Virus record (IMG/VR): IMGVR_UViG_3300016662_000010
Length of the DNA stretch: 64,000 nucleotides
Source: an uncultured virus (IMG/VR IMGVR_UViG_3300016662_000010)
Lineage: Duplodnaviria; Heunggongvirae; Uroviricota; Caudoviricetes
Reading direction: 5' to 3' (one strand)
The notes under the pieces are model-generated. The model searched no databases, had not been told where the DNA came from, and saw only the letters and a list, made by a program, of their open reading frames with translations. Shown here in pieces: positions 1-64,000 of this stretch. The position numbers and the translations under genes are program-made. How positions within the stretch are numbered: the stretch's first letter is position 1; every line of letters starts with the position of its first letter.

Positions 1-203
1 CCATAGCCATCGCCATAGCCATTGCCATAGCCATAGCCACAGCCATTGCCATCGCCATCGCCATTGCTATAGCCATAGCCATAGCCATAGCCATTGCCAT
101 TGCCATAGCCATTGCCATTGCCATAGCCATCGCCATAGCCATAGCCATAGCCATTGCCATAGCCATAGCCATAGCCATTGCCATAGCCGTAGCCGACGAT
201 CAT
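1..203 (-). CDS. Gly-Tyr/Asn/Asp repeat protein (MIVGYGYGNGYGYG...), truncated by window edge
   Basis: ATG at 203 overlaps the stop of the upstream ORF (ATGA); the reverse complement of the ccatag/ccattg/ccatcg repeats reads GY/GN/GD dipeptides. Confidence 0.75.
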   Translation of the reverse strand, partial: MIVGYGYGNGYGYGYGNGYGYGYGDGYGNGNGYGNGNGYGYGYGYSNGDGDGNGCGYGYGNGYGDGY

Positions 204-490
204 TTCAGCCCCCAGTCATCAGAGACCGGCACGCTGAAGATTTCAGCCCCAGCGGGGATGTCAATGTCTGCGTGAGGCCGAATGTCGGCTTTGCTGGGGT
301 CGTCAATGACTGCGCCAAAACCGCAGGAGGCCCACTTGAATACCCATACGCAACGCGACAGGTAGATGCGTCCATCTTTGCGGGTTACGTCTCCCGCGTA
401 AATCCAGCCGCGATCAATGACGACCACAGCGCGATTGCCTGCCCGTGCGACAGGCATGTATTCAATTCCGTTGAGAGTGATTGTTTCCAT
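200..490 (-). CDS. Phage hypothetical protein (DUF6948-like)
   Basis: VVVIDRGWIYAG...RCVWVFKW pattern; as I recall, this family is usually followed by a GYG-repeat ORF, as here. Confidence 0.6.
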   Translation of the reverse strand: METITLNGIEYMPVARAGNRAVVVIDRGWIYAGDVTRKDGRIYLSRCVWVFKWASCGFGAVIDDPSKADIRPHADIDIPAGAEIFSVPVSDDWGLK

Positions 491-543
491 GGTGATATCA
501 CTGTTGAATGTTGCCCCGGATAGGCTCCGGGCGGGCCTGGTCC

Positions 544-957
544 TCAGAGGATTGCGAAGTCAGCGGCGGTCGTACGGCCGGCGAAGGGATTGAAATGGCA
601 GATCATGCCAGCCCTCGCAGGGCCGGTGCCATCGGGATCAAACAGGATCCTCTGCGCAGTGCCGGCACTGCCTTGGCGGAGGAATGTCGGCAGGGCAGCA
701 GGCGCCTTGGCACCTTCGACGTAGCTGAACGCCTGGCCGGCGGTCAGGCCGAATGCGGCAGCATCAATGGCGATGCGGTCAATGCCGGCCTGATAGTCCA
801 GAATGAAATCAGCATGTTTCTGGCCGGAGTGGCTGAACAAGAAAGTGTCAGCAGCACCGCCTCCAAGGAGTTCATCATTACCAGCACCACCGTTAATGAT
901 GTCGGATTGGGCAGAGCCTTGGATGCTGTTAGCGAAGTTGTTGCCGTTGATGATCAT
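544..957 (-). CDS. Small RTX/hemolysin-type Ca2+-binding repeat protein
   Basis: GGAGNDELLGGGAADTFLF nonapeptide repeats, D-x-I-x-D-Y/F motif (DFILDYQAGIDRI), C-terminal FDPDGTG and DFAIL. Confidence 0.8.
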   Translation of the reverse strand: MIINGNNFANSIQGSAQSDIINGGAGNDELLGGGAADTFLFSHSGQKHADFILDYQAGIDRIAIDAAAFGLTAGQAFSYVEGAKAPAALPTFLRQGSAGTAQRILFDPDGTGPARAGMICHFNPFAGRTTAADFAIL

Positions 958-1020
958 TGCTAGTAGTCCAAGAAAGTTGAGCACAGGCTGAGGACGAGGC
1001 TGTCCCCCAGACCTGCGCCC

Positions 1021-1049
1021 ATTGTGGCCCCATTTTGCGCTGGTGTCAA
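1021..1049 (-). promoter_or_regulatory. Sigma70-type promoter for the RTX/DUF6948 genes
   Basis: TTGACA-17 bp-CACAAT on the minus strand. Confidence 0.6.
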
Positions 1050-1071
1050 CAAGGGAGGAGCGAAGAGACCA

Positions 1072-1476
1072 TTAGGCATCCTTATAGGCAAACTTGGCTC
1101 CCACTAGCGGGGATGACCTCCAAGCCTTAGCCATAACGTGATAATCGCCAATGATTTCTAGTTCAGCAATGCGATGGCAGCGATCTAGGAGGGCTTTACA
1201 GGCGTCCTTTCGGAGCTTATTGGGTTGGCGTCTTGGTTCATGTAATTCCACTAGCGCAAAATCTGCCAATTCTTCCACATCGCTTAAATCAGACGTGACC
1301 AAAATGAGTTGCTCCCCACGAGAGCGAATCTTCCCCCATGCTGGATGAGGCAATGGCTCTTCTTGGCCAATCTCTTTCGCATCGCCGTGCAAAGCTCGTG
1401 GCACCACCACCGTTTGCTGCTTTTCGTTGTATTCAGCAGGGAAATAGGAAGCGATGGAAGGGGCAGGGTGGTTCAT
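1072..1476 (-). CDS. Hypothetical protein
   Basis: 134-aa ATG ORF co-oriented with neighbours. Confidence 0.6.
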   Translation of the reverse strand: MNHPAPSIASYFPAEYNEKQQTVVVPRALHGDAKEIGQEEPLPHPAWGKIRSRGEQLILVTSDLSDVEELADFALVELHEPRRQPNKLRKDACKALLDRCHRIAELEIIGDYHVMAKAWRSSPLVGAKFAYKDA

Positions 1477-1509
1477 TGTTGCTAGTGGTGCCCAGGCATC
1501 GTAAGCCTT

Positions 1510-2238
1510 TTAGAGCTTTTCGTCAATCGTGCTGGGCAATAGTTGCGTGCCTTTAGGGCCAATGTTTTCAGCTTCTGCGAATTGAATTTCAATGGCCAAT
1601 TCCTTTGCTTTTTGTTCCTCGGCTTCAGCATCAGCTTTAGCCAAAGTGGCAGACAAGTCTTTGAGAAAATCATGGTAGCTTTTCTCTTCTTTTGCTGCCG
1701 TTGGCAAGTTATTGAGACCAACAATTTTGGCTTGTTCGGCAATGAGGTTTTTGGCCACATTAAGGAAACCAACATCACCAGCGCTTTCCTCTACCGTGAC
1801 TGTTACTTCCTCACTTTCTTCTCCATTGCCCAAGCTCTTGGTAGTTGTCTTTGTCTTTTTCTTGCTTTCATGGAAAGCCGCTAATGCTTGATTCTTTAGA
1901 TCAATGCTTTCCTGGAGAAGCCTAGCACGATGGAGGTCAGCGGTTTGCAGAATGTTTTGAGTGTATAAGTTGCGTGCATACTCCCTATCTTTATTAACAG
2001 TTTCTTTGCTCATAATCAAGATTTGGCTAATCTGCTCATTGCTGAATGATGCAGCAACAAGTTGATTCACCATGAGCCGTCTTTTGTGAATGTTTAATGG
2101 ACCATAATTAAGACGGCTATTGCGATGGGGAAGATCCCGGATTTCCTGGATTTCTTGTTCTGTAAAGCCATTCCTCTTCAGGACTTCTACGGCTTGCTCA
2201 AGAACTGGCTCTCCGGGATCGTACTGACGACGGTGCAT
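1510..2238 (-). CDS. HTH DNA-binding protein, possible terminase small subunit
   Basis: HTH-like SNEQISQILIMSKETVNKD followed by helical/coiled region and a beta-hairpin-like KTKTTTK...EVTVTVEE; the TerS call is inference. Confidence 0.45.
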   Translation of the reverse strand: MHRRQYDPGEPVLEQAVEVLKRNGFTEQEIQEIRDLPHRNSRLNYGPLNIHKRRLMVNQLVAASFSNEQISQILIMSKETVNKDREYARNLYTQNILQTADLHRARLLQESIDLKNQALAAFHESKKKTKTTTKSLGNGEESEEVTVTVEESAGDVGFLNVAKNLIAEQAKIVGLNNLPTAAKEEKSYHDFLKDLSATLAKADAEAEEQKAKELAIEIQFAEAENIGPKGTQLLPSTIDEKL

Positions 2239-2273
2239 GGTGCTTAATTGTTTGGCACCATAATAGCAGGAAA

Positions 2274-2612
2274 CTAGAAAGCCTCCTCTTCTTGGTTTTT
2301 AGGGAAATTAAACACCACGCTGGTTTTACCTGGTTTTTGCTCGTAGTCACCCAAGTCATCAGCAAGAGCTTTAAGGCGCTTATAGGCAGCCTCTGCTTCA
2401 TTGACTGCTGGGCCATAGGTTTTGGTGGTTCGAGTTTCTAGGCGCACTGAGCCTTTGCCAGTGGTCCACCCGGTCTCCCTCATTGCTTCTAGCACTTCTT
2501 GAATGTTGGCCTTGCAGAGAGCTTCTTGCTGCTCCATTGCTTTTTGTTTGGCCTTAATGCCTTTAAGCTCCTTGATTAGAAGCTCCAGATCCTGCGCTTG
2601 CTCTTGGTTCAT
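2274..2612 (-). CDS. Hypothetical coiled-coil protein
   Basis: ATG at 2612 (MNQEQAQDL), acidic C-terminus EEEAF. Confidence 0.6.
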   Translation of the reverse strand: MNQEQAQDLELLIKELKGIKAKQKAMEQQEALCKANIQEVLEAMRETGWTTGKGSVRLETRTTKTYGPAVNEAEAAYKRLKALADDLGDYEQKPGKTSVVFNFPKNQEEEAF

Positions 2613-2805
2613 TGTTCTTGTTGATGAAGTGGACAATTTCCTCATAGCTCCCCCTCCAATGCCTTTCGCCATTGTTGTCCTTAGTGGCATAGAGCATACG
2701 AGCCACTCCATTGCTTGAAAAGCCATAGTGGCGAATCACGCTAATTTCTTGCCCATTGTGAGCAAGAGAGGGAAGGTGATCGGGCTGACGAGGGCGAGAA
2801 ATCAC
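2563..2805 (-). CDS. Hypothetical protein
   Basis: 80-aa ORF, first gene of the leftward unit. Confidence 0.5.
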   Translation of the reverse strand: MISRPRQPDHLPSLAHNGQEISVIRHYGFSSNGVARMLYATKDNNGERHWRGSYEEIVHFINKNNEPRASAGSGASNQGA

Positions 2806-2917
2806 TGAGGCGAACCAAATCTACAAGACAGAGTAAGAGGAGTCAAGAGAATTAGCAGAGACAGTGAAGCCCGTTGGCAGGTTCGCCTAACGGCGATGGC
2901 CGAAACGGGCTAGCCAA

Positions 2918-2962
2918 AGGAGCCTAAGCCAGAGGAACCTAGGCGGAAGGAGCCTGCAGGAC
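2918..2962 (+). repeat. Three imperfect 15-bp direct repeats (AGGARCCT core)
   Basis: AGGAGCCTAAGCCAG / AGGAACCTAGGCGGA / AGGAGCCTGCAGGAC at 2918, 2933, 2948. Confidence 0.5.
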
Positions 2963-3024
2963 AGCACTCGGTTCCGTTCCCAGCATATATCGCGTGTCAA
3001 TAGGGCCACTGTTTCGGGCAGGGC

Positions 3025-3053
3025 TTGACAGCGGGAAACGGTGGGGCTATCGT
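3025..3053 (+). promoter_or_regulatory. Sigma70-type promoter upstream of the pentapeptide-repeat gene
   Basis: TTGACA-17 bp-TATCGT, 26 nt before ATG 3080. Confidence 0.65.
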
Positions 3054-3079
3054 CTGAGAGTTGTTTGCCCCACTGAGCT

Positions 3080-3853
3080 ATGGACTTGACTGATGTCTTA
3101 GAACAGCACCGTCTTTGGCTGGTAACGAGCGGGCGCGAGGGGCGCCGGGCCGATCTGAGCGGGGCCGACCTGCGCGGGGCCAACCTGCGCGGGGTCGACC
3201 TAAGCGGGGTCATCCTGCGCGGGGCCGACCTTCGCGCGGCCGATCTGATCGGTGCCAACCTGCGAGGAGCCAATCTGAGCGGTGCCGACCTGAGCGGTGC
3301 CGATCTGAGCGGTGCCGACCTGCGCGGTGCCAACCTGCGAGGAGCCAATCTGAGCGGCACCGGCCTAATCGGTGCCGACCTGATCGGTGCCAACCTGATC
3401 GGTGCCAACCTCAGCGATGCCGACCTGAGCGGGGCCAACCTGAGCGGTGCCAGCCTGCACAACGCCGACCTGAGCGGGGCCAACCTGAGCGGGGCCAACC
3501 CCAGCGATGCCGACCTGATCGGTGCCAACCTGATCGGTGCTATTGGCCTCACCATCGCCGCTGATGCCCCGCAACGGCTGCTGGCCGTAGCACGTGCCGC
3601 GCTGGCCACAGACTCAGCTCTGCAAATGGACGAATGGCACACATGCAAGACCACTCACTGCATTGCCGGTTGGGCGATCCATCAGGCTGGCGAGCCAGGC
3701 CGGCTGCTGGAGGAGACTCACGGCCCAGAGGTCGCCGGGCGGATGCTGCTCGGCCACGATGCGGCCATGCATTTCCACGACAGCAACGACGACGCCCGCG
3801 CCTGGCTGCAGTCGGTGCTGGACGCTGCTGAGGCGGGGGAGGTGGGGGCATGA
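3080..3853 (+). CDS. Pentapeptide-repeat protein with C-terminal Cys/His domain
   Basis: Tandem A(D/N)LxG repeats, then WHTCKTTHCIAGWA. Confidence 0.92.
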   Translation: MDLTDVLEQHRLWLVTSGREGRRADLSGADLRGANLRGVDLSGVILRGADLRAADLIGANLRGANLSGADLSGADLSGADLRGANLRGANLSGTGLIGADLIGANLIGANLSDADLSGANLSGASLHNADLSGANLSGANPSDADLIGANLIGAIGLTIAADAPQRLLAVARAALATDSALQMDEWHTCKTTHCIAGWAIHQAGEPGRLLEETHGPEVAGRMLLGHDAAMHFHDSNDDARAWLQSVLDAAEAGEVGA

Positions 3854-4590
3854 GCACTTCCACAGTCTTAAAAGCAGGCCAGGCGCCCCTCATGGTGGGG
3901 CAACGATGGAAAGACAAAACTGGCAAAATCGTAGAACTACTTGACTACAACTGTTCCACCAAATACTTTATTGGAAAACGAAACGGCCACTTAAATCACA
4001 TCTATGACTATCAAGGCCACGAAATGTTCGGCCTAGATGGCGAAATGGATCTTGTTGAGCTGATAGAAACTGGCCCGTTGTTTGAGGCTGGTCAACTATG
4101 GTTGAGGGCCGATGGGGCGCAACTCCGTTTGCGCAAGAGTCAAGACGGCTTACGTGCATATTTTGTGAATCCAGAAGACGATGAGGACGAACCTTTTGCT
4201 GCCTCTGTCGAATGGCATAGGCCAGGCCTATGCGTCAACTTGGTCAAACTTCTGCAGCCTAATAATTGCTGCTTGACTGCTCCATTGCTTAAGCCTCCAC
4301 TTGGCCTTCGTCCACGTTTCGTTGTGTTAGAAGAACGAATAAAAGAAATCAACAAAGCTATTGAAAGGTATAGGCAGGCTCAAAAGACCATTCCAGCGGA
4401 ATGGTACAACGAAAAAAGCTTAATCAATGACGAACTAGATCTCCTTTCTTTTAATCGTTGGTGGGATCTTGAAGGGAGTGGAATGGCTCCCGAGAAAGGC
4501 GAGGACCAAGAAGCGCATGTCCACCGCATTTCACGCATTGCTTGGAGTAATGGTTTCTTTAAGGCGCGATGCTATGAAGCTACTCTCTGA
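3850..4590 (+). CDS. Hypothetical protein with two GQxW...G modules
   Basis: ATGA overlap with upstream gene; VGQRWKDKTG and AGQLWLRADG. Confidence 0.65.
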   Translation: MSTSTVLKAGQAPLMVGQRWKDKTGKIVELLDYNCSTKYFIGKRNGHLNHIYDYQGHEMFGLDGEMDLVELIETGPLFEAGQLWLRADGAQLRLRKSQDGLRAYFVNPEDDEDEPFAASVEWHRPGLCVNLVKLLQPNNCCLTAPLLKPPLGLRPRFVVLEERIKEINKAIERYRQAQKTIPAEWYNEKSLINDELDLLSFNRWWDLEGSGMAPEKGEDQEAHVHRISRIAWSNGFFKARCYEATL

Positions 4591-4732
4591 TTGGACACGA
4601 TGTCAAGACCATTCTTGTCCATGGCATCAAAACTGCGCTCGCTGGCGACAACGAGCCGATGGAAATAGCCAAGCGGCCACCATGCGACACCCCTCCTCAA
4701 GCTCTTGTGACTATTTTGTCCCTCATGACTGA
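4574..4732 (+). CDS. Small Cys-rich protein
   Basis: MKLLSDWTRCQDHSCPWHQNCARW...CDYF, four Cys, overlaps both neighbours. Confidence 0.55.
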   Translation: MKLLSDWTRCQDHSCPWHQNCARWRQRADGNSQAATMRHPSSSSCDYFVPHD

Positions 4733-5237
4733 TTCCAAATCCACGATTCTGCCTAAGTTTGAAGTGGGCCAGACTTGGCGCACAAGAAAAGGCGACACTT
4801 GCGCAATTACGCAGATAGCCAACCATTGTGAGTATCCTATTGCGACTGATCTTTATGGCCCATCTTGGAAGGCCTGGTACGACTTAAATGGAAATAGCTG
4901 CTTTGGTAATGGCGACCATGAAGACGATCTGGTCTCCTTGGTGAAGCCTGTTATTGCCATTGACAAGCCCGAGAAAGAGCCGACTCCCGCCCCCATCATT
5001 ATGCCCAACTCCGCTGAATTTCTCCTCCCTCAGTCCATTGTTAATGGCGATACACCATTTTACGTAGTAGTGGCCATTGATCCCGACGATGGCGAAAAAC
5101 TTGTATGGGAAACACCGATGCCAGAAGGAGCAACTCTTGAGGCTGCACTTAAACAACGCCTTCGGTTAAATCCGCGCTATTCCGTGTCCTACATTGCCGA
5201 ATGCCGTATCATTCCTCTTCTAACACAACAATCATGA
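4725..5237 (+). CDS. Hypothetical protein (GQxW module)
   Basis: FEVGQTWRTRKG...DLV domain. Confidence 0.65.
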   Translation: MTDSKSTILPKFEVGQTWRTRKGDTCAITQIANHCEYPIATDLYGPSWKAWYDLNGNSCFGNGDHEDDLVSLVKPVIAIDKPEKEPTPAPIIMPNSAEFLLPQSIVNGDTPFYVVVAIDPDDGEKLVWETPMPEGATLEAALKQRLRLNPRYSVSYIAECRIIPLLTQQS

Positions 5238-5381
5238 TCTCTGCCAAAGCATTTGCTATTCGCAAACGCCAGTATCTCACTCAGCTTTTGTCCCTACCAC
5301 TTTCGTTGATTGAGCGTACAATCCTCCTGCAGCCTTTTCTAGCTGATTGCTGGAACTAGCTTTCTCTCCATTGCTTTCTTG

Positions 5382-5408
5382 AGCCGGGGTTTGATCCTCG
5401 GCTTTTTT
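5382..5408 (+). terminator. Rho-independent terminator
   Basis: AGCCGGGG/CCTCGGCT stem plus T-run, between convergent units. Confidence 0.7.
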
Positions 5409-5529
5409 GTTGCCAAAGCCGTTGTTGTAGATGATGGCCATACCTAGTCAAATGAGCAAGTTCTTTCCAATAATAAAGCCCCTGCAAAAGGGGCATTGGC
5501 TGAGCGGCAAAAGGCGCATTGCTTAGTCC

Positions 5530-7512
5530 TTAAAAGAAGTCATCATCTTCTGCCTCAGCATCGGCATTGCCCTCTTTAGTTGGATTCTCGATAACTGCCG
5601 AATAGTTCCAATCGTGATAAAGCCTATCCCTTTCGCCATTCGGACCAGTCTGCCAGGAGCTAGTGATCAGCCCTTGGCGTCGTGCCACTTCCAGCATCTT
5701 GCGAGTGCCACCAACGTCCCAAGAGCCAACAATGGCTGCCACTTGCCTGCAGGACAGCCTTTCGTTCCGCCTTGCTCCTAGTGCTGTCACAACTGCCTCT
5801 AGCTCGTCCAGGCTGCCTCCTAGCGGGCCTCCATAGCGCCAGCCATAGTTCATTGGCTCCCGAGTCAGGACGTGTTTGCCGCTTAGTCCCGCCCGACTCT
5901 TGAGCCATTCAAGCGTGAACTGGTTATTGTCATAACCGCCCTCCATTCGATTAAACTTAATCACTTCGCTCACGTTGTCTACAAAAGCACTACTGTCACG
6001 CAATCCTCCAGTCTTATTCAAGTGGTGAAGGATGACAATACTGCATTGATACTGATTGGCCAAATCTCGCAAACCATAAATAACATCACCACTAGAGCTT
6101 TTCGTTAAGTCAATGTTCATGCCAGACAGGCACGAAGTAAGGCTATCAATGACAACAAAACTAGGGCGATGCTTACGGATGAACTCCTCCAGTTGCTTAA
6201 TATGAGCAAAGCGCCAATTCTCCCAAAAGCTAATCATGCCAGGCTCTAGCCCAGCATCGGCATAACCAATAACGGCCAATTTCTCTGTAGTATCCACAAG
6301 TGGCTCATCACTCTGAATGATTAGCACTTTGCCTTTTGCGCATCGTCTATTGCTCCATGGCTTACCTAGGGCAATGGACAAAGCCCAGTTATAGAGCAAA
6401 CTGCTTTTCCCACATCCGCCTTGAGCCGCCAATAGCATCACTGTTCCTTGCGGCACAATGCCTGCAATGAGCCATTCCCTACATTGATCGCTATTGGCAA
6501 TGGTCAAAGCATCAATGGTTTCAATGGTTTCACGGCCATGCACTCGCCCCTTGGCTTCGTCTACGAGCTTATCAATGTTCTGCTGTGGCATTTTGATGCC
6601 TTTGCGTTCCAACCACGATGCAGTTTCGTAGTAAATGCGAGCATCATTGTTGCCAAATAGGCCAACAAAGTCTTCGATGGAGGAAATGATTTCGTCATAA
6701 CCTGGCTTGCCATCAGCGTTCTGATGGCGCCCTTTGGAAACAATGGCAGAAAGCAAATCGTCTTTTGTGGCACCTTCGCCTTGAATCCAATCGCCAATGT
6801 CATAGCCATTCTTGCTGGGAAGATTATCCCATTCCCAAGAATCACCATCAGCATAAAGCCATTGTGCGCCAGGATTATCAGCCTCAACTTCCTTCATGAA
6901 GGCCACTCCAGGCTCATCACGATCAGGGCAAAGGACTAGGCGATAATCACGAAAGATGGTGGAATAATCACCATTGCTGCGATATTGTTTGCTGCCGCCA
7001 AGAAAGCTAATGGCTGGTAGGCCAATGTTCCATATTGCATCAGCTTTTAGCTCTCCTTCGACAATGAAAATTGGAAGGCCGTTTTCGTTGCTAGCTTTTA
7101 TGGCTTCGTGATAACGATATGGCAGGATTGTGGCCTTAGCCTCCTGCAGTTGGAGCTTTGCCGATGGAGAATTGGTGTCAATGGTGGGGAAATCTTGCCA
7201 GATGCGCTTACTGTCACTTTCACCATCGTCCTTTCTATTGACGACAACAATGGTTTCACCCTGCTCGTTTTGGTAATGGAATTGATGAAATGCCTCTTGT
7301 CGTCTAGGCTTTTCCCATCGTTCCATTGGGGCTAGAGTATTGCGGATTTCAGCGCGATGCTTGGGGGATGGGTCCTGAAAACAAGTGTAAGCACCAGTGG
7401 TTTTGTTGATGGACAAGTTGTTGCCTTGGCAGGCAGGGCAGATGAACTTACCGCTTTCCTTGGCTGGAACCAATGAGTCTAAGTAGTCCAGGATTGAGAA
7501 AGACATGGCCAT
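5530..7512 (-). CDS. DNA primase-helicase (Zn finger + Toprim + RecA-like AAA_25 ATPase)
   Basis: CPAC zinc motif, IVEGELKAD and DRD Toprim motifs, Walker A AQGGCGKS, Walker B VVIDS, ILHHLNK. Confidence 0.9.
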   Translation of the reverse strand: MAMSFSILDYLDSLVPAKESGKFICPACQGNNLSINKTTGAYTCFQDPSPKHRAEIRNTLAPMERWEKPRRQEAFHQFHYQNEQGETIVVVNRKDDGESDSKRIWQDFPTIDTNSPSAKLQLQEAKATILPYRYHEAIKASNENGLPIFIVEGELKADAIWNIGLPAISFLGGSKQYRSNGDYSTIFRDYRLVLCPDRDEPGVAFMKEVEADNPGAQWLYADGDSWEWDNLPSKNGYDIGDWIQGEGATKDDLLSAIVSKGRHQNADGKPGYDEIISSIEDFVGLFGNNDARIYYETASWLERKGIKMPQQNIDKLVDEAKGRVHGRETIETIDALTIANSDQCREWLIAGIVPQGTVMLLAAQGGCGKSSLLYNWALSIALGKPWSNRRCAKGKVLIIQSDEPLVDTTEKLAVIGYADAGLEPGMISFWENWRFAHIKQLEEFIRKHRPSFVVIDSLTSCLSGMNIDLTKSSSGDVIYGLRDLANQYQCSIVILHHLNKTGGLRDSSAFVDNVSEVIKFNRMEGGYDNNQFTLEWLKSRAGLSGKHVLTREPMNYGWRYGGPLGGSLDELEAVVTALGARRNERLSCRQVAAIVGSWDVGGTRKMLEVARRQGLITSSWQTGPNGERDRLYHDWNYSAVIENPTKEGNADAEAEDDDFF

Positions 7513-7654
7513 GGATCGCGCCTTGCCATTGTGGCACCCAAGTTTCCGACCGTCAGAAACAGCCTGATAAGCAAGCCTTATGGGGCAAAACAGGGAAAGG
7601 TGGGGCTAGTGGGCCTATGGTGGTTCAGTTCCATTCTCCGCTGCCAATGCCCTA

Positions 7655-7837
7655 ATGCTGTACGACCAGCCCAAACGCAAAATCCACTTTGCGCTCACGC
7701 CCACGGCCCTAAGTCGTCTTAAGGAATTATCAGCTAACGCTGAGCTAAGCCTTAGTGAAACCTTAGAGCGGCTGTTACGCTCCACTCCTGCCCATGAAGG
7801 GCTTGTCCTTTGCAATGAAAACTGGAACAATGACTGA
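7655..7837 (+). CDS. Ribbon-helix-helix (CopG-like) regulator
   Basis: KRKIHFALT strand followed by two helices (SLSETLERLLR). Confidence 0.65.
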   Translation: MLYDQPKRKIHFALTPTALSRLKELSANAELSLSETLERLLRSTPAHEGLVLCNENWNND

Positions 7838-8684
7838 AGAACAAAATGCCGCTTTGGCTGCTTTGACCGATCGAACACTGGGACTGTTTGCCCCTTTGGA
7901 AATTAGTTACGAGAAGTTCAAGGCCGCCTATGAGCTTCCCATTGGGGAGCATGTTGAAAAGAACTACAAAGGCTTGTCCTACTTGTCGTGGCCTTTTGCA
8001 TTCCGCTACTTCTACGAGCATTTCCCTGGCCTTTACGTCCAGTTTGAGGAAAGCAGGAATGGCTGGCCCGTGTTTGGTGAGCCTGGCGCCTATATTCTCC
8101 GGCCTTTTATCACCGATGGAGTGAGGCGGACAACGGCGCTTGTGTTTCCAATCATGGATAACAAGCACAATTCAATTCAAGCTCTAGATGCTAGGGCCAT
8201 TAGTGACAACTGCCAGCGAGCTACGGTCAAAACCATTGCCACTTTCACTGGCCTAGGACTGAAACTCTATTCCGGCGAGGACATTCCAAGGGACGATTCA
8301 GCGTCGTCTGCCTCTGCTCCTGCCTCTCCTCCATCGTCTTCCCCTTCTGCGCCAGAGCAGTCGCCTGATGCCGCTTTTGACGGGCGGGCAGCAGGCTTGG
8401 CCTTGGCTAATGCTGGAGTGTTTGGCCTAGATCGGCAGGCAGTGATCACTTTGGCCAAGAATGCCCTAGAAACCATGGGCCTCAAGGCTTCTGCGGACCT
8501 CAAGTCTCCTCAGCAGTTTGGCCTTTTGTGTCAAACCATGATGGCGGCTTGGACTAAAGACAATGGCATCAAGATTACCAAGCCTGCAATGGCCAAAGAA
8601 ATGGAAGCCTTGCAAGTGGAAGCAGAGAAAGGCGCAGAACAAGCTATTGCATTCATTGCAAAGTTTGTTGAGGAAAAAAAGTAA
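7830..8684 (+). CDS. sak3: Sak3/DUF1071-like single-strand annealing protein
   Basis: GLSYLSWPFA, PIMDNKHNSI, QRATVK, GLGLKLYSGEDIP. Confidence 0.85.
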   Translation: MTEEQNAALAALTDRTLGLFAPLEISYEKFKAAYELPIGEHVEKNYKGLSYLSWPFAFRYFYEHFPGLYVQFEESRNGWPVFGEPGAYILRPFITDGVRRTTALVFPIMDNKHNSIQALDARAISDNCQRATVKTIATFTGLGLKLYSGEDIPRDDSASSASAPASPPSSSPSAPEQSPDAAFDGRAAGLALANAGVFGLDRQAVITLAKNALETMGLKASADLKSPQQFGLLCQTMMAAWTKDNGIKITKPAMAKEMEALQVEAEKGAEQAIAFIAKFVEEKK

Positions 8685-8719
8685 TAGTGGCAGCGGCCCG
8701 CCTTGCGCGGGCCTTTGCC
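8675..8719 (+). other. Candidate -1 frameshift signal (A AAA AAG + downstream hairpin)
   Basis: In-phase heptamer 8675-8681 immediately before TAA; hairpin 8689-8719 after a 7-nt spacer. Confidence 0.6.
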
Positions 8720-8745
8720 GGAACCATCATCATCCCCGAGGAACA

Positions 8746-9237
8746 ATGTTAATTGCCAACTGCAAAGCGCCACGAATAGATCCGTCTTGGATGCCTTTTC
8801 AAAACAAAGAAGAAATTGAAGTTGGTCCATTACCCGGCCAATTTACAGTAAATGACACACAAGCGTTCGCTCTCGGATGCTATCAGGCATTTCCGCACAT
8901 TGATGACGCTTATCCAGACGTCCATTTTGTAATACTCGTGACCCAAAGCTATCGCCACGTACTTTCAGATGCTTCTATGTATCCACGACAATACATCCTT
9001 AAAAAGGGAGATTTAGTCATTATCAATCCCATGGAATTACATTGGCTATATCAAGCTCCATTGTCACCATTACATTTTGGACGCCGAGGATATTGGCTCG
9101 GTATTCAATGGGAAGTACCCAAAGAAAACAGTGACGACAACTTAAAACGCTTTGTGTCTGCAGTAGTGGCACAATTTCACGGCAAATGGAAAGGTCGATA
9201 TGATGCCGGTAACTATGCCCACCTACTTCCCACCTGA
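8746..9237 (+). CDS. Putative cupin/double-stranded beta-helix protein (paralog 1)
   Basis: PHIDD...GDLVIINPMELHWL, an HxD...H pattern. Confidence 0.5.
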   Translation: MLIANCKAPRIDPSWMPFQNKEEIEVGPLPGQFTVNDTQAFALGCYQAFPHIDDAYPDVHFVILVTQSYRHVLSDASMYPRQYILKKGDLVIINPMELHWLYQAPLSPLHFGRRGYWLGIQWEVPKENSDDNLKRFVSAVVAQFHGKWKGRYDAGNYAHLLPT

Positions 9238-9250
9238 TCCCCACGGAACA

Positions 9251-9727
9251 ATGCTAATTGCTCATTGCAAGCCTCCCATAATTCCTAAACATCAATACCC
9301 TCCACGCAGAACTGAAGTTAGCTTTGGCTATGTTCAGCGTAGGCTGAAAATCAATTCCGTTATACCAGACCTTATAGGCTGTTACAGTTGCCCACCGCAC
9401 GATGATTCGCATATAGGTAGCCAATACTTTGTCATCATGACGATTGAATGCGGCCAGCATTTTGTTTCTGATGTGCGCCATCTGCCGAACGAGGAATCTC
9501 TTAAGCCAGGCTCATTGTTCATCATTGATTCCATGGTGACTCACTGGCTATTGCATGATGATTACAATGTGTCCAAGCTTCCCAAGCGAGAATACTGGGT
9601 TGGCCTAAGCTGGAGCGTGCAAAAACGTCACCTAAAGTCCATGGTAAGCAACATTGTTAAAACTTTTGATGGAAAATGGGCGACAAGATCTTGCGCCGGT
9701 CGTTATGCCCGCCTGATTCCCTCCTAA
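9251..9727 (+). CDS. Putative cupin/double-stranded beta-helix protein (paralog 2)
   Basis: PHDD...GSLFIIDSMVTHWL; colinear with paralog 1. Confidence 0.5.
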   Translation: MLIAHCKPPIIPKHQYPPRRTEVSFGYVQRRLKINSVIPDLIGCYSCPPHDDSHIGSQYFVIMTIECGQHFVSDVRHLPNEESLKPGSLFIIDSMVTHWLLHDDYNVSKLPKREYWVGLSWSVQKRHLKSMVSNIVKTFDGKWATRSCAGRYARLIPS

Positions 9728-10485
9728 TGACTTTTCAGCATTTTCCTCCAGCTCGAATAAGTCTCAATGGCAAGCGACATTACATTGTGCCATCTGGACT
9801 TCCTTTTGTGCAAGAAGGCTTAGTCTTGCCCAGTATGACAACAGTTTTGTCTGCCACTGCTCCAGTGGGCAAGATCATGGCGCTAATGAATTGGCGCAAG
9901 CGAGTGGGGGTAGAGGAGGCAAATCGTCGCACCAGAATGGCAGCAGATCGTGGCACTTGGATGCACAAAATAATTGAAGACTTCTTCAATGAACAGGACA
10001 TTGAAACTGCCCTTGAATTAAGCCCTAAGTATCGCCCATACTTTGACGCTATTTGCGACTTTCTCTTGACCATTGATCAATGCGTATTGGCCGAAAGTGC
10101 TATTGCCTATGGTTTTGATCCTGGCTTTGGCTACACTGGCACGTTCGATCAGCTTGCCATTATTGGAGGGCAATACGTGTTGATTGATTGGAAAACGTCT
10201 TACAAGGAAAAGCCAGACTACCAACTTGCTGATTATCGTCAACAACTTGGTGGCTATGCACAAGCGATTGAGCAAATGTATGGTATTGAAATTGATCGTG
10301 CGCTATGCGTAATTGCCGTTTATGACCCAGAAGATCCTGAAAGCAAGCCATCACGGCAAATCATTGAAGCCGATGGAGGAGAGCTAGTGGCCTTGGGCGC
10401 ACTTGTACGGCAACGTACCGTACAGTATTTTATTAACCACTACCCTGGCAGCAGGCCCTTCACGTTGACAATGGACAGGGGCTGA
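9727..10485 (+). CDS. PD-(D/E)XK (Cas4-like) exonuclease
   Basis: PSMTTVL, RGTWMH, YTGTFD, IDWKTS, QLGGY. Confidence 0.88.
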   Translation: MTFQHFPPARISLNGKRHYIVPSGLPFVQEGLVLPSMTTVLSATAPVGKIMALMNWRKRVGVEEANRRTRMAADRGTWMHKIIEDFFNEQDIETALELSPKYRPYFDAICDFLLTIDQCVLAESAIAYGFDPGFGYTGTFDQLAIIGGQYVLIDWKTSYKEKPDYQLADYRQQLGGYAQAIEQMYGIEIDRALCVIAVYDPEDPESKPSRQIIEADGGELVALGALVRQRTVQYFINHYPGSRPFTLTMDRG

Positions 10486-10529
10486 GCTACGATTAGCAAG
10501 CCGAAAGGCATTTTCCTACTGATCTGACA

Positions 10530-10775
10530 ATGGCCCGTCCTCCGTTTAGTGGCGCAATCGACCTGACGCCCGAACTGCTGAATGCGCTCAAAGCCAAAGG
10601 CCCGAACGAGCGTGGTAACTACAGCCTTGACTTTGCGTGCTGGGAAGCGCGTGAACGTCGTTCTGACAGGTCTCCCACTCACACTGGCAGCGTCAAGGTG
10701 AAGGGTGATCGTGATGGCACTCAAGGCAAAGGCTATGCCTCCATGTGGGTGAATGACGAAAGCGACGCTTTTTGA
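10530..10775 (+). CDS. Small putative ssDNA-binding protein
   Basis: Beta-rich, SPTHTGSV motif, acidic/aromatic tail DESDAF; follows SSAP and exonuclease. Confidence 0.5.
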   Translation: MARPPFSGAIDLTPELLNALKAKGPNERGNYSLDFACWEARERRSDRSPTHTGSVKVKGDRDGTQGKGYASMWVNDESDAF

Positions 10776-10856
10776 TCTGATTGCCCGTTTTGCAGTTGGA
10801 GGGCTGTTTCTTGCATTGTGCATCGGAGCAGCCCTCCTTTCTCCTATTCCTTCACC

Positions 10857-11267
10857 ATGACAGAAATCATCAGTCCAGCGCAAGTTCTGTACCCTCTTGA
10901 TAGTCGCGGCAAGTTTCCCCATGCAGGTGATTACAGTCCAATCATTCAGAGTTTCGGCATGGTTTTGGCGCAAGAAGATCTTGGCTGGTATCAAGGTGAT
11001 ACAGTTGCAGTTCTTCAAAACGATGACAAGGGTTTTGGTTTTTTGACGTTCGCCTACGGATCGTGCTCTGTCTGTGATTCTCTGCAGTCTTGCAGCACGT
11101 ACGCCGAAGTGGATGAACTGATCAACGAACTTGAAAATCAGATTCGTTGGTTTTCGTCTTTACAGGAAGTCAAAGACTATGTTGTGGACGACGAGAACCG
11201 AAAGGGTAGTTGTTACTACCACCATGATGAATGGTCCGATTTCAAGCGCAAAGTTCAAGCTCTCTGA
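10857..11267 (+). CDS. Hypothetical phage protein (YGSCSxCD)
   Basis: WYQGD...AYGSCSVCD. Confidence 0.65.
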   Translation: MTEIISPAQVLYPLDSRGKFPHAGDYSPIIQSFGMVLAQEDLGWYQGDTVAVLQNDDKGFGFLTFAYGSCSVCDSLQSCSTYAEVDELINELENQIRWFSSLQEVKDYVVDDENRKGSCYYHHDEWSDFKRKVQAL

Positions 11268-11277
11268 TTCTCCTACT

Positions 11278-11862
11278 ATGATCTACAACGACAAAGCCCT
11301 GCAAGTCCTGCAAGACGGCAAGGAAGTTTTCTTTCCTTACCATGGCAAAAAGTGTCGCTTGAATGACAATGGGCGGAAAGCAGTGTCTTTCGGCTTGAGC
11401 CAAGCAGGTTATGACATTACATTGTCACCTGAGCGATTCCTAGTCTTTACACCACCAGAAGATCATCCAGTGTTTTTGTGCCCCAAACTCAGTCAAGTGA
11501 TTGAACCAGTCACGGCAGAACTACAAACCACTGATGAAGGAAGCTTTTTCTGGCTGCCTCCCCATTGTTCAGCTTTGGGGGCATCAGTGGAGCTATTCAC
11601 CATGCCCAATCACGTCATGGGGTTTGGTTTTGGTAAGTCCACTTATGCCCGTCTTGGTATTATTGCTAATATCACGCCCATTGAACCTGGATGGTGCGGC
11701 CACTTAACGATTTCGATTGTCAATCCAACGCCAATGTTTGCCCGGATTTGGGCCAATGAAGGCATTGCGCAGATTGTACTGGCCGACTGCGGAGAAGTGG
11801 AAAAGCCATACGAAGGGGCTTACCAGAATGCAGCAACAGTGCCGATGCTGGCGACGGTTTGA
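11278..11862 (+). CDS. dcd: dCTP deaminase
   Basis: SFGLSQAGYDI, GKSTYARLG, TPIEPGWCGHLT, ANEGIAQ. Confidence 0.92.
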   Translation: MIYNDKALQVLQDGKEVFFPYHGKKCRLNDNGRKAVSFGLSQAGYDITLSPERFLVFTPPEDHPVFLCPKLSQVIEPVTAELQTTDEGSFFWLPPHCSALGASVELFTMPNHVMGFGFGKSTYARLGIIANITPIEPGWCGHLTISIVNPTPMFARIWANEGIAQIVLADCGEVEKPYEGAYQNAATVPMLATV

Positions 11863-11868
11863 GTAAAG

Positions 11869-11890
11869 GAGGGCCACTGGCCCTCTTTTT
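11869..11890 (+). terminator. Rho-independent terminator
   Basis: GAGGGCC-ACT-GGCCCTC plus TTTTT after dcd. Confidence 0.7.
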
Positions 11891-11912
11891 GTTTAGACTG
11901 TCAGGCAGTTAA

Positions 11913-12398
11913 TTGCTGCTTGTGCACCGTCAGAACTCCCCCACACTGCACAAAAATGCCAGTTCCCTAGAGCGTAAGTTTTGGGGCACTTGGGTTTACA
12001 ATTTCCCTAACCTGCCTCTTTATAGCGAGTTTGATGACATTCCAACATGGGAAGATGACTATGCGCAAAGGCTAAGGAAAAGCAAGCGCAGTCGGCGCTA
12101 TCGGCTGGACTTTGCTCACGAGGAAAGCAAAGTGGGCATTGAAATTCAAGGTGGCATTTACACTGGCGGGCGCCATGTGCAAGGCATGGGCTATGAACGT
12201 GATGCCATTAAGTACAACTTAGCTTTTGCTGATGGTTGGGTGATCTTTTTGATTACTCCACAAATGGTCAGGGAGCAAAGATGGTACGAAGTAATCGCCG
12301 CCACCATCCGGAGTCGTACCGGGAAGCACATTCCTGGAGTAGAGCATCTGCCGCCACTAGATCTGACGCCTGCGCGTCAACCGTCTGCCGGAGCCTGA
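11913..12398 (+). CDS. Vsr/DUF559-like endonuclease (start uncertain)
   Basis: RYRLDFA...GIEIQGG...GRH...DAIKYN...GWVI. Confidence 0.75.
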   Translation: MLLVHRQNSPTLHKNASSLERKFWGTWVYNFPNLPLYSEFDDIPTWEDDYAQRLRKSKRSRRYRLDFAHEESKVGIEIQGGIYTGGRHVQGMGYERDAIKYNLAFADGWVIFLITPQMVREQRWYEVIAATIRSRTGKHIPGVEHLPPLDLTPARQPSAGA

Positions 12399-12600
12399 TG
12401 TTTTCAATCATCAGTCCTTGGAAGGCAGTTTGCAAGGCGCCATAGGCATCAACAAGGTTTTTGGTGTTTCCCTTGAGGGCTTCTAGGTCAGTGCAGTGGT
12501 CAACGGCAGTCTTTGCTGCAATTAGCGAAAACTCACGCTCAGCAGTGTGATCAAAAGGACCCATGGTGATAAGAAACTTGCGGCCATTGTAACTAGCCAT
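12268..12600 (-). CDS. Hypothetical coiled-coil protein
   Basis: ATG ORF with helical pattern; overlaps the convergent nuclease gene. Confidence 0.55.
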   Translation of the reverse strand: MASYNGRKFLITMGPFDHTAEREFSLIAAKTAVDHCTDLEALKGNTKNLVDAYGALQTAFQGLMIENIRLRQTVDAQASDLVAADALLQECASRYDSGWWRRLLRTIFAP

Positions 12601-12619
12601 CACAGGAAGGGTAAAGGCC

Positions 12620-12973
12620 ATGATGATTGAGAAACGCTTGGTCTATACGACTAGGCTAGATAAGAGAGCACGTTATTGCTACAGAATTGAGCATGTGGAG
12701 GAGGCGGGGAGACCGAAACCAGATGGGTGGATTGCCCGCCGCCACTACCTGCCCCCTTCACCCAAGGGCTACCAATGGACGACAGGAGAGGCTGTAGTGA
12801 TGGTGAAATGGACAGCAGCAGGATGGCTAGCCACTGCCATTGAAGGCACCCTGGAAAGGCTGGAGAAGCAAGGCAATAGGCTTTGCGCCAAAGTCAAATG
12901 GGACAACGGAGGGCGGATTAGTGCTATCGTGCCATTGCAACGCATTCGGCCTCTATGGCTAGTGAAGGGCTAA
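12620..12973 (+). CDS. Hypothetical protein (start uncertain)
   Basis: ORF overlapping the thyX start. Confidence 0.5.
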   Translation: MMIEKRLVYTTRLDKRARYCYRIEHVEEAGRPKPDGWIARRHYLPPSPKGYQWTTGEAVVMVKWTAAGWLATAIEGTLERLEKQGNRLCAKVKWDNGGRISAIVPLQRIRPLWLVKG

Positions 12974-13668
12974 ATCAGCGGTTTCCGCTTGACGACGGGA
13001 TTGGCAAAGTTGTATTGCTTGATGCCATGGGCGATGACTTGGCCATCGTGAATGATGCCAAGCAAAGCTATGATCGTTATTCACAACAATTTGGCGAGAA
13101 AGAGCAGGGGCTTTTGAGCTTCCTGCTTTCCAATAACCACACCTCTCCATTGCGAGGGAGTATTTTACGCTTTCACGTTAAGGCGCCACTATTCATTGCT
13201 CGCCAGTGGTTCAAGCATGTTGTTGCTTGCACTTACGTTGATGATCAGCTTGGCTGGAACGAAAAGAGCTTTCGCTATTGCCAAGCAAAAGATAATGAAT
13301 ACTACTATCCTTCATTGTTTCGTGCTCAATCTACAAGCAACAAGCAAGCAAGCAATGGTGAAATCGCAGAGCAAAGTGAAGCTAGTGCTATTTATAGTCG
13401 TGCCGTTGGTGTTGCTGTTGAAAGCTACGTTAGTCTCATTGAAATGGGGGTAGCGAAAGAACAAGCTCGTGCTATTTTGCCAGCGTGTCTTTATACGAGC
13501 TTCACTTGGACCTGCTCATTGCAAGCTCTTTTGCACTTTATTGCCTTGCGTCAAGAGGATGGTGCTCAATACGAAATTCGCCAGTATGCCAAAGCCCTTG
13601 CCGATCTTGCCTCTTCTCGGTTCCCCCACGTTTTTGCCCTTCTGGAAAATGGTGCCGTCAATGTCTGA
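12955..13668 (+). CDS. thyX: FAD-dependent thymidylate synthase
   Basis: HTSP, APLFIARQWFKH, NEKSFRY, EQARAILP, AQYEIR. Confidence 0.95.
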   Translation: MASEGLNQRFPLDDGIGKVVLLDAMGDDLAIVNDAKQSYDRYSQQFGEKEQGLLSFLLSNNHTSPLRGSILRFHVKAPLFIARQWFKHVVACTYVDDQLGWNEKSFRYCQAKDNEYYYPSLFRAQSTSNKQASNGEIAEQSEASAIYSRAVGVAVESYVSLIEMGVAKEQARAILPACLYTSFTWTCSLQALLHFIALRQEDGAQYEIRQYAKALADLASSRFPHVFALLENGAVNV

Positions 13669-13909
13669 TTCCATGAACGATCCTGTCAATCATCCCAGTC
13701 ACTACAAGCAGGGTTCACAAGAGGCCATCATCACAATCGAAGATGCAATTAAAGTTGCGCCTCTCCCAAACTTGGCTTTCCTCCATGGCCAAGCGCTGAA
13801 GTACTTGCTAAGGCTTTGGTATAAAGGCAAGCCGAAGCAAGATGCAGAAAAAGCACGATGGTACCTTAACCGCTTGATTGATCAAATGACAGATCAGGGA
13901 ATGGAATAA
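13661..13909 (+). CDS. DUF3310 family protein (T7 gp1.7-like)
   Basis: DPVNHPSHY...LKYLLR...D..KARWYL. Confidence 0.88.
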   Translation: MSDSMNDPVNHPSHYKQGSQEAIITIEDAIKVAPLPNLAFLHGQALKYLLRLWYKGKPKQDAEKARWYLNRLIDQMTDQGME

Positions 13910-14315
13910 TTAGTGGCTGCGCTGGAGGCAGACTGTCTGCCTCCGCTAATCTTCCTGCCATCCATGAATTAACCATCACCCATCGAAACAGAATTACCTC
14001 GCGTTCTTCTGACCACCATTCTTGAGGGCGCCAGAACTCCAATAGGTCATCACTGGCCTTGATTACATTGCAACGATTACAGGCTGGCACTAAGTTGTAG
14101 CGAGAATAGTGCGGGCCGCCTTTGCTTTTGGGAATAACGTGATCCAGCGTTAGCCTTTCATTCCATTTGCCGCAATAAGCGCAACAGCAATGACCCAATG
14201 GACCGCGCAGGGGGTAGTCATCGAAAATGGCCTTACGAAAACGTTTGCGAGCATCACCAGGGCGAAGTTCAATTAAGTTATTGAGCAGATCGTCAGGATG
14301 GTAGGCCACTTCCAT
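13866..14315 (-). CDS. HNH endonuclease
   Basis: CAYCG, TLDHVIPKSKGG, NLVPACNRCN. Confidence 0.92.
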   Translation of the reverse strand: MEVAYHPDDLLNNLIELRPGDARKRFRKAIFDDYPLRGPLGHCCCAYCGKWNERLTLDHVIPKSKGGPHYSRYNLVPACNRCNVIKASDDLLEFWRPQEWWSEEREVILFRWVMVNSWMAGRLAEADSLPPAQPLIIPFPDLSFDQSSG

Positions 14316-14395
14316 GCAATCGTCGCCACTGCCTATAGCCTAAGGCAAAGTTGAAAAGCAACTTTCCTATAAAATGGAGGAATGGAAATGAAGCA

Positions 14396-14647
14396 ATGGC
14401 AGAACCAAGCGACAAACCTTGGCAGGAATGGCTGGGCTCTCTAACGAGCACGGTAACGGCGGCTATTTTGCTGGCCAGTGGTGGCACTTTGATTGCCGTG
14501 GGACAACAGCAAGTAAGAATCAATACTCAAATTGAGACCATCACAAAGCTCGTCGATGCTCTGACCAGCAAGGTGGATGGCAAGGCCGATTCTGCAGACG
14601 TGGATAACTTGATGGATCGAGTAAGAATCTTGGAGATTAAACGCTAA
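14396..14647 (+). CDS. Membrane-anchored coiled-coil protein (lysis cassette)
   Basis: One hydrophobic segment plus coiled coil ending RVRILE, upstream of endolysin. Confidence 0.55.
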   Translation: MAEPSDKPWQEWLGSLTSTVTAAILLASGGTLIAVGQQQVRINTQIETITKLVDALTSKVDGKADSADVDNLMDRVRILEIKR

Positions 14648-14671
14648 GCTATTCGTAGTTGCTTTGCTCTA

Positions 14672-14818
14672 ATGACTGCTCTTGAGTACATGGCCATTGG
14701 CGCCGTGATTGTTGGCGCCATTGAAACCATCATTGCAATGCTGCCGATCAAGCCCAATTCGCAAGTGGAACTGATCATTGCCATTGCCAAGGCTCTGTTC
14801 GCTCCGTATCGCCGCTGA
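14672..14818 (+). CDS. Putative holin (48 aa, not in ORF track)
   Basis: MTALEYMAIGAVIVGAIETIIAMLPIKPNSQVELIIAIAKALFAPYRR; stop overlaps the endolysin ATG. Confidence 0.65.
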   Translation: MTALEYMAIGAVIVGAIETIIAMLPIKPNSQVELIIAIAKALFAPYRR

Positions 14819-15915
14819 TGTCTCGCGTACTGGTGCGTGATATTGTCCGCTTCTACAAAGGGCTGCCCCATCAGGATGCGGCCCTTGTAGAGCTTGACGA
14901 GGCATTGTCTAAGCTCATTCCCGATCCCATGGCCAAGAGCCAGCCGTGGTTTGCTACGTGGTCTAGTGCCGGCAAACAAGTAGTGCCCAATCCTGTCCCT
15001 TCCATGGTTCCGGCTGAAGGGCTGGCGCTAGTAAAAGAGTTTGAAGGTTGTGAGCTTGAGGCTTATGACGATGGAGTGGGAGTGTGGACGATTGGCTGGG
15101 GCAACACTAAGCATTTTAATGGTACTCCGGTCAAGAAAGGGGATCGCATCACGCAAAGCGCGGCTGATGCCATGTTGGCCAATACGTTAGAAAACTTTGT
15201 GCTGCCCACTTTGAAGCGCACAATTCCAGGCTGGGACAAGATGAGCGATGGGCAAAAGGGAGCTTTGATGAGCTTCGCCTATAACGTGGGCTGGAACTTT
15301 TATGGCCAAGCTGGATTTGAGACCATCACCAGGCGACTTGGTGAGTTTGCATGGGGGCAAGTGCCCGCAGCCATGGTGCTCTACGTTAATCCTGGTACGG
15401 CCACAGAGGCTGGTCTGAGGCGACGTAGGGCAGCAGAGGGGGCACTATGGAGCAAAGGCTTGCCTAAGCCTCCAGCGGCTCCTCCAGCGGCTCCTGCGGC
15501 CTTTGTGCCTGCCAGTCCCTTTAGCCTGCAAATCACGCCCCACATCACGTATGGTGAGTTTGCCTTGCAGCAAGAGGCTCGACGATTTGTGGCTGCCCAT
15601 CAATGCGCCACTGCACGATTGATTGCTGAATTTCTGGAGAAAGTGCGGGCTCAGTTTGGTGCGCCCATTGAAATCACTTCAGGGTATCGCCCTCCGGCCA
15701 TCAATAGGGCCGTTGGAGGAGCTAGCCAGTCCGAACACCTTTACGATGCCCCTGACACTGGTGCTGTGGACTTTCTCGTTACTGGCAAGAGCATTTATGA
15801 CGTGCAAGATTGGTGCGACAAGAATTGGCCTTATAGCCTTGGCTATGGCGCACAGAAAGGTTTTGTCCACCTCGGCATTAGGCCTGGTCGTCCTCGTATC
15901 AGGTGGGATTATTAA
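14818..15915 (+). CDS. Bifunctional endolysin: GH24 lysozyme + M15 peptidase
   Basis: EFEG...AYDD...WTIGWG...GLRRRRAAE; Pro/Ala linker; ITSGYR...SEH...AVD...FVHLG. Confidence 0.92.
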   Translation: MSRVLVRDIVRFYKGLPHQDAALVELDEALSKLIPDPMAKSQPWFATWSSAGKQVVPNPVPSMVPAEGLALVKEFEGCELEAYDDGVGVWTIGWGNTKHFNGTPVKKGDRITQSAADAMLANTLENFVLPTLKRTIPGWDKMSDGQKGALMSFAYNVGWNFYGQAGFETITRRLGEFAWGQVPAAMVLYVNPGTATEAGLRRRRAAEGALWSKGLPKPPAAPPAAPAAFVPASPFSLQITPHITYGEFALQQEARRFVAAHQCATARLIAEFLEKVRAQFGAPIEITSGYRPPAINRAVGGASQSEHLYDAPDTGAVDFLVTGKSIYDVQDWCDKNWPYSLGYGAQKGFVHLGIRPGRPRIRWDY

Positions 15916-16427
15916 ACGCTCAAGGTTAGGCGAGTGCGCTCTAAAGAAACATTGGCATTGGCTGAGAAGTTTGCCACTGCTAGTCCCACTTCGTCGCCAT
16001 TGTTAAGGCTGATGAAATAGCTTGGAATAGTCAATGGAACAGCAGAAGATGAATTGCCAGTATGGCCTCTCACTTCACTGCCTGACACCACAGTTCCGTT
16101 TTTGGTTAGCATCAGCCCAAGATGTTCTTGATTGCCAGCACTAGCTTCAGTCGCAACATTGGCTGCAAATACTAGTGTTTGTCCCGTGTTATTGCGCAAG
16201 GCAAAACCAGAGCCAATCACTACTCCACTGGTAATGGAGGAATCAAACGTGCCACTAATGGCCACTAGCGTGTATGAACTCTGCACAATGCCAGAGACAG
16301 TGCCAATAGTAGAGCGAGCAATTTGTCCTTGATACCGAATGCTGGAGCCAGGAATACCCTGTGGACCAGCAGGTCCAGGTTCGCGCAATACTACGCTGTT
16401 TTCCGTATAACTAACAACAACAGTCAT
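15912..16427 (-). CDS. Virion appendage protein with short collagen-like stretch
   Basis: PGPAGPQGIPG followed by a beta-rich (C1q/BclA-like) domain. Confidence 0.65.
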   Translation of the reverse strand: MTVVVSYTENSVVLREPGPAGPQGIPGSSIRYQGQIARSTIGTVSGIVQSSYTLVAISGTFDSSITSGVVIGSGFALRNNTGQTLVFAANVATEASAGNQEHLGLMLTKNGTVVSGSEVRGHTGNSSSAVPLTIPSYFISLNNGDEVGLAVANFSANANVSLERTRLTLSV

Positions 16428-16765
16428 GGCCGAAACGAAAAACTCGGATTGAGAGAAGCAGGGCCTTCCAAAAGGCAATAAACTTGCCCTGATGGGCTAG
16501 TGGCAAAAATGTCGTATTGACCATTCTCTGTGATGCCACTCGTAACACTGGCTGGCATTACGAGCCTGAAAATACCACTAGCCTGATTAGACCATGGCAA
16601 AGAAAAAGAAGCGAGCTTTTGCGTGCCAAGGCGATTGTAAAGGTCAGACTTTAGCGTCCAGCCTGACATATTGATTCCTACTCCATTGGAATCTTGCCAC
16701 GCCACTTCCAGATCAAACGTCGCACCTTGAGTGATCGTAATTGGAAAACAGGCTTGTTCCATCAT
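16424..16765 (-). CDS. Tail/baseplate-associated Ig-like protein
   Basis: ITQGATF...YDI...LLEG pattern common in phage tail regions. Confidence 0.65.
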   Translation of the reverse strand: MMEQACFPITITQGATFDLEVAWQDSNGVGINMSGWTLKSDLYNRLGTQKLASFSLPWSNQASGIFRLVMPASVTSGITENGQYDIFATSPSGQVYCLLEGPASLNPSFSFRP

Positions 16766-17040
16766 GCAAACTTCCGCGATGGACTAGAGGGAAATACGCG
16801 ATACTTAGCGAGACTTGCTACAACTGGTCCACGATAATTCACATGGTAGCCAGAATAGGCCAATGGAGGGGAAAGCAAGCGACGAGCCTCGTAGTCAAAC
16901 CTTCCGCCGTAGCGAATAGTCCCCACGAGGTCCAAAGCTCCAATAGTGGCGACAGTACTACCACTGGCAATGATCTTGGCCGCAATTAAGGCGCTAATAG
17001 CTTCTTTCTCAGTGGCAAACCGCCAGTATTGATCTTCCAT
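16762..17040 (-). CDS. Fibre-associated small protein
   Basis: WRFATEKEA...GYHVN...PSSPSRKFA; resembles 17584-17946. Confidence 0.6.
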   Translation of the reverse strand: MEDQYWRFATEKEAISALIAAKIIASGSTVATIGALDLVGTIRYGGRFDYEARRLLSPPLAYSGYHVNYRGPVVASLAKYRVFPSSPSRKFA

Positions 17041-17555
17041 CAAACCACAAAATAGTCAAGTTCAACTTGATAAGGTGTGCCAGAGGCTGCAGCAAACACA
17101 GTGCTAGGAGTTAGAGCCAGCCACACTGAAGCGCTCTTAAGCAGGATTTGCTTGTTCAGCAAAGTGCCTTGAGTGACAATGGTTTGCCCTAGGTCCACTG
17201 TTCCAAGGAGGTCGCTATAGCCTTTGTACTTGGCACTATCACCACTGTTCACCACTAGGGCCGCTCCATCGCTAATCCCTGATGGTGCTTCATTAAACCA
17301 ATGCACACGCATTGCCGAATAACCAGACGGTACACCACTTCGCGCCATCTTGACGCGAGCATTAGTGACGAACAAGCTCATGTTGGTTTCGCCGCTAGTC
17401 ACCACTTCAAATACACCAGATGCCGTGGAACCAACAACGACATTACCAGAATAAGTAAAAGTAGTGCCGGGGCGATTGAAGGCAAGCCTTGCCTCTTGAC
17501 CATCGCTGGTCATTAGCTGACGCTCTAGTTGTTCCCCGTTTCTAATGCGAAGCAT
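17040..17555 (-). CDS. Virion structural protein, SG-rich
   Basis: Beta-rich ORF in tail cluster. Confidence 0.6.
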   Translation of the reverse strand: MLRIRNGEQLERQLMTSDGQEARLAFNRPGTTFTYSGNVVVGSTASGVFEVVTSGETNMSLFVTNARVKMARSGVPSGYSAMRVHWFNEAPSGISDGAALVVNSGDSAKYKGYSDLLGTVDLGQTIVTQGTLLNKQILLKSASVWLALTPSTVFAAASGTPYQVELDYFVV

Positions 17556-17583
17556 GGTGCAAGCCCTGTTTCTTTTATGTTAG

Positions 17584-17946
17584 CTAAGACAGGCTCGGAG
17601 GCCATGCGTTGGGCTCCGGTTCAGTGCCAGCCCAGCAGACGCCGCCGCTGCCGTAGGGCACGCGGTAGGGGCGGAGGGCCGAGGGCAGGATAACGCGGTT
17701 CAGGATGACGTTGACGAATGCGCCGGGCACTGGGACGGGCGGCGTCAGCTCCTCGCCAGTCTCGGGGTCGTAGGTGCCGGGCACCACAACGTCAGTGATG
17801 AGCTGCGCCTGGCCGAACAGTCCCGGCTGCGAGATCACCAACAGATCGCGCATCTCCTCCTCCTCGGGCGGCAACAGCCGCAGGGCCTCGGCGGTGGCGA
17901 GGGCCTCTTGCTCAGAGTCGAAACGGAGGGTGAAATAATGGCTCAT
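17584..17946 (-). CDS. Fibre-associated/assembly protein
   Basis: LRFDSEQEA...GTYDPETGEELTPP...GAFVN; coupled to the upstream fibre gene. Confidence 0.65.
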   Translation of the reverse strand: MSHYFTLRFDSEQEALATAEALRLLPPEEEEMRDLLVISQPGLFGQAQLITDVVVPGTYDPETGEELTPPVPVPGAFVNVILNRVILPSALRPYRVPYGSGGVCWAGTEPEPNAWPPSLS

Positions 17947-19709
17947 TGGGTCATCGCCTGGAGGTTGGCATCAGCACGGCCAGTGCGCAGGATTGCAGCC
18001 TCGCGGATGTAGCCGTTCAGGAAGTATTCACTTCCATTGCTGCTGCCGATAAAGATTCGATCCGTCGCTGGCATTGTGCAAACAGTATCCAGGAATAGCG
18101 GCGATCCATTGACATAAGATCTGGAATTGTTTTCGGCATACCTAAATGCCGACTTGACTCCGTTCTGTGTCGCAGCCGATAGGTTCGCCTCGGCCTGTAC
18201 GACATTGCCGGTTTTAACCAAATACGCAACAATGCCAGTGCTTGCATAGATCTGTACTTCGTTCTGCCGATTTGCCCCTTGCAACTGCAACATCGTCGGA
18301 TAGGTGCTTGCCGGCACTGCTGAGCCAGTGGCAAAGTCAACGTACAGAGTGCCTTGAGCGGTGTTAATGATCCTTGCAGCATCCGCCCCCGCGATCGAAA
18401 TCACGTCCGCCGTGCTGCTGGCGGTGGTGGTGGTGGTAGGGACGTAGGGGCCTACCGTAGAGCCGGTTTGGAGTTGAGCGCCCCATAGCAAAAGGCTACT
18501 GGTTCCGTCGCCTGTGTACGCTGCAGATCCATTAACTGCAATGTGATGACGCAGAACTGCATAAGTGGATGCTAATGCAGTAGCAGTTACAGAACAGCGA
18601 TACCAGCCATTCGGGAAGGTGCTGATTCTTGCTGTGGTGGTTGCTTCCGACGCCGTGATCTGGCCCGTAGACAGGTTGAATGTGGCGTACTCCCCCGCAA
18701 AGGCTCCAGAGTCTACGCCAAAAGCCATTATCAGCTCGCTTCTTGTGCTCGCCTTGGCAAACACTGACCAACAATAGGTGGTCCCACTTGATACGAGGGG
18801 ATCTTGTCTTACAAGATGACTTGTGCTTGCACTTGTATCTTCATTCAGTCGGGTGGCCGTCAGTGTTCCATCAGGAGAGATTGCAGCGTTCAGGGTTGAA
18901 GTAGATCGAACTGACGACCATGGCGCCGTTCCAATCGCGCTCGTATAAAGCCACAGATTCGTCACCGCCCCCCACACCCGCAGCCCCCTCGGCCGCAGCG
19001 TCACCGGGTCATATCCGATCACCGGAGTATTTGCCGCCGGCTGGTACAAAATCCCATCAGGCCCCACCTCCCACGCTGGCGACGCACAGTTCACCGTCCC
19101 GCCACCCAGCACGGTGCCGGTGATCAGGTCAAGGGCATGGCCAGTCCTGCCGGGCGCAATATAAAAACTTGGACTTTCACCAGCCTGTGCAAAGTAGGCT
19201 TGACCACCAACTTGTAGAGGAATCAGATGCAATGGACTAAAGCCGTTTCGTAAAGACGCTTGTGTAACTGTTGAGTTTGATTGTCTCACTCCATTATACG
19301 ATAGTCCACTTGCAACAAGCCCAGAAGCAACAATAACTGCCTCTCCAGATTCAATGGACAGAGAAAATAGACTATCCGTTGAGGCCGGATAGCCACTTGG
19401 CAGTCCGTTATTGACAGAAATGTACCCTCCCCCATGAGTCCAGTTGCCAATAATGCTGCTATTGCCAGAGCGATTCACATATCCAGACAATGCAACGCCC
19501 GAAAAAGTTGTAGTCAAGCCATCAAGTTGTGCTTGATAATTGCCTTGGCTATTACCAATTTCGCCAATCACGGCAAAGTCAATACCTGCTGTGGCATAAA
19601 GTCCTTTTAATGCCGCATAATCAGCAGAAGACAGGCCAAGATTGACGACGGCTTGATCCTTGTCTGCCAAGTCAGAAAAATTATTGGCCCGTACGAGTCC
19701 TTTGGTCAT
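17943..19709 (-). CDS. Tail/head fibre (receptor-binding) protein
   Basis: GLVRANNFSDL N-terminus; TNL...SPDG...NGWYRCS...WGAQL carbohydrate-binding-like domain; LamG-like end. Confidence 0.75.
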   Translation of the reverse strand: MTKGLVRANNFSDLADKDQAVVNLGLSSADYAALKGLYATAGIDFAVIGEIGNSQGNYQAQLDGLTTTFSGVALSGYVNRSGNSSIIGNWTHGGGYISVNNGLPSGYPASTDSLFSLSIESGEAVIVASGLVASGLSYNGVRQSNSTVTQASLRNGFSPLHLIPLQVGGQAYFAQAGESPSFYIAPGRTGHALDLITGTVLGGGTVNCASPAWEVGPDGILYQPAANTPVIGYDPVTLRPRGLRVWGAVTNLWLYTSAIGTAPWSSVRSTSTLNAAISPDGTLTATRLNEDTSASTSHLVRQDPLVSSGTTYCWSVFAKASTRSELIMAFGVDSGAFAGEYATFNLSTGQITASEATTTARISTFPNGWYRCSVTATALASTYAVLRHHIAVNGSAAYTGDGTSSLLLWGAQLQTGSTVGPYVPTTTTTASSTADVISIAGADAARIINTAQGTLYVDFATGSAVPASTYPTMLQLQGANRQNEVQIYASTGIVAYLVKTGNVVQAEANLSAATQNGVKSAFRYAENNSRSYVNGSPLFLDTVCTMPATDRIFIGSSNGSEYFLNGYIREAAILRTGRADANLQAMTQ

Positions 19710-21010
19710 TGCGTTATTAGCAGTGCCTCAGTATTGGTGAGCAATGGATAAATGGTAGCGCGACGTAAAATCATTTTGCCTGCATTGAGGGTAATAATAG
19801 CCCTGCCAATTCCTGATGGCAAAAAGCCGGAAGTTGTGAATACTTGACCGCTAGTAACCAATGAAAATCCAGACGCAGAAAAATTAGCAGCAGAATTGCT
19901 AATGACTGGCCTTGAAGATCCTGTTCCAGATGCAGGATTTTCCCATGGGCTCAGTCCGTTTCCAACAACAAAAGATCCTACGCTTACTCCGGTGTTTGTT
20001 GAGTCAACTACTCCTGCAGTCAGCCTCATTCCATTGTCGGTCGCGCCAAGCCGTAAAGTAATGCGACTAGGATCAGATGTGCTAGTGACGTAGAAGATGC
20101 TGCGCCCAGATTGGTAAAAATCATCGTTTAGTACCATCTGCTCTTGCTGAAGAGTGACTCCACTATTGACGTACCAGTTGCCAAACTCTCCATCTTTGCT
20201 GTCAATGAAGTCCGACGCCCGAGTTGCGGCTACTCCTGAAGTGGGAATAAACGAAGACACATAGGCATTGGTTCCATTGGCTTCCACTTGAAATCCATCT
20301 GTTAGCAAACCTTGACCAGCGCCTTGATAGAAAAGGCTGCCATCATCACGCTGCAAGGCTAGATTCAGCACTCCCAGCACTGCTCCTGACGCCATAGGGC
20401 CAAGTGCTCCCACGCGAAACCAGCCATTCTTGCGCTTTTCAATCAAAGCAGTCCTTGTATTTATGCCATAGTTTTCCGGGAATACAAGGTGCCGTTGTAA
20501 GTCAAAGTAGACCACAGCATTGCCTTTGACCACTCCGCTTGCATCAAGTCCCACAAACTGCAAATATCCACGATTCACTCCATCGCTTTTTACAAAAGCC
20601 GATACTGCATAATCTGTACCACCACTAATGGCAATGGAATTGGCAACAAACCATGATCCGGGTACATTACCTTCAGCAATACGATAGGCCGTGGGCAGCC
20701 CGCCAATACCTGTATAACCTGAGCTAACGGCGCCATTCTGGGGTGCATAATACCAGCCTGAGGCTGTAATGTTATTGCTCCATGGCAGCAAGTTAGTGCT
20801 AGGACTTTCCATCAGCAAGCCTTGATAGGCTCCAGTTAGGGGATCGTATGACGGTCGTGGTTCATGTGCTGCTGCAATCCGCTGGCTGCCAGAGGCATCG
20901 ACATAAGAGCCAATGGTGGAGCGCGTAAAGTTAAAACGCGAATCCACCTTTGCTTGATTCCTGAAATCAAGCATTTGCAGTGGCCTAACCGTAGGATAAC
21001 CGGCAGGCAT
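19706..21010 (-). CDS. Fibre/spike protein
   Basis: FTRS...GLLMESPSTNLL...NGWFRV...SFIPT...ATRASD. Confidence 0.75.
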   Translation of the reverse strand: MPAGYPTVRPLQMLDFRNQAKVDSRFNFTRSTIGSYVDASGSQRIAAAHEPRPSYDPLTGAYQGLLMESPSTNLLPWSNNITASGWYYAPQNGAVSSGYTGIGGLPTAYRIAEGNVPGSWFVANSIAISGGTDYAVSAFVKSDGVNRGYLQFVGLDASGVVKGNAVVYFDLQRHLVFPENYGINTRTALIEKRKNGWFRVGALGPMASGAVLGVLNLALQRDDGSLFYQGAGQGLLTDGFQVEANGTNAYVSSFIPTSGVAATRASDFIDSKDGEFGNWYVNSGVTLQQEQMVLNDDFYQSGRSIFYVTSTSDPSRITLRLGATDNGMRLTAGVVDSTNTGVSVGSFVVGNGLSPWENPASGTGSSRPVISNSAANFSASGFSLVTSGQVFTTSGFLPSGIGRAIITLNAGKMILRRATIYPLLTNTEALLITQ

Positions 21011-21399
21011 TATGGAGCAAACAATGGCAAATAATGAGTGACGCCAGTAACTACTACAGGCAGCCATTGCTTGACGACTACATTAGAAGCTCCTGGAGCA
21101 TTAGTGGCAGAGAATGTGGCAGTACGCACACCACTGGAGGCTACACCAGAGCTTACGGTAAGACCGCTAACGATTGTAGGCTGGAAGGTGTCAAGAAATG
21201 CAAGGTCGCCAAGATATTGATTAAGAGGGATGTCCTCAGGATCAGTGCCAACAAAAGCCAAGGCAATCGCCTGCTTAAGACCACTAACGGTCAGAGCCTT
21301 GCTAGGTAATGACGCATCGCTTACATCATTGACATAGAACAGATCATTGTCGGCTAATGCCGAGCCAGAAATGATTGCGAGTTGGCTCAGTTTTGTCAT
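21010..21399 (-). CDS. Small fibre-associated protein
   Basis: VGTDPEDIPLNQYLGDLAF. Confidence 0.65.
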   Translation of the reverse strand: MTKLSQLAIISGSALADNDLFYVNDVSDASLPSKALTVSGLKQAIALAFVGTDPEDIPLNQYLGDLAFLDTFQPTIVSGLTVSSGVASSGVRTATFSATNAPGASNVVVKQWLPVVVTGVTHYLPLFAP

Positions 21400-22745
21400 T
21401 AGCCCAAATCTATGGCAAAATCAGTGGCGCCAGATGCAGTTTCAAGTTGCAGGAAAGAACCATCCTCCAACTGTAAAGTTTGCGTGGCATCAGGGTTATA
21501 GACTGAATTATAGCGCCATAGGCAATACTCCTCTACGGTACGCAGTTCTCTATCGGGCAGTATTCGGTTAAATGCCACTACGGCAAATACTTTCCCTCCA
21601 AAGCGTCCGGCACCACCAGGAGCAGTGGCAAGCAGGTATTGGCCGCCAGCCTGATAGGCAAAGCCCGATGGATCTAGGTAGTCCAGTCGCCTTCCATTGC
21701 GTCTCAGCTCCAGTCCATAGCTTTGTGATGCCCTGACACTAAAAGCAAACGTACCATTGGCAGGCATGGTGGTAGGAAAGCGGTCAATGGGCGAAGCACA
21801 AAATAATGGCCAAGTGCCATTCCCTGAACTTGTCCGCCAGCGTCCAGCATTGCTTGAATTGTTGGTCAGCAAGCAGTAGTCGGCATCTTCGACTTGCGCC
21901 ATGATGACGACCGTAGCAGCATCAGGGAAGTAGCCGCCAATGGAGCCAAGAGAGAAAAAGTCAGTACCAGTGAAGTTGATGCCAGGCTTGACAATACCGC
22001 TATCAACAATGCCAGACACAAGGTAGTAAGGACCATTGCCGCTGGTGGTTTGCGCTGCGCTTGGCCCACCACTAATTAGAGTGCTCCACAGGCTAATGCG
22101 ATTGGCGGCAAAGTAAGAGAATGAACTTTTCTCCGCATCAAGCCACAGTTGACAACCACTAAAAACTGTCGGCGGAGGCAATTTGGTGCGAATGTCAAAA
22201 AGCGTGTCGGAGCTATTGCTGATGCGCTGATAAACTTTGTAGTCCTCGTAGTGTGACTGCCACGGAAAAGTGGGGCCAGTGTAGTTGCCTAAGCCGCTAC
22301 CAGTGTTGAGGCCACTAATGCGCGTTGGGCCAGAACGGTAGAAGCCGCCACCCGAGAACGTGTTGCCACTGATGGGCGAAAAGAAACTCCCCGATGCAGC
22401 ACTATAAATAGCCCCACTACCAGTGGTACGAATGAAGGCCCGATCGCCAGAGACAATGCCGCTGACGATGAGCGAGCCACTGATGCTATCTCCCGTCCGC
22501 AAGGCTTTTAGAGCAAGCCCTGAGAGGGAAGCCGCAGCAATGGGGGCAAGGCCCGTGATCTGAGCTTCCAGTGGCGCACGAAGCCCTTCTAGTGCCGTGA
22601 AGTCTGCAGCACTGACGCCAGTAGCACTGATGCCAGCAATGGTAACGAAATCAGCAATGCGAAGTCCTAAGTTTTCAACACAGCGCGTATTGTCTGCAAC
22701 GTCTGCCAGATTAGAACTAGCTCTGAGTCCATAGCGCCTTGCCAT
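21399..22745 (-). CDS. Fibre protein with LamG/ConA-like domain
   Basis: GLRASSNLADV N-terminus; QLWLDA...FNRIL...VEEY...RY. Confidence 0.7.
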   Translation of the reverse strand: MARRYGLRASSNLADVADNTRCVENLGLRIADFVTIAGISATGVSAADFTALEGLRAPLEAQITGLAPIAAASLSGLALKALRTGDSISGSLIVSGIVSGDRAFIRTTGSGAIYSAASGSFFSPISGNTFSGGGFYRSGPTRISGLNTGSGLGNYTGPTFPWQSHYEDYKVYQRISNSSDTLFDIRTKLPPPTVFSGCQLWLDAEKSSFSYFAANRISLWSTLISGGPSAAQTTSGNGPYYLVSGIVDSGIVKPGINFTGTDFFSLGSIGGYFPDAATVVIMAQVEDADYCLLTNNSSNAGRWRTSSGNGTWPLFCASPIDRFPTTMPANGTFAFSVRASQSYGLELRRNGRRLDYLDPSGFAYQAGGQYLLATAPGGAGRFGGKVFAVVAFNRILPDRELRTVEEYCLWRYNSVYNPDATQTLQLEDGSFLQLETASGATDFAIDLG

Positions 22746-23950
22746 TAGCTTTGCCCCACCACTATGGCCACGTAGAAACCATCATACTCAACAGGAATTG
22801 CAAGACTTGGTGACGTGAGACTGCCTGAAGCGAAAGCAGCATCAGCCTTCCAAGCTTGAGGAATTAGACCATCAATCTCCAAGGGCACAGTGGCTGTTGT
22901 ACCGGAAATTGGACTACCAGAAACAGTGCCGACTGCATTGCCTCTAACGCTATAGCCACTAGCAACAAGACCGCTAACGACATAAGTGCCAGTTGACGAT
23001 GGAGAGACAATGGGCAAGCAATTAGCACCAGAGGTCACCACTGCCTGACCAGAGGCTTGAAGTTGGCTAATGCGTGGTTGCGCTGCTCTCAATAGAGATG
23101 ATGCCAGCAAGAGATTAGTTGTGCCAATGTTCGCTAAACCACGAATGGCACTAATGTCCTCCCCGCCAAAACTCAAGCCGCTAGCCGATGTTGCAACAGT
23201 CGCCCGCGATACTGGCTGCTCGCTAACCGTGATAACGATTGGCGATGGTTCGTGACCAGTTTCAATTTGCGGTAATGCCGCATAGAAGAACTTGCTGCCA
23301 TCAACAGAAGAAGCATTAGGCACCACTCCCAAGTTGCCTTGCTGTAAAAAGATTAGATCAATAGAAGCAGTGCCATACGCTTGCTGGCAAATGCTGCTCA
23401 TTGACACTCGCCACCACCCATCATCTTCTTCTACGGCTCCCATGATTTCATAGGGTTTGCCGTTGCCAAAACAATCTTGTCGATTGCCTGTTAGTAAGTC
23501 AATGCCAAAGAAGGGGTAATTGGTGTCCTTAAAGAAGTTGCCACCATTGCCAGGCCGCAATGCCATGCCAACAAAGCTATGAGTGCCTGCCTTCAGCAAA
23601 ATTGATCCCACTACCGGCCCATTGCTTACATTTAGGCGCCAATCAAGGTTTGCATAGTTTGCACTTGTGGTAGCAGCACGCAAGTAACCGAATGGGAAAG
23701 GAATGGCAGTGCCAGCCTGTTCTGTGATCTTATAAACATACTGTTCGCCATAGCTCAATGGAATCCCGCTAGCTTGCGTCACCACCACATTGCTCTTCTC
23801 GTCCTGCCGAATCACGGCAGAGTTGTTCACATAATTAGCGCGTTGCGCATTGTACGAATAGTCAAGTTCATCAGCAAGATTGTCCCATGCCTCACTAACA
23901 TTTGTGAGGTCAGACAAATTATTAGCTCTAACCAGACCAGGAGTTGTCAT
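22745..23950 (-). CDS. Fibre protein
   Basis: GLVRANNLSDL N-terminus; DGWWRVS...PQIETG. Confidence 0.7.
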   Translation of the reverse strand: MTTPGLVRANNLSDLTNVSEAWDNLADELDYSYNAQRANYVNNSAVIRQDEKSNVVVTQASGIPLSYGEQYVYKITEQAGTAIPFPFGYLRAATTSANYANLDWRLNVSNGPVVGSILLKAGTHSFVGMALRPGNGGNFFKDTNYPFFGIDLLTGNRQDCFGNGKPYEIMGAVEEDDGWWRVSMSSICQQAYGTASIDLIFLQQGNLGVVPNASSVDGSKFFYAALPQIETGHEPSPIVITVSEQPVSRATVATSASGLSFGGEDISAIRGLANIGTTNLLLASSLLRAAQPRISQLQASGQAVVTSGANCLPIVSPSSTGTYVVSGLVASGYSVRGNAVGTVSGSPISGTTATVPLEIDGLIPQAWKADAAFASGSLTSPSLAIPVEYDGFYVAIVVGQS

Positions 23951-26421
23951 TGTTCGCTCCAGTTGATTGATGCAAGCACACTACCAGTCTGGCCCGACAC
24001 TCGCGTAGAAGCCACGACAAACAATGCCCCAAGGCCGTAAGCGGTATCAGCACCACCAGCTAAGAAGGTTTTGTCTGGCCCAAAATAAGGCGTGAGTGGC
24101 ACGGTACGGCTCTCTCCACTGGCGGCGAAGAATGATGCGATGGAGGAGAGGCTATAAGGCGTGCGGCGCCCTTGTAGGTCCACGAGGGCACCAGTCAGGG
24201 GGAGATTCAGTGGTGTCTCAAACTTATTGGCAACATAATTGGTTCCGCCAATAGTGGATTGCGTAATGTCACCACTTGTCGTCCAGCCTGAAATTGCTAC
24301 GGTGCGCCCTGATCCCGGTCCAATGGCAAAGCGATCATAGGCATTAGCAAAGTCTTCACCACTAAGCTCCAAATAGCCAGACGGCATGGGAGCCATGGAC
24401 AACACCACGTCGCTTAAAGTGGCACCAGGGTAAAGTTCTGCCACAACCTTAATCGGGAATGGCGAACCAGTGATTGTTGCTGGAGGAGGTGAAGCAGCCA
24501 ACTGTCGAAACAGTAGTCCGCGAACAGTCGCAAGTCCTCCACTTTCGACCATCGTAAAACCAACTTGCCGATAAGTTTCTGGCGGCAATGTCACTTCTCC
24601 AATCTCTTCACCAGAGAGCGTGTAGTCAATACCAGGGAAAGCCGTAGCAAGCCACGAGACGGTAGACACTCCAGGCAGGTAAGTGCCGCTGGCATTAAGC
24701 CATAGCCCAAGCCGCCAATAGATGCCGCCAGTATTGCCGCTCGGTCGTGTGAAATAGAGCTTGCCAGTGTATTGCCTAGAGCCCCCTAAGTCCACTCCAT
24801 CGCCACTTACGATTTCAGCATTGCTGCTAATGGCATAGGCATTAAAGGCAGCCAGCGCCACAGAAGAAATGCCAGCGGGCACATTACGATTAGTGCCAAT
24901 GGTCGTGGCATTTAACGTGGTGGCAAAGTAGTTGTTCAGGCCGCTTGCCACTACTTTCACTGGATAGCCAGAATACAAATAGCCATGGGAAGTGGCTGGG
25001 GTGAACGGAAGCCCTGTAGGAATGACGCCAGTTAGCGTTGTAGCATTAGTCCGCACCACTGCAAAACCACTTGCGGCAGGCCGACTGATTGTTGTACCAT
25101 GGCCATAACCATAACTTTCGCTATTTCCAATTCCAGGATTGACCACCATCAAGTCAAGTTTTGTTGCCGCATCTGCTGAAAATGATAGAGAAGTGGGGAA
25201 TAGAGTCTTTTGATTCGTGATATTGTTGATCCTAGTCGCAGGCAGCAAGCCAATAATGGAACGAGGCTGATTGCTAATGGCTACTGCCGCTGGAGTGGGA
25301 GCACTTGCAGTTTGTAGCGTACCATCGTCGCCACCATCAATGTAAACGCTACTGCCATACAAGTTGATGAATGCCGGAGTGATTGCGCCTGCAGTTTGTG
25401 TTGCTTGAATAAAGAGGCGCAGATAAGGACTCCGCAGACTTGGAACAGTGTTTTGATTTTCTGCCCTAAACGAATGCAACTTCACCCATCGTGCATTGTC
25501 GTGACCAATCGGAACATAGGCGAATAATGTCGCTCCAATGGCGCCATACCAGCCAAACTCAATCTTGAACATTGTCACCTTTGACACGTCCAAGTTCCAG
25601 CCAGTATCACCAGCTTCAATGGTGACAGGATCGCCATTCCATTGCTCCCTTGGTACGACAAGTGTTGGCAGCCCCGGTGATTCCCTGACCACGTACAAGT
25701 CGATGCCTTTGTCCAGCCTAAAGTAATAGCCATCCCCGTAGGCATTGCGACAGCCCCACGAAATAGACTCCCCCGGCCAATTGCTATCAGTGGACATTCT
25801 CACGCCCATAGTCACGCCAGTAATCCGGCCAGGCTGATACCTGAACGTACGCTTACTTTCGATGTAGTTTGTGATCACACCATCGGTGTAGCCTCCGGGA
25901 TACCTTCCGGTGCCATCATCTTCCAAGTATTCGTAGCTCTTTTCAGGCGGCAGTGCATAAACTTGCAGGGCCGCTTCTTTAGGCAAATGCCTTGCAAACC
26001 AGCCATACTGCACACCATCTTTTACTTGAAACGTCCAGGTGTTTGGGTCTCGGAAATACTTGTATAAGGACAAACCGCCTGGCGCTAACCCCCATAAAGT
26101 CAAGTCCAAGCCATAGGTGTTGACCAGTCCCAAGAGACCAAGTGCAGTTTCAGCCCGAGGAATACCCAGCAAGCCAATCTCAACTTCACTGGCTGATTGG
26201 TTCACCACTTCCACTGGAATGGCAGCACTATTCATCAAGGCCACTGGAAATGCTCCAGAAGCACTAATCACCGTTTCTTGCGTGTCACCAGTTAGCGGTA
26301 GCCCATCGCCCAGGTCAATGAGCGTATCGCCAGTGACGAAATCAATCAGCTCAGAGTCAACAAGCTCATAGCCTGCTGGCTGCTGATCCTCCGCAATTTG
26401 ATAGTACCCCGAAACAGTCAC
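23947..26421 (-). CDS. Large virion structural protein (paralog A)
   Basis: LLGIPR, SKRTFRYQPGR, KIEFGWYGAIGA. Confidence 0.7.
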   Translation of the reverse strand: MTVSGYYQIAEDQQPAGYELVDSELIDFVTGDTLIDLGDGLPLTGDTQETVISASGAFPVALMNSAAIPVEVVNQSASEVEIGLLGIPRAETALGLLGLVNTYGLDLTLWGLAPGGLSLYKYFRDPNTWTFQVKDGVQYGWFARHLPKEAALQVYALPPEKSYEYLEDDGTGRYPGGYTDGVITNYIESKRTFRYQPGRITGVTMGVRMSTDSNWPGESISWGCRNAYGDGYYFRLDKGIDLYVVRESPGLPTLVVPREQWNGDPVTIEAGDTGWNLDVSKVTMFKIEFGWYGAIGATLFAYVPIGHDNARWVKLHSFRAENQNTVPSLRSPYLRLFIQATQTAGAITPAFINLYGSSVYIDGGDDGTLQTASAPTPAAVAISNQPRSIIGLLPATRINNITNQKTLFPTSLSFSADAATKLDLMVVNPGIGNSESYGYGHGTTISRPAASGFAVVRTNATTLTGVIPTGLPFTPATSHGYLYSGYPVKVVASGLNNYFATTLNATTIGTNRNVPAGISSVALAAFNAYAISSNAEIVSGDGVDLGGSRQYTGKLYFTRPSGNTGGIYWRLGLWLNASGTYLPGVSTVSWLATAFPGIDYTLSGEEIGEVTLPPETYRQVGFTMVESGGLATVRGLLFRQLAASPPPATITGSPFPIKVVAELYPGATLSDVVLSMAPMPSGYLELSGEDFANAYDRFAIGPGSGRTVAISGWTTSGDITQSTIGGTNYVANKFETPLNLPLTGALVDLQGRRTPYSLSSIASFFAASGESRTVPLTPYFGPDKTFLAGGADTAYGLGALFVVASTRVSGQTGSVLASINWSEQ

Positions 26422-28154
26422 ACTTGCTCTTCCCAGGTGATAGCAGCACTGCCACTAATGGTAGCCGCAGCACCACGGACGAAAACATAAAGCGTGTCGC
26501 CAGAAGTGGCTGCCAATGGGAAAGACAGGTAGTCTTTGTTGAACGCAAAGTATGGCGACAGATCGTATTCGTTTCCTCCATCGCCTGCATAGAACGTCGC
26601 AACCGTTGTCCCGCCACTAACTGTTGGAACGCTGGTGCCAATGAACGTATTGATGGGGCTCAGAGCATTGGCGCTGGTGAACGTGGGGGTGCCGGAGACA
26701 AGTGTTGGGTTTTTGATTAGAGATACCACTGCCCGACCGTTAACTCCTACGCTCAATCGCGTGGGATACACTTGCATCCGATTGCGAATAGAGTTGATGG
26801 TGTTCTTTACTTGCAAGGCAATCAACGCTTCGCCTGCCGTGGTGACAGCACGATCAGCAGAATTGGCAATGGAGCGGGCAACGATAGTGCCTTTGTCACC
26901 GCCATCAATGTAATAGCTTGCCCCATACTTGAACAATGCCACTTCATTGGCACTGCCTTGCTTCTGAACGTAATAGCTCAGGGGCAGCGTGGGATTGCCA
27001 AGACTGGGAGTGATGATTTGATTGCTGACGCGAAGGTGGTGAATGGCCACCCATCGCGCTTGAGACGGATCATCCTTGTCTGGCACATAGGCCAAGAACT
27101 TAGCACCAACAGCCCCGTACCACGAGTATTCAATCTTATACATTGTCACTCGTGAGAAGTTCAAATCCCAGAGTGATTCGTCGGCCACTACGTTACCATC
27201 TTCATCTTCCACTACATCACCATTGGTGAAAGTGGGAATGGGAGCACTGGCCGTACCGCCAAAGGTTACGCCAAACGATGACTTGCCGGGCACTTCATCG
27301 GCATAGTATTGAGTGCTGGTGAGACCGTCCATGCGGTCAGAGGAGAAATACTTACGCGGCACCCGGTATTCATAGGTGTAGCGATAATCGGCAGGCACTG
27401 AGAAGGACAATGCCGAACCAGTTTCAATAGCAGTGCCACCTCCACCAGCCACTCGCAGACTTTCGTCATAGAGCCCTGCATGAACATAGGTGAGGCCATC
27501 ACGCTTAATGACTAGACTGCTGCCAATCGTGCCAATCTCTCCAGCGGCAGTATTGGGAGACAGCGTGGAATAAGATGCAAAGGCGCTTGTGCGCCTCACC
27601 ACGTAAAAGTTGGTTTCTTTGTCAGTGCCAGTCTGCGAACCACCTTGAACCTCAAAGTAATAGCCATCGTTGCTGTCAAATGCTCCCCATTTTTTGATGT
27701 CACCACCATCAGCACTAATGGTCATCCTTACGCCAAACGTGGCGCTACTTACACGACCAGGCTGATAACGGAAAAAGCGCTTGCTGCTCAGCAGTTGATT
27801 CCGCGCAGTGGTGGCAGAACTACAAGCGACTTTCGCTGCACTTTCAGCAGCAACATGCGTGGTGGTGCCTGCATTAGTGATGGTGCCAAGCCCACCTCGG
27901 CTCTGCCATTCGTTTTGATTGATGTCATAAGTGGTAACATCAGCAAAAATGCCAAGTGCCACTTCCGAACGGGGAATACCCAGTAGGCTCAGCGAAACTT
28001 CTGTGATTTGCTGGTTTGCCACACGCACTGGCACGGCTTCCGTATCCGTGGCCAATACCACTGGCAGGCTTTTAGCGGCAGGCTGAGGCCCTGGAGGAAT
28101 AGGCGTCGTCCGTCCTACTGTGACAACGCTAATTCCTTCCTTTAAATCAGCCAT
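26418..28154 (-). CDS. Large virion structural protein (paralog B)
   Basis: LLGIPR, SKRFFRYQPGR, KIEYSWYGAVGA. Confidence 0.7.
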   Translation of the reverse strand: MADLKEGISVVTVGRTTPIPPGPQPAAKSLPVVLATDTEAVPVRVANQQITEVSLSLLGIPRSEVALGIFADVTTYDINQNEWQSRGGLGTITNAGTTTHVAAESAAKVACSSATTARNQLLSSKRFFRYQPGRVSSATFGVRMTISADGGDIKKWGAFDSNDGYYFEVQGGSQTGTDKETNFYVVRRTSAFASYSTLSPNTAAGEIGTIGSSLVIKRDGLTYVHAGLYDESLRVAGGGGTAIETGSALSFSVPADYRYTYEYRVPRKYFSSDRMDGLTSTQYYADEVPGKSSFGVTFGGTASAPIPTFTNGDVVEDEDGNVVADESLWDLNFSRVTMYKIEYSWYGAVGAKFLAYVPDKDDPSQARWVAIHHLRVSNQIITPSLGNPTLPLSYYVQKQGSANEVALFKYGASYYIDGGDKGTIVARSIANSADRAVTTAGEALIALQVKNTINSIRNRMQVYPTRLSVGVNGRAVVSLIKNPTLVSGTPTFTSANALSPINTFIGTSVPTVSGGTTVATFYAGDGGNEYDLSPYFAFNKDYLSFPLAATSGDTLYVFVRGAAATISGSAAITWEEQV

Positions 28155-28156
28155 GG

Positions 28157-28861
28157 CTATGCAAAACAGTTAGAAACGGTCTGGGCGACCACTACTTTTC
28201 CCACTATAACCGTGTCTTGCTTGAGCTTATACAAGGCTCCTCCCAGTGCACTATTCGTGGTGCCAGAAAGAGAGGCAATGGTAAAGCGATAGGGCGAAAC
28301 TTGACTGATGCTGGTGGCACCAGAATACAACGGGCTGGCTGTAGAGAAGTTGCAGTTCAGACCAGAGGATGTGGTGCCACTAAAAGCAAGGCGATCAGTG
28401 GAGCCAATGCGCGGAGCGGACTGAGCAGTGAATACTCCACTAGCCACTGCCAAAAGGTCTGCCACTTTCTCTGGCAATTCAACACGCAAGTCCCAAGTCA
28501 AATTGGTTTGCTCCATTGTACTTTGCTCATTAGCGTAAGCCGATGGAACGAACAAGTGATAATCTGCCGTGGTATAGCCTTCATAGGCCGTCCACACGGC
28601 TTGCGTTTGAGCAGACGAAAGCCAAAGGTTTAGTGCTCCATTCGTGAATGGCTCCTCCTTCTGCACGTTAAATGACGTGACGATAGCACTTGTACCAGAT
28701 GCCGTGGTTTGGTAAATTGACGCACAAATGGTGGCGCTAGTCAGGTCAATGGGCAGTCCATTGTCGTCTTGCAGTACAAAGCCAATGCCATCAAAGTAGT
28801 CACGCTGAAACAACGTGATGTCAATTTCTGGAATGTCACGCAATGGCAAGAAAGTGGCCAT
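28157..28861 (-). CDS. Tail-associated structural protein
   Basis: DDNGLPIDLTSAT Ig/BppU-like pattern. Confidence 0.6.
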   Translation of the reverse strand: MATFLPLRDIPEIDITLFQRDYFDGIGFVLQDDNGLPIDLTSATICASIYQTTASGTSAIVTSFNVQKEEPFTNGALNLWLSSAQTQAVWTAYEGYTTADYHLFVPSAYANEQSTMEQTNLTWDLRVELPEKVADLLAVASGVFTAQSAPRIGSTDRLAFSGTTSSGLNCNFSTASPLYSGATSISQVSPYRFTIASLSGTTNSALGGALYKLKQDTVIVGKVVVAQTVSNCFA

Positions 28862-28863
28862 AA

Positions 28864-29268
28864 TCAAACCAAGCGATAGGTGCAAAGAACGCCGTAATTA
28901 GCAGTGCCACTTAGCACCACGTTCAGCTTGTCTCCCGCCGTGGTATCAAACAAACCCAGATCGTTGCCCATTGTCACGGTATTACCAGAAGGCACCCGTA
29001 ACCGTGGCGTCAGATTGCCACTGGCGCCCGTCTGGAACCGGAGGGAGCATGGCGCATCAGCCGTTAGGGCCAGCCCCAACACCCTCACCTTGTAGCCGCT
29101 CACGGCCGCCACCACGTCTGCACTGGCCGCGCCATCAACTTGAGCGCTCAGTAGCCCAAAGGCTACAGTGTCATGGACTGTGGAATACGGCGACCCTGCA
29201 GTGCCACTCCCGGCCGCATTGATATAGGCATCATTGCCATTTGCATCACGACCGTAGAGAGGAGGCAT
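28864..29268 (-). CDS. Small virion structural protein
   Basis: Beta-rich, SG-rich ORF in tail cluster. Confidence 0.6.
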   Translation of the reverse strand: MPPLYGRDANGNDAYINAAGSGTAGSPYSTVHDTVAFGLLSAQVDGAASADVVAAVSGYKVRVLGLALTADAPCSLRFQTGASGNLTPRLRVPSGNTVTMGNDLGLFDTTAGDKLNVVLSGTANYGVLCTYRLV

Positions 29269-29301
29269 AATCTTTCGCTATCAATGCTGATTGTAACAAG
29301 C

Positions 29302-29964
29302 CTATGGATCAAAAGCTCGTTTCACCTTGAAAGCGAAACTGGTGCGATTGGGACCTTCATGGCTGGCATTCCAGGTGAAAGGATCAAGACGGTATTTGTA
29401 AGGCTGAGTGTCGCTGCCAATCCGGCTCCAGAAATAAGAGCCATTAAGACTGGACAGGGCAGCATCAAGAGCTTGAGCATGGCTGTCAGTTAGCGGGACC
29501 GTAGTGATGTCATAAGCCTGCCCCCTTGGATTGATGCCATCGCTACTGATCTGCTCATAACCATCACCAAATCCGGCACGCCTTATTCTTAGCGTAGCGC
29601 TACCCTGGACTGTCGCTTCGTAGGCTTCAGGAAAATAACGTTTTGCTGTGAAGGACACAATGTTGGCATTGGGACCAATCGTTTGCCACGACCATTCGTC
29701 AGGTTCAAGGCGATAATAATGTGGCACCTTATCCATGAAGAACTGGGACACAAACAGCCCACCATTCAGTCCTGCCAGTTTCTCGTCTAGCTTGGCCGCT
29801 GCTGCATCAGAAATGGGGACGGTTTTGATTTCGTATTGACGCCCTTCCTTGAATACTTCCGCTGGAGTGGTGCCAGACGATTGCGCAATCGTAAAAACAC
29901 GCGCTTGATATTCCTTCCTTACCGTCAGGCCATACTCTACGCCTAGCGAAAGAACAACAGTCAT
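29302..29964 (-). CDS. Minor tail protein M-like, internally duplicated
   Basis: FGDGYEQISSDGINP (lambda gpM-like); two similar halves. Confidence 0.75.
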   Translation of the reverse strand: MTVVLSLGVEYGLTVRKEYQARVFTIAQSSGTTPAEVFKEGRQYEIKTVPISDAAAAKLDEKLAGLNGGLFVSQFFMDKVPHYYRLEPDEWSWQTIGPNANIVSFTAKRYFPEAYEATVQGSATLRIRRAGFGDGYEQISSDGINPRGQAYDITTVPLTDSHAQALDAALSSLNGSYFWSRIGSDTQPYKYRLDPFTWNASHEGPNRTSFAFKVKRAFDP

Positions 29965-30314
29965 TAGACGATGGCCAAAAGGAAAACGTTGGTGGGCTCC
30001 TTAAACAAAGCCTCCATTCCCATGATAGGCCGCAAGCCAGTCGTCGCAAAGCCAGTCTTGTCGCCATTCACCAATACGCTCTGCACTCTCACTTGTAGCT
30101 CATAAGCGTCTTCTAATGTCACATCAATCGAAGGGCTGGTCACTTCGCCAACACGCTCAAAATCGTCAGTGAGGCGATAGCGACGCTCAACAATGTAACT
30201 GCCAATCCTCGGATCCACAATGCTTGCGGCCCATACTGCACCAGGCAGCACGTTAGACAGGATCGTATAAGGCAGAAACGATGGAGGCTGCCAAGTGATT
30301 GTGACGGTTTTCAT
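29964..30314 (-). CDS. FN3-like tail-tip protein
   Basis: TITWQPP...YIVE...YELQVRVQSV. Confidence 0.55.
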   Translation of the reverse strand: MKTVTITWQPPSFLPYTILSNVLPGAVWAASIVDPRIGSYIVERRYRLTDDFERVGEVTSPSIDVTLEDAYELQVRVQSVLVNGDKTGFATTGLRPIMGMEALFKEPTNVFLLAIV

Positions 30315-32872
30315 TGTGCCTTAATCGTGAATCCAATGTCGCTGGCCGCTACTGCAAGATTGTCCGTGTCGTGGCGACGTACGGCAGCCCGTTGTGCTGA
30401 TGCTGGACTGCCTTGCCCATTATTGACATAATCGTACTTGGCTTCATCGTATCGAATGGCCACAACATCATAGGATTTATCGGCACCTTCCTTAACGGAC
30501 TGCACCTTATAGGCCCTAAACGTAGAATCAGAACGCCCACGAGCAATGAGCCAATTCTGCTGAGAAGTGGGAAGCAATGGAAAGGGCTGTGCGGTGGCAA
30601 TCGTACGGCCAACGATTGACGCAATAGGCAAACGCTGCGCTACGCCAGTGCTGCCATAAGTCCAGAGGCTATAGTCTGTAAGTCCACTTGGTAAGTCCCC
30701 ATCAATAACGATCGAAGAGGCGGCAGCGCTAACAATTCGCCCGCCAAGACGAGAACCATGTTTCAATGGGTCGGCAATCAGGATGGGATCACCTGGCAGC
30801 AGCAAAGCCCCTTCACTAGACAGCGAAAACGATACGGTTTCACCATTGGCTAAATTGGTGGCCAGAAAATACCTCCCCGCTCGCTCAGCCTGCTGAATGG
30901 TGGTGGCTCCAAAAGCTCGGATTTCGGCTAGCCGATAGCCATAGCGGGCAATAGCGTCACGATCTTCCACCAATACTTTCTTTTCGGTGAAGAAGTCGCG
31001 CTCATCATTGTAACTAACTTGCACGGCAGTTTGTCGTGCCGCTCTTGCAGTGCCTTCGTAGCGAAATGCTGGAGTTGTGATTTCTCCATCGCTCTCTTCT
31101 TGTACGACATTAGCCTCAGAGAACAACTTAAAGTCCTCGTCGCTAACCACATCATCAACAGTTAAGAAGATGGAATTGCCAGCATAGAAAGCCTGCGATT
31201 GGAACATTGACGCAACATTCTGCACCACCTCATAGGAATCAGCATCACTATCCAGATAGGCATTGAAGCGCACGTTATTGCGGTCGCAATAGTCAGCGGC
31301 TTTCTTGAACGCAGCCAGGCTCGCATTGTTCATTTTGATGCCCGGCTGATTCACTACTGTCCCAGTGCCGGCAAGCGTATAGGACCTTCCGCCAAGGCCA
31401 AAGCGAGGATTGGTGAGCATGTCCAGCAGCACGTAAGCTGGATTGTTGCTGTATTCGTACGAAACGTTAAGAGAGGAGTCAATGGTGGGGACAATACGCC
31501 CTTCGGCTAAGATGCCAATTTGCGGAATACTGGTGAAGTCCGTTGTGTTGAACTCCAATGCCAGCAGCGCAGAAGTGGGATACAGCAGCCTTTCGTCCCA
31601 TTCCACATCAGCACTTACCCATTGAAAATCTCCTTTGGTCAAGTTAACTTGAGTGCTACTTGTCTTTCCAGTAGTGATGCTGGTTTCTTGCCCCACTGGA
31701 ATTGGCGTGTCAATACGTTGTACCGACAATGAGATTGGCATGTCTCGGCCTGTGCAATCATACGAAATGTTGCGAATCTTAGTGGCTAAAGCTGGTCCAG
31801 CCTCGTAATAGTTATCATCCCTAAATGGCACGCCATTTGCAAGTAGCTTCACGTTCCATCCAATAGGTGTCCAAGTGATGTCACTACTGCCATTGATCGG
31901 CAAGTACGAAATCTTGGTTACAACGTCATTATTGGTGTTAATACCAGTGGTTCGCGTGACTTGGGCATACACCGGACCATAGCGAAATCTAAGCCTGATT
32001 CGATCTGCATACTTTTGAGTGAAACTGCGAACCGTTGGTGCATAATTACCTGCCACAAAGTCCTGCTGTACTGGAATGTGAAAACCAGCACTTTTGACCA
32101 ACGTGATGTAGTCACCACCGGAAGATTGATTGCCGTCAACAAATTGCGCGTTATAGCCAGCAAAGCCAGAAAACCTCGCGCCATTAACGTAAACATTATC
32201 TGCAATCGGACCAATGCCAACAAAGCCTTTGATTGGCCCTTCTGATACCAGCCCCAGCCAGTAGCCCTTATTGTCATCCGAAACGTAAGACGATAATACA
32301 GGCGCACTCCTCACTAGATACCGCCCATAAAGCACCGGAATTGGCACGCCTTGAGACGTGGTATCAGCAGCACGATCAAACACCACTGCATCAGTGTCCT
32401 TGCGCTCTCCAGAACTACTGGACTTACGTTGTGGAATGCCAGGCGTAATGGCCTGCACAATGCCTCCAAGGACCATGGAGGAGCCCAAGGTGAACAGTCC
32501 TGTCTTGACCATGGCGGCCACTGTTCCTGCCGCTGGAGCCGCCAGAAACAAGGACGTAGCGACTAGGGCTGCCCCAATCAGAATCTTTCCTACAGGACCA
32601 CCAAAAAAGCCCCCAGGCGCTGCTCCGCTAATGATTGGCACCAACACCATTTCGGCGCATTGCATTGATAACTGGCCGTATTCAATGCCTTGTTCCCAAT
32701 GGTTTGTCAGAACCTTCCAGTAGATGCCATGCTCATGGCTTACTGTCAGAAAGTTGCGAAAGCCAGGTACCAAAATAAATAGTGACTGCAGAGCTTCCTG
32801 TGGTGTACTAACGCTCAGACTGTGCTCGGCTCCAAAGCGTTCGCCAGCAATGCCTTTGAGGACAATTTTCAT
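30311..32872 (-). CDS. Tail-tip protein: gpI-like N-terminus fused to gpJ-like central tip domain
   Basis: LKG...FG...LVPIISG, QGVPIPVLYG, VSEGPIKG, YSNNPAY...LTNPRFGLG, LLPGDPILIAD. Confidence 0.85.
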   Translation of the reverse strand: MKIVLKGIAGERFGAEHSLSVSTPQEALQSLFILVPGFRNFLTVSHEHGIYWKVLTNHWEQGIEYGQLSMQCAEMVLVPIISGAAPGGFFGGPVGKILIGAALVATSLFLAAPAAGTVAAMVKTGLFTLGSSMVLGGIVQAITPGIPQRKSSSSGERKDTDAVVFDRAADTTSQGVPIPVLYGRYLVRSAPVLSSYVSDDNKGYWLGLVSEGPIKGFVGIGPIADNVYVNGARFSGFAGYNAQFVDGNQSSGGDYITLVKSAGFHIPVQQDFVAGNYAPTVRSFTQKYADRIRLRFRYGPVYAQVTRTTGINTNNDVVTKISYLPINGSSDITWTPIGWNVKLLANGVPFRDDNYYEAGPALATKIRNISYDCTGRDMPISLSVQRIDTPIPVGQETSITTGKTSSTQVNLTKGDFQWVSADVEWDERLLYPTSALLALEFNTTDFTSIPQIGILAEGRIVPTIDSSLNVSYEYSNNPAYVLLDMLTNPRFGLGGRSYTLAGTGTVVNQPGIKMNNASLAAFKKAADYCDRNNVRFNAYLDSDADSYEVVQNVASMFQSQAFYAGNSIFLTVDDVVSDEDFKLFSEANVVQEESDGEITTPAFRYEGTARAARQTAVQVSYNDERDFFTEKKVLVEDRDAIARYGYRLAEIRAFGATTIQQAERAGRYFLATNLANGETVSFSLSSEGALLLPGDPILIADPLKHGSRLGGRIVSAAASSIVIDGDLPSGLTDYSLWTYGSTGVAQRLPIASIVGRTIATAQPFPLLPTSQQNWLIARGRSDSTFRAYKVQSVKEGADKSYDVVAIRYDEAKYDYVNNGQGSPASAQRAAVRRHDTDNLAVAASDIGFTIKAQ

Positions 32873-33222
32873 TGTTGGCTAATGTTGGCAATTCGTGAAA
32901 AACTACCGTCTTCACTAAGTATCTCCACTGTATCAGTGGCAACGATGTAGACGATGGAGGGAATACCAAGGAACTTGGCCATTTGCAAGTCCTGCTCACT
33001 AAAGCCTTGCTCTCCCTCTGGATGACTATGATAAAAACCCTCCACGTCATAATCAAGCCACACCATTGGGTCCATCTCAAAGCGCTTGGTTGGCCATGGA
33101 GAAGTGTTAATACATGGGATGGCCATTTCATGCGCCAACACGCCACACGCCTCATTTGGTGCTGCCTCTTGCCCATGGACTGCAATGGCTTTAAGAATGG
33201 TCGGTGTAATCTCCATGGTCAA
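32869..33222 (-). CDS. JAB/MPN tail assembly protein (gpK N-domain only)
   Basis: PNEACG, YHSHP...S..D. Confidence 0.85.
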   Translation of the reverse strand: MTMEITPTILKAIAVHGQEAAPNEACGVLAHEMAIPCINTSPWPTKRFEMDPMVWLDYDVEGFYHSHPEGEQGFSEQDLQMAKFLGIPSIVYIVATDTVEILSEDGSFSRIANISQQ

Positions 33223-33920
33223 ACCTGTGCCGTAGGGAATCCCCCAAACCGCAATCGTAGCCCAGCATTGCCAAACCTACGCTCGCACGCTTCTAGGCTT
33301 TTATTGCAAGTGGTTTCGCCAGTAGGCTCTGCTCCTGCCCATTGACACTCTGGACCGCGATAAACAAACGGGCAATAGTTGGCATAAATCCGTCGTCGTG
33401 GAATTGTTAGCCCCTCATTGTCAAACACAGAAGCCAGTTCCCAGGTGATTGTCAGCTTAGTTTCTTCCACCTTGCGATTGATGTACCATTCGTCTGGCGC
33501 ATGATGGGCACTCGCATCATAAGAGCCTTGCACAGTTCCACCACCAATGCGTCGGACAAACTTGGCATAAGTAGAAAGACGCACAAAACGAAATCCAAGC
33601 AAGTCGTCGTAGCTTTCTGAAAGAATGGTGAAAGCGCGGTCAACATTGGCGATAGTGAGCGATGGAGAGGGGAGGCGGTTACTGCCAGTTAGCTCAAAGC
33701 CAGTGGCGGAAATTGGTACTGGAAGATAAGTGCGAAGTGTGCCGCCATCGTCCACGTATTCAATGGCCTGGCCGCCAGATTGCTCGGGACTGACAAGATA
33801 CTGAATAGCGGGGCCTGCGCCGGGAAACACGGCAGATCCATCAATGATGAAAAGGTCTAGGCGAGTGTCCTCGACAAGACTTCGAGCTTCGTTGATGATG
33901 CCACTAGGAGCCAGCGTCAT
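33219..33920 (-). CDS. Minor tail protein L
   Basis: PSLTIAN, CPFVYRGPEC...C.K...C..RF...FGGFP. Confidence 0.9.
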   Translation of the reverse strand: MTLAPSGIINEARSLVEDTRLDLFIIDGSAVFPGAGPAIQYLVSPEQSGGQAIEYVDDGGTLRTYLPVPISATGFELTGSNRLPSPSLTIANVDRAFTILSESYDDLLGFRFVRLSTYAKFVRRIGGGTVQGSYDASAHHAPDEWYINRKVEETKLTITWELASVFDNEGLTIPRRRIYANYCPFVYRGPECQWAGAEPTGETTCNKSLEACERRFGNAGLRLRFGGFPTAQV

Positions 33921-36900
33921 TGGCGATACAGGAGTCCCCCAGGCCGTTGTTCGCTAAGGATAGCTTGCTTGACGGCCTTATCAAGCACCCCAGCGAGCTT
34001 ATTGCCTTGATCACCAGTGATTTGAGATTCGGCAGTGGCACCAGCAGAGGAATTACTGATGTTGACAGCAATGGAAGTGGAGTAGTTGCTGCCGACATTG
34101 CCTTTCAAGTCAACTGGCACTGCGCGATTATTCGGCATTGGAATAATGGCTTCGTTGTAGCGCCCCTCGCCAAGGAGTCCAAGGGTGGGGCCAGTGGCAA
34201 TCCCGCCATTGGCGAACTTGAAAACCCTTTGATTGCCAAGCATAAATTGTGAAGTGTCGATGCCAGTGTCGGTAGAAAAGCCATTAAACGAACTCTCGAT
34301 CGAAGACTGTGGACCATTCTTGCTCAGGCCAAGTACATTAAACAAGAACGAAAGCCCTTGATTCTTAAGACTATCTAGTCCTCCCTGAATCACCGAAGCT
34401 GCCATTTGCTTGAAAGCGTCTTTGACGGCATTGGCGGCTTGCGCAAGAATTGAGGTGGCCATCCGATTGATAAAGTCTTTCAGCTTTTCCCCTTTTTCTC
34501 TTGTGCTTTCATTGAAATCAGACCAAACCGTTGCAAGATTAACAATGGCAGGAGCAAGCGTGGAGCTAATCGTATCGCCAAGATTTGTTAATTGTGATTG
34601 AAACGCTTTTGCCTTGTCCACGTCAAGCAACTTTTGGGCAAACCGTAATGCCTTTTGCGGGTCTTCAATTCCAGCAAGCCTCACCTCAGCAAGTTTTTGC
34701 TGAAGTCCCGGCGCTTTCCCTAGCATTGCATATTCCTTGGCTAATTCAAGATTGTATTTCAATGCAGCCCCTTGTTCGATTGATGCAATGAGATTGCGCC
34801 TGCGTGCTGGCTCTTGCTCATTGATTTTTTTCAGCGTTTCGTCTCCCGCTTTTGTCAATGCTTCATACTGCTCCAAGGAAATTTCCCCGAGCCTTTTGGA
34901 CTCCTTGTATCCCTCTTTTTGTATTTCTAGTTTCTTGCGCAAGCTCTCAAATACTGCATCTTGATTGCCAAGTTCATCAACAAGCGCTGGATTGATCTTA
35001 TTAACAAGCAACTGCTCTTGGGCCGAGAAGGATTGATTGGCGCTAATTATCTTCCTATCCATTTCCCCTAATGATTCGTCTAGTAAGTCCGATACCCTTT
35101 TCAGTTCATCGGCATAATTTTTGGCCCGTTGAGATTCTTTTGTAATTGTGACCAGTCTGGATTCAGTGTTTTGAAGCCGCTTCATTTCTGGCGTTGGGCC
35201 ACTAATAACCTTACCGGCTTTGTTGGTCACAGTGGGACCGTTGGGGCCATAAGGAAAATGGGTTTTATTATCTGCGGGATAGAGCTTGTCCGATTCTTTT
35301 GCGACTGGAGTCGCAACGGGCTTCGGCTTTGCTTGCGCCATCACCCAGTCGGGCATGTCCGGTCCACCCTTCCCCGTATATTTGCTTGCGCCCTGCCCCG
35401 ACTCAGACTCTGGCGGTAATCGTTTTTCGGCGGGAATGCCAAGCATTTTCTCAATGTCAGCAATTCGTGGAGCGACAATTCGTTGGTCTACATTTTCATA
35501 CCGAGGATGCAAGCCCACCATCAATCGCTGTGTACTAATAAGTATCATTTCATGCTGCAAGTTTATACTGCGCATTGCTGACAGCATTGTCTGCCCTTGC
35601 TTCCTAGCGGTATCAACAATCAAGTCTCTTACATTCTTGGCGTGCTCCTCTCCAATTTTCTTTACCTTAAGTGCATTGTCTTCGGCCAGTTTGTTAATTT
35701 CTTGCGCGTTTTTATTGCGCATTTTATCCAGATCTTTCTGTCTTTTGTCTTGCTTAATTGCATTATCCTCCTCCAGTCGGGTGATTGCTTCACGATTTTC
35801 GCGGGCCACCTTGGAGACACGAGCCTGCTCTCGTAACGCACTAATGTCTTGGCCATTGAGCAAAGCCGATGAAATGGCCTGCGCTTCTGCCGCATCCACT
35901 GAAGTGTCAACAATATCACGACGAATGCGTGCAATATTAAGCTCAGCACTACGCCTTTGCTCGGTCAATGATTCCTCAAAGTCCCGCATTTCGTCCGCAT
36001 GGCGCTTTCTTAGGTCTTGCAGATTGTTCTCGTAATCTTCTCGCGCCTTGGCTAGGTCATCGTCTCTTTTGCTCATCAATTCACCGTATCGTTCCGCAAG
36101 GGAAACAAGCTCTTTTTTGCTAGCCTCAGCCGCTGCTAATGCTTGTTCTTTGGCGCCATTTTTAATTTGGTCATCTAGTTTTTTCAGGGAAGCCTCAGCA
36201 GCACTTAGCGTTGCAAGTCGCTGTTCTTTGCTTTTTACGCCTTCTGTGTTCTTGGAAGGAATTAGCGCCATTTGCGCTAACCATGATTCATCAAAAGCAT
36301 TGAGCGAGCTTTGTAAAAATGACGACTGCATCTCCTTTTTCCGCTGTGCAATTTCTTTTCTAAGCGATGCTATGTCTTCGGTCACACTTTTTCGGGAACG
36401 TTGTCCAGATAGGACCTGTTCGACAATTCCGCCAGATGAAAGTTGATTACTTAACAGCCCATATTGCTGCATTTTTTTAATAACTTGGTCAAAGGCGTTT
36501 ACAGCGCCTGTAGCCCACTCTTGGAAGGCAGCACCAATCGGAGCAAGTGCTCCACCAACAGAGCCTTGAAGCCTTTTCAGGGCAGCATCTAATCGTTGTC
36601 CAGCGTATTCAGGCCCTTTGGCAATTTCTCGTGCCGACTGTCCATAGGTCTGCAAGAGTCCCTTGTTGAACCTGATGAAATTATCAAGCCCCACTTGCCC
36701 CCGTTCTAGAGCCTCTTTAAGTGATGCTGTGCTCATGTTATTGAATCGAGCAAACAATGCAAATGCGCCAGGGATTCGCTCAGACAACTGCCCAACAAGT
36801 TCTTCGCTTTGTACAGTTCCTTTTGCAAAAATCTGAGTAACAGCACGCATGGAACCTTCAAGATCATCAGCACTACCTCCAGTGGCGATGGAGGCAGCAG

Positions 36901-39250
36901 TAACGCCTTCAAAAATATCTTTTGTGGTTTTTGCGCTATAGCCCGCCGCCAATACAGAGGCTTGGAGTTTAGTGTAGGGCTGAATCACCTTGTCAATACT
37001 CATGCCAAACGTATTGCTGATACTATTGATAGCCTTCAGGTTGGCTTGATAGTTCTCAAAACTACCACTAACACCAGCCAATGCAATCCTGAGCCGAGAC
37101 AATGAAGCGGCATAAGTGGCAGAAGCATTGGCAGCAGCCAAAAGCTGATCACCAGTTTGGCCAATAGCGGCACCAGTGAAAGAGCCTGGAATGCCGCCCA
37201 TCAAGCCTCCAGCAAGGCCGCCTATGGCGCTGAGAGGGCTTCCTGCTAAGCCACCACCATATAGCACAGCGCCAGCCGCAGCGCCACTACGCTCGCCCAT
37301 GGTGAGGGGCTTGCGGGTGATGCGATCCATTTGTTGTTCTGTTCGCTGAATCTGGCGGTTCAGCTTACGATACTCGCTTGTTGTTGCACTGACGTTGTGT
37401 ATCTCACTTCGGTACTGCTGCAGGCGAGCCTCTAGTTGATTGATAGAGCCAGGCGCTGCAGCCCCCATTCGCACCCGAGCGTTAATTGCTTCAGCCTTTT
37501 CGCCCAACTTTCCCATCTGAATTGTCAGGCGGGAAATCTGCTCTTGATACCTAGACCATTCTTTAGTATCCGGCTTAATCTGCGATGCCTCAATTTGCAA
37601 AGCCTGAAGCTCTTTGTTTAAGCGCGTAAGAGAACCTTCCTCAAAGAACCGAGAGCTAGCCCGCAGTCGTTCCACTTGCCCAATGTTTTGGGCGCGTTCA
37701 ATTTCGCCTTGCCGAAAACCAGCACTTGCTTGTAAACTCCTAAAACGACGACTATTGATGGGCGTCTTGTTAATCAGCGCATCAATTTCATTTACCTGAT
37801 TGTAAAGGCCCTTGATTTCAGCGATAACATTCCCAAACTTGTCTCGGAGGTTATACGAACGCAAAACGCTATCAGACAGCCTTGGAAGATTTGCCCTTGG
37901 CAGGCTCGGTGGACCAATAGGATTACTAGGCCCCTGCCTCCTTCCACCTCCTCCCATTGCGCCCCCAAGTTGTGCAGATAGCCTTTTCGCTGCTGCTATA
38001 GCCTTGGAAGCACCACTTGTGATCCCATCGGCAAGCCTTTCGGAGAAGTCTTTTCCAGCCTTGGCTCCACCATTGGCAATCGCTTGACCTGGCGCTTTAA
38101 GTGCTTGATCTAACGCTCGTTCCAGTTCGCCTTTTTGGCCGATAATTCGCCTAACCATTGCTTCTGTCGGCTTTCCAGCTCGCTCATTCGCCAATCCCGT
38201 GATGTCAACTGGCAGATTTTCAACACCAGCCTGGCGAATGGCACGACGGTAATATCCAGGCCGCATGGTAGTAGCGGCAAGACGATCACCTAGTTCAAGA
38301 AAAGAACGATTGACTGCTGGTGGTTTGATTGTATTTTCTACTTGGACTTTGCGAATAGCATCTTTCATTGCCCTGTCCATCAACTTGCCTAGGGCTTGAA
38401 TGCTTTTAACTGCCCCTGGCCCTTCTTTCTGGATCCCCTGAACCAGTCCTTGAATGGCATACAAGCCAATCTTCATAAACTCCCTTGATGGCGAGGCAAT
38501 GCCTAGGGTATTTTTGATTTGCTTAAGTGTTGCCAGTCCAAGTCGTTCTGCGGCGGTTTTGGCTGTACTATTCCCAGCAGTGAGAGATTTCACAAAGCCA
38601 GCAATAGCTTGGTCTCCGGCTTGCTCTAACCCCTTGACCAGTGCTTCTCGTGTGGCTGCTACTGAAGGCTTAGCAATACCCTCCAAACCAGGCAGGGCAA
38701 TACCTTTCCTGCGAGCCAAGCCTGTAAGTTGCTCTAGCTCTGCTCCCTGCCGGGGGAATGTCTTTGCCCCACGAATTAAATTAGCAAGTTGTGCTTTCGC
38801 GGCTGTAATTCCAGCCGGATCTAGCACCTTAAACTCAACCTCAATCGGCCCTGTTTTTTCTGTTTCGGCTTGCAGGGCGGAATGTAACTGCTTAGCTTGC
38901 TGCTGAGCAACTTTCTTGATTTCAGTAGACGGCAGCGCCTTTTGCAAGGCCGCTGGCGTAAGGGCAGGCATGGACAATTCCATGCTTGCCTTGATTTGAT
39001 TCTGCTTAAAATATGCAATGGTCTGGCGAAGGTGACGCTGCTTTAGGTCAAGCTCAGCGTTCAGTGCCTTGAGTTGAGATAGGTCAACGTGCGGGACAAT
39101 TTCAGCACCAAATTGCCGATGAAGACTTTTAATTTCCTTCTCGACACGAGGAATTATTGCGCTACTAACTTGCTGCTGAAGGCCCTTAATCTCCCTCTGC
39201 ACCTTAGGTGCATTGGTTGTGAACAGAATCTCGTATGCACCGTTAGGCAC
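33917..39250 (-). CDS. Tail tape measure protein
   Basis: 1777 aa, helical; LGIASPSR, QIFAKGTVQSEEL, FANGG...GEG...EAIIP, EQRPGGLL. Confidence 0.93.
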   Translation of the reverse strand: MPNGAYEILFTTNAPKVQREIKGLQQQVSSAIIPRVEKEIKSLHRQFGAEIVPHVDLSQLKALNAELDLKQRHLRQTIAYFKQNQIKASMELSMPALTPAALQKALPSTEIKKVAQQQAKQLHSALQAETEKTGPIEVEFKVLDPAGITAAKAQLANLIRGAKTFPRQGAELEQLTGLARRKGIALPGLEGIAKPSVAATREALVKGLEQAGDQAIAGFVKSLTAGNSTAKTAAERLGLATLKQIKNTLGIASPSREFMKIGLYAIQGLVQGIQKEGPGAVKSIQALGKLMDRAMKDAIRKVQVENTIKPPAVNRSFLELGDRLAATTMRPGYYRRAIRQAGVENLPVDITGLANERAGKPTEAMVRRIIGQKGELERALDQALKAPGQAIANGGAKAGKDFSERLADGITSGASKAIAAAKRLSAQLGGAMGGGGRRQGPSNPIGPPSLPRANLPRLSDSVLRSYNLRDKFGNVIAEIKGLYNQVNEIDALINKTPINSRRFRSLQASAGFRQGEIERAQNIGQVERLRASSRFFEEGSLTRLNKELQALQIEASQIKPDTKEWSRYQEQISRLTIQMGKLGEKAEAINARVRMGAAAPGSINQLEARLQQYRSEIHNVSATTSEYRKLNRQIQRTEQQMDRITRKPLTMGERSGAAAGAVLYGGGLAGSPLSAIGGLAGGLMGGIPGSFTGAAIGQTGDQLLAAANASATYAASLSRLRIALAGVSGSFENYQANLKAINSISNTFGMSIDKVIQPYTKLQASVLAAGYSAKTTKDIFEGVTAASIATGGSADDLEGSMRAVTQIFAKGTVQSEELVGQLSERIPGAFALFARFNNMSTASLKEALERGQVGLDNFIRFNKGLLQTYGQSAREIAKGPEYAGQRLDAALKRLQGSVGGALAPIGAAFQEWATGAVNAFDQVIKKMQQYGLLSNQLSSGGIVEQVLSGQRSRKSVTEDIASLRKEIAQRKKEMQSSFLQSSLNAFDESWLAQMALIPSKNTEGVKSKEQRLATLSAAEASLKKLDDQIKNGAKEQALAAAEASKKELVSLAERYGELMSKRDDDLAKAREDYENNLQDLRKRHADEMRDFEESLTEQRRSAELNIARIRRDIVDTSVDAAEAQAISSALLNGQDISALREQARVSKVARENREAITRLEEDNAIKQDKRQKDLDKMRNKNAQEINKLAEDNALKVKKIGEEHAKNVRDLIVDTARKQGQTMLSAMRSINLQHEMILISTQRLMVGLHPRYENVDQRIVAPRIADIEKMLGIPAEKRLPPESESGQGASKYTGKGGPDMPDWVMAQAKPKPVATPVAKESDKLYPADNKTHFPYGPNGPTVTNKAGKVISGPTPEMKRLQNTESRLVTITKESQRAKNYADELKRVSDLLDESLGEMDRKIISANQSFSAQEQLLVNKINPALVDELGNQDAVFESLRKKLEIQKEGYKESKRLGEISLEQYEALTKAGDETLKKINEQEPARRRNLIASIEQGAALKYNLELAKEYAMLGKAPGLQQKLAEVRLAGIEDPQKALRFAQKLLDVDKAKAFQSQLTNLGDTISSTLAPAIVNLATVWSDFNESTREKGEKLKDFINRMATSILAQAANAVKDAFKQMAASVIQGGLDSLKNQGLSFLFNVLGLSKNGPQSSIESSFNGFSTDTGIDTSQFMLGNQRVFKFANGGIATGPTLGLLGEGRYNEAIIPMPNNRAVPVDLKGNVGSNYSTSIAVNISNSSAGATAESQITGDQGNKLAGVLDKAVKQAILSEQRPGGLLYRQ

Positions 39251-39252
39251 AA

Positions 39253-39759
39253 TCAGCCTCCCCCAAGTCGCCGCTTTCTAGTTTCGGCAATCGTTGTTTT
39301 CATTCTAAGCAATACCGGCAAAGTCCACGGCCTTCCTGGTACTGGCCTACAGTCTCTACCCAATAACTTTGGAGTGTAGCCATCATGCACAAACAAGGCA
39401 TAGTCCCGCTCATTATTTCCTGTCCATCGAAATAACGTAGCATTGGGCATGTCAAAACGCTGCTGACTGGCTTTCAATCCTCCCATGTCAACAATGTCTC
39501 GTGGCGAATAAGGCAAATTGCCTTCCGCTGATAAGTGGTCGCCATTCTCTCGCAATGTTCCCGTGACGCCCCTGACAATCTTTGGTACGCCATTCTCTCT
39601 GATCACGCTGATTCCTTCAGGACGGTTATAGGGAAAATCAAGCTCAAACGCCCCTTGGAACTCAAGTCCCACTCGGTCCATCAGTTCCTTGAACACTTCG
39701 CTGGGCAGCGAAATGGTCTTGGCAATCATGCGCATAGAATCGTAATTCTTAGATGCCAT
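39253..39759 (-). CDS. Tail completion/neck-like protein
   Basis: SPRDIVDMGGLKASQ...YALFVHDG...PGRPWT. Confidence 0.6.
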   Translation of the reverse strand: MASKNYDSMRMIAKTISLPSEVFKELMDRVGLEFQGAFELDFPYNRPEGISVIRENGVPKIVRGVTGTLRENGDHLSAEGNLPYSPRDIVDMGGLKASQQRFDMPNATLFRWTGNNERDYALFVHDGYTPKLLGRDCRPVPGRPWTLPVLLRMKTTIAETRKRRLGGG

Positions 39760-40175
39760 TATCGTGCCAGTTCTGCTCCAATTAGTCCCACGATAGCAGG
39801 AGGAAGCCTATGGTTTTTCAGCGCCCATTGCAGGGCTTCTTTGGTTTCACTACTGATGCCATTTGGTTTATCTTGCTCAAACGGCAAGAAGTCATCTACT
39901 TTTGCTCTTGCAGTCTTTCCGCCTAGGGCTCCAACAACTGTCACTGCTAATTTAGCCGTGCTCATACTATGAGCGTTGATTAGCCTTTGCTGTTCTGTAC
40001 TGGCTTGTTCCAGCATGATTTGCAACAAGCGGATTGGCACCTTGCCAAACCTTTCCGCATGAAACATGGGATCAGCAATGGCAAGCGCCTGAATGCGGCA
40101 ATACAAAGCAGCCCAATCCGTAGACTGGGCTAACGTGGCTTCACAGTGCTTTTCTAGCCGCTCTAGCCTTGTTCC
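39759..40175 (-). CDS. Tail assembly chaperone T-part, reached by -1 frameshift
   Basis: Frame is open from the slippery site (KGTRLERLEKHCEATLAQSTDWAALYCRIQ...) with no ATG near its beginning. Confidence 0.75.
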   Translation of the reverse strand, partial: GTRLERLEKHCEATLAQSTDWAALYCRIQALAIADPMFHAERFGKVPIRLLQIMLEQASTEQQRLINAHSMSTAKLAVTVVGALGGKTARAKVDDFLPFEQDKPNGISSETKEALQWALKNHRLPPAIVGLIGAELAR

Positions 40176-40684
40176 TTTGGGGCTTCGTCCTCTTCTGCCT
40201 CGGCCTCACTGGCTCCCTCTTCCTTGGCCATGAATGCCTCCACAGCATCAAGCATGGTCTTGGTGAGCTTGCCAGTGTCCTCCCGGCTCCAGTCGGTCGT
40301 GGAGGTCCATTCCGCGCCCTTTTTGACTTCTCCCCGGTTCTGAAAGAACTTTGTCACCAGTTCTTCAAATTGCTCTTGGGGCGATGGGAGGAGGGCAAAC
40401 AATGCCGCTGCCTCTTCTGTGAAATCTCCCAACACTTCCTGCCTTTCAGGGCCATCAGCTTGGAGGATGTCGAAAGCATCATCTTCACTGATTCCTTGCT
40501 TTGCTGCAATGCGTCGTGCCAAGCGAATGGCCTTCATTGAAAACTCAGCCCGCTTTTTGTTTTGCGCATCCCGCAGCCACAGTTCTTCAGTAAGCCAACT
40601 GCCATAACTGCGAAGCCGCAAGGCTCCAGCAATCGAAGCATACTTTGGACTGCCGACCAAGAAAAACTCGCTGTATTGGCTCAT
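40163..40684 (-). CDS. Tail assembly chaperone G
   Basis: Between tail tube and tape measure; acidic end EEDEAPKEQG containing C CCA AAG. Confidence 0.8.
   Translation of the reverse strand: MSQYSEFFLVGSPKYASIAGALRLRSYGSWLTEELWLRDAQNKKRAEFSMKAIRLARRIAAKQGISEDDAFDILQADGPERQEVLGDFTEEAAALFALLPSPQEQFEELVTKFFQNRGEVKKGAEWTSTTDWSREDTGKLTKTMLDAVEAFMAKEEGASEAEAEEDEAPKEQG
40175..40181 (-). other. -1 frameshift slippery heptamer CCCAAAG (G/GT)
   Basis: GCC CCA AAG in phase; -1 frame joins ORF 39759-40106. Confidence 0.8.
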
Positions 40685-40689
40685 GGAAA

Positions 40690-40911
40690 TCAATTAAGCA
40701 GCGCAAGTCTAGCGTTCAGCACACGACATGGCATGGGATTGGAAATGGCACGATGGGGGAGACCAATAATTAGCCTTTCGCCTTTCCATTGCACAATCAC
40801 CTGCTCAGGGCAATTACTGACAAAACATGCCAATCCCGCAACTAATCGCTCCTCTTCTCTTGTCACATTAAAGAGCCATACGTTGCCGCAGTCGCTGGTC
40901 AGCATTTTCAT
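40690..40911 (-). CDS. Hypothetical protein
   Basis: Fills the gap in the tail operon. Confidence 0.55.
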   Translation of the reverse strand: MKMLTSDCGNVWLFNVTREEERLVAGLACFVSNCPEQVIVQWKGERLIIGLPHRAISNPMPCRVLNARLALLN

Positions 40912-41315
40912 GGCCGCAACACTGGCCTCACTTGAGTGTCAGGGATGACAATTCGATACTGGCCATAGGCAATATCAGTTTCGGGCGATGGAGAAAAGCT
41001 AGCGTCGGGAAACACCCGCTCAAGCCGGCTCACCGCTTGATCCAAGGCATTGGTGCCACCGTTGTAATTCACCAGCATCACCACCCACGCCATACGACTT
41101 ACAACAATTCCCACTCCTGCAGTTGGCGACCGCCTTGGCATTTCCTCCATCGTCACCTCCAGCCCCTGCACTTTCCAGTCTGCTGGTACTCCTTGAGTGC
41201 CAGTCATGTAAATGGCCGGAATGGTTTGGCCATTGGGCAGCGTGTAAGTGCCAATGAGATTAGGCGGGCAACTAAGAATTGCCTCTAGTTTTTGTCGTAG
41301 TTGGAGATTGGTCAA
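40908..41315 (-). CDS. Putative tail terminator/completion protein
   Basis: Size, position and beta/alpha pattern. Confidence 0.55.
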   Translation of the reverse strand: MTNLQLRQKLEAILSCPPNLIGTYTLPNGQTIPAIYMTGTQGVPADWKVQGLEVTMEEMPRRSPTAGVGIVVSRMAWVVMLVNYNGGTNALDQAVSRLERVFPDASFSPSPETDIAYGQYRIVIPDTQVRPVLRP

Positions 41316-41318
41316 AAT

Positions 41319-41344
41319 AAAAAGCCTCCCGCTATGGGGAGGCT
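41319..41344 (-). terminator. Terminator after major tail gene
   Basis: AGCCTCCC-CATAGC-GGGAGGCT plus T-run. Confidence 0.75.
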
Positions 41345-41369
41345 AACAAAGGAACGATGGAAAGGACTA

Positions 41370-41948
41370 TCAGGAGTTGGGAGCAATCGGAATGATGCTG
41401 CCAGAGCTAGTGGCAGATTGGTGGATGCCATAACGGGCACGGCTCACCAGATCAAAAGTCACCTCGACCAAGTTGTCCGCAGGATAGCTTTCGTTGTAGT
41501 TCATCACACGCGACATGCCAGCCACTCGGTCATAGTAGAACGTGGTACCAGAAGCGCCAAGTTCCTTATTCATCTCAAAGTACACTTCGGCATTCTTGTC
41601 ATACCGAGCAGTGGTGATGACTTGGAAGGCTTCATCAAAGCTATTGGGCAGGAACGTGGCGCCGTCAACATCCTTCTGGAAGTAGGAAGTGACAGAAACA
41701 GTCAGGCCAGCAGTAACAATGACGCTATCAGAGAAACCACCGCCGCCAAGAAGGTAGAACTCGGTGTTGCCATCATTGAAAGCAATGGAGGCAGTGGTAG
41801 CAGCCTGGAGCGTGTAGAGAGTGGGAGCGCCACTAACGGTGAAAGTGGCGCCAGATTGAGTGATGGTAGGACGGGCAGTGCCAGTGATGGAGCCAACACG
41901 CAGGATAACGTCTTGGCTCTTAACCAGTTCAGTCGGATGGAAGAGCAT
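41370..41948 (-). CDS. Major tail tube protein
   Basis: 192 aa beta-rich, NYNESYPADNLVEVTFDL, followed by a terminator. Confidence 0.8.
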   Translation of the reverse strand: MLFHPTELVKSQDVILRVGSITGTARPTITQSGATFTVSGAPTLYTLQAATTASIAFNDGNTEFYLLGGGGFSDSVIVTAGLTVSVTSYFQKDVDGATFLPNSFDEAFQVITTARYDKNAEVYFEMNKELGASGTTFYYDRVAGMSRVMNYNESYPADNLVEVTFDLVSRARYGIHQSATSSGSIIPIAPNS

Positions 41949-41978
41949 TGTCTTAAAAACAAAGGGGGAAGAAAATGG

Positions 41979-42365
41979 TTAAGCGTTCAAGACGCTTCCT
42001 TTACCAATCAGTCTAAACACTCCCCTGATTGGTTGTCCTAGAAACTGCCAGTAGTGTTCAACAAGATGTTCGTTTGGCAGTAGTTCAAATCGTCCTTCCC
42101 GCCCATTGATTGTTGCTTTGGCTGATGCACCAGCACTAACTCCCGAAAGTGCCAATGGACCAGTCAAGCGCCCTTCCATATACACAGCAGTATGATCAGC
42201 CCCTAACAGGTAGTCATACCGTGGATTGTTCTTTTGCTTGAGAGTGGCGTAGTACACCACTCCACTGGAAACCGGGCGATAGTTTTGAGTGAAAGGATCC
42301 AAGGCATAGCCACTAGCTACTTCCCAAATTAGGGTTGCGTTTGCCAGTGGCGACAGTCCGTTCAT
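41979..42365 (-). CDS. Head closure/head-tail joining protein
   Basis: Position after DUF4054-like adaptor. Confidence 0.55.
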   Translation of the reverse strand: MNGLSPLANATLIWEVASGYALDPFTQNYRPVSSGVVYYATLKQKNNPRYDYLLGADHTAVYMEGRLTGPLALSGVSAGASAKATINGREGRFELLPNEHLVEHYWQFLGQPIRGVFRLIGKGSVLNA

Positions 42366-42369
42366 CCTC

Positions 42370-42675
42370 TCACACAACAAAACCAATGGTGGAAGAACAA
42401 CTATTGAGCATCCGTAGATACTCTTGACCGTATTGAGTGGCCTCTAGCCCCTTGCCATAGACTTTTCCATCAGTGGCGCCGATTTGGGCTCCCATTTGGA
42501 CCAGTTGTAGGGCAATGATATGGGCTGCAAGATGCTTGATGGCACGGTCTGACTGAGAGCCAAACACACCTTCGTCTACATCTGCTGAGGCTTCGTCAAT
42601 GGCTCCAAGAACAATTCCCGATGGATGGGGAATGAACTCAGGAAACCGCTCCAAGAACCCGGAGTAAGTGACCAT
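42370..42675 (-). CDS. Head-tail adaptor (DUF4054-like)
   Basis: FLERFPEF...LAAH...TQYGQEY. Confidence 0.85.
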   Translation of the reverse strand: MVTYSGFLERFPEFIPHPSGIVLGAIDEASADVDEGVFGSQSDRAIKHLAAHIIALQLVQMGAQIGATDGKVYGKGLEATQYGQEYLRMLNSCSSTIGFVV

Positions 42676-43061
42676 TAGGCACGTCCTTCAGCAATGGCAG
42701 TACGACGGCGAACAATGGCATTACGCACCCTGACACGACCTTCGCGCTTTTTCCATTCCAGCAGAAGTTCTGCATCATGGATTAGTTCAATGGTCCGCAG
42801 GGCTTCGTTTTGCGGCAGATTGGAAAGAACATTCAGGTCACTGGGGGTTTCCTGGATGGTTTCCTGTTCTACCAGTTCTTCGATAGCCCCAATCCGCATC
42901 AATCGTTTGACTTCTGTGTTATTACGGGCCGCGTGCCACACTTGTTCAGGAACATCTTTGTTAAGACCAGGGGCCAGTTGTACCAGTCCTTGATCAACAA
43001 TGACACCAAAGCCACCTTCGCGGGGAGGATTTTCAAGCTCGGGGCGATAGGCAATCAGCAT
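42675..43061 (-). CDS. Hypothetical virion-operon protein
   Basis: LAPGLN...W; E.RVRVRNAI. Confidence 0.65.
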   Translation of the reverse strand: MLIAYRPELENPPREGGFGVIVDQGLVQLAPGLNKDVPEQVWHAARNNTEVKRLMRIGAIEELVEQETIQETPSDLNVLSNLPQNEALRTIELIHDAELLLEWKKREGRVRVRNAIVRRRTAIAEGRA

Positions 43062-43108
43062 TGTTTTGGAGAAACAGTCACCAATTAGCTTAACGCCCCT
43101 TGCATGAA

Positions 43109-44023
43109 TCAGGCGCTACGTTGCACGTAGATCACGCTCTTCTGGTAGTACAGTGCCACACCACCCACGCGAGCATGAGCGGGGACAATGAACTGCAGAT
43201 TGCGCTGTTGCGGAGGGAAGAACTCCAGAGGCTGCGGAATGTGCAGTTGGAGCTTCTCGGGATCGCGCTTGTAGAACACCATCCGGCGAGTGTTGAGCTT
43301 GCCCGTAGTCTTGCTGCTGTCCAGTTGCAGGATGGGCTCAATGTTGCGGATGTAGGGATTGGTCCGCATGAAGTATTCCAGAACGGTCAGGTCACTGGAA
43401 TCACTGTTGCGAGTGGACGAAACTTTTTGATAGTCAGTCCACGGCATGAGCAGAGTGTCGGGCTGCTCTTTCATGTTGGAAGCATTGACAATGGCAGTGG
43501 AGCCATAGTTCAGCAGTTCCAGCATTTCAGCAGTGGTGATACTGGCAGTGTCAAACCACTTGTCAGCAGTCACGATGTCAACACCAGGATGATTGAAGAA
43601 TCCAGTGAGGTTGACAGTGGTATCACCAAACATCGCAATGTCTTCCACTTTCTCCTCATAGGCACGACGGGTAGCGGTACCACGACGCGACTCAAGAGCC
43701 ACATTGGCCATTTGAGCAGCACGCAGTTCCTGCACGGTGTAGCCAAAAGAGCCAGCAATGGAGCGGAAGTAGATGGACTTTTCCACTTGGCTCACGTCAG
43801 CACGCGGCAGATCGTCAGCATTGTCGGCAATGAAGTCGAACTTGCCGGTGCTATCCATCACCCGATAGGTGAATTGCTGGGCGCCAGGGCCAGCCTCACT
43901 GGTGACAGGCAGGATCGTGGGATATTTGATGTCGGCATAGGCCGTCTCAAACACTTGCGGGCGAATGTACTCCAGTTGGCGCTGGAGGAACAGTCCCGCA
44001 TCATCCATACGAAAATCAGACAT
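43109..44023 (-). CDS. Major capsid protein (DUF2184/HK97 fold)
   Basis: FLQRQLEYI, ADDLPRAD, GYTVQELRAA, FGD...GFFNHP, RVGGV. Confidence 0.92.
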   Translation of the reverse strand: MSDFRMDDAGLFLQRQLEYIRPQVFETAYADIKYPTILPVTSEAGPGAQQFTYRVMDSTGKFDFIADNADDLPRADVSQVEKSIYFRSIAGSFGYTVQELRAAQMANVALESRRGTATRRAYEEKVEDIAMFGDTTVNLTGFFNHPGVDIVTADKWFDTASITTAEMLELLNYGSTAIVNASNMKEQPDTLLMPWTDYQKVSSTRNSDSSDLTVLEYFMRTNPYIRNIEPILQLDSSKTTGKLNTRRMVFYKRDPEKLQLHIPQPLEFFPPQQRNLQFIVPAHARVGGVALYYQKSVIYVQRSA

Positions 44024-44030
44024 GGTTTCC

Positions 44031-44591
44031 TCAGGCGTTAGCGGTAAGGGTGAAGTTGGGACCGTTCAGGTCAACAACAGCCAAGCCACTGCCAGTGGTC
44101 CGAGACAGGTAGGCAGCGTTGGACAGCAGGGCAGTACGGCCACTAACGGCAGATGCCGAGAATTGACCGGCATACTGCACGCCAGAAGCAGCGTGGATGA
44201 CGCGCACGGGAGTAGACGGATCTACTGCACCATGGACGTACACCACGCAAGCGCCACGACGCAGAACGTTCATCAGTTGACGATCTTTGGCGCCAGGGCG
44301 ATTGTTGGCATCACGAGCAGTCTCATCAACGTAGGTGAGAATGTTCACGCCAACGACAGTGCCACTAACGCCAGAAATGGTACGGGCAGAGTCAGCAACA
44401 GTGCTGCCACTGTTCCAAACCATCAGGTTGCCGAAAGCCACAACGCCAGAGGTTTCATTGACGTAGGAATCAATGACTTTGGGGCGGGAATCAGCCAGTT
44501 GGCCTTCAAGGAAGGCATCATGAACCAGAGAATAGGTGGTCTGCACACCGCCCGCAGTGGGAGTGCCAGACGCAGAAAACGCAACAGCCAT
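44031..44591 (-). CDS. Capsid cement/decoration protein
   Basis: Between protease and capsid gene; GQLAD, AFG, NVLRRG.VVYV. Confidence 0.8.
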   Translation of the reverse strand: MAVAFSASGTPTAGGVQTTYSLVHDAFLEGQLADSRPKVIDSYVNETSGVVAFGNLMVWNSGSTVADSARTISGVSGTVVGVNILTYVDETARDANNRPGAKDRQLMNVLRRGACVVYVHGAVDPSTPVRVIHAASGVQYAGQFSASAVSGRTALLSNAAYLSRTTGSGLAVVDLNGPNFTLTANA

Positions 44592-44594
44592 GGG

Positions 44595-45782
44595 TCAGGC
44601 TCCTTTGGAAACGGTGAGGGGACGGAGGTAGGCTTTCTCCATCGCTTGCCGGTAACTGGTCGGAGCAGCAGAAACGGCAGCCGAAGCCACAGCATCACGC
44701 AGCGGACCAGTAGACGAATCCTTGCGGTCGTCAGCGGAAATGGTGTCGAAAGCGGCTTGAACATAGTCGTCAGACCGTTCAGACAGATTCATGGAATCAC
44801 CACGAACAGCCTTAACGGCATCGACCATGATTTCACGAGCGGACTTGCCGGCAAAGACATAGGCACTGTCAAGAACAGGCTTGGCCTTTTCAATGAGGGC
44901 AATGCGCTCTTCGACAAGACTGTCAACATTCACGGCCTTAGCCGCTTCAAGATCAGCCTTGAGGGATTCGTTTTCGGCAACGAGGGCATCAGCACGACCA
45001 TCAGCGGCATCACATTTGCCTTTCATGGTCTTTTCCATGGCGTCCATTTCCTCCTTGAGTTTGGAGGCTTGGCCACACATTTCGTCGTACTGCTTTTTCA
45101 GGGCCTCGTAAGAGGTCTTTGCATCAGCACGTTCTTTGCCAATGGCAAGGGCAATACCCTCGCTCACTTCAAAGTCAGCGCCATCAAAGACCACCTTGGC
45201 GGTAGTCATAGGAGAATCTCCAGAGTTGAGAAGAGAAGGATCGGCGGCATCCTGACGGTCAAGATGCAATTTCACTTGCGGGCCTGCACGCCCGGTTTTA
45301 ACCACGGCTACGTGATTGCCAATGATTTCCTTTTGGCGTCCGTCATACGGTTCACCATCGGGAGTGGTGCCAGGATTGGCGTCAAAGGCAACGCGATAAC
45401 CTGCGCTAACTTCTGTTGCATCACCCCGTTGAATCTTGTCAATCAAGTCCTGATCTGTGATCGTCATGACTGCCCGGACAAAGCCATTGTCATAAACAAT
45501 CTCAGAGCCAGTGAAGCCCTTTTGATAGTTTCTGGTGTTGGCACTGTCCAGTAAGACTGGGGGATGCTCGTCAGTTACGCTCTTGCCCGCAAACGAAGCA
45601 AGACTTTCAGGGAGCGCCACGTCTTCAGGGGCGCGATATTCACGACGAATTGAACCGTCAGCATTGGAATAATGCTGAACACCAGTACGAGCGATTGTGG
45701 CATGAAGCCGCAAATAACCCTCGGGGGTTAGCTCGTACTTCTCAATCGGCGCTACATCGTACCGAAAAGAAGTATTGCTCAT
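44595..45782 (-). CDS. Capsid maturation protease/scaffold (DUF2213)
   Basis: TPEGYL, IARTGVQ, VTDEHP, EVSAGY, NHVAVV..GRAG; coiled-coil C-terminus. Confidence 0.92.
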   Translation of the reverse strand: MSNTSFRYDVAPIEKYELTPEGYLRLHATIARTGVQHYSNADGSIRREYRAPEDVALPESLASFAGKSVTDEHPPVLLDSANTRNYQKGFTGSEIVYDNGFVRAVMTITDQDLIDKIQRGDATEVSAGYRVAFDANPGTTPDGEPYDGRQKEIIGNHVAVVKTGRAGPQVKLHLDRQDAADPSLLNSGDSPMTTAKVVFDGADFEVSEGIALAIGKERADAKTSYEALKKQYDEMCGQASKLKEEMDAMEKTMKGKCDAADGRADALVAENESLKADLEAAKAVNVDSLVEERIALIEKAKPVLDSAYVFAGKSAREIMVDAVKAVRGDSMNLSERSDDYVQAAFDTISADDRKDSSTGPLRDAVASAAVSAAPTSYRQAMEKAYLRPLTVSKGA

Positions 45783-45831
45783 GTAATAATGCTATGCAAA
45801 CTAGCATCATCCCCAGTAGCATGATTCAACA

Positions 45832-46149
45832 GTGAATCAAACGATGGAGAATCATCAAGCTAATTTGCTTAAGATGCCTCATGCTCAACGACGAATGACT
45901 GTTGCATCACGAATTAAGCAGGCACGTCTTGATAGTGGTCTTTCGCAACGCAATGTAGCCGCAAGACTTGAGATTAGCCAATCGTCCTATTCGCGCATGG
46001 AAAGTGGAGACTTAGAGCCTAGTGCCGTACAGATTGCCACGCTTAGCGGCCTGTTCACCATGTCCGTATTGTGGCTCCTAGGCTACCCCAATTTCATCGC
46101 TCTGAAGATTCCCTCGTCTGCTGAATCTCGGCTTCAATCCCGGCCATGA
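45832..46149 (+). CDS. XRE-family HTH regulator (start uncertain)
   Basis: RIKQARLDSGLSQRNVAARLEISQSSYSRMESG...WLLG. Confidence 0.9.
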   Translation: MNQTMENHQANLLKMPHAQRRMTVASRIKQARLDSGLSQRNVAARLEISQSSYSRMESGDLEPSAVQIATLSGLFTMSVLWLLGYPNFIALKIPSSAESRLQSRP

Positions 46150-46408
46150 CATACGCCTTGGCTACTGCAATGGCTTCAAAAAATAACATGCGATAGTTCT
46201 CCTCAAACTCCGGGTCGGGCTTTTCGTACTGTGGCTCCACGTAAGTTTGATCTTCAGTGGGGCGACCATTGATAAACAGTTCTTTCCTGACCACTGCCCA
46301 TCGCGTTGTATTGCGATGGGAATTGATGCTCAGGATGCGCAGAGCATCATCAACGGAAAAGTCTTCTTCTTCGCCATCGTCGTACAAGTCCAGGTCGGCA
46401 CTATCCAT
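46094..46408 (-). CDS. Hypothetical acidic protein
   Basis: ATG ORF in head operon. Confidence 0.6.
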   Translation of the reverse strand: MDSADLDLYDDGEEEDFSVDDALRILSINSHRNTTRWAVVRKELFINGRPTEDQTYVEPQYEKPDPEFEENYRMLFFEAIAVAKAYVMAGIEAEIQQTRESSER

Positions 46409-46432
46409 GGCCAAGAAGCGAGTAGTCTTATC

Positions 46433-46786
46433 TTAACGGTCGCCTTGCTTGCTTTCTTGCTGCTGAATGATGCGATTGGCCCATGATCGCCCCGAGTCCC
46501 CGCCCCACAGCAGCCAAGCAATGTAGCCAGCATCATTCTCGCCACCACTTTTGTTTTTTTCGTGGCGCGAGAAAAAGGCGGCCATGCGCTTGATGGTGTC
46601 ATAACTCAGGGCTTCCCCATTGGCCAAGCTCGTGGCTCGTGCCACACCACTACCAATCCCTTGCTTGCCAGCCTCTTGCGTGGTCAAGCCTCCCTTGTGA
46701 TACTTTCGTCGTAGTTCTAAGCCTCGACGCGCTGCAGCCCTCACGGACGATGGAGGGGAGAAGCTAGCAGCATCAAGGCTCAGTCC
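46433..46786 (-). CDS. Basic head-module domain, probably translated by -1 frameshift from the upstream ORF
   Basis: FSPPSSVRAAARRGLELR...TIKRMAAFFSRH...IAWLLWGGD; open back to the slippery site. Confidence 0.7.
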   Translation of the reverse strand, partial: GLSLDAASFSPPSSVRAAARRGLELRRKYHKGGLTTQEAGKQGIGSGVARATSLANGEALSYDTIKRMAAFFSRHEKNKSGGENDAGYIAWLLWGGDSGRSWANRIIQQQESKQGDR

Positions 46787-47022
46787 TTTGGGCAGCCATT
46801 CTCCATTTCGCTTTCAGGATCTTCCTCTTCCGTCAAGGTCAGCACGTAGGAATCCCAGTATTCATCAGTCTTGGCTCCCTTGCTAATGCCTGCTTCAGAC
46901 AAGGCAATGGCAACAGCCTGGCGCTGGTTTTTAACCTTATCGCCACTGCTGCTTTTGAGAGTACCAGCCTTGAACTCTCGCATCACCTTGCGAATCTTGG
47001 CAGTACGGGCTTTTTGGTTCAT
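46780..47022 (-). CDS. DUF6496-like basic protein
   Basis: KIRKVMREFKAGTLKSSSGDKVKNQRQAVAIALSEAG. Confidence 0.8.
   Translation of the reverse strand: MNQKARTAKIRKVMREFKAGTLKSSSGDKVKNQRQAVAIALSEAGISKGAKTDEYWDSYVLTLTEEEDPESEMENGCPKD
46786..46792 (-). other. Candidate -1 frameshift heptamer CCCAAAG
   Basis: TGC CCA AAG GAC TGA; -1 frame continues KGLSLDAASFSPPSSVR. Confidence 0.65.
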
Positions 47023-47024
47023 CG

Positions 47025-47564
47025 TCAGTCATGTTTCACTCCTACAAAGTATAAATCATGAGCGGTGGGATTAGTCTCAAACCCAAAGTAACGGAAATGC
47101 TCACTAAGGTTAAGCCTTTGCGTAAAGTCCTCTGGTGTCAAGTTGCGATAATACTCCCATCCTTTGCTAATTGTTAGCGGACTGTCTTGTGGAGTGGTGC
47201 GCGACGTACCGTGCTCAGGACGACCTGTGGTAGCGCAAGTCATGATTACAAGTCCGCCGGGACGACAAAGGCGGATCATGTTAGCAAAAGTGTCTTTCCA
47301 TCTCGGATTGTGTTCCATACATTCACAAGAAATAACACAATCAAAACGTTCATCAGTGTCATACTTGTCGCCATCGCAGACAATATCTACTCCAGGTCCT
47401 TCCCCTACGTCAAGACCAATGTAATGCTGAGGATTATCAAAAAACTGTCGTACTGTTCCATTGATATTTAGGCTCCCAACTTCCAGCACTTTGCTGTTGG
47501 TAAAATAATTGCCATACATACCCTTAATGGCATTGATGAAAGACAGTTGAGCGGGGTGGGCCAT
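47025..47564 (-). CDS. Class I SAM-dependent methyltransferase
   Basis: VLEVGS, GLD, FDCVISCECMEH, RPGG. Confidence 0.9.
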   Translation of the reverse strand: MAHPAQLSFINAIKGMYGNYFTNSKVLEVGSLNINGTVRQFFDNPQHYIGLDVGEGPGVDIVCDGDKYDTDERFDCVISCECMEHNPRWKDTFANMIRLCRPGGLVIMTCATTGRPEHGTSRTTPQDSPLTISKGWEYYRNLTPEDFTQRLNLSEHFRYFGFETNPTAHDLYFVGVKHD

Positions 47565-47568
47565 GGCG

Positions 47569-48267
47569 TTAGCAGTGCTGCCTCAGTTTAATCAGATTTT
47601 CAATGGACCGATCGCCCTCTTGCTCTTTTGACGGAGCAAACATGGCCCGGTTCCGTGATGGTGCATTTGTACTGGCAGGACTCATGTAATACACTGCAAT
47701 GCTCTTACGAAATTGTCCGTCAGGACACCGTAGCGGCGATGGCAAACCGTGCCATGATTGTTGATCAGTACGAAAAATAACTGCTCTATTGAAACGACAG
47801 GGAATTGTAGCCTCTAGACGCAAGGGGCGATTGCGCTCGTAATCGTGACTCCAGAACTCCAAGCCTCCACCCCATTCCTGTTTCCAACCTTCAGAGAGAT
47901 AAACAATTAAGTTGATGCGTCGTTGCAGGCCAGTTTTGGGATGGAGGGAATAATCTTGATGGACATTAAGTTTACCTCCAGCACCATGAATATGCCATCC
48001 ACCACCATGCAAGCCAATATCGCCACTAACGTCAAATGGAAGATGAACAAAGGGTCCATTTTTTACGAGTGTTGAAATTATGGAATAAGTGGTAGGGGGA
48101 AACCTGTCCCAGTGGTTACAAGTCTTTTTGTTCTCAAGTGGATTGTCATAGTGGAACCACATGGGATCATCAAAGGCCGGAAACTCTTGCTCAAGTTGCC
48201 TTGCAGTTTCCAGTGGAAAAAAGTCATCAATAATCCAATGGTCAAAAGGAATAGTGCTTTGTTTCAT
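47569..48267 (-). CDS. 2OG-Fe(II) oxygenase (prolyl-hydroxylase-like)
   Basis: LNVHQD (HxD), WGGGLE, FNRAVIF, SWHG, RKS. Confidence 0.92.
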   Translation of the reverse strand: MKQSTIPFDHWIIDDFFPLETARQLEQEFPAFDDPMWFHYDNPLENKKTCNHWDRFPPTTYSIISTLVKNGPFVHLPFDVSGDIGLHGGGWHIHGAGGKLNVHQDYSLHPKTGLQRRINLIVYLSEGWKQEWGGGLEFWSHDYERNRPLRLEATIPCRFNRAVIFRTDQQSWHGLPSPLRCPDGQFRKSIAVYYMSPASTNAPSRNRAMFAPSKEQEGDRSIENLIKLRQHC

Positions 48268-48998
48268 TGGCCGTGAAATACGATTGGAGCACTTTCAATC
48301 GGGCCAAGGCGCAATGCGTCACGATAAAGGACCATGGCGGTGAATAACCGTTCGGCAATAAATGCAATACCGCGCTGATTGTACCCTTGCTGCTGCCTAA
48401 ATTGCTGCTCATAATCCTTCCACAGTGGCATACAAAAGCCCTCCAAAAGCATCGCCATGAACGGCTCGTAGAGATACTTTGGTCCTCTAGCCATAAGACA
48501 ACCATGAAAAGTGTTTTGTCGCCAAACTTTGTCTAGTTGATCAGCGGACAATGGCAGCAAACCACGACTTGCTACTTCCATCGTCATTTCATACCCTGGC
48601 AATCCATTGTGGCCTCCTTCAAATTGTTGTTTAAGAGAACACCCAAATTGCGCTGGATGGGGAACATAAAGCACAGAAGAACTAGACGGAACGATTGCCT
48701 CTTCTTGCCAAGACCTACGATATTGAGCATTGCCAATCAGTCTGCTGCCATCAAAATCTTGCGTAAGCCTCAAAACTGTCTCAATACAAGATAAGTCGGC
48801 CCAATAGGCATTATCTATTGACTTTGGGCCATCGTCGTACTCCCACTTGGGGCAAGGCATGTCGCTCACCAGTTGCTTTGGAGTTGCCCGCCAGCGTTTT
48901 GCGCCACAGAATACAGGCACTACCTTCGCAGCACTAGACCATCGCACAGGCTCGTGCAGAATACAGCCTGCATAAATTGTCAGATCAGAGCTTTGCAT
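48264..48998 (-). CDS. DUF4422-like glycosyltransferase-related protein
   Basis: N.YWADL, GNAQYRR, R..AFIAERLF. Confidence 0.65.
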   Translation of the reverse strand: MQSSDLTIYAGCILHEPVRWSSAAKVVPVFCGAKRWRATPKQLVSDMPCPKWEYDDGPKSIDNAYWADLSCIETVLRLTQDFDGSRLIGNAQYRRSWQEEAIVPSSSSVLYVPHPAQFGCSLKQQFEGGHNGLPGYEMTMEVASRGLLPLSADQLDKVWRQNTFHGCLMARGPKYLYEPFMAMLLEGFCMPLWKDYEQQFRQQQGYNQRGIAFIAERLFTAMVLYRDALRLGPIESAPIVFHGQ

Positions 48999-49701
48999 AG
49001 ACTTGTCGTTTTTGCCATAATTCGTTGTAGTTGTTGACGCCAGTGGCTCCAAGAGCAGTCAAGTCACCGCCGCCAGCGGGCTTACTCCAAGCCATGATTG
49101 TACCGTCAGGTAAGACAAAAGCTCGATTCTTTTGTTCGTATGATGGTGTCAACTCTAGGTAATCGCCAAACACGTAATCTGCATCACTTCCATGCCTTGC
49201 CAAAGACTGTCCTAGCAAGGTCGGACCAGTCGGACACAATGGGGTGATGCCATAGTATTCCCGCTTGCAATTCTCTACAATTTGACGAATAGCGATGGAA
49301 AGAGCGTGATTGTTGGGTTGGGCATACAAAACTGTTGTTGCACAAGCAAAACTTGTAAAGCTAAACCGTTGAATATCACGAAAGGCGAGGAGCTTAATCC
49401 TCTCTCCAATCTCAACTGGAGCCACTCCCCTAACGCCAATGTCAAAGTACCAGCCTCCCAGTGCGTTCAAGATGCAAAAGCGGCCAAGATCAGCCCTGTA
49501 TGAATAAGGTCGGAGAGTGTTAAAAGCCCACAGCACTTCTTCGTCATAGTGACTTTTGATCAGGTCACGTAGATCCTTGTTTCCATAGAGCCTGTAATCA
49601 GCATCAGGAAACAAAGCCTTGATTGTGCTTGTTGCGTATTGCAAGTGAGGCGATAACTCAAGGCTATTCGCTTCATTGATGAAGATTTGCGAAACTTGCA
49701 T
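48985..49701 (-). CDS. GT32-like (DXD) glycosyltransferase
   Basis: RADLGRFCILNALGGWYFDI, TGP.LL. Confidence 0.85.
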   Translation of the reverse strand: MQVSQIFINEANSLELSPHLQYATSTIKALFPDADYRLYGNKDLRDLIKSHYDEEVLWAFNTLRPYSYRADLGRFCILNALGGWYFDIGVRGVAPVEIGERIKLLAFRDIQRFSFTSFACATTVLYAQPNNHALSIAIRQIVENCKREYYGITPLCPTGPTLLGQSLARHGSDADYVFGDYLELTPSYEQKNRAFVLPDGTIMAWSKPAGGGDLTALGATGVNNYNELWQKRQVYAKL

Positions 49702-50921
49702 CAGCCCAGCCTCACTGGAGTACCAAAACCCTTGAAGGCAGGTGCTGGTTTTTCATTCAGGCAGCGATCAATAATGCCAATCATTTGCTGCGAGATCAGC
49801 CCCCAGTCATAGGCGGGGTCAGTGGCGCGATCAAAGCACCATTTTGCTGCTGTGCCAAGAAGGCCACGATCTTCGTGGTATGCCGTCAAGCAATCAGCCA
49901 TACTTTTAGTTGACGGAATTGGACGCTCCAAGCCATAACCACGATCAGTTTCAGCCTCCAGGCAATCAATTCGCCTGACACCATCGAAAATCTCTTTTAG
50001 GCTTGTGTGATCTGGCACCAGTTGCGCTACACCAGTAGCAGCGTGCTCAAAGTTGACTAGGCCCCATCCTTCGGCAATGCAAGTGTTGACACCAATGTCC
50101 GCAGCATTATATGCCCGATTGAGGTCAGCAATGGACAAGCAGTTGTTGACGCTGAAGTTGTGATTGGTCAGAATCAAACGGCTAGTTGGGTCGTAATCAT
50201 AGTCTCGTGCGACCCGATTAAACAACGGAATGATGTCCCAGCCTTGATCCTTGATTCCCATGTGGAGCCAAAGCCTTGCATTAGGAAAATGCTTGGCAAA
50301 ATGAATGAAGCCCTTGATGGTAATGTCAATGCGCTTACGCGGCTGATTGCGGTTGCCATTGAACACCACAAAGTCATCCTTTGCAATGCCCATGGCTCGC
50401 CTGGCGTCATCCCTATCCAAGGGAAAAAACTTAGAGCGATCCACTCCATGAGGAATCACATCAATGGTTTTCGTGTAACCAGCCTTCTCTAGTTCTGCTT
50501 TGCCAAATTGCGTATAGGTGCCAAGGCCGTCCAGCCCATCAAGATGCTGCATGAACTCCGGGAAAATGCCATAGGAGTCAATGGGCGAATAACCATACAC
50601 TTTCATCGGCACTTGCTCTCGCGCTGGCTTAAGAGCTTGCAGAAATGGCGGAATACACCAGAGATCATTGGTGATCCATACAAGGTCTGGCTGAATGGCT
50701 GCCGCCAATTCCGCAATGCGATGGGAGCCAAAAGGATCAGGGCCACCAACTTGTGCTGGATACATGCGGCAATACTGCTGCATGGGCGACGGATCACCAT
50801 GCCAATTCACTGCTAGGCCATGGATTTCGTGCTTGTCCGACAGGCGAGGGATAAGCTCCTCTGCTACACGACCAAATCCAGTCTGGGCTCCAATGTCACC
50901 ACAGTAAAGAATGCGTGCCAC
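49701..50921 (-). CDS. GT4 (GT-B) glycosyltransferase
   Basis: TGFGRV, IPHGVD, RNQPRKR, YNAADI, EGWGL...E...G. Confidence 0.92.
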   Translation of the reverse strand: MARILYCGDIGAQTGFGRVAEELIPRLSDKHEIHGLAVNWHGDPSPMQQYCRMYPAQVGGPDPFGSHRIAELAAAIQPDLVWITNDLWCIPPFLQALKPAREQVPMKVYGYSPIDSYGIFPEFMQHLDGLDGLGTYTQFGKAELEKAGYTKTIDVIPHGVDRSKFFPLDRDDARRAMGIAKDDFVVFNGNRNQPRKRIDITIKGFIHFAKHFPNARLWLHMGIKDQGWDIIPLFNRVARDYDYDPTSRLILTNHNFSVNNCLSIADLNRAYNAADIGVNTCIAEGWGLVNFEHAATGVAQLVPDHTSLKEIFDGVRRIDCLEAETDRGYGLERPIPSTKSMADCLTAYHEDRGLLGTAAKWCFDRATDPAYDWGLISQQMIGIIDRCLNEKPAPAFKGFGTPVRLG

Positions 50922-50955
50922 AAAAAACGAATAACTGCCACCATGGTAGTGGTCG

Positions 50956-51633
50956 TTATGGCATTTGCGAGCGATAGTAACGAATGGTGCAGCGGCATCT
51001 TGCCTTGCATTCACAACGCTGCCCTGGCATTGGCAGAGCCCCTAAGGCCACAATTCCGGCAGCAGCATAACGAAGACAGTCTTGACAGTGCTGGGCCTGG
51101 GGATCAAGGATGCGTTTCATTAACGTATAGCCTTGCTTCTCTTGCCGGATGGTGGTACCAGTCCAGTATGAGCCCCTGACGCTATCGGCATAGAGACCAA
51201 TACGGGCCAAGGCCATGGGCACTGATACTCTTTGCTCCAGGAGGTCTTTGGCAAAGCCCTCCAGATAGCGATATTCTTCCCTCAGGCGCCATCCCACACG
51301 TCCCCATGCTGCAGCGTCCATTCCTTGCTGGCCACCATTCCCGACCAAAGCAGCTTGGATATGAGCCCGCTTAATTTCGGCCCTCACTTGCACTTGCCAT
51401 TGCTCTAGGCTCAAAGTGCCATCAGCTAAAGAGGCTGTTAGTGCCCTTAGGTCGCTTTTTGTCCTGTTCACTCGACCATCAATGATGGCCTCAACAGTGG
51501 CGCCGCTCAAGAACCTGCCATTGGCGGCCCGGTAGCGGCCTGTGCGGGGATCGTAGGACCAGTCCTCGTCCAGCCTTGCGCTAAGGGCAATGGAGTCGGC
51601 CAGGAGGGATGCTGGGGATAGTTCCTGCATCAT
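50956..51633 (-). CDS. Head morphogenesis/minor capsid protein (gp7/Mu F-like)
   Basis: Directly after portal; HCQDC...PG..CEC..RCRC. Confidence 0.75.
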   Translation of the reverse strand: MMQELSPASLLADSIALSARLDEDWSYDPRTGRYRAANGRFLSGATVEAIIDGRVNRTKSDLRALTASLADGTLSLEQWQVQVRAEIKRAHIQAALVGNGGQQGMDAAAWGRVGWRLREEYRYLEGFAKDLLEQRVSVPMALARIGLYADSVRGSYWTGTTIRQEKQGYTLMKRILDPQAQHCQDCLRYAAAGIVALGALPMPGQRCECKARCRCTIRYYRSQMP

Positions 51634-53714
51634 TGCTGCTGCGGGTCAAGGTCGGTGGCCTCAAGAAGCGTCTTGTACCGTTCCGGGGCCTCCCGTTTCC
51701 ATTCTTCCAATGCCGCCTGAATATCGGCCTGTTCAATGATTGCCGCTTCGTCAATGCCACTAATGATTGTGCCTTCTACTTTCAGGGGATCAATGGCATC
51801 AACTTTGCTGCTGACCATTCGTGCCGGTCCTTTCCTTTCAGGATCAGGGTCGGCCTTGCGCTTGCGGGCAACAATCGTTTGGCGCTCCTCTTTGCTCATG
51901 GCTGCAGCCTTGGCCTGTGGCAAGCACTTAGGTTTGCCTTCCTCCTGTCCTCGACCACCACAAGGCCCCATGATTTCGCCATTGCTACCAATCCTCACCC
52001 ACTTTTCCTTGAACCATCGGTCAAGATCATCAGCATGGATTTCACCATCGTCTCCCTTAAAAGCACCTGAGAGTGAGCCATGTTTTTCCTTATAGAGAGC
52101 TTTGTATTGCTGTACCACGTAGCCACTGGCATAAGCCGATGGCCAAACCTTAAACTTGCTTTTTGCTGCTGACACGGCCTGACTATGTAATCCTTCATCG
52201 GCAAACTTCACGTCACCGCGACGCTCCTCTAAATCTCGCGGCATAAACAATCCCGCCTCACTGTCTTGCACCTCCCTACTGCCGTCCATTGGCAGCGTGC
52301 CATTCTGTTCATTCAGGGGATCACGTCCGCCAGGAGGCACTGGCTTACCTTGTGTCTGCTGGGGCAGTTCGCGAGGGAGCGATGGGTCAAGAGTAAGCTC
52401 CATTGTCCATTCGCTGCCGCCATAACGCGCTTCTGCCACTTCTTTCGGATGCAAGACGCCAAGTTGGATGTAGCGGCCATCAACGGCTGCCACTCGGGCT
52501 CTTACGTCAGCCTTTTCCCTTTCGTTTAGCTCAAACAGATCATTGAACTTGATGCGCCAAGAATCGGGGATTTGCCCATTGGTGGGACCTTCCTTGCTCA
52601 GCAAGATATACTCCATGAGCTTTTTCAATGGGCGGCGGAAGTGACTGCTTTGATAGTCACCTAAGAGCTTGGCAAAATCTCGTTCTTCACTACGGCCAGT
52701 GGCGCCAATCCCACTGGGACTTTCGCCAAACAAGATAGTATGAGGAATCTGAGAAGCGCCAATAATGTCAATTCTCAGTTTCTCTAGTACATCGCCAATA
52801 CCAGAGAACTGCCTGCTAATGAACTCAAGCTCCTCTTTCTCAGCATCAATGGCAAATCCCCTATACACGCTCTTGCTCATATCATTCAGAATGAGCCTAT
52901 TTTTTACGTCACCTTCTTTGCCATTAGCCAGCATCTGAGACAAGTTACGAATCTTGTGGACAAAAATGTCAAACTCGCTTAGCAGCATGGACGATGAATG
53001 AATGCCAGTCCAGTAGTGGCGGAAACTATCGTAAATTGGCTGCACACTACTCATTCCCCATCCATAGTTCCTTTGACGAATCCGGTAGGGAAGCCACATG
53101 CCATCAAAGCGCAAGATGCGATCCTTGTGGATTTTTTGAAGTGTCGGCTGCTGAATAAGATCGCCTGAAATGATCTGGTAGTACGTGGCCTTGGAATAGT
53201 CGTACAGGCTTTCTTCGCTAATCAATGGTGCAATCTGATAACGGTCAAGCACCTCCATGCCTTCTACTTCTACGATTGCATTCTTGTTGACTGGCTGGTC
53301 AGCAGAGCGTCCATCGTTGATGTAAAGCAGGATTGCAGCGCCACCATATAGCCTTTCGTTCTTGCCGGCGAGGTTAAAGTTTTCTAGGATCATCAAGTCT
53401 TCTATGACTTGCTCTACGCCAACCACTTCCTCTGCCTTGACACCATCGCCACCAAATAAGATACGAAAACCCTTGCGGGTGGCCTGATCGGCAACAATGT
53501 CTACCACTCGACGTGGAATCCACTCGCCATAGAGCCCCTCCAGTTCCTCTTGCGTGAGAAAAATGATGGGCTGGGAAATAGTGGCCTGTGACTTGTCTCT
53601 ACTGGTTCCCATGCCAGTGAAGACATTGGCTAGGCCGTCAGCCCTATAGCCCTCCCCGTCGAAATGCCCAAAGTTAATAATGGGGCCACCATCTTTCGCG
53701 CTCAGTGTGGTCAT
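51630..53714 (-). CDS. Portal protein (DUF1073-like) with C-terminal accessory domains
   Basis: RLYGGAAIL, IHKDR, WGMS, IP.TILFGESP.G; C-terminal WPSAYASG and LDRWFKEKW...C. Confidence 0.9.
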   Translation of the reverse strand: MTTLSAKDGGPIINFGHFDGEGYRADGLANVFTGMGTSRDKSQATISQPIIFLTQEELEGLYGEWIPRRVVDIVADQATRKGFRILFGGDGVKAEEVVGVEQVIEDLMILENFNLAGKNERLYGGAAILLYINDGRSADQPVNKNAIVEVEGMEVLDRYQIAPLISEESLYDYSKATYYQIISGDLIQQPTLQKIHKDRILRFDGMWLPYRIRQRNYGWGMSSVQPIYDSFRHYWTGIHSSSMLLSEFDIFVHKIRNLSQMLANGKEGDVKNRLILNDMSKSVYRGFAIDAEKEELEFISRQFSGIGDVLEKLRIDIIGASQIPHTILFGESPSGIGATGRSEERDFAKLLGDYQSSHFRRPLKKLMEYILLSKEGPTNGQIPDSWRIKFNDLFELNEREKADVRARVAAVDGRYIQLGVLHPKEVAEARYGGSEWTMELTLDPSLPRELPQQTQGKPVPPGGRDPLNEQNGTLPMDGSREVQDSEAGLFMPRDLEERRGDVKFADEGLHSQAVSAAKSKFKVWPSAYASGYVVQQYKALYKEKHGSLSGAFKGDDGEIHADDLDRWFKEKWVRIGSNGEIMGPCGGRGQEEGKPKCLPQAKAAAMSKEERQTIVARKRKADPDPERKGPARMVSSKVDAIDPLKVEGTIISGIDEAAIIEQADIQAALEEWKREAPERYKTLLEATDLDPQQQ

Positions 53715-53775
53715 ATTGTTGGCTTGTTTTCTCCACTCTAATTGCCGTTATGATATTGGCGGTTGCGCCTCTTTC

Positions 53776-54285
53776 ATGGCCCTGCAAGTCATTTTGACCG
53801 AAGACGAAAGCCTTTCTGCCATAGAGGAGGCCCATCGTCGCCAAAAGACGAATGAAGCAAAAGGGCTATGGGGAAGGAATGGTGGGGCTAGAACTGGCGG
53901 CAAGGCCATTGAAATGCACGTTATGGGCGCCATGGGCGAAATGGCGGTGGCAAAGCACTTGGGCCTTAAAGGCTTTCTTTATCAAGAGGCCGAAGCCAAG
54001 CGTGGTTCTGTTGACTTGCCGCCAGACATTGACGTTAAAACTCGCAAAGGCCATGATCGTGACTTAATCGTGCAACTTTCTGACAGGCGAGATAAGCGTT
54101 ATATTCTGGTTACTTGGATGAATCCCGCGCAGTTGTTCATTCATGGATGGATTAGTGGCGAAAAAGCTATGCAGCCACAATACATTCTTGATCCAGCGCG
54201 AGGGCGCAAAGCCTACTTTGTGCCACAATCTGTCCTTATGCCAATGACACATTTTGACAATGCTCAAGTGCTCACAGTTTGCTGA
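53776..54285 (+). CDS. Hypothetical protein, PD-(D/E)XK-like
   Basis: GAMGEMAVAK...D...IDVKT...YILV. Confidence 0.55.
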   Translation: MALQVILTEDESLSAIEEAHRRQKTNEAKGLWGRNGGARTGGKAIEMHVMGAMGEMAVAKHLGLKGFLYQEAEAKRGSVDLPPDIDVKTRKGHDRDLIVQLSDRRDKRYILVTWMNPAQLFIHGWISGEKAMQPQYILDPARGRKAYFVPQSVLMPMTHFDNAQVLTVC

Positions 54286-56086
54286 ATACGCCTTAGGCCT
54301 TACTTTATGGGATAAGCAGAAAGAAATTGTTGATGAATACTTCAATGGCACCAAAACGCATGGTGTTTGGGCGCTTGGCCGCCGTTGTGTCACTGGAGAC
54401 ACGCTTATTACTACAAGTCAAGGAAACATAAAAATTAAAGAGTTAGCAGATCGCGGTGAGACGCTAACGCTAGAAGACGGAAGCAAATGGCAAACGTGTT
54501 CTGCACAAGTGGCCCAACTGGATGGCAGTTATGCTTCCGCAGAGCTTGTGCACGTTGGGGGAATAGAGCCAACCCGAAAAATTACACTAGCCAATGGCCT
54601 CTTTATTGCCGGCACTCTGGAACATCCCATCATGGTCATGGGAAGCAATGGAGCAGAATGGAAGGAACTACAACATATCAAGACTGGCGATTTAGTTTTT
54701 ACTGTTTCCATGAAAAGGAGCAATGGGCGAGAACTGGTGTCGGTAATTGGCAATGACGAGAATGGGCTGCATCAAGTATTTGATCTACACGTTCCTAGTA
54801 CAAATGCTTTTATTGGCAATGGCATCTGTAATCACAATAGCGGTAAAACTCTGCTTGCCGCAGTAGCGGCCCTCTATGTCTGCTTTGTCCTAGAAGAACG
54901 GTATAGGCGCAAAGTAAGAAAGAAAGAGAAGTGGTACATTGTCACTATTGCCAATGATCAATCCCAAGCAAAGTTGGCCCTAAATAACATCCGTCAACTG
55001 CTCATTGACAGTCAGTTTGCCAAAGAAATCACCAGGGAAACTGCCACTGAAATTGAAATCAGCAACGGCTGTGTATTCCAGGCAATTCCAGCCTCGGCCC
55101 GTGCTTCACGAGGTAAGGCCGTGGTCATGATCATCATGGATGAACTTGCGTTCAGCATTGAAGGCGATGCCAACCGTGGCGCAAAGGCCATCTACACCGC
55201 TCTGTCCCCCTCCATTGCCCAGTTTGGTGACGATGGGCGAATCCTAGAGCTTTCATCGCCATGGCTCACGGACGGCCTGTTCTATGAACACTACTGCGAA
55301 GCTCAAAGTGGTGAATACAAGTTCATGCAAGCCATCAACATTCCAACATGGGAAATCAATCCCAACCTGCCGTGGGGCTGTAGTTTCTTAGAGGCAGAGC
55401 TTAAGCGCGATCCCGAGAAGTTCTGGGTGGAATATGGCGCCCAATTCTCCAAGAATCTATCAGCCTTGCTAGCGCCAGAAGTGGTGGAGGCAGCCGTAGA
55501 CAAAAAGCGTGGCATCCTGTTGCCACAACGCGATTTCCAGAGCATGTACTACCTGGCCCTAGACCCCGCCAAAGGTGGTGTTGGCCGCGATAATTATACG
55601 GCAGCCATTGTCCACTACGAAGGTGAAACGCTAGTCGTGGACAAGTTCCATTCGTTTGATGCTGATTTTGAGATCAATGGTAAAAAGGAAGTCAATATCA
55701 AAGGAGTGGAGCAATGGATTGTGGAACACCATAAAGCCTATGGTTTCAAGGAAATTGTGCTTGACCAGTTCAATAGTGCTTCCACCATCCAAACGCTTGC
55801 CGAAAGTTTCCCAATTAGCGAACTGACGTGGAGTGTTTCCACTAAGATGAAGGCGTTTAGCAAGATGCGACAGTTGTTCAATGCTGGCCTGATCAGTCTC
55901 TATCCACATGAAATTGCAATCAAACAGATCAAAAACCTTAGCGTGGTGTATCGACAATCAGGACAATGGACAGTGACTGGTGGTAAAGAAGCAAATGTTG
56001 ACGACTATCCCTTTGCATTGGCTGCTGCCATCATGGTGGCATCAGAAGGTGATGATATTGACTGGATCAATTCTTTAGTTCGCTAA
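54254..56086 (+). CDS. terL: Terminase large subunit, intein-containing
   Basis: Spliced Walker A GRR|SGKT, Walker B IIMDE, LSSP, nuclease LALDPA, DQF, DD.P.ALA. Confidence 0.92.
   Translation: MTMLKCSQFAEYALGLTLWDKQKEIVDEYFNGTKTHGVWALGRRCVTGDTLITTSQGNIKIKELADRGETLTLEDGSKWQTCSAQVAQLDGSYASAELVHVGGIEPTRKITLANGLFIAGTLEHPIMVMGSNGAEWKELQHIKTGDLVFTVSMKRSNGRELVSVIGNDENGLHQVFDLHVPSTNAFIGNGICNHNSGKTLLAAVAALYVCFVLEERYRRKVRKKEKWYIVTIANDQSQAKLALNNIRQLLIDSQFAKEITRETATEIEISNGCVFQAIPASARASRGKAVVMIIMDELAFSIEGDANRGAKAIYTALSPSIAQFGDDGRILELSSPWLTDGLFYEHYCEAQSGEYKFMQAINIPTWEINPNLPWGCSFLEAELKRDPEKFWVEYGAQFSKNLSALLAPEVVEAAVDKKRGILLPQRDFQSMYYLALDPAKGGVGRDNYTAAIVHYEGETLVVDKFHSFDADFEINGKKEVNIKGVEQWIVEHHKAYGFKEIVLDQFNSASTIQTLAESFPISELTWSVSTKMKAFSKMRQLFNAGLISLYPHEIAIKQIKNLSVVYRQSGQWTVTGGKEANVDDYPFALAAAIMVASEGDDIDWINSLVR
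54386..54838 (+). mobile_element. Mini-intein (151 aa, no homing endonuclease)
   Basis: Starts CVTGDT, block B TLEHP, ends VFDLHV...NAFIGNGICNHN followed by Ser. Confidence 0.93.
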
Positions 56087-56121
56087 GGCTATTAGTATGG
56101 CAATAGTTTTCCCATGGTAAG

Positions 56122-56295
56122 GTGCTTGTTGACTTAGAGGCAAAAGAAATCACTTTCCTGCTGGCATTGCTTGATGCTGACAAGCAAACAGCATTGCAAC
56201 TACTGGCAGCGGATCATTTTTATGAACCCAAGCTCCTGCCAAAGTTACGAAAAGCTGAAAGAGAAGCGCGGCGTCAAGCTCCAGAGGCAGGCTAG
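56122..56295 (+). CDS. Small hypothetical protein (not in ORF track)
   Basis: GTG...VLVDLEAKEITFLLALLDADKQTALQLLAADHFYEPKLLPKLR...TAG. Confidence 0.5.
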   Translation: MLVDLEAKEITFLLALLDADKQTALQLLAADHFYEPKLLPKLRKAEREARRQAPEAG

Positions 56296-56323
56296 ACTAC
56301 AACAGAACGACTCGTCGCTTTCT

Positions 56324-56560
56324 ATGGCCCAGATTCTCAGCGCAAAAGCAGAAGCAGCCTGGCTTGAGCTTGTTGATGCTGCTTATGATGCCTGTGATGA
56401 TGTGGATAGTGGCAACCCGTTTTTTTATTTGACCAGCCAGTATTCGCAATGCCTTGCAGAATACCATCAGGCAATGGAGGAAAACGATAGGGACTTATTC
56501 TGGGACAGGAAGTGCAGTGAAGATCCCAGTATGGTCGAATGCCGCATTTACGACTGCTGA
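56324..56560 (+). CDS. cp12: Divergent CP12-like protein
   Basis: 78 aa acidic; C-terminal CSEDPSMVECRIYD matches the CP12 C-x8-C-R-x-Y-D motif. Confidence 0.65.
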   Translation: MAQILSAKAEAAWLELVDAAYDACDDVDSGNPFFYLTSQYSQCLAEYHQAMEENDRDLFWDRKCSEDPSMVECRIYDC

Positions 56561-56697
56561 TGGTTCGGCTTTGTTATTCCATGAAAGGCAAGCGATATGA
56601 GGCTTGCCTGTCTATCAAGGAAGCAATCAAACTAAATCAACGCCTATTAGCTGCTGGAGCGGCAGTGTATTGGACCGAACGACTTTCCCTTCCATAG
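56560..56697 (+). CDS. Small hypothetical protein
   Basis: MVRLCYSMKGKRYEACL...VYWTER; TGATG coupling to the upstream gene. Confidence 0.5.
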   Translation: MVRLCYSMKGKRYEACLSIKEAIKLNQRLLAAGAAVYWTERLSLP

Positions 56698-56761
56698 CCC
56701 AACCGGAAGAGGCAGCGCCCTTAAAAGGCGTATAGTGTCAGTTCGACTCTGACTGGAGGGA
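56688..56761 (+). tRNA. trnL: tRNA-Leu(UAA), short variable loop, no encoded CCA
   Basis: Acceptor CCTTCCA/TGGAGGG, anticodon arm GCGCC-CTTAAAA-GGCGT, T arm GTCAG-TTCGACT-CTGAC, discriminator A. Confidence 0.88.
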
Positions 56762-57274
56762 TTCCATTTCAGCTTTTACCACTTCCCAGGCGATTGGGGC
56801 GAAATTGGTGTGCTCCACGCACACGGAATAGTAGAGCGGATCAATGGTACCGTCAAGTAGCGTGATACGTCCTGTATGCAAGTGGCCATGAATGTTGCCA
56901 CGATACCGTTCTACTGAACCACGATGGCAAGGAATATGAGAAAACAGAAAGCGATCGTTGTTGACGAAAGCTCCCCGAATGTCATAGAAGAACTCTGTGT
57001 AGTCAGAGAGCCTAAAGATGTCGTGGTTGCCACGAATCAATGCTTTCTTTCCATTGAGACGGCCAAGGATTTTGAGAGACTGCCTAGGAATGGCCACGTC
57101 GCCTAGATGGTACACAGTATCTTGCGGCTTAACCACTGCATTCCACCGCTCTACCATGGCTTCATCCATGGCTTCTACGGTATCCCACGGGCGAGTCTTG
57201 TTGCCATTGGCGTCAACAAAGGAGCAAGACTTAACGTGGCCAAAATGCGTATCAGAGATCAGAAAGAGGCTCAT
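56738..57274 (-). CDS. Calcineurin-like metallophosphoesterase
   Basis: SDTHFGH, HLGD, GNHD, SHIP, HGHLH. Confidence 0.93.
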   Translation of the reverse strand: MSLFLISDTHFGHVKSCSFVDANGNKTRPWDTVEAMDEAMVERWNAVVKPQDTVYHLGDVAIPRQSLKILGRLNGKKALIRGNHDIFRLSDYTEFFYDIRGAFVNNDRFLFSHIPCHRGSVERYRGNIHGHLHTGRITLLDGTIDPLYYSVCVEHTNFAPIAWEVVKAEMESLQSESN

Positions 57275-57692
57275 GGAGATTGGAGTTATCTTGAACTGTT
57301 AATTCACGTTCGTTGAAGTCTACTTCAATTTGCAAACCATTGATATGTACCACGGCATAACCAAGTGAAGGATAGTTGTGCACTGAATTGCTGAAACGAC
57401 TAACAACAGTTATGTGTTGTTCTTGAGCTTCTGTTTCTTGTGCACTGGGAACAGCATTGTCTTCGGGTTTATCAGCCGGAGCTTCGGTGACTTCCTCTTC
57501 GTCTGGTAGGAGCCTGAGCAGTTCAAACATTGGGTACGCATAATGAATGTTGCTTTGGCCTTCGTGATGGTAGTGATACCAAATGCCACCAATGAGAGCA
57601 GACCTGTCTTCAAGGCCCAAAACAGTCACCACTTTTCCGTCCGCCCTTTTCCAGCGTTGCCCCAGTTTTAAGATTTCCTTGCTGAACTCCAC
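57252..57692 (-). CDS. Hypothetical protein (GQxW module)
   Basis: GTG start, LKLGQRWKRADGKVVTV; the longer track ORF runs through a terminator and ncRNA. Confidence 0.6.
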   Translation of the reverse strand: MEFSKEILKLGQRWKRADGKVVTVLGLEDRSALIGGIWYHYHHEGQSNIHYAYPMFELLRLLPDEEEVTEAPADKPEDNAVPSAQETEAQEQHITVVSRFSNSVHNYPSLGYAVVHINGLQIEVDFNERELTVQDNSNLHEPLSDL

Positions 57693-57749
57693 GATTGCTC
57701 TATTGCGGCGTGCCCTGCGAGAATACCATGGACAGAACGGGAATGCAAG

Positions 57750-57780
57750 AAAAAGGCCCCGGGATTGCCGTCCCGAGACC
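57750..57780 (-). terminator. Strong terminator closing the ncRNA region
   Basis: GGTCTCGGGA-CGGCAA-TCCCGGGGCC plus TTTTT. Confidence 0.8.
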
Positions 57781-57833
57781 TGAGGTGATTCACAACCGAA
57801 CCGGGGAGAGAGGCCCCAGCCCATCAGATCATA

Positions 57834-57908
57834 ACACCCAGGCGGGATTTGAACCCACATCGTCCTGCAGCAGCAGAACCGTCTTGTCCAGTTAGCTCGG
57901 ACTAGGTG
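57834..57908 (-). ncRNA. tRNA-like element without canonical anticodon loop
   Basis: Acceptor CACCTAG/CTGGGTG, T arm GTGGG-TTCAAAT-CCCGC, D-loop-like AACTGG, central hairpin GTTCTGC-TGCT-GCAGGAC. Confidence 0.65.
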
Positions 57909-58146
57909 AGCAGCCTCCCGATTTGAGCATCGTTGAGAGGCTTGGGAGGATGGGTCCGTTGCAGTGGGGCTCGAAAGTCCATGCCAGTGGAACCATACTG
58001 TTCAGAAGGCGTCCCTTCTGGCCCGCAATCACGGGACTTATCCCAGACCAGGAAAGAACGAACTAGAGTCGAACTTTAGAACTGGCTGGACTCCATCGAC
58101 AGAGCAATGGAGGGAAAGCAATTCCAGTTGCCGGTCATTCCACCCC

Positions 58147-58210
58147 TGGGATGGAGTGGGAGTCGAACCCACAAAGGCCAGCCCCTAGGGGCCGCTGGGA
58201 GTTCCACCCA
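58147..58210 (-). ncRNA. Second degenerate tRNA-like element
   Basis: T arm GTGGG-TTCGACT-CCCAC, possible TGGGTGGA/TCCATCCCA stem, GC hairpin CGGCCCC/GGGGCTG. Confidence 0.45.
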
Positions 58211-58307
58211 GATTGCTCATTGACTATAGCGTCACTTGAGCCCTATGGCAATGGTGATGGGCTGACCGTGCCGCCCTCTAGGCTATCTGCCTAGCGCGTA
58301 CAGAGGA

Positions 58308-59390
58308 TCAGCCTCCATCATTGGCTATTGTAGCTATACGACGCTGGCTAATTTCGTAGTACGCCTGTTCCTTCTCTATTCCAATAAAGCCAAACCCTTC
58401 CTCAGCAGCCGCAATGCCAGTCGTTCCACTGCCCATAAATGGGTCAAGGACGGTCCCGCCTGGGGGAGTCACAAGACGGCACAAGTAGCGCATTAGACTG
58501 AGAGGTTTGACAGTGGGATGATTGTTGCCTTCTCCACGTTCGCGCTTACTGGTTTTGGAGCAGTAGAAAAAGCGGGCAGCAGAGCCTAGTTGAACCACTA
58601 CCTCGTCGCTGCCATTGTGGAGCAAGTTGGCGGGCCAGCGGCCAATGGATTCACCAGGGCGCTGCTCGTTGTAACTAGCGGGCCTGGCCGGCGTCTCCCA
58701 ACCAGTCGCGCCAGTCGATGCGTTTGGGGCTGCGTGAGTGCGTCGCTCAACAGATGGTGATGGCTCGCCTTCCACCCTGCATCCATCCACGTTGATCCCT
58801 CCAGTCCCCCATTGCAGCACATTGGCAGCAACGGTTCCCTTAAATGGTTTGCGGGCCATGGTGATAATTTCAGTGGCTGGTTTCAATGCCGTGCCCCATC
58901 CCTCCCATCGCTTTGCCTCATCAGTGACAGGTGCTGTGATCATCGCGCTATCTGGCATTCCCACTGCACTCATGTTCAGCGAATTACCTCCAGCCTTGTT
59001 GCCAGCGGGATTGGGATGAAGGCCAATCACAGTTCGCTCTACGCCAGCGGCCTTGTCCAAGGCCTTGCTGATGTCCAATGACTTGGGAAATCCACTGCCA
59101 TAATGCCACATCACAAGATCCCTAATCTCAAATCCTGCATCTTCAATTTTGATTGCCATTCGATGCTGAGTACGAGTGCCAGCAAAAGCCAATAAGTGTC
59201 CACCAGGCTTCAAGACTCGCAAGCATTCAGCCCATATCTCCTCACTTGGCACGTCATAATCCCATTTCTTGCCCATGAAAGAAAGGCCATACGGAGGGTC
59301 TGTGACAATGGCGTCAACAGAAGCATCAGGCATGGCCTTGAGTTCGTCTAGGCAGTCACCATGAATCAAATGGGACGATGGAGAAGGCAT
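58308..59390 (-). CDS. Orphan N6-adenine/N4-cytosine DNA methyltransferase (beta class)
   Basis: IVTDPPY, HPTVKP, VLDPFMGSGTT. Confidence 0.95.
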   Translation of the reverse strand: MPSPSSHLIHGDCLDELKAMPDASVDAIVTDPPYGLSFMGKKWDYDVPSEEIWAECLRVLKPGGHLLAFAGTRTQHRMAIKIEDAGFEIRDLVMWHYGSGFPKSLDISKALDKAAGVERTVIGLHPNPAGNKAGGNSLNMSAVGMPDSAMITAPVTDEAKRWEGWGTALKPATEIITMARKPFKGTVAANVLQWGTGGINVDGCRVEGEPSPSVERRTHAAPNASTGATGWETPARPASYNEQRPGESIGRWPANLLHNGSDEVVVQLGSAARFFYCSKTSKRERGEGNNHPTVKPLSLMRYLCRLVTPPGGTVLDPFMGSGTTGIAAAEEGFGFIGIEKEQAYYEISQRRIATIANDGG

Positions 59391-59416
59391 TGATTAGCAC
59401 AAAGTCGTACCAGCAC

Positions 59417-59683
59417 AGCTTATCGCCCATAGCTCGGTTGCGAAGTTGATGGCTCAATGACTACAGCGCCTACTGGTTTCGTGGCAAAGGTACTCGTTTG
59501 CTGATTCGGGGAACTACAAACTTGGTCACTTTTTCAATCTCTTCTCTCCCGACCCTGCTCATTAGTATGTCATAAGCGCTGACAAAAGCAACTCCAGAAC
59601 GAGAGACTTTGATTTCAGGCTTCTCAAACTTTGCTTCAGACATGAATAGCTTATCGCCCATAGCTCGGTTGCGAAGTTGATGG
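59417..59683. repeat. Perfect 36-bp direct repeat (59417-59452 and 59648-59683)
   Basis: AGCTTATCGCCCATAGCTCGGTTGCGAAGTTGATGG occurs twice. Confidence 0.95.
59470..59643 (-). CDS. Small hypothetical protein between the 36-bp repeats
   Basis: MSEAKFEKPEIKVSRSGVAFVSAYDILMS... Confidence 0.55.
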   Translation of the reverse strand: MSEAKFEKPEIKVSRSGVAFVSAYDILMSRVGREEIEKVTKFVVPRISKRVPLPRNQ

Positions 59684-60391
59684 TGACTCAAAGAACGAAA
59701 TCATCCGGCTTGCACGCGATTCCACCATGTCAGGCGCTTTGCCCTTTTCGTACAAGCTATCACTTTGCCGCAGCCAGAAGTCTTTATCTAACCACTTGTC
59801 TGCATTAGCTCCAAGACAATCAAAAAGCCATAGTGCAGTGGCACGTCTCAAGCGGTTAAGGCTATTCGTTGTAGCTTCATTCAACTCTGCGGCCAGCAAG
59901 CTATTGACTCCTACATGCACTTGTTCATCGCGGCTAATATCTTGGCTGACAGTCCTCATGCCAATATCGCCATTAAATCGAAAGAACGGCAAGGCAACAA
60001 AGAAAATGGACCGCTCCAGAATAGCAGCCTTAAGGATGGGATGGGCGGGATGCTCCATCCAAGCCTTGCGAATGGACTGGGCTTCTGCTTCGGCCTTGTC
60101 GTCAGTGCCATGGGCAAGAGCAACGTAGTTCAGGGCCTGATCATGCCGTTCTTCGTCCTCTTGATTGCTCAGCAGCGCCTCAACGATGCCTGGAGTGGCG
60201 GGAAGCTCCTTTGCCATGCCTTGCTCCAAAAGCTCAGCCACAGGCAGTTCTAGGGCTCTCAGGGCCAGACAGCGAAACAACGTATCGCCAGCGCCGTCTT
60301 TCACTGCGCCTTTGTCCACGGCCACAGCAGACCATGGCCGCTTTTTACTAATCATGTTGGAATAGGGAGAAGCCAAGGCAGAAGAAGTCAC
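59651..60391 (-). CDS. nrdB: Ribonucleotide reductase small subunit (ferritin-like, cyanophage type)
   Basis: ALE, DEERH, LE, DISRDEQVH di-metal ligands; adjacent to the large subunit. Confidence 0.85.
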   Translation of the reverse strand: MTSSALASPYSNMISKKRPWSAVAVDKGAVKDGAGDTLFRCLALRALELPVAELLEQGMAKELPATPGIVEALLSNQEDEERHDQALNYVALAHGTDDKAEAEAQSIRKAWMEHPAHPILKAAILERSIFFVALPFFRFNGDIGMRTVSQDISRDEQVHVGVNSLLAAELNEATTNSLNRLRRATALWLFDCLGANADKWLDKDFWLRQSDSLYEKGKAPDMVESRASRMISFFESPSTSQPSYGR

Positions 60392-60413
60392 AATGGAGAA
60401 AGCAATAGGGACT

Positions 60414-60440
60414 AAAAAGGGGGCCGAATTAGTGGCCCCC
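60414..60440 (-). terminator. Terminator-like hairpin between RNR subunit genes
   Basis: GGGGGCC-ACTAATTC-GGCCCCC plus TTTTT. Confidence 0.6.
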
Positions 60441-60463
60441 AAAGTTAAAAGCGGGAGCCAGTA

Positions 60464-61861
60464 TTATTCGCTACAGGACGTGCATTGTTGCCCTTGCGGC
60501 AAGTAATCTTCTAAGCCAAACAGTTCCTTGAACTCATCATCCAATGCCACGTAGGCATCATCTTTAGCTTGAATGTTTGGCATTACAGGCAGGGCATAAT
60601 ACAGGCTGGTTTGTGGACTTACCAGCCAATCACGAAGGAACGCTTCGTCACATTGAACCATGTCTGACCACCAGTTATAGGAATAACCGTGGAACAGACC
60701 AGTCGCTTGCATCATGCTAACAATGCCATTGGCTACGCGCTTGTATACGTCCCATCCCACTTCTGATGCAATTTCCACTTCGCCATAGTCAAAAGACTCA
60801 ACGCCAAAAGTACCACTATCGCGGTCAACAGTTTGACCAATGGGCGGAGCAATTTCGGGGGCAGTAGTGAAACCTTTGCTATCAAGATGGCGATAGGCGC
60901 AAGAGGCAGTGGGAGCAATGCAAAAAGCACGTTCCATTTCGTTGGCACGAGCAATTTCAGCGGCCTCGTTAATACCTGCCCGAATCAAGGCGACCAAAGC
61001 ATTGGCATCTGGACGGTCTGATTTCCCTTCCAAGGCATCAGCAAAGTTTGCATAGCTAATGCCATGAATGGCAAGGCAGTTCGCCAATCCCAGCAAGCCA
61101 AGGCCCACTTGACGATCAATGGAAGGAAGCAGATATTCGCCAGTGTTACCAACACCGGTCCTACTGTGCAGTTCACACAGTTGCGCCATGCCTTGCCTAA
61201 ACACGCCACGGAACTGTTCGGGCTCCATGATGGACAAAGCTCCAAGATTGACGTGCTGCAAGAGGCAAGTGCCGCGATGGGGCAGCAGGACTTCCAAGCA
61301 GACATTCCCGTAAATGCGGGCGCCACTATCATCAGTCTTCATCTTTGTCAGCCACACATCGCCATTCGTGATGCCTTTAATCGCGGCAGCAATTAATTCG
61401 GGTGATGCTTTGTCTAGGAAATGATTATCAACATTCAAGCAGCGTTTCGCCCATGGAAACAAAGCTCGTGGTGCTGAAACAAACTTAATGGCATCAGGAT
61501 GGGAATAGTCAAGATGCAACACTACTGCCCCATTCTTGAACTTACCACCACGACGCAGCACTTCATTGAGCTTGCTGTAAATCATGCCGAAACTAACAGG
61601 CCCACTGGCAACAAGCCCTTTTCCATTGTCACTACCCTCGGGGCGCAGTTTAGACAAATGAACGGCAACTCCAGCACCATTCCGCAAACCATGCGAAACA
61701 AAACGCCATGACGCTTCAATACCATCTTCATCTTCCATGCCATCATTAACCACGAAAACAGTACATGATACTGGCAGACGACCTGATGGATCATCAAGCC
61801 AATCTTGCACGCGACCAGTACGAGCAATGGGCAAGCAGCGAGCGTTGTCTTTGAGCGCCAT
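60464..61861 (-). CDS. nrdA: Ribonucleotide reductase large subunit (short cyanosipho/podovirus type)
   Basis: RLPVSCT, NGAGV, ASGPVSF, RRGG, NVCLE, IAPTAS, SLYY, terminal CTSC. Confidence 0.93.
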   Translation of the reverse strand: MALKDNARCLPIARTGRVQDWLDDPSGRLPVSCTVFVVNDGMEDEDGIEASWRFVSHGLRNGAGVAVHLSKLRPEGSDNGKGLVASGPVSFGMIYSKLNEVLRRGGKFKNGAVVLHLDYSHPDAIKFVSAPRALFPWAKRCLNVDNHFLDKASPELIAAAIKGITNGDVWLTKMKTDDSGARIYGNVCLEVLLPHRGTCLLQHVNLGALSIMEPEQFRGVFRQGMAQLCELHSRTGVGNTGEYLLPSIDRQVGLGLLGLANCLAIHGISYANFADALEGKSDRPDANALVALIRAGINEAAEIARANEMERAFCIAPTASCAYRHLDSKGFTTAPEIAPPIGQTVDRDSGTFGVESFDYGEVEIASEVGWDVYKRVANGIVSMMQATGLFHGYSYNWWSDMVQCDEAFLRDWLVSPQTSLYYALPVMPNIQAKDDAYVALDDEFKELFGLEDYLPQGQQCTSCSE

Positions 61862-61867
61862 AGACAG

Positions 61868-61887
61868 AAAAGGGGCCTTGAGGCCCC
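61868..61887 (-). terminator. Hairpin plus T-run just upstream of nrdA
   Basis: GGGGCC-TCAA-GGCCCC-TTTT. Confidence 0.45.
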
Positions 61888-61919
61888 GGGGGTGAACAAA
61901 GGTAGCCTAGCACCAAAGC

Positions 61920-62111
61920 TCAGTTGCAAATGCCATCTTCCGGTGCGTCTAGCTTGTCTTTAGCAAATAGCATGGCCTCAGCCTTGCTCCTGAACCAGTA
62001 GGGTTTGCCTTCATAGGCAATAAACCACTGAAAACCAGGACGGCTATAGCAAGGCCATACTTTGATTTTACCAATGTACCATGGGTCAACGTATTGAGAA
62101 AGGGAAATCAT
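61920..62111 (-). CDS. Hypothetical protein
   Basis: 63-aa aromatic-rich ORF. Confidence 0.55.
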   Translation of the reverse strand: MISLSQYVDPWYIGKIKVWPCYSRPGFQWFIAYEGKPYWFRSKAEAMLFAKDKLDAPEDGICN

Positions 62112-62141
62112 TGCATCAAGGCTTTGGTTTATTGTAAGAGG

Positions 62142-62357
62142 CTAATCAATATCATTTCGTAACCATTGCAACAGTTGCCATCGCATTGTGGCAGCCAATG
62201 GGAAATAGCGTGGTTTTTGGTAATGTTGCCACAAGAGGGCATGGCCATAAAGGCTTACGGTTCCCCAGTAAAGCGAAAAGGGATGGTCAAGAATGCTATT
62301 GGTCCAATGCACTGAACCAATCTGCCCACCATGGGAATCAACACGAATGATGATCAT
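62142..62357 (-). CDS. Hypothetical protein (GGxIG..WTNS paralog)
   Basis: VDSHGGQIGSVHWTNS...WG.V. Confidence 0.55.
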   Translation of the reverse strand: MIIIRVDSHGGQIGSVHWTNSILDHPFSLYWGTVSLYGHALLWQHYQKPRYFPLAATMRWQLLQWLRNDID

Positions 62358-62361
62358 GGCG

Positions 62362-62565
62362 CTATGAACAAGTGTGGAGTTGAGTGTCAACTATGTTGTT
62401 GACTAAATCTCTTGTGGACAGTTCCTCTAAGCGTTCATGCGTAGACATTTCTCCATTCGCAAGCTCCTCGGCCATTGCCAGGGCTTCATGGAAATAGGCT
62501 GCTTCTAAAATCACTTCGGTTTGAACTTTGATATAGTCTGTGATCTGAAAGGTGTATTCAGGCAT
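62362..62565 (-). CDS. Hypothetical protein
   Basis: EAAYFHEALAMAEE pattern. Confidence 0.55.
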   Translation of the reverse strand: MPEYTFQITDYIKVQTEVILEAAYFHEALAMAEELANGEMSTHERLEELSTRDLVNNIVDTQLHTCS

Positions 62566-62797
62566 GATTGGCTAGACGCTGTAGAAGAGAGGAGACAATG
62601 GAGGGGAAAATAGGGCCTTCGTATTGCTCGTAGTAAAACCGCAAGCAGTCCCATGTGACGCAGCCCCATCGAGAATGAGGAGCCGTTAGGACGGCTTGAT
62701 CGTCCAATTCAACAACTGCCATATCAACAAGCTCAGTGTTGCTATTGGTCCAGAAGATGCGGCCAATGTGGCCACCAGAAGAGTTGACGAAAATCAT
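62558..62797 (-). CDS. Hypothetical protein (GGxIG..WTNS paralog)
   Basis: VNSSGGHIGRIFWTNS...WG.V. Confidence 0.55.
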   Translation of the reverse strand: MIFVNSSGGHIGRIFWTNSNTELVDMAVVELDDQAVLTAPHSRWGCVTWDCLRFYYEQYEGPIFPSIVSSLLQRLANHA

Positions 62798-62973
62798 GGC
62801 CTAGGAGGAAAATGAGAATGTCCAGAAAAGTGCAGCAGAGCGTCCCTAACAGTGATGTAGTCGCTCCTGACTTCCATGAGCGTTTGCCCGCCCATGGCAA
62901 GCGCCTGGAGGGACTCTAGAGCCTCCTCAAGCGTAGGAGGGGGCGATGGAGGGGAATTAGGGGGAATGGTCAT
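62794..62973 (-). CDS. Small hypothetical protein (not in ORF track)
   Basis: MTIPPNSPPSPPPTLEEALESL...; ATGA overlaps at both ends. Confidence 0.5.
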   Translation of the reverse strand: MTIPPNSPPSPPPTLEEALESLQALAMGGQTLMEVRSDYITVRDALLHFSGHSHFPPRP

Positions 62974-63266
62974 GGTAGGAAGTCTTCTTGTGAGAAAAAC
63001 CTAGGCTTAACTGGCTTACCAGTGAACGGGTTGGTGGGCTGCCGATCAGCTCCTGGGTCTGGATAGTTGATTGAGCAGATGAAGGGGCGTTGCAAGCCTA
63101 GGCTGTCAAGCCGGTGGTCGTCGAAGCGTCGTGGTCGCCTACGACTTGAGGACGGGTTGGTGTTCTTGTGGCTGAACCGGCTGAACCTTGGATGCCACGG
63201 CCAGCCAAACACAACCGCACTACAAGTGGCACCAATGGCAAACCATGCAAGACGAGGATCAATCAT
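62970..63266 (-). CDS. Hypothetical protein with N-terminal hydrophobic segment
   Basis: LAWFAIGATCSAVVFGW. Confidence 0.5.
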   Translation of the reverse strand: MIDPRLAWFAIGATCSAVVFGWPWHPRFSRFSHKNTNPSSSRRRPRRFDDHRLDSLGLQRPFICSINYPDPGADRQPTNPFTGKPVKPRFFSQEDFLP

Positions 63267-63269
63267 AAG

Positions 63270-63512
63270 TCACAAGCCCCAAAGCCATTTGCCCAAAAAC
63301 TTGGCAACATAGCCTGTATCACCACAGGTGTCGCAAGGTACATGAATCACTTTGCCATAGGCATAATCTGGCCAGTCATCAAGACAGAACTCTTTGGCTT
63401 CTTGTTCTGAGCACCTTCGTTCCAAATCATCGTGAGGCCGTTCTTTTAAGGCATAATCAATCCACCATTCCCCGCCAGCACCATCACAATCTAGGCACTT
63501 TATGGTTTCCAT
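63270..63512 (-). CDS. DnaJ-type zinc-finger-like protein
   Basis: CLDCDGAG...CDTCGDTG. Confidence 0.65.
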   Translation of the reverse strand: METIKCLDCDGAGGEWWIDYALKERPHDDLERRCSEQEAKEFCLDDWPDYAYGKVIHVPCDTCGDTGYVAKFLGKWLWGL

Positions 63513-63949
63513 TACTTTTCCTCCATTGCTTTCTTAACGGCCATGACGCCAGCCCTAGCAATATCACTAGCAGAACCATGGCTCCAAAATGATGGCACCA
63601 AAGCTCCAGTCTTGGCCATTGCATCACGAAAGTCTTGAATGAGCTTTTGTTGCTCTGCCGTGTAGGGCTCATTCTGCGCACTAGGCTTGCCTTTGGCAGC
63701 CTCTTCCATGGCCTGTTCCATTGCCACTTGAGCAACAGAAGCCGCCGCCAGGAAAGCCGCATGATCAGGCTCAATGCTCATGTAAGTGCGATGATGGCCA
63801 GTGGTGATGCAATGGACAAGACGAAAGGAGCCTGCTTCCATTAGATCGTGGTCGTGGTCCCGCCAGTCATTTGCATTGCCCCATGGAACATAGCGCCTGC
63901 CTTTCTTAGCGAAAAGCTGAATGCCAGAATCTAAGCTAGTGGTGTTCAT
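63512..63949 (-). CDS. Hypothetical protein
   Basis: LFAKKGRRYVP; TAATG coupling. Confidence 0.6.
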   Translation of the reverse strand: MNTTSLDSGIQLFAKKGRRYVPWGNANDWRDHDHDLMEAGSFRLVHCITTGHHRTYMSIEPDHAAFLAAASVAQVAMEQAMEEAAKGKPSAQNEPYTAEQQKLIQDFRDAMAKTGALVPSFWSHGSASDIARAGVMAVKKAMEEK

Positions 63950-64000
63950 TAGAGATTAGCCTCAATCCTCTTTGCTTTCAACGACGCTTCCATGATTTCC
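63949..64000 (-). CDS. 3' end of a gene truncated by window edge
   Basis: ...EIMEASLKAKRIEANL* with stop overlapping the next ATG. Confidence 0.4.
   Translation of the reverse strand, partial: EIMEASLKAKRIEANL

Follow-up and report, generated by a model that had tools for sequence, protein, structure and literature searches.

The single-strand annealing protein gene (sak) of an uncultured virus (IMG/VR IMGVR_UViG_3300016662_000010) ends in a slippery heptamer, followed by two stop codons, a GC hairpin and an open -1 reading frame. This raises the question whether ribosomes change frame here, and what the added peptide would be for. The stretch of DNA analysed, 64,000 nucleotides long and hereafter called the window, is a tailed-phage segment with tape measure, capsid, portal, lysin, Thy1 and dCTP deaminase genes. 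The features in and around sak were:

5530..7512, - strand: primase/helicase (phrog_239, AAA_25), divergent from sak
7830..8684, + strand: sak, a Sak3/DUF1071 single-strand annealing protein of 284 aa from ATG 7830, with an in-frame upstream ATG at 7794
8675..8681, + strand: slippery heptamer A AAA AAG, in the final codons of sak
8682..8687, + strand: 0-frame stops TAA TAG, which double as spacer
8688..8721, + strand: predicted stimulatory stem-loop with a 7-bp inner stem, a 5-nt loop and a 6-bp outer stem, overlapping the tail codons
8681..8752, + strand: -1 frame tail of 23 codons plus TAA, giving a predicted extended protein of 307 aa
8684..8731, + strand: tau-like tail core, with Leu8 at 8702-8704, Phe12 at 8714-8716, the invariant Gly14 at 8720-8722 and hydrophobic residues 16-17
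8746..9237, + strand: next gene, no family match, its ATG within the last tail codons
9676..10485, + strand: PD-(D/E)XK exonuclease (PF12705, phrog_298), the likely annealase partner
10530..10775, + strand: small protein whose acidic C-terminus ends in Phe, no family match, possibly SSB-like by its position

Positions 8670-8684 of the window read GAG GAA AAA AAG TAA. The heptamer and the downstream GC hairpin that the initial annotation had described at the sak end are both present (8675-8681 and 8688-8721), and so are its 23-residue -1 frame tail, the stop at 8752 and the overlap with the start of the next gene: the tail stop codon occupies 8750-8752, and the next ATG (8746) lies inside the last tail codons. 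In the window fold the hairpin reached -24.6 kcal/mol, with a z-score of -3.1 on 40 nt, a value reached by 1 of 200 shuffles, and -2.5 on 49 nt, reached by 5 of 200. The spacer measured 6 nt to the first predicted pair and 7 nt to GGCA. Contigs from three of four sequencing runs (X3, X5 and X7, with X3 belonging to the same study as the possible source samples) crossed the site without gaps, so the site is not an assembly error; in run X8 no contig spanning the slip site was found. Distant relatives in the sequencing runs matched the window DNA almost only over the hairpin, with loose ends at 8688-8690 and 8718-8727. Taken alone, A AAA AAG is no rarity: the window has 6 copies, with 16 expected. 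What goes beyond chance is the comparative evidence.

For this comparison 247 loci were taken from four scans and from Synechococcus phage S-CBS4, giving 248 with the window. Seventeen were dropped (10 ended too soon and 7 had no C-terminal domain), and the remaining 231 gave 131 distinct gene ends, which share kinship and form about 25 clusters at 70% identity. All 131 ends, window included, had an X XXY YYZ heptamer in the last two sak codons, either A AAA AAG (63) or G GGA AAG (68). Such a heptamer occurred at only 7 of the 781 other ORF ends of the same loci, and internal Gly-Lys pairs of Sak were written GGA AAG in 22 of 233 cases. The two types interchanged six times on the Sak tree, at least two of the changes being forced by strong branches (quick tree, 64 of 127 rows). 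The initial annotation had called the signal dnaX-style. The A AAA AAG and the hairpin in the window agree with this; since more than half of the family uses G GGA AAG, the signal is not strictly of that type, and the upstream Shine-Dalgarno stimulator of E. coli dnaX is not evident in the window (none 5-20 nt upstream; some 4-mer in 76 of the 131 ends, as a raw count). G GGA AAG is the slip site of lambda gpG/gpGT. For E. coli, PMC5009743 lists A AAA AAG and G GGA AAG as highly shift-prone.

The initial annotation had proposed checking the -1 frame after sak homologs for a conserved peptide, and in all 131 ends this frame was open, for 20-43 codons, with coding-type variation. Within the core blocks no stop was found in the -1 frame (0 of 126), compared with 57 in the 0 frame and 74 in the +1 frame. 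Synonymous to non-synonymous codon changes numbered 67/80 in the -1 frame, versus 31/120 and 17/145 in the other two, and third-position entropy was 1.42 versus 0.77 and 0.68. A 7-codon insertion in the tail of one locus (L054) preserved the frame. Another locus had an apparent sequencing frameshift inside sak near an N run (L071:1260-1320), and its true end kept G GGA AAG and a typical tail. Slip site and tail were absent from eight distant PF06378 homologs that do not have the helical C-terminal domain described below. Judged from these sequence comparisons, a functional programmed -1 frameshift at the sak end is very probable.

The same -1 frame could have arisen with no ribosomal shift, as a separate small gene, a terminator or processing hairpin, or a product of transcriptional slippage. 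Gene callers do list fragments of the tail as small ORFs, and the window has a run of seven A. Yet a start codon (ATG, GTG or TTG) in the open -1 frame ahead of tail codon 4 was present in only 58 of 131 ends (ATG in 20), with no conserved start, and the 68 ends with G GGA AAG have just three A. At least five T followed the stem in only 10 of 131 ends, and a terminator scan of the window did not list the hairpin on the + strand; the hairpin thus does not look like the mere terminator that the initial annotation had considered as an alternative. Neither a separate gene or hairpin nor slippage accounts for the heptamer in every copy, and we regard an origin without ribosomal shifting as very unlikely.

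If ribosomes do shift, the -1 frame could still serve mainly to carry them over the hairpin to the next gene, with the peptide being secondary. An overlap between the tail stop and the next start codon exists in 80 of 131 ends, and the tail of the window encloses the next ATG. Such coupling requires an open frame but not a conserved residue pattern; the other 51 ends have no overlap, and the sequence downstream varies among relatives. This purpose appears extremely improbable. Three other routes to a longer product were also considered. In the window, a +1/-2 shift could lead into the next gene through an open frame, but at least 20 +1 codons were found in only 25 of 131 ends, and stop readthrough would fit 48 of 131 ends only; both were rejected. 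No in-frame fusion of Sak and tail was found among the best 120 of 7919 homologs, all of which ended in G-K-x, G-K or K-K(-x).

The hairpin was more stable than synonymous recodings of the same peptide (median z -3.0), with 108 of 131 ends below -1.64. In the covariation analysis 97.1% of cells were paired and 8 of 13 pairs had two-sided changes; these figures lean toward the window's structure, as they come from 53 rows out of the 67 of 115 blocks that fit its hairpin register, and related sequences can beat the shuffles. The remaining 48 blocks fell outside this register, and other lineages had a shifted, longer stem. In some lineages the hairpin was weak (L028, L037, L054, L112, L122), and in some the stem was more distant. 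The stem is built of Ala-rich codons. Rfam gave nothing credible. By these measures the hairpin is selected over and above peptide coding.

The sak product belongs to PF06378 (SSAP_Sak, E 5.6e-17 in the window) and also matched phrog_8492; the PF06378 family is called Sak3/DUF1071 (PMC8093625). An AlphaFold2 model showed an annealing domain, a flexible linker (about residues 150-180) and a helical C-terminal domain (181-284). The annealing domain, with its Rad52-like fold, matched the Sak of phage 80alpha (PDB 8qe9 and 8pq8). The helical domain (window 8370-8681) was confidently folded and, among the loci examined, was found only alongside the slip site and tail; it had no family or PDB match, and the ESM Atlas gave nothing above 0.80. 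Lactococcal p2 Sak3 and staphylococcal 80alpha Sak thus share family and fold with the Sak studied here, whereas this phage clade differs by its unmatched helical C-terminal domain and its frameshift tail. In S. aureus, Sak is needed for phage replication (PMC5499656).

Several other features of the window were noted. Between sak and the exonuclease, two similar-looking genes of ~160 aa (8746-9237 and 9251-9727, + strand) had no Pfam or PHROG match; as the sequence past the tail varies among relatives, the region 8746-9727 looks like an insertion hotspot. The primase/helicase (5530-5560, - strand) and the SSB-like protein (10750-10775, + strand) both end in acidic residues and Phe, ends that presumably resemble the C-terminal tip of SSB; several filamentous cyanobacterial DnaX proteins also end in acidic residues plus Phe. 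A C CCA AAG stands at 40175-40181 (- strand), near the end of ORF 40163-40693, and the -1 frame after it is open for about 140 codons. From its tail-assembly chaperone position upstream of the tape measure gene, this site is probably a lambda G/GT-type frameshift. A 610-aa ORF by the portal gene (54254-56086, + strand) lies in the terminase position by synteny with S-CBS4 and has an intein-like domain under the Pfam cut-off. A pentapeptide-repeat-like protein, recognised by its pattern, is encoded at 3080-3853 (+ strand).

What the tail resembles was searched for with profiles and models. Its pattern is D-x-A-A-A-x-[LF]-x-x-x-F-x-G-x-hydrophobic-hydrophobic, followed by acidic residues. Gly14 is invariant, and position 16, which lies outside the stem, is hydrophobic in 126 of 126 tails. 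Cyanobacterial DnaX C-termini were taken from 60 loci, 56 of them complete, and in Cyanobiaceae they carry the motif D-x-x-A-x-x-L-A-x-F-F-N-G-x-V. Tail and DnaX end gave a gap-free alignment (hhalign probability 72, E 3.4e-5). A profile made solely of phage tails put the DnaX motif at the top of 3,000-6,800 17-mers in 28 of 29 Cyanobiaceae dnaX loci. Over all sampled Cyanobacteriota the motif came first in 37 of 56 loci, 13 of the failures being one divergent group (L258-L270). In a 1.2-Mb sample of one genome (G047), the DnaX motif of that genome (18.1 bits) topped all 1,660,618 six-frame 17-mers. Since G047 itself contributes one of the two DnaX motifs with the highest scores, the median over the DnaX motifs (13.2) was compared as well; it was reached by 1 of the 1,660,618 17-mers, by 0 of 2416 ORF ends and by 0 of 2000 column shuffles.

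The reverse test was weak. A DnaX profile ranked the tail 1st to 8th per phage record (in the window 3rd of 68,052, with 5.8 bits), and a DnaX HMM recovered the tail in only 1 of 14 phage records. With the full tail HMM, DnaX was not found at E 0.001 among 1.84 billion proteins, nor at E 10 in one genome (G002). The 22 matches at E <=0.001 were the tail itself, as eight short ORFs, and 14 long proteins in which the match recurred many times (two were inspected). For 33 tail peptides, Pfam gave no family and NCBIfam scattered weak matches only, and PDB sequence searches with the tail profile and the DnaX-end profile returned only chance matches.

In E. coli, the unstructured C-terminal end of tau is the alpha-binding site and folds on DnaE, and Leu627, Phe631, Ala633 and Leu635 are implicated in this binding (PMC1888804). 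Tail positions 8, 12, 14 and 16 have the same spacing. From the tau motif L-x-x-F-F-x-[AG]-x-hydrophobic, the tail keeps the L, the second F, the G and the hydrophobic position. The likeness to the cyanobacterial DnaX C-terminus, pointed out in the initial annotation, is real and specific by forward profile ranks and hhalign, except that the first Phe of the FF pair is Ala in 84 of 126 tails. The phage tail further differs from the tau peptide in being carried on a phage protein via a frameshift. AAA+ clamp-loader domains and domain V were absent from the tailed Sak, and only the terminal motif is in common. In cyanobacterial DnaX the motif was modelled as a separate helix about 75 residues past the folded domain, after a long linker, and is thus a detachable module. 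The tail may therefore act like the end of tau, but it is not a DnaX.

The resemblance to tau might also be a coincidence, with a real frameshift adding a tail that binds something else, for example the phage exonuclease or helicase, or Sak, and with an amphipathic helix that arose by convergence and was partly shaped by the GC hairpin. The Ala-rich codons of the stem, the loss of the FF pair and the weak reverse profile test would all fit. Against it, Gly14 is invariant and position 16, outside the stem, is always hydrophobic, the peptide survives a changed hairpin register (the 48 of 115 blocks off the window's register), and DnaX outscores every sampled ORF end. We consider another partner unlikely.

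To model a complex, we paired the tail from a related locus (L008, alignment of 71 rows) with the 219 C-terminal residues of DnaE from a stand-in Cyanobiaceae host (G065, 45 rows). The model scored 0.61 (runs 0.61, 0.58 and 0.67), compared with 0.00 for the best of three controls; of the solved complexes, 116 of 157 reach the score mark, as do 2 of 215 mismatched pairs, and for complexes with their own alignments these counts are only rough. The runs agreed in at least 84% of contacts, with a partner pLDDT of at least 70. The best-defined contacts joined tail residues 8, 12 and 14-17 to DnaE fragment residues 138-149 and 174-188. The contacted residues lie in the C-terminal domain and include the conserved positions 138 and 185-188. 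This domain is the tau-binding part of DnaE (PMC3919608).

The complex modelling that the initial annotation had suggested passes against its controls, with the tail of a relative and a stand-in host, and the pass may reflect the predictor's memory of solved tau-alpha complexes. DnaE relatives have solved structures, some of which include tau. A tau-alpha complex has also been published (cited in PMC3919608), so that the pass establishes likeness to that solved interface; it supports binding by the peptide but falls short of proof. Taking model and tail pattern together, we consider it likely that the tail binds host DnaE.

Binding to DnaE could also serve to displace tau, slowing host replication or freeing Pol III. 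The likeness to tau and the DnaE model would apply equally to such a competitor, and even a low level of expression makes the C-terminal domain of E. coli tau lethal (PMC1888804). However, the 32-mer from E. coli tau on its own binds alpha at 3.8 uM, compared with about 0.2 nM for tau with domain V, i.e., about 10,000-fold more weakly (PMC1888804), and a minority frameshift product on an annealase would presumably be a poor route to an inhibitor. A competitor role is therefore quite unlikely. As the peptide by itself is a weak binder, a tether that holds the polymerase at annealed 3' ends is the most likely function.

The closest cultured relative of the window is Synechococcus phage S-CBS4, with 47.5% Sak identity. 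It shares with the window the gene order ATPase, sak, exonuclease, dcd and thy1, and it has an A AAA AAG, a hairpin and a tail of 32 residues, all of them unannotated. The part of PMC6157547 that mentions S-CBS4 has no mention of a frameshift. The two closest genome matches of the window (L155 and L156) sit in MAGs labelled Verrucomicrobia; both are probably misbinned phage contigs, one of them being a 76.8-kb contig.

These phages carry primase/helicase, exonuclease and nucleotide-metabolism genes. A family A polymerase was found in none of 14 related records (nine of them at least 90% complete), and family B and C polymerases and the DnaE C-terminal domain in none of five. No polymerase is annotated in S-CBS4, and none was found among the larger ORFs of the window, in agreement with the initial annotation, which had seen no phage polymerase.

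In the mechanism that we propose, ribosomes at the last sak codons would pause at the hairpin. A fraction would slip back one base on the heptamer, bypass the stop and add the tail, as the conservation suggests. Short and long annealase would then both be made and, going by the Rad52/Sak family, would probably be mixed within one ring or filament. The tail would copy the C-terminal peptide of host DnaX (tau), i.e., a helix, then F-x-G, then a short strand, as its likeness indicates, and in the model it would dock on the C-terminal domain of host DnaE, which is tau's own site. Pol III would most likely be held near freshly annealed 3' ends, a purpose that would couple annealing to DNA synthesis. 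The frameshift would fix the fraction of tailed Sak subunits, as it does for lambda gpG/gpGT.

Overall, we somewhat favour the reading that, through a programmed -1 frameshift, a minority of annealase subunits receives a tau-mimic peptide that docks host Pol III, which supports the replisome-docking peptide inferred in the initial annotation. That recruitment of host Pol III is the purpose of the tail we hold to be slightly better supported than not. The chances are about even that S-CBS4-like cyanophages have neither polymerase nor clamp loader and replace tau's tether by the annealase, with recoding setting the dose of subunits that carry DnaE to 3' ends.

The recoding device is known, and the new element would be its use on an annealase to append a mimic of the tau end. 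E. coli dnaX has the A AAA AAG and hairpin in common with the phage site. There, shifting truncates the protein and removes the alpha-binding end, whereas the sak shift would extend it, adding a tau-like end. The lambda gpG/gpGT pair is alike in that a -1 shift close to the gene's 3' end yields a minority extended product, which in lambda gains a C-terminal part for binding a second partner (PMC5009743). The sak case differs in the gene, which encodes an annealase, in the 20-43-residue added peptide and in the apparent target, a host enzyme. Among the literature searched, mostly open-access abstracts, we found neither a frameshift in a Sak/SSAP gene nor a phage tau mimic, and the lists of genome-wide frameshift screens could hold the site.

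What the finding offers is a handle of 20 residues, together with a predicted binding site and, in S-CBS4 and Synechococcus CB0101, a cultured phage and host. It would be a case of phage frameshifting beyond the virion-assembly genes and of a virus imitating the tau-alpha interface, and well over a hundred environmental phage sequences would gain a protein isoform that they now lack. Polymerase-docking tails could also improve recombineering annealases in cyanobacteria. To our knowledge, the hand-over from annealase to polymerase and the takeover of Pol III by polymerase-less phages are open questions. If true, our reading would mean a direct coupling of recombination to replication through mimicry of the tau-alpha interface, dosed by recoding, and it suggests how phages with no polymerase of their own borrow that of the host.

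Follow-up and report, generated by a model that had tools for sequence, protein, structure and literature searches.

Ser-Gly enrichment in outer proteins of a freshwater cyanosiphovirus: a probable phage-encoded O-glycosylation sequon

Background

In eukaryotic proteoglycans, the dipeptide Ser-Gly (SG) with acidic flanks is the site at which a Golgi xylosyltransferase attaches sugar. Glycosylation of phage virions has been described for a few mycobacteriophages, among them Che8, Corndog and Myrna (Freeman et al. 2023, as excerpted in PMC12619734, PMC12363180 and PMC11256854), and our literature searches listed none that describes an acceptor sequon in phages. According to excerpts of PMC4358343, the cytoplasmic GT-B heptosyltransferase TibC/AAH attaches O-glycans to numerous serines on a surface protein encoded nearby, and excerpts of PMC9614988 report that the chlorovirus protein B736L bound GDP-Man best.

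The DNA analysed here (the window, 64,000 nt, with approximately 10 kb of the phage genome lying outside it) comes from a freshwater cyanobacterial virus, an S-CBS4-like cyanosiphovirus whose capsid protein is 74% identical to that of S-CBS4. A sequence-only reading had proposed that SG is enriched in its virion surface proteins and serves as a sequon for O-glycosylation.

Ser-Gly is in excess in accessory tail, cement and neck proteins

Of all dipeptides, SG ranked first across the 34 morphogenesis ORFs (151 observed, 86.9 expected; z 6.9; GS 84/86.9) and was neutral in the 30 remaining ORFs (35/33.3, or 24/31.1 without a non-virion pentapeptide protein whose 11 SG come from its repeat). The excess was found in 14 pooled accessory tail ORFs at 15912-29268 (108 vs 46.8 expected, GS 42; maximum of 2000 shuffles, 64) and in the pooled tube-to-cement proteins (17 vs 6.4 expected, reached by 0 of 2000 shuffles). 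The genes are as follows (SG observed / expected), the virion location of the tube and most accessory proteins being deduced from gene position, with no family match.

44031..44591, minus strand, capsid cement protein (PF22758; profile matches to the Pam3 cement, 8HDT and 9KMG), 8 / 1.9
43109..44023, minus strand, major capsid protein (PF09950), 0 SG
41979..42675, minus strand, two neck-region proteins, a DUF4054 adaptor (2 SG) and a 135-aa protein (3 / 0.8)
41370..41948, minus strand, probable tail tube, judged from its position alone, 4 / 1.6
29302..41315, minus strand, tail tip (J, K, L, M-like), tape measure and chaperones, no excess (pooled 15 / 23.5)
28864..29268, minus strand, 134-aa accessory protein of a phage-only unnamed family (family mean 6.5 vs 1.8), 5 / 1.3
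28157..28861, minus strand, accessory protein with a phrog_1084-like N-terminus, 6 / 1.6
26418..28154, minus strand, virion structural protein phrog_1645, not enriched (4 / 5.4)
23947..26421, minus strand, virion structural protein phrog_1645 with an SG-rich C-terminal half, 17 / 7.8
22745..23950, minus strand, fibre-like protein, 9 / 4.5
21399..22745, minus strand, fibre-like protein, 19 / 5.9
21010..21399, minus strand, 129-aa accessory protein, 5 / 1.0
19706..21010, minus strand, tail protein with a phrog_5939 domain, 14 / 5.5
17943..19709, minus strand, 588-aa fibre with a resident SG-rich N-terminus and a swapped, SG-poor phrog_5939/ConA-like C-terminus
17040..17555, minus strand, 171-aa accessory protein of a phage-only family, 8 / 1.8
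15912..17040, minus strand, three small distal tail genes (LtfC-like and phrog_24754) with 5, 4 and 2 SG

The counts of the sequence-only reading were all reproduced, including 1 and 2 GS in the 17040 protein and the cement, 0 SG in the capsid and 7 in the tape measure. Its wording that SG is confined to surface proteins was overstated: many outer proteins are enriched, but J (5/6.5), the 26418 protein, gpL and the capsid are not, and the non-virion pentapeptide protein carries SG. For the tail tube alone the excess was not significant (p 0.06); 3-5 SG were found in 46 of 46 relatives. The SG columns of the two neck-region proteins were conserved in 44 and 47 relatives. The 171-aa protein weakly resembled a jelly-roll fold (TM 0.53 against the modelled coat protein of a nanovirus).

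As had been read, the 588-aa fibre (9 SG in all) holds seven SG at residues 70-134 and two (308, 334) in its C-terminus. Identity to its G002 orthologue was 0.72-0.90 and dropped to 0.14-0.40 in the C-terminus, where GC3 was 0.57 vs 0.36; judged from these comparisons, the C-terminus is a swapped module. The paralogous phrog_5939 domain contains 14 SG vs 2 in the swapped copy.

A Ser codon followed by GG occurred 114 times in frame vs 50 and 7 times in the other two frames, and the Ser codons of SG came from both boxes (TCN 66, AGY 54; n=120). The excess is therefore at the protein level, as had been argued from the varied Ser codons; a DNA-level motif or codon artefact was ruled out, the preference for T-ending codons before GGN being genome-wide. 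Local S/G-rich patches were also ruled out, since the excess persisted under a 30-residue local-composition null (2.14x), as was repeat expansion in the window, the six-residue contexts being distinct in 125 of 125 cases. The flanks were T/V/A/I/P, with T/V/A enriched and Asp under-represented (0.4-0.6x at -1/-2). In enzyme-like proteins, SG was 30/40 in the window, 0.99 in CBS4-like phages, and 1.23 and 1.47 in controls, which is only suggestive of depletion.

A GT4 glycosyltransferase is the constant gene of a variable cassette

Next to the head genes lies a cassette of candidate glycan genes, scored here across 18 spanning loci.

49701..50921, minus strand, GT4 (GT-B) glycosyltransferase of 406 aa, candidate initiator of protein O-glycosylation (Pfam GT4-type matches, phrog_2170), 18/18 loci
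48985..49701, minus strand, Gly_transf_sug (GT32-like) protein, candidate for chain extension (PF04488 at E 3e-4, which misses the cut-off), homologue in 15/18 loci
48264..48998, minus strand, DUF4422-family protein, WbbM N-domain-like, candidate extender, 11/18 loci
47569..48267, minus strand, 2OG-Fe(II) oxygenase, accessory (PF13640 E 6e-17), 1/18 loci
47025..47564, minus strand, accessory class I SAM methyltransferase that may cap the glycan (PF13489/PF08241, phrog_32762), 4/18 loci

The window's own DUF4422-family copy had no Pfam match, 11 of 12 homologues pass PF14393, and the family profile matches WbbM (6U4B, E 1e-8). The GT4, GT32-like and DUF4422-like genes, phage-encoded soluble glycosyltransferases, lie in the head operon, and GT4 is also placed among head or neck genes in a low-GC lineage and in Mae-JY09, as in the window lineage. 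No xylosyltransferase-type gene was found among the scanned cassette proteins.

The closest structure to GT4 was chlorovirus B736L (3OY2, E 3e-14; Foldseek rank 1, TM 0.77). E284 and E292 were invariant in 19 alignment rows; E-x7-E is the GT4 motif. The model (pLDDT 85.8) has two Rossmann domains and begins with one of them; a first, alignment-free model (pLDDT 44) was discarded. GT4 itself lacks SG in 109 of 118 sequences of the window lineage, and the idea that it avoids SG in itself was dropped, as it failed across 150 distant representatives (209/227).

The excess accompanies GT4 in unrelated phages

Because the flanks of GT4 in 80 pattern-found loci were mostly uninformative, whole contigs were read. 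Per genome, the 19 carriers of GT4 had a median SG observed/expected of 1.93 and the 24 control sets one of 1.24, with values of at least 1.5 in 18/19 vs 8/24; genomes of one lineage are kin, so the number of independent contrasts is approximately three to five. No blastp match linked the S-EIV1-like and low-GC lineages to the window portal, capsid, cement or tube. Thus SG excess and the GT4 clade co-occur in unrelated lineages, as the sequence-only reading would predict. In cyanophages without GT4, SG showed little or no excess and GS was up as well (Pam3 6/6; S-TIM5 81/67, GS 83; S-CAM4 54/35, GS 45). Some SG-rich proteins of other lineages were repetitive, SG-rich neighbours were mostly absent from bacterial GT4 homologues, and among the 18 spanning loci there was no close relative without GT4; a sister clade with GT4 loss was not found.

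Part of the excess is ordinary. Control proteins of the same composition showed SG at 1.3-1.4x, a general property of such proteins; SG likewise ranked first among dipeptides in the gpL-marker controls (252/181, yet GS 223) and stood at 214/162 in the other controls. This baseline, the few independent lineages, the raised NG and DG of the window (1.34 and 1.56; Asn-Gly and Asp-Gly are the usual turn pairs) and one IPT-SG site common to the S-CAM4 homologues would suit a purely structural preference, in which SG forms tight turns or caps in beta-rich fibre and cement folds and the link to GT4 reflects shared ancestry or habitat. This explanation seems unlikely, since the same folds manage without SG: GT4-free outgroup cements had 0-1 SG in 7/7 cases, and the SG columns of the 19706 protein are occupied by DG, NA, AS and SS in homologues. 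GT4-free homologues are thus not SG-rich. Several cement SG sites align with gaps in the outgroup cements, which weakly favours their lying exposed on the particle. SG sites also shift among 19 and 26 columns within two families.

The Ser of Ser-Gly is selectively conserved in GT4-bearing phages

In surface-like proteins of GT4-bearing phages (a class set by our own composition filter), Ser before a kept Gly changed in 67/480 cases (14%) vs 346/1087 (32%) for other Ser, with 43 of 53 informative pairs agreeing; Ser after Gly changed in 59/139. In controls, the Ser of SG changed in 21/63 (33%) vs 131/430 (30%), with 5/13 pairs agreeing. The change-rate ratio for Ser was 0.42, 0.68, 0.32 and 0.42 in four GT4-bearing sets, 0.93-1.23 in other proteins of these sets and 1.03 in controls. 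Ala, Asn and Asp before Gly were not protected, which speaks further against a turn preference: Asn-Gly and Asp-Gly are unprotected, whereas Ser-Gly is protected, and only in GT4-bearing sets. For Thr, protection (0.57) was confined to the S-EIV1-like set, which has a TG excess too.

S and G also differed together on the same side in the cement (21 vs 5; GS 11 vs 11) and the 28864 family (24 vs 5; GS 4 vs 6), in disjoint pairs of present-day sequences that carry no direction of gain vs loss. Pair tests on the tube, neck, capsid, protease and GT32 gave too few changes or no signal. Selection on the candidate acceptor Ser was thus seen only in the SG context and only in GT4-bearing sets, the exception being the 216-kb phage G025, which has GT4 without SG excess (77/79). 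This selective conservation points to a hydroxyl-dependent tag.

GT4 is the preferred candidate writer

SG might be a true modification tag whose writer is not GT4: the enzyme could come from the host or be a different phage transferase, or the O-modification might be something other than a sugar. Consistent with this are G025, the excess in control ctYwJ313 (41/23) and fragment L438 (31/13.5), in neither of which GT4 was detected, the unresolved acceptor of B736L, and the small-molecule GT4s BshA and MshA, which stood beside B736L among the Foldseek matches. We regard this too as improbable, marginally more so than a turn preference, since GT4 alone of the cassette genes persists in 18/18 loci, recurs with the tag in unrelated lineages, and is missing from the flat or weak cyanophages Pam3, S-TIM5 and S-CAM4.

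That the cassette modifies the host surface or phage DNA, with SG an unrelated lineage drift or DNA-level motif, is very improbable: phage glycosyltransferases acting on DNA exist (10.1101/2023.12.21.572611, in excerpt) and glycosyltransferase, oxygenase and methyltransferase adjoin in the window, but a C5 cytosine methyltransferase (PF00145) was found in 0/5 complete relatives (control positive in 9/14 genomes), the oxygenase is a PF13640 protein of one locus, six-base palindromes are strongly avoided (GAATTC 0/21, GAGCTC 0/38), which would fit unprotected DNA, and the SG motif is frame-specific and under selection. A TET/JBP-type dioxygenase (PF12851) search gave 0/5 in the same relatives, and its positive control gave no match either.

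A probable sugar-attachment tag

The SG excess, the protected Ser and their occurrence with the same GT4 in unrelated phages, not in comparison phages, together indicate that SG is probably a phage-encoded O-glycosylation sequon. What the sequences show is the excess, Ser selection, S and G co-change, association with one GT4 clade in unrelated lineages, and the constancy of GT4 in a variable cassette. The sequon-directed O-glycosylation proposed earlier is partly supported, by the SG-poor GT4-free homologues, the co-occurrence and the Ser conservation; the 1.3-1.4x baseline is the share it does not explain. A bolder extension is tentative, with chances slightly below even: the widespread viral GT4 clade related to B736L would read the sequon as an O-glycosyltransferase of proteins, would have passed between tailed-phage lineages that are unrelated, and in each would have driven SG into unrelated outer proteins.

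Late in infection, the soluble GT4 would use a nucleotide-sugar to place the first sugar on the hydroxyl of the Ser in Ser-Gly, preferably [T/V/A/I]-[A/V/I/P]-Ser-Gly, where this lies in loops of the cement, the tube, the neck proteins and the accessory fibres; the Gly would presumably give the enzyme room. Chain extension might then fall to the GT32-like and DUF4422 proteins and decoration to the methyltransferase and oxygenase, so that swaps of these genes would alter the coat and leave the tag unchanged. Long-resident proteins would acquire sites, and newly imported modules would have few. As a guess, the coat could hide the virion from grazers or proteases, make it adhere less to particles, or stabilise it.

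If this is true, a phage glycoproteome could be read from sequence alone, providing a signature of glycosylated phages in metagenomes, and many aquatic phages may wear a variable, self-made sugar coat. It would also suggest an acceptor for enzymes of the B736L/A546L family, and might yield a small, soluble enzyme for O-glycosylation whose tag is two residues long.

Comparison with known systems

The likeness to proteoglycans, Ser-Gly as a sugar acceptor, is an analogy only, since the window flanks are T/V/A/I/P rather than acidic. As in the mycobacteriophages, the phage is proposed to encode glycosyltransferases that put sugars on its own outer proteins. In the excerpted accounts, however, the mycobacteriophage glycans sit on capsid and tail tube subunits, at their C-terminal ends, whereas the window sites, read from sequence, are internal and many, lie on cement, neck and accessory fibres, and are absent from the capsid; a separate C-terminal site may exist besides them. 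As a check for kinship with Che8 gp110 and Corndog gp38, with GT4 as the sole query, tblastn matched 8 of 50,697 phage records, none of them a mycobacteriophage.

TibC/AAH shares one trait with the proposed tag, as one of its mapped sites, Ser-313, lies within N-S-G-G; the other, Ser-322, precedes Ala, and the enzyme is bacterial with one substrate (excerpts of PMC4358343). In the same excerpts, TibC has an N-terminal beta-barrel, a thumb built as a beta-hairpin, and an iron finger of four Cys, where the GT4 model starts with a Rossmann domain instead. TibC was absent among the sequence and Foldseek matches listed for GT4.

The chlorovirus NY-2A B736L / PBCV-1 A546L protein (3OY2), viral, soluble and GT-B, is the best match of GT4 in both sequence and fold, at 21% identity; the excerpts of PMC9614988 leave its acceptor unresolved and describe no SG sequon. 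The related cultured phage S-CBS4 (NC_016766) has weaker SG (72/51; 126/94 in structural ORFs), one SG in its cement and other extender genes. It shares the gene order of the window, a capsid 74% and a GT4 56% identical, and a GT4-GT2-methyltransferase set at the same place, and the motif with its named candidate writer could be tested in the cultured cyanophages S-CBS4 and S-EIV1 or by E. coli co-expression.

Phage identity and genome features

The window belongs to a siphovirus resembling Synechococcus phage S-CBS4, with the same gene order and 74% capsid identity to it; the next cultured capsid matches reach only about 35%. This kinship points to a picocyanobacterial host. Six freshwater runs from two studies each contained 91% or more of the sequence words in 44031-51014, and three of these runs are possibly the source. 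Three contigs of CBS4-like phages, the window's lineage (L148, L149 and L150), are part of metagenome-assembled genomes assigned to Methylacidiphilales and Polynucleobacter, where they were probably misbinned.

Six-base palindromes were strongly avoided across positions 1-64000 (GAATTC 0/21, GAGCTC 0/38, GCATGC 0/19 and CAATTG 2/55; the four-base TCGA, 146/339), which suggests that unmodified DNA is under heavy pressure from restriction. The terminase large subunit (54254-56086, +), on the strand opposite to the head genes, contains an intein-like splicing domain (PF14890 just below the cut-off). Additionally, the endolysin (14818-15915, +) fuses a phage lysozyme with a peptidase M15 domain, and the portal (51630-53714, -) carries a C-terminal DUF5872 extension, the length of the portal differing among relatives.

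Ser-Gly excess in the window

Ser-Gly (SG) was the top dipeptide in the 34 morphogenesis ORFs (151 against 86.9 expected) and neutral in the 30 other ORFs. The sequence-only reading had placed SG enrichment in virion surface proteins, and its per-protein counts were right. The enrichment holds for the 14 accessory ORFs at 15912-29268 (108 against 46.8 expected; the reversed pair GS, 42) and the tube-to-cement proteins (17 against 6.4), all presumably exposed on the virion, but not for every exposed protein (capsid, 0; tail-tip protein J, 5/6.5; the ORF at 26418, 4/5.4). Tail-tip, tape-measure and chaperone ORFs together showed no excess (15 against 23.5). The excess was frame-specific and persisted under a local null, both Ser codon boxes were in use, as noticed earlier, and a repeat origin was ruled out by distinct six-residue contexts (125/125). 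Scanned across the window, SG was accompanied by T/V at -2, A/V/I/P at -1 and T at +3.

The C-terminus of the 588-aa fibre (17943..19709, -), suspected earlier of being imported, is a swapped module. In G002, a genome near-identical to the window, the C-terminal part holds 6 SG against 4.2 expected and the N-terminus 9 against 3.6. The 120-aa gene following the swapped tip (17584-17946, -), with GC3 of 0.84 against about 0.4 nearby, was probably imported together with it. A pentapeptide-repeat protein (3080-3853, +) has 11 SG out of its repeat, an SG source outside the virion.

The proposed glycosylation cassette and its GT4

Five genes between the portal/50956 and the head protease form the cassette:

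49701..50921 (-), GT4 glycosyltransferase, 406 aa from 50921
GT32-like protein
DUF4422-family protein (PF14393 passed by 11/12 homologues; profile matches WbbM)
2OG oxygenase
SAM methyltransferase

Among 18 loci spanning the cassette, GT4 was present in all 18, the GT32-like gene in 15, DUF4422 in 11, the methyltransferase in 4 and the oxygenase in 1. The GT4 model, built from a 19-row alignment (pLDDT 85.8), best matched chlorovirus B736L in sequence and fold alike; B736L reportedly bound GDP-mannose best, with its acceptor left unresolved (PMC9614988). With 1223 clusters at E 1e-30, the clade is a large one. The CBS4-like copies fall with the S-EIV1-like ones (SH-aLRT 99), and low-GC copies are placed elsewhere, among bacterial ones. 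Mae-JY09 and the low-GC lineage carry the gene within their head-neck run, whereas S-EIV1-like phages have it beside the primase. In the low-GC genome G018 it is accompanied by further GTs and methyltransferases; its locus L398 (9551-15280) holds GT4, a GT4/GT2 fusion, two methyltransferases and a sulfatase-like gene within the head-neck operon. Matches with internal stops were reported at G022:C1:44576-45799, G026:C1:26647-27846 and G017:C1:54501-55673; intact GT4 ORFs were nonetheless found in G017 and G022.

Association of SG with the GT4 across phages

GT4 matches occurred in 8 of 50,697 cultured-phage records, including S-CBS4, S-EIV1, TJE1, Mae-JY09 and two unannotated ones. Three lineages were compared from whole or near-whole contigs; in two of them, S-EIV1-like and low-GC, none of the portal, capsid, cement and tube proteins of the window found a match. 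Proteins were chosen by composition alone with our own filter (S+T+G+A+V at least 42%, K+E+R <12%), classic pentapeptide proteins being removed and the rest thinned at 50% identity. Observed/expected SG was 414/246 in the CBS4-like lineage (GS 266), 241/127 in the S-EIV1-like (GS 122), 225/117 in the low-GC (GS 120) and 43/23 in TJE1 plus JY09. Controls gave 252/181 in 80 loci selected by the minor-tail-L pattern (GS 223; SG still first-ranked), 214/162 in seven other phages (GS 182) and 43/41.7 in five further phages; GT4 was found in none of the 43 control records searched, only 6 of which were at least 90% complete. The per-genome median was 1.93 in 19 GT4-bearing genomes (excluding the near-identical G002) versus 1.24 in 24 control sets with at least 5 expected, although the p value of 5e-5 is too strong because kin are not independent. 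Outside this comparison, G006 gave 95/58 and the partial G007 20/13.5.

The proposed co-occurrence of SG with the cassette held for this GT4 clade in unrelated lineages: the GT4 lineages lie near 1.7-1.9x and the window at 2.3x, over a general baseline of 1.3-1.4x. A single clear exception is the 216-kb phage G025, which has a GT4 of this clade among non-structural genes yet SG of 77/79. The baseline counts in favour of a rival reading, in which SG is a structural preference coincidentally linked with the GT4.

On a Parasedimentitalea contig (L154), two small related ORFs (6840-7508 and 9066-9338; 4 and 5 SG against 1.1 and 0.9) followed by a GT4 homologue may represent the tag in a bacterial form; nothing resembling them appeared in the four remaining bacterial loci. 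L438, a 19% complete contig without GT4, encodes a minor-tail/ConA-like protein (5924-8458) with 24 SG in N/D/E-Ser-Gly context. A 9-SG protein of Mae-JY09 (L069, 20757-21413) aligned over its C-terminal part with the 28864 family (27%).

Selection on the serine of SG

GT4-free homologues, which might have been equally SG-rich, were not: within this capsid family, seven cements from phages lacking the GT4 hold 0-1 SG each. The 132 lineage cements average 4.75 against 1.83 expected, spread over 19 columns; the cement of TJE1, whose GT4 is distant, contains 4 and that of S-CBS4 just 1. Protein 19706 has 14 SG, and at these positions its paralogue and four homologues of GT4-free phages mostly have DG, NA, AS or SS. 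The folds do not require SG. In disjoint pairs of present-day sequences with two adjacent columns both different, the S and G of an SG sat in the same sequence 21 vs 5 times for cement and 24 vs 5 times for the 28864 family (120 members), with GS balanced in both, although alignment register shifts may inflate the SG counts.

Across pairs of surface-like proteins (filter 40%/13%), each of the four GT4-bearing sets had a lower rate of change at Ser preceding Gly than at other Ser (13/120 vs 104/407, 28/106 vs 131/337, 21/175 vs 89/239 and 8/46 vs 133/324). Other proteins of these sets showed no such protection (ratios 0.93-1.23), and neither did controls (20/64 vs 144/475), which have fewer sites; same-family pairs are not independent. 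Where Gly had to be kept, 91 pooled GT4-bearing pairs gave 67/480 for Ser before Gly vs 346/1087 for other Ser, with 43 of 53 informative pairs agreeing; Ser after Gly changed in 59/139. Thr before Gly changed in 58/320 vs 418/1658, and Thr was the most frequent replacement of a changed SG Ser (18/67). The Gly-kept controls (32 pairs, including 40 short loci not searched for GT4) gave 21/63 vs 131/430, with 5 of 13 pairs agreeing.

A turn preference would protect Asn-Gly and Asp-Gly and show in controls; Ala, Asn and Asp before Gly were unprotected in the 91 pairs, and controls showed no Ser protection. We consider a structural preference unlikely. A hydroxyl required before Gly, confined to outer-type proteins and to phages that encode the enzyme, is what a sequon predicts.

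Mechanism and comparison with known systems

Probably, the phage GT4 primes the Ser of SG on outer proteins, and variable cassette genes would extend and cap the sugar. The data show the SG excess, the selection on its Ser and the association with the GT4, whereas we infer where the proteins sit on the virion, their exposure, the sugar, its writer, the order of enzymes and the purpose. That SG is a true tag put on by a writer other than GT4 seems rather improbable, and a cassette unrelated to SG very improbable. A DNA-hypermodification reading fails because the C5 methyltransferase is missing from 5 complete relatives, the oxygenase rare and palindrome avoidance strong.

A literature search, with subscription papers mostly outside its coverage, found no paper on a phage Ser-Gly sequon. 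New here are the contrast in Ser conservation and the comparison of three lineages centred on one GT4 clade. As described in the literature, mycobacteriophage virion glycosylation (PMC12619734, PMC12363180, PMC11256854) and TibC multi-site serine glycosylation (PMC4358343) work like the system proposed for the window, for which we claim likeness rather than membership.

Follow-up and report, generated by a model that had tools for sequence, protein, structure and literature searches.

A shuffled array of structured RNA modules, including orphan RNAs of AbiF antitoxin type, in the genome of an uncultured tailed phage

The stretch of 64,000 nucleotides analysed here (hereafter the window; uncultured virus, IMG/VR IMGVR_UViG_3300016662_000010) carries on its minus strand, between positions 58319 and 57835, eight small RNA modules that form a cassette array and follow one another in the order m0-m1-m2a-m2b-m3-m4b-abiF-TLS. 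Comparisons with related phages indicate that these modules are structurally conserved and shuffled, and that the phage, as judged from sequence, carries RNAs of antitoxin type without the toxin. In particular, abiF and m0 are by sequence and predicted fold copies of leader RNAs that are placed directly ahead of AbiF-family HEPN RNase genes in bacteria, including Cyanobiaceae. We consider it probable that the array serves chiefly in counter-defence: promoters of the phage itself would drive its transcription, abiF and m0 would act as spare antitoxins for subtypes of AbiF, the tRNA-like units would serve release or protection, and the others are probably further decoys.

With respect to the genomic setting, the window belongs to a tailed phage genome with capsid, portal, lysozyme, ThyX and ribonucleotide reductase genes (Pfam), and the sequencing runs covering at least half of it are freshwater metagenomes from two studies; modules common to cultured Synechococcus phages point to a cyanobacterial host. 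The array is flanked on one side by a DNA methyltransferase gene, within whose 3′ end lie the putative promoter P1 and the beginning of m0, and on the other side by two small genes, the second of which, the metallophosphoesterase gene, is the usual neighbour of the array in relatives (Table 1). The nearest virus record compared (G001) is without the array region. The initial annotation had described about 500 nt without a credible gene, and indeed the longest open reading frame fully inside the region has 47 aa, while for a 202-aa frame that extends in from the left the most probable start is near 57695, because relatives differ upstream of this position. ARAGORN made no tRNA calls in the array region, and the Rfam search yielded a single family in the whole window, abiF, the rest of the array region having E-values above 1. 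Elsewhere in the window, ARAGORN reports a single tRNA-Leu(TAA) gene (56688-56761, plus strand) on the strand opposite to the phosphoesterase gene and overlapping its end, and a 610-aa frame (54254-56086, plus strand), presumably terminase-like from its position alone, contains a domain resembling an intein (Pfam Intein_splicing, E 2.3e-8, slightly short of the cut-off).

Table 1. Positions of the array modules, associated signals and neighbouring genes in the window.
Feature	Position	Strand	Description	Basis
DNA methyltransferase gene (N6_N4_Mtase)	58308..59390	-		Pfam PF01555, E 8.6e-35; ORF list
P1	58327..58334	-	putative promoter; its -10 box GCTACAAT precedes m0 by about 8 nt
m0	58256..58319	-	bulged stem, CUC/C internal loop, variable apical hairpin
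P2	58223..58251	-	putative sigma-70-like promoter TTGCCA-17-TATAGT ahead of m1	10/12 consensus
m1	58130..58212	-	five-helix tRNA-like module, no anticodon
m2a	58091..58112	-	8-bp hairpin, conserved CUCUGU loop
m2b	58041..58090	-	carrier stem (GCAGC...GUUUGCG type) with variable insert
m3	58003..58039	-	AAGUCC, then two stacked hairpins	z -3.24
m4b	57954..57998	-	conserved 45-nt module; possible pseudoknot	read by eye
abiF	57913..57949	-	abiF RNA motif (AbiF antitoxin), orphan	Rfam RF03085, 57.3 bits
TLS	57835..57908	-	tRNA-like structure; no encoded CCA
Possible further -10 box and short RNA	57782..57837	-	putative -10 box at 57837-57828 and short C-rich hairpin RNA up to the terminator	conserved in L083, L180
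Intrinsic terminator	57748..57781	-	11 pairs and T run
Metallophosphoesterase gene	56738..57274	-		Pfam Metallophos_2; synteny

Initially the region had been matched to no known RNA family; its CCTCCC/GGGAGG hairpin is, however, the closing stem of abiF (RF03085), which scores 57.3 bits against a gathering cut-off of 37 and covers positions 1-37 of the 37 of the model. RCd22 is reported to be a type III antitoxin that binds and neutralises AbiF in trans (10.1101/2025.04.15.648962), and a bulge of AbiFr to block the RNase (PMC12737573; PMC13064643); the module in the window is the full-length motif of this AbiF type III toxin-antitoxin RNA. In contrast to AbiF systems, in which an Abi_2/AbiF gene lies directly downstream of the RNA, the window array is without a toxin gene in cis, its abiF is embedded among other modules, and the fold of m0 lies outside the Rfam model. 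No AbiF gene was found by tblastn with three AbiF proteins in the 64 kb of the window, which may not be the whole genome (best E 0.45).

A scan for the 18-letter abiF core revealed at least 119 viral loci, and of the 99 of their records put through a whole-record Pfam search five contained Abi_2 and 94 did not, many viral records being fragments, so that some of these apparent orphans may have a toxin elsewhere. Abi_2 was likewise present in two of the 21 records with the core that are at least 90% complete, and tblastn found AbiF in one of 19 further loci outside the Pfam search. Amongst cultured phages, orphan abiF occurs in 54 mycobacteriophage and several Synechococcus phage records, and those that were opened had no Abi gene annotated near it. 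The closing stem of the motif is kept, since its flanks retain their pairing despite letter changes: at least five pairs are present in 45 of 82 distinct flanks, compared to a mean of 10.4 and a maximum of 16 upon shuffling. When folded alone, the window abiF prefers a competing hairpin in which the loop is hidden.

Several further forms of the motif were encountered. Long abiF variants have hairpins inserted in the loop (L148-L150, L153, L159, L182, L185 and others), and most of them are missed by Rfam at its cut-off. In three loci of a different phage group (L001-L003) a tRNA gene is followed by abiF and then by a conserved structured RNA of about 150 nt, which includes an AAGUCC hairpin like that of m3 and for which there was no Rfam match and BLAST gave chance-level matches alone. 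In mycobacteriophage LittleE (L258, 1501-2050) an orphan abiF is followed by hairpin-rich, T-arm-bearing sequence; the motif is shared by many mycobacteriophage records, in some of which a small annotated ORF overlaps it.

Potential hosts possess the AbiF target, as 15 of the 301 Cyanobiaceae genomes searched have an Abi_2 match exceeding the cut-off. The leaders of the Cyanobiaceae Abi_2 loci are of three types, alpha, beta and gamma. In the alpha leader (seven loci) the abiF core bears an apical stem of greater length, and its flanks AACACCCYC...CAAAC...GGGGGTCACT also frame the abiF slot of the phages; this leader reaches 30.7-33.1 bits with the Rfam abiF model, which is under the cut-off, and no canonical short abiF above this cut-off was found in 151 Cyanobiaceae genomes. 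The gamma leader, found ahead of Abi_2 in four Cyanobiaceae loci (L343, L344, L355, L356), has an outer stem, a CUC core and an inserted hairpin, and was absent from the phage loci examined.

The second module of antitoxin type, m0, belongs to no Rfam family. It forms the true start of the array, which thus begins at 58319-58256, about 55 nt earlier than the feature as first delimited. In an alignment of 28 sequences 92.9% of the cells are paired and eight of 14 pairs have changed on both sides. A model (R1) built from these 28 phage copies only was run on 151 Cyanobiaceae genomes and found matches of 52-53 bits in three of them, in each case on the same strand and about 135 nt ahead of an Abi_2 match, the host copy having a promoter on one side and an intact Abi_2 HEPN gene on the other. 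Matches above 30 bits occurred in three of six Abi_2-positive genomes and in none of the 145 others (p = 3.6e-5, Fisher's exact test), but these three strong loci, with proteins 89-99% alike, represent one lineage; one of them lies among chromosomal genes and one on a contig with a phage lysozyme. A fourth match (G110, 25 bits) was set aside, as it lies inside coding sequence, and in a phylum-wide sample the only match in 151 genomes was to a genome already found. The protein encoded behind the host m0 matches the solved AbiF structure 8VZ6 (E 3.3e-22) and keeps the RxxxxH motif as RNRCAH.

For independent lineages, three of 30 plasmid homologues of this protein were sampled (36-46% identity; Pseudomonas, Shewanella and Vibrio, all gammaproteobacterial). 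In all three the best R1 match is weak (12-13 bits, E 0.015-0.027 in 7 kb), and the m0-like stem lies at locus positions 282-340, where it directly follows a TTGAC...-10 promoter and precedes the gene. BLAST of the host m0 against plasmids gave chance-level matches alone, as did BLAST of the window modules. In the Pseudomonas plasmid locus (L443) the beta-type Abi gene is preceded by a gene of the DUF3800 family, which is associated with numerous RNA motifs that have no assigned role.

Taken by sequence and fold, m0 resembles a leader RNA that is absent from Rfam and belongs to a second (beta) subfamily of AbiF. With the AbiF antitoxin RNA it shares the internal loop and, in bacteria, the place in front of Abi_2: abiF, m0, the host leaders and the mD module of related arrays all have two helices separated by a CUC bulge that faces a single U or C. 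This position and the shared loop suggest that the host RNA of m0 type acts as an antitoxin. Of the 34 arm positions, two differ from the host RNA in the closest phage m0 and 11 in the m0 of the window. Amongst cultured phages, S-CBS2 has an m0 (56.6 bits) behind mD, and in S-SRM01 and S-SZBM1 m0 stands beside abiF and tRNAs.

As regards the remaining modules, m2 has six of 12 pairs changed on both sides in 21 sequences (five of eight in m2a) and the first helix of m3 three of five, and 42 distinct m3 copies, chosen for pairing, show mixed pair types in both helices. The m4b module, known from nine distinct copies, has no stable nested fold (z +0.72). Host counterparts were sought in overlapping samples that cover part of the Cyanobiaceae. 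The m2 pattern matched 16 times, in 15 of 301 genomes, and the hairpin was missing from every match, compared to about nine matches for a reversed control, and the m2 model found none in 28; m4b was found in none of 201 genomes and m4a in none of 221, and the two matches to mD in 221 were both without the inner stem. The m3 model, whose second helix is out of register and whose E-values are inflated, reached at most 24 bits in 151 genomes, none of its matches resembling a toxin leader, and in a metagenome scan the 34 m3 loci read as phage arrays with the exception of L418 (1.1 kb, no toxin ORF).

Some properties of these modules would also fit a purely structural role, in which they are scaffolds and processing or stability elements of a phage RNA operon, such as punctuation, nuclease blocks or apical-insert carriers, the captured antitoxin folds now being stable stems or binding a phage protein via the CUC loop. 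Thus m0, mD, m2b and the long form of abiF are carrier stems with exchangeable inserts, the motif CUCUG is displayed in m0, mD and m2a, and orphan abiF often directly adjoins tRNA genes. However, the unpaired bases that would face the toxin are invariant whereas the stems vary, and two antitoxin types are kept, each matching a different subfamily of host toxins, which makes this explanation an unlikely one.

The two anticodon-less tRNA-like domains recognised at the outset correspond to m1 and TLS, both of which covary and are without a conserved anticodon. The layout of m1 comprises a GG-loop hairpin, a second hairpin and a 3-bp closing helix that encloses both a T arm and an acceptor-like hairpin closed by a loop; in an alignment of six sequences all 27 pairs are formed (100%) and eight have changed on both sides (0/500 shuffles), while the minimum free energy fold of the single sequence differs from that of the alignment (z -0.6). 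The GACCGG...CTGGTC multibranch proposed for this part is not supported, as the GGC of GACCGGC closes m1, and modules of their own are formed by the CTCCATTG hairpin and the CCAG/CTGG stem. The TLS has a 7-bp acceptor stem, a 5-bp T arm, a 2-bp D stem with a conserved D loop, and a free anticodon arm. In 13 sequences its acceptor stem and T arm are 100% paired and covary as in a tRNA, with all seven acceptor pairs and 12 of 20 pairs overall changed on both sides (0/500 shuffles). The full tRNA-like element initially placed at the 3′ side is real, and its anticodon arm is the least conserved part, varying widely in length with loops of 3-4 nt or branched inserts; in L089 and L144 a long branched insert stands in its place. 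As a 5-bp/7-nt anticodon arm with a conserved anticodon is missing, and neither ARAGORN nor Rfam calls a tRNA, TLS does not qualify as a tRNA gene. A further tRNA-like type, with a short D arm, a hairpin loop AGAUA, ACAUA or AAAUA and varying ARAGORN identities, lies 3′ of abiF in 41 of 74 arrays (L058, L036, L030 and others); this hairpin is also the apical insert of the window m0.

The m1 and TLS modules may be decoys or processing signals. Because TLS keeps the acceptor stem, the T arm and the D-loop sequence and leaves the anticodon arm free, a role as elbow mimic or processing signal would suit it better than one as anticodon bait. This bears on the possibility that the array mainly decoys tRNA-directed defences, such as anticodon nucleases and tRNA-end toxins, or sponges tRNA enzymes, with abiF as a passenger. 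The two covarying tRNA-like modules of the window, the third type in more than half of the arrays and the real tRNA genes that interleave with modules in relatives are all in its favour; a poorly conserved anticodon arm, however, makes a poor bait for anticodon nucleases, and in the 74 arrays abiF-type modules predominate (short form in 32, long form in 30) over TLS (12) and m1 (6). We regard such a role as quite unlikely. The first suggestion of a tRNA-decoy array was right in spirit as to decoys, whereas the decoys that can be identified mimic AbiF RNA antitoxins and not tRNAs.

With respect to the array as a whole, pairing is kept by compensatory changes in each module tested, that is m0, m1, TLS, m2 and m3. 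All five were better than 500 of 500 shuffles, by percentage paired and covariation score, and than slid controls, with kinship left in; the alignment members were picked by conserved patterns, the conservation of which is thus partly circular. The inverted repeats listed at first are present, and the region is as dense in hairpins as described, since its 515 nt fold at -209.9 kcal/mol compared to -190.6 +/- 7.0 for shuffled sequences (z = -2.76; 0/100 shuffles as good). The strong terminator was likewise confirmed, at 57781-57754; amongst near relatives its loop is found in both orientations. The GCTCA/TGAGC hairpin is present in its letters but straddles the -10 box of the promoter-like TTGCCA-17-TATAGT (58251-58223).

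Candidate promoters were compared with their background frequency. A TAYNNT box lies 2-20 nt upstream of m0 in 28 of 44 distinct phage contexts, compared to a background of 5%. Sites of the P2 type taken alone occur at chance level, while a -10 box precedes five of six m1 copies, again with a background of 5%. The segment from the -10 box at the TLS end to the terminator (57837-57748, minus strand), which has a C-rich single-stranded stretch, might be a separate small RNA.

Relatives, gathered by pattern and protein scans, share short blocks in changing combinations. A regular-expression census of all non-host loci, in which arrays of three or more modules were counted by sequence and not by genome, some of them cut by locus ends, revealed 74 distinct arrays in 56 orders, with modules gained, lost and reordered and with a preferred module order. 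In the relative L083, m0 is joined directly to abiF, and the same 301-nt skip (57949 to 58251, with four letters fitting either side) occurs in DNA contigs of two runs, X1 and X3; this natural variant without m1 to m4b implies that these modules are dispensable at least at times. In a contig of a further run (X4) another m0 variant replaces m1, with a loose end at 58115, and in L180 the array is split by two inserted genes. One array (L127:387-570, minus strand) has a permuted two-piece tmRNA at its end.

The initial reading as one undescribed ornate RNA has accordingly given way to a mosaic of independent modules. A single large RNA with one tertiary fold, similar to GOLLD or ROOL, would account for the dense hairpins, the overall z-score and the preferred order, but not for 56 orders in 74 arrays, for the internal deletion in two runs and L083, for the two genes inserted in L180 or for the putative internal promoters, and has no Rfam match to such families; it is largely refuted and very improbable. 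Equally improbable are functionless relics of AbiF-locus leaders and decayed tRNA genes, to which whole AbiF loci in some viral records (5/99) and the departure of the window m2b and m0 from the consensus would be suited, as opposed to the compensatory changes in every module tested, the modules' own -10 boxes, and the occurrence of the same modules in unrelated myo- and siphoviruses.

Amongst known systems, the closest in working is the pseudo-ToxI of phage PhiTE, described in PMC3475682 as one antitoxin (ToxI) in tandem repeats that were expanded in escape mutants. Like it, the window array is a phage non-coding RNA that appears to copy a type III antitoxin without the toxin; unlike it, the array comprises single copies of at least two antitoxin types, concerns a HEPN toxin family, is of mix-and-match design and occurs in natural phages. 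No ToxI match was found in the Rfam search of the window, tandem ToxI-like repeats are absent, and the modules are single and dissimilar, so that the array is predicted to work like pseudo-ToxI and yet is not a member. In cyanophage S-CREM1 an abiF sRNA has been annotated in a wcaG/manA/tRNA cluster, as a Rfam hit of unconfirmed role; it is an orphan between tRNA genes of a Synechococcus phage, as here without a toxin, and its publications, to the extent that their text is available, describe no decoy function, array or other modules (PMC9964418; PMC12197685).

The succession of a T arm and a loop-closed acceptor-like hairpin in m1 resembles YrlA Y RNA, but its D-like hairpin lies 5′ of the T arm and not 3′ of the acceptor hairpin as in YrlA (PMC4201824), and there was no Rfam match, so that this assignment was rejected; a Ro60 (TROVE) gene was found in none of five related phage records, nor in the four of at least 90% completeness. 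The array is non-coding, structured and of a type found near tRNAs in phages, and in this resembles manA, GOLLD and ROOL, all three being large tRNA-associated phage RNAs; membership was rejected because there is no Rfam match, and the variety of module orders contrasts with one conserved multi-domain fold. RNA anti-CRISPRs (solitary repeat units) are phage-encoded versions of the RNA component of a defence ribonucleoprotein of the host, come without its protein and target Cas proteins, whereas the targets proposed here would be AbiF-family RNases.

A report of phage-borne AbiF antitoxin decoys or of such arrays was not found in the literature searched, although the Cell 2025 AbiF paper and the supplement of PMC5737381 may mention orphans. 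The main text of PMC5737381, which defined the abiF motif, is silent on it, the available part of a counter-defence editorial of November 2026 (PMC13728456) leaves AbiF unmentioned, and that of PMC12283969 has nothing on orphan abiF.

According to the explanation that we favour, in which abiF and m0 are spare antitoxins, P1 and P2 would transcribe the array during infection, and the orphan antitoxins would replace the host antitoxin as it runs down, so that several AbiF subtypes stay off. The tRNA-like modules m1 and TLS might be cut by host tRNA-processing enzymes or protect ends, whereby stable units would be released, and m2, m3 and m4b would probably be decoys for other RNA-binding defence proteins. 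A bolder reading, which we put forward tentatively and hold to be a real possibility though not a probable one, is that each module of 30-80 nt is the captured RNA of a different host defence ribonucleoprotein, released by tRNA-like units and swapped to follow the defences of the host. As part of it, m0 would define an uncatalogued class of AbiF antitoxins, and m2a, m2b, m3, m4a, m4b and mD would amount to a parts list of undescribed RNA-regulated defence systems.

Few cases of RNA-based counter-defence by phages are known, and the AbiF family has been described as ancestral to Cas13. If the explanation by spare antitoxins is true, orphan anti-AbiF antitoxin RNAs are common in natural phages, including cyanophages, mycobacteriophages and others, antitoxin decoys come as exchangeable multi-decoy arrays, and a Rfam hit annotated in phages without a function would acquire a role. 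The modules are present in the cultured phages S-CBS2, S-SRM01, S-SZBM1 and S-CREM1 and in mycobacteriophage LittleE, and the host toxin genes are sequenced. Finally, since in this case a phage module has led in the reverse direction to an uncatalogued host fold of antitoxin type, the other modules may likewise point to new defence systems.
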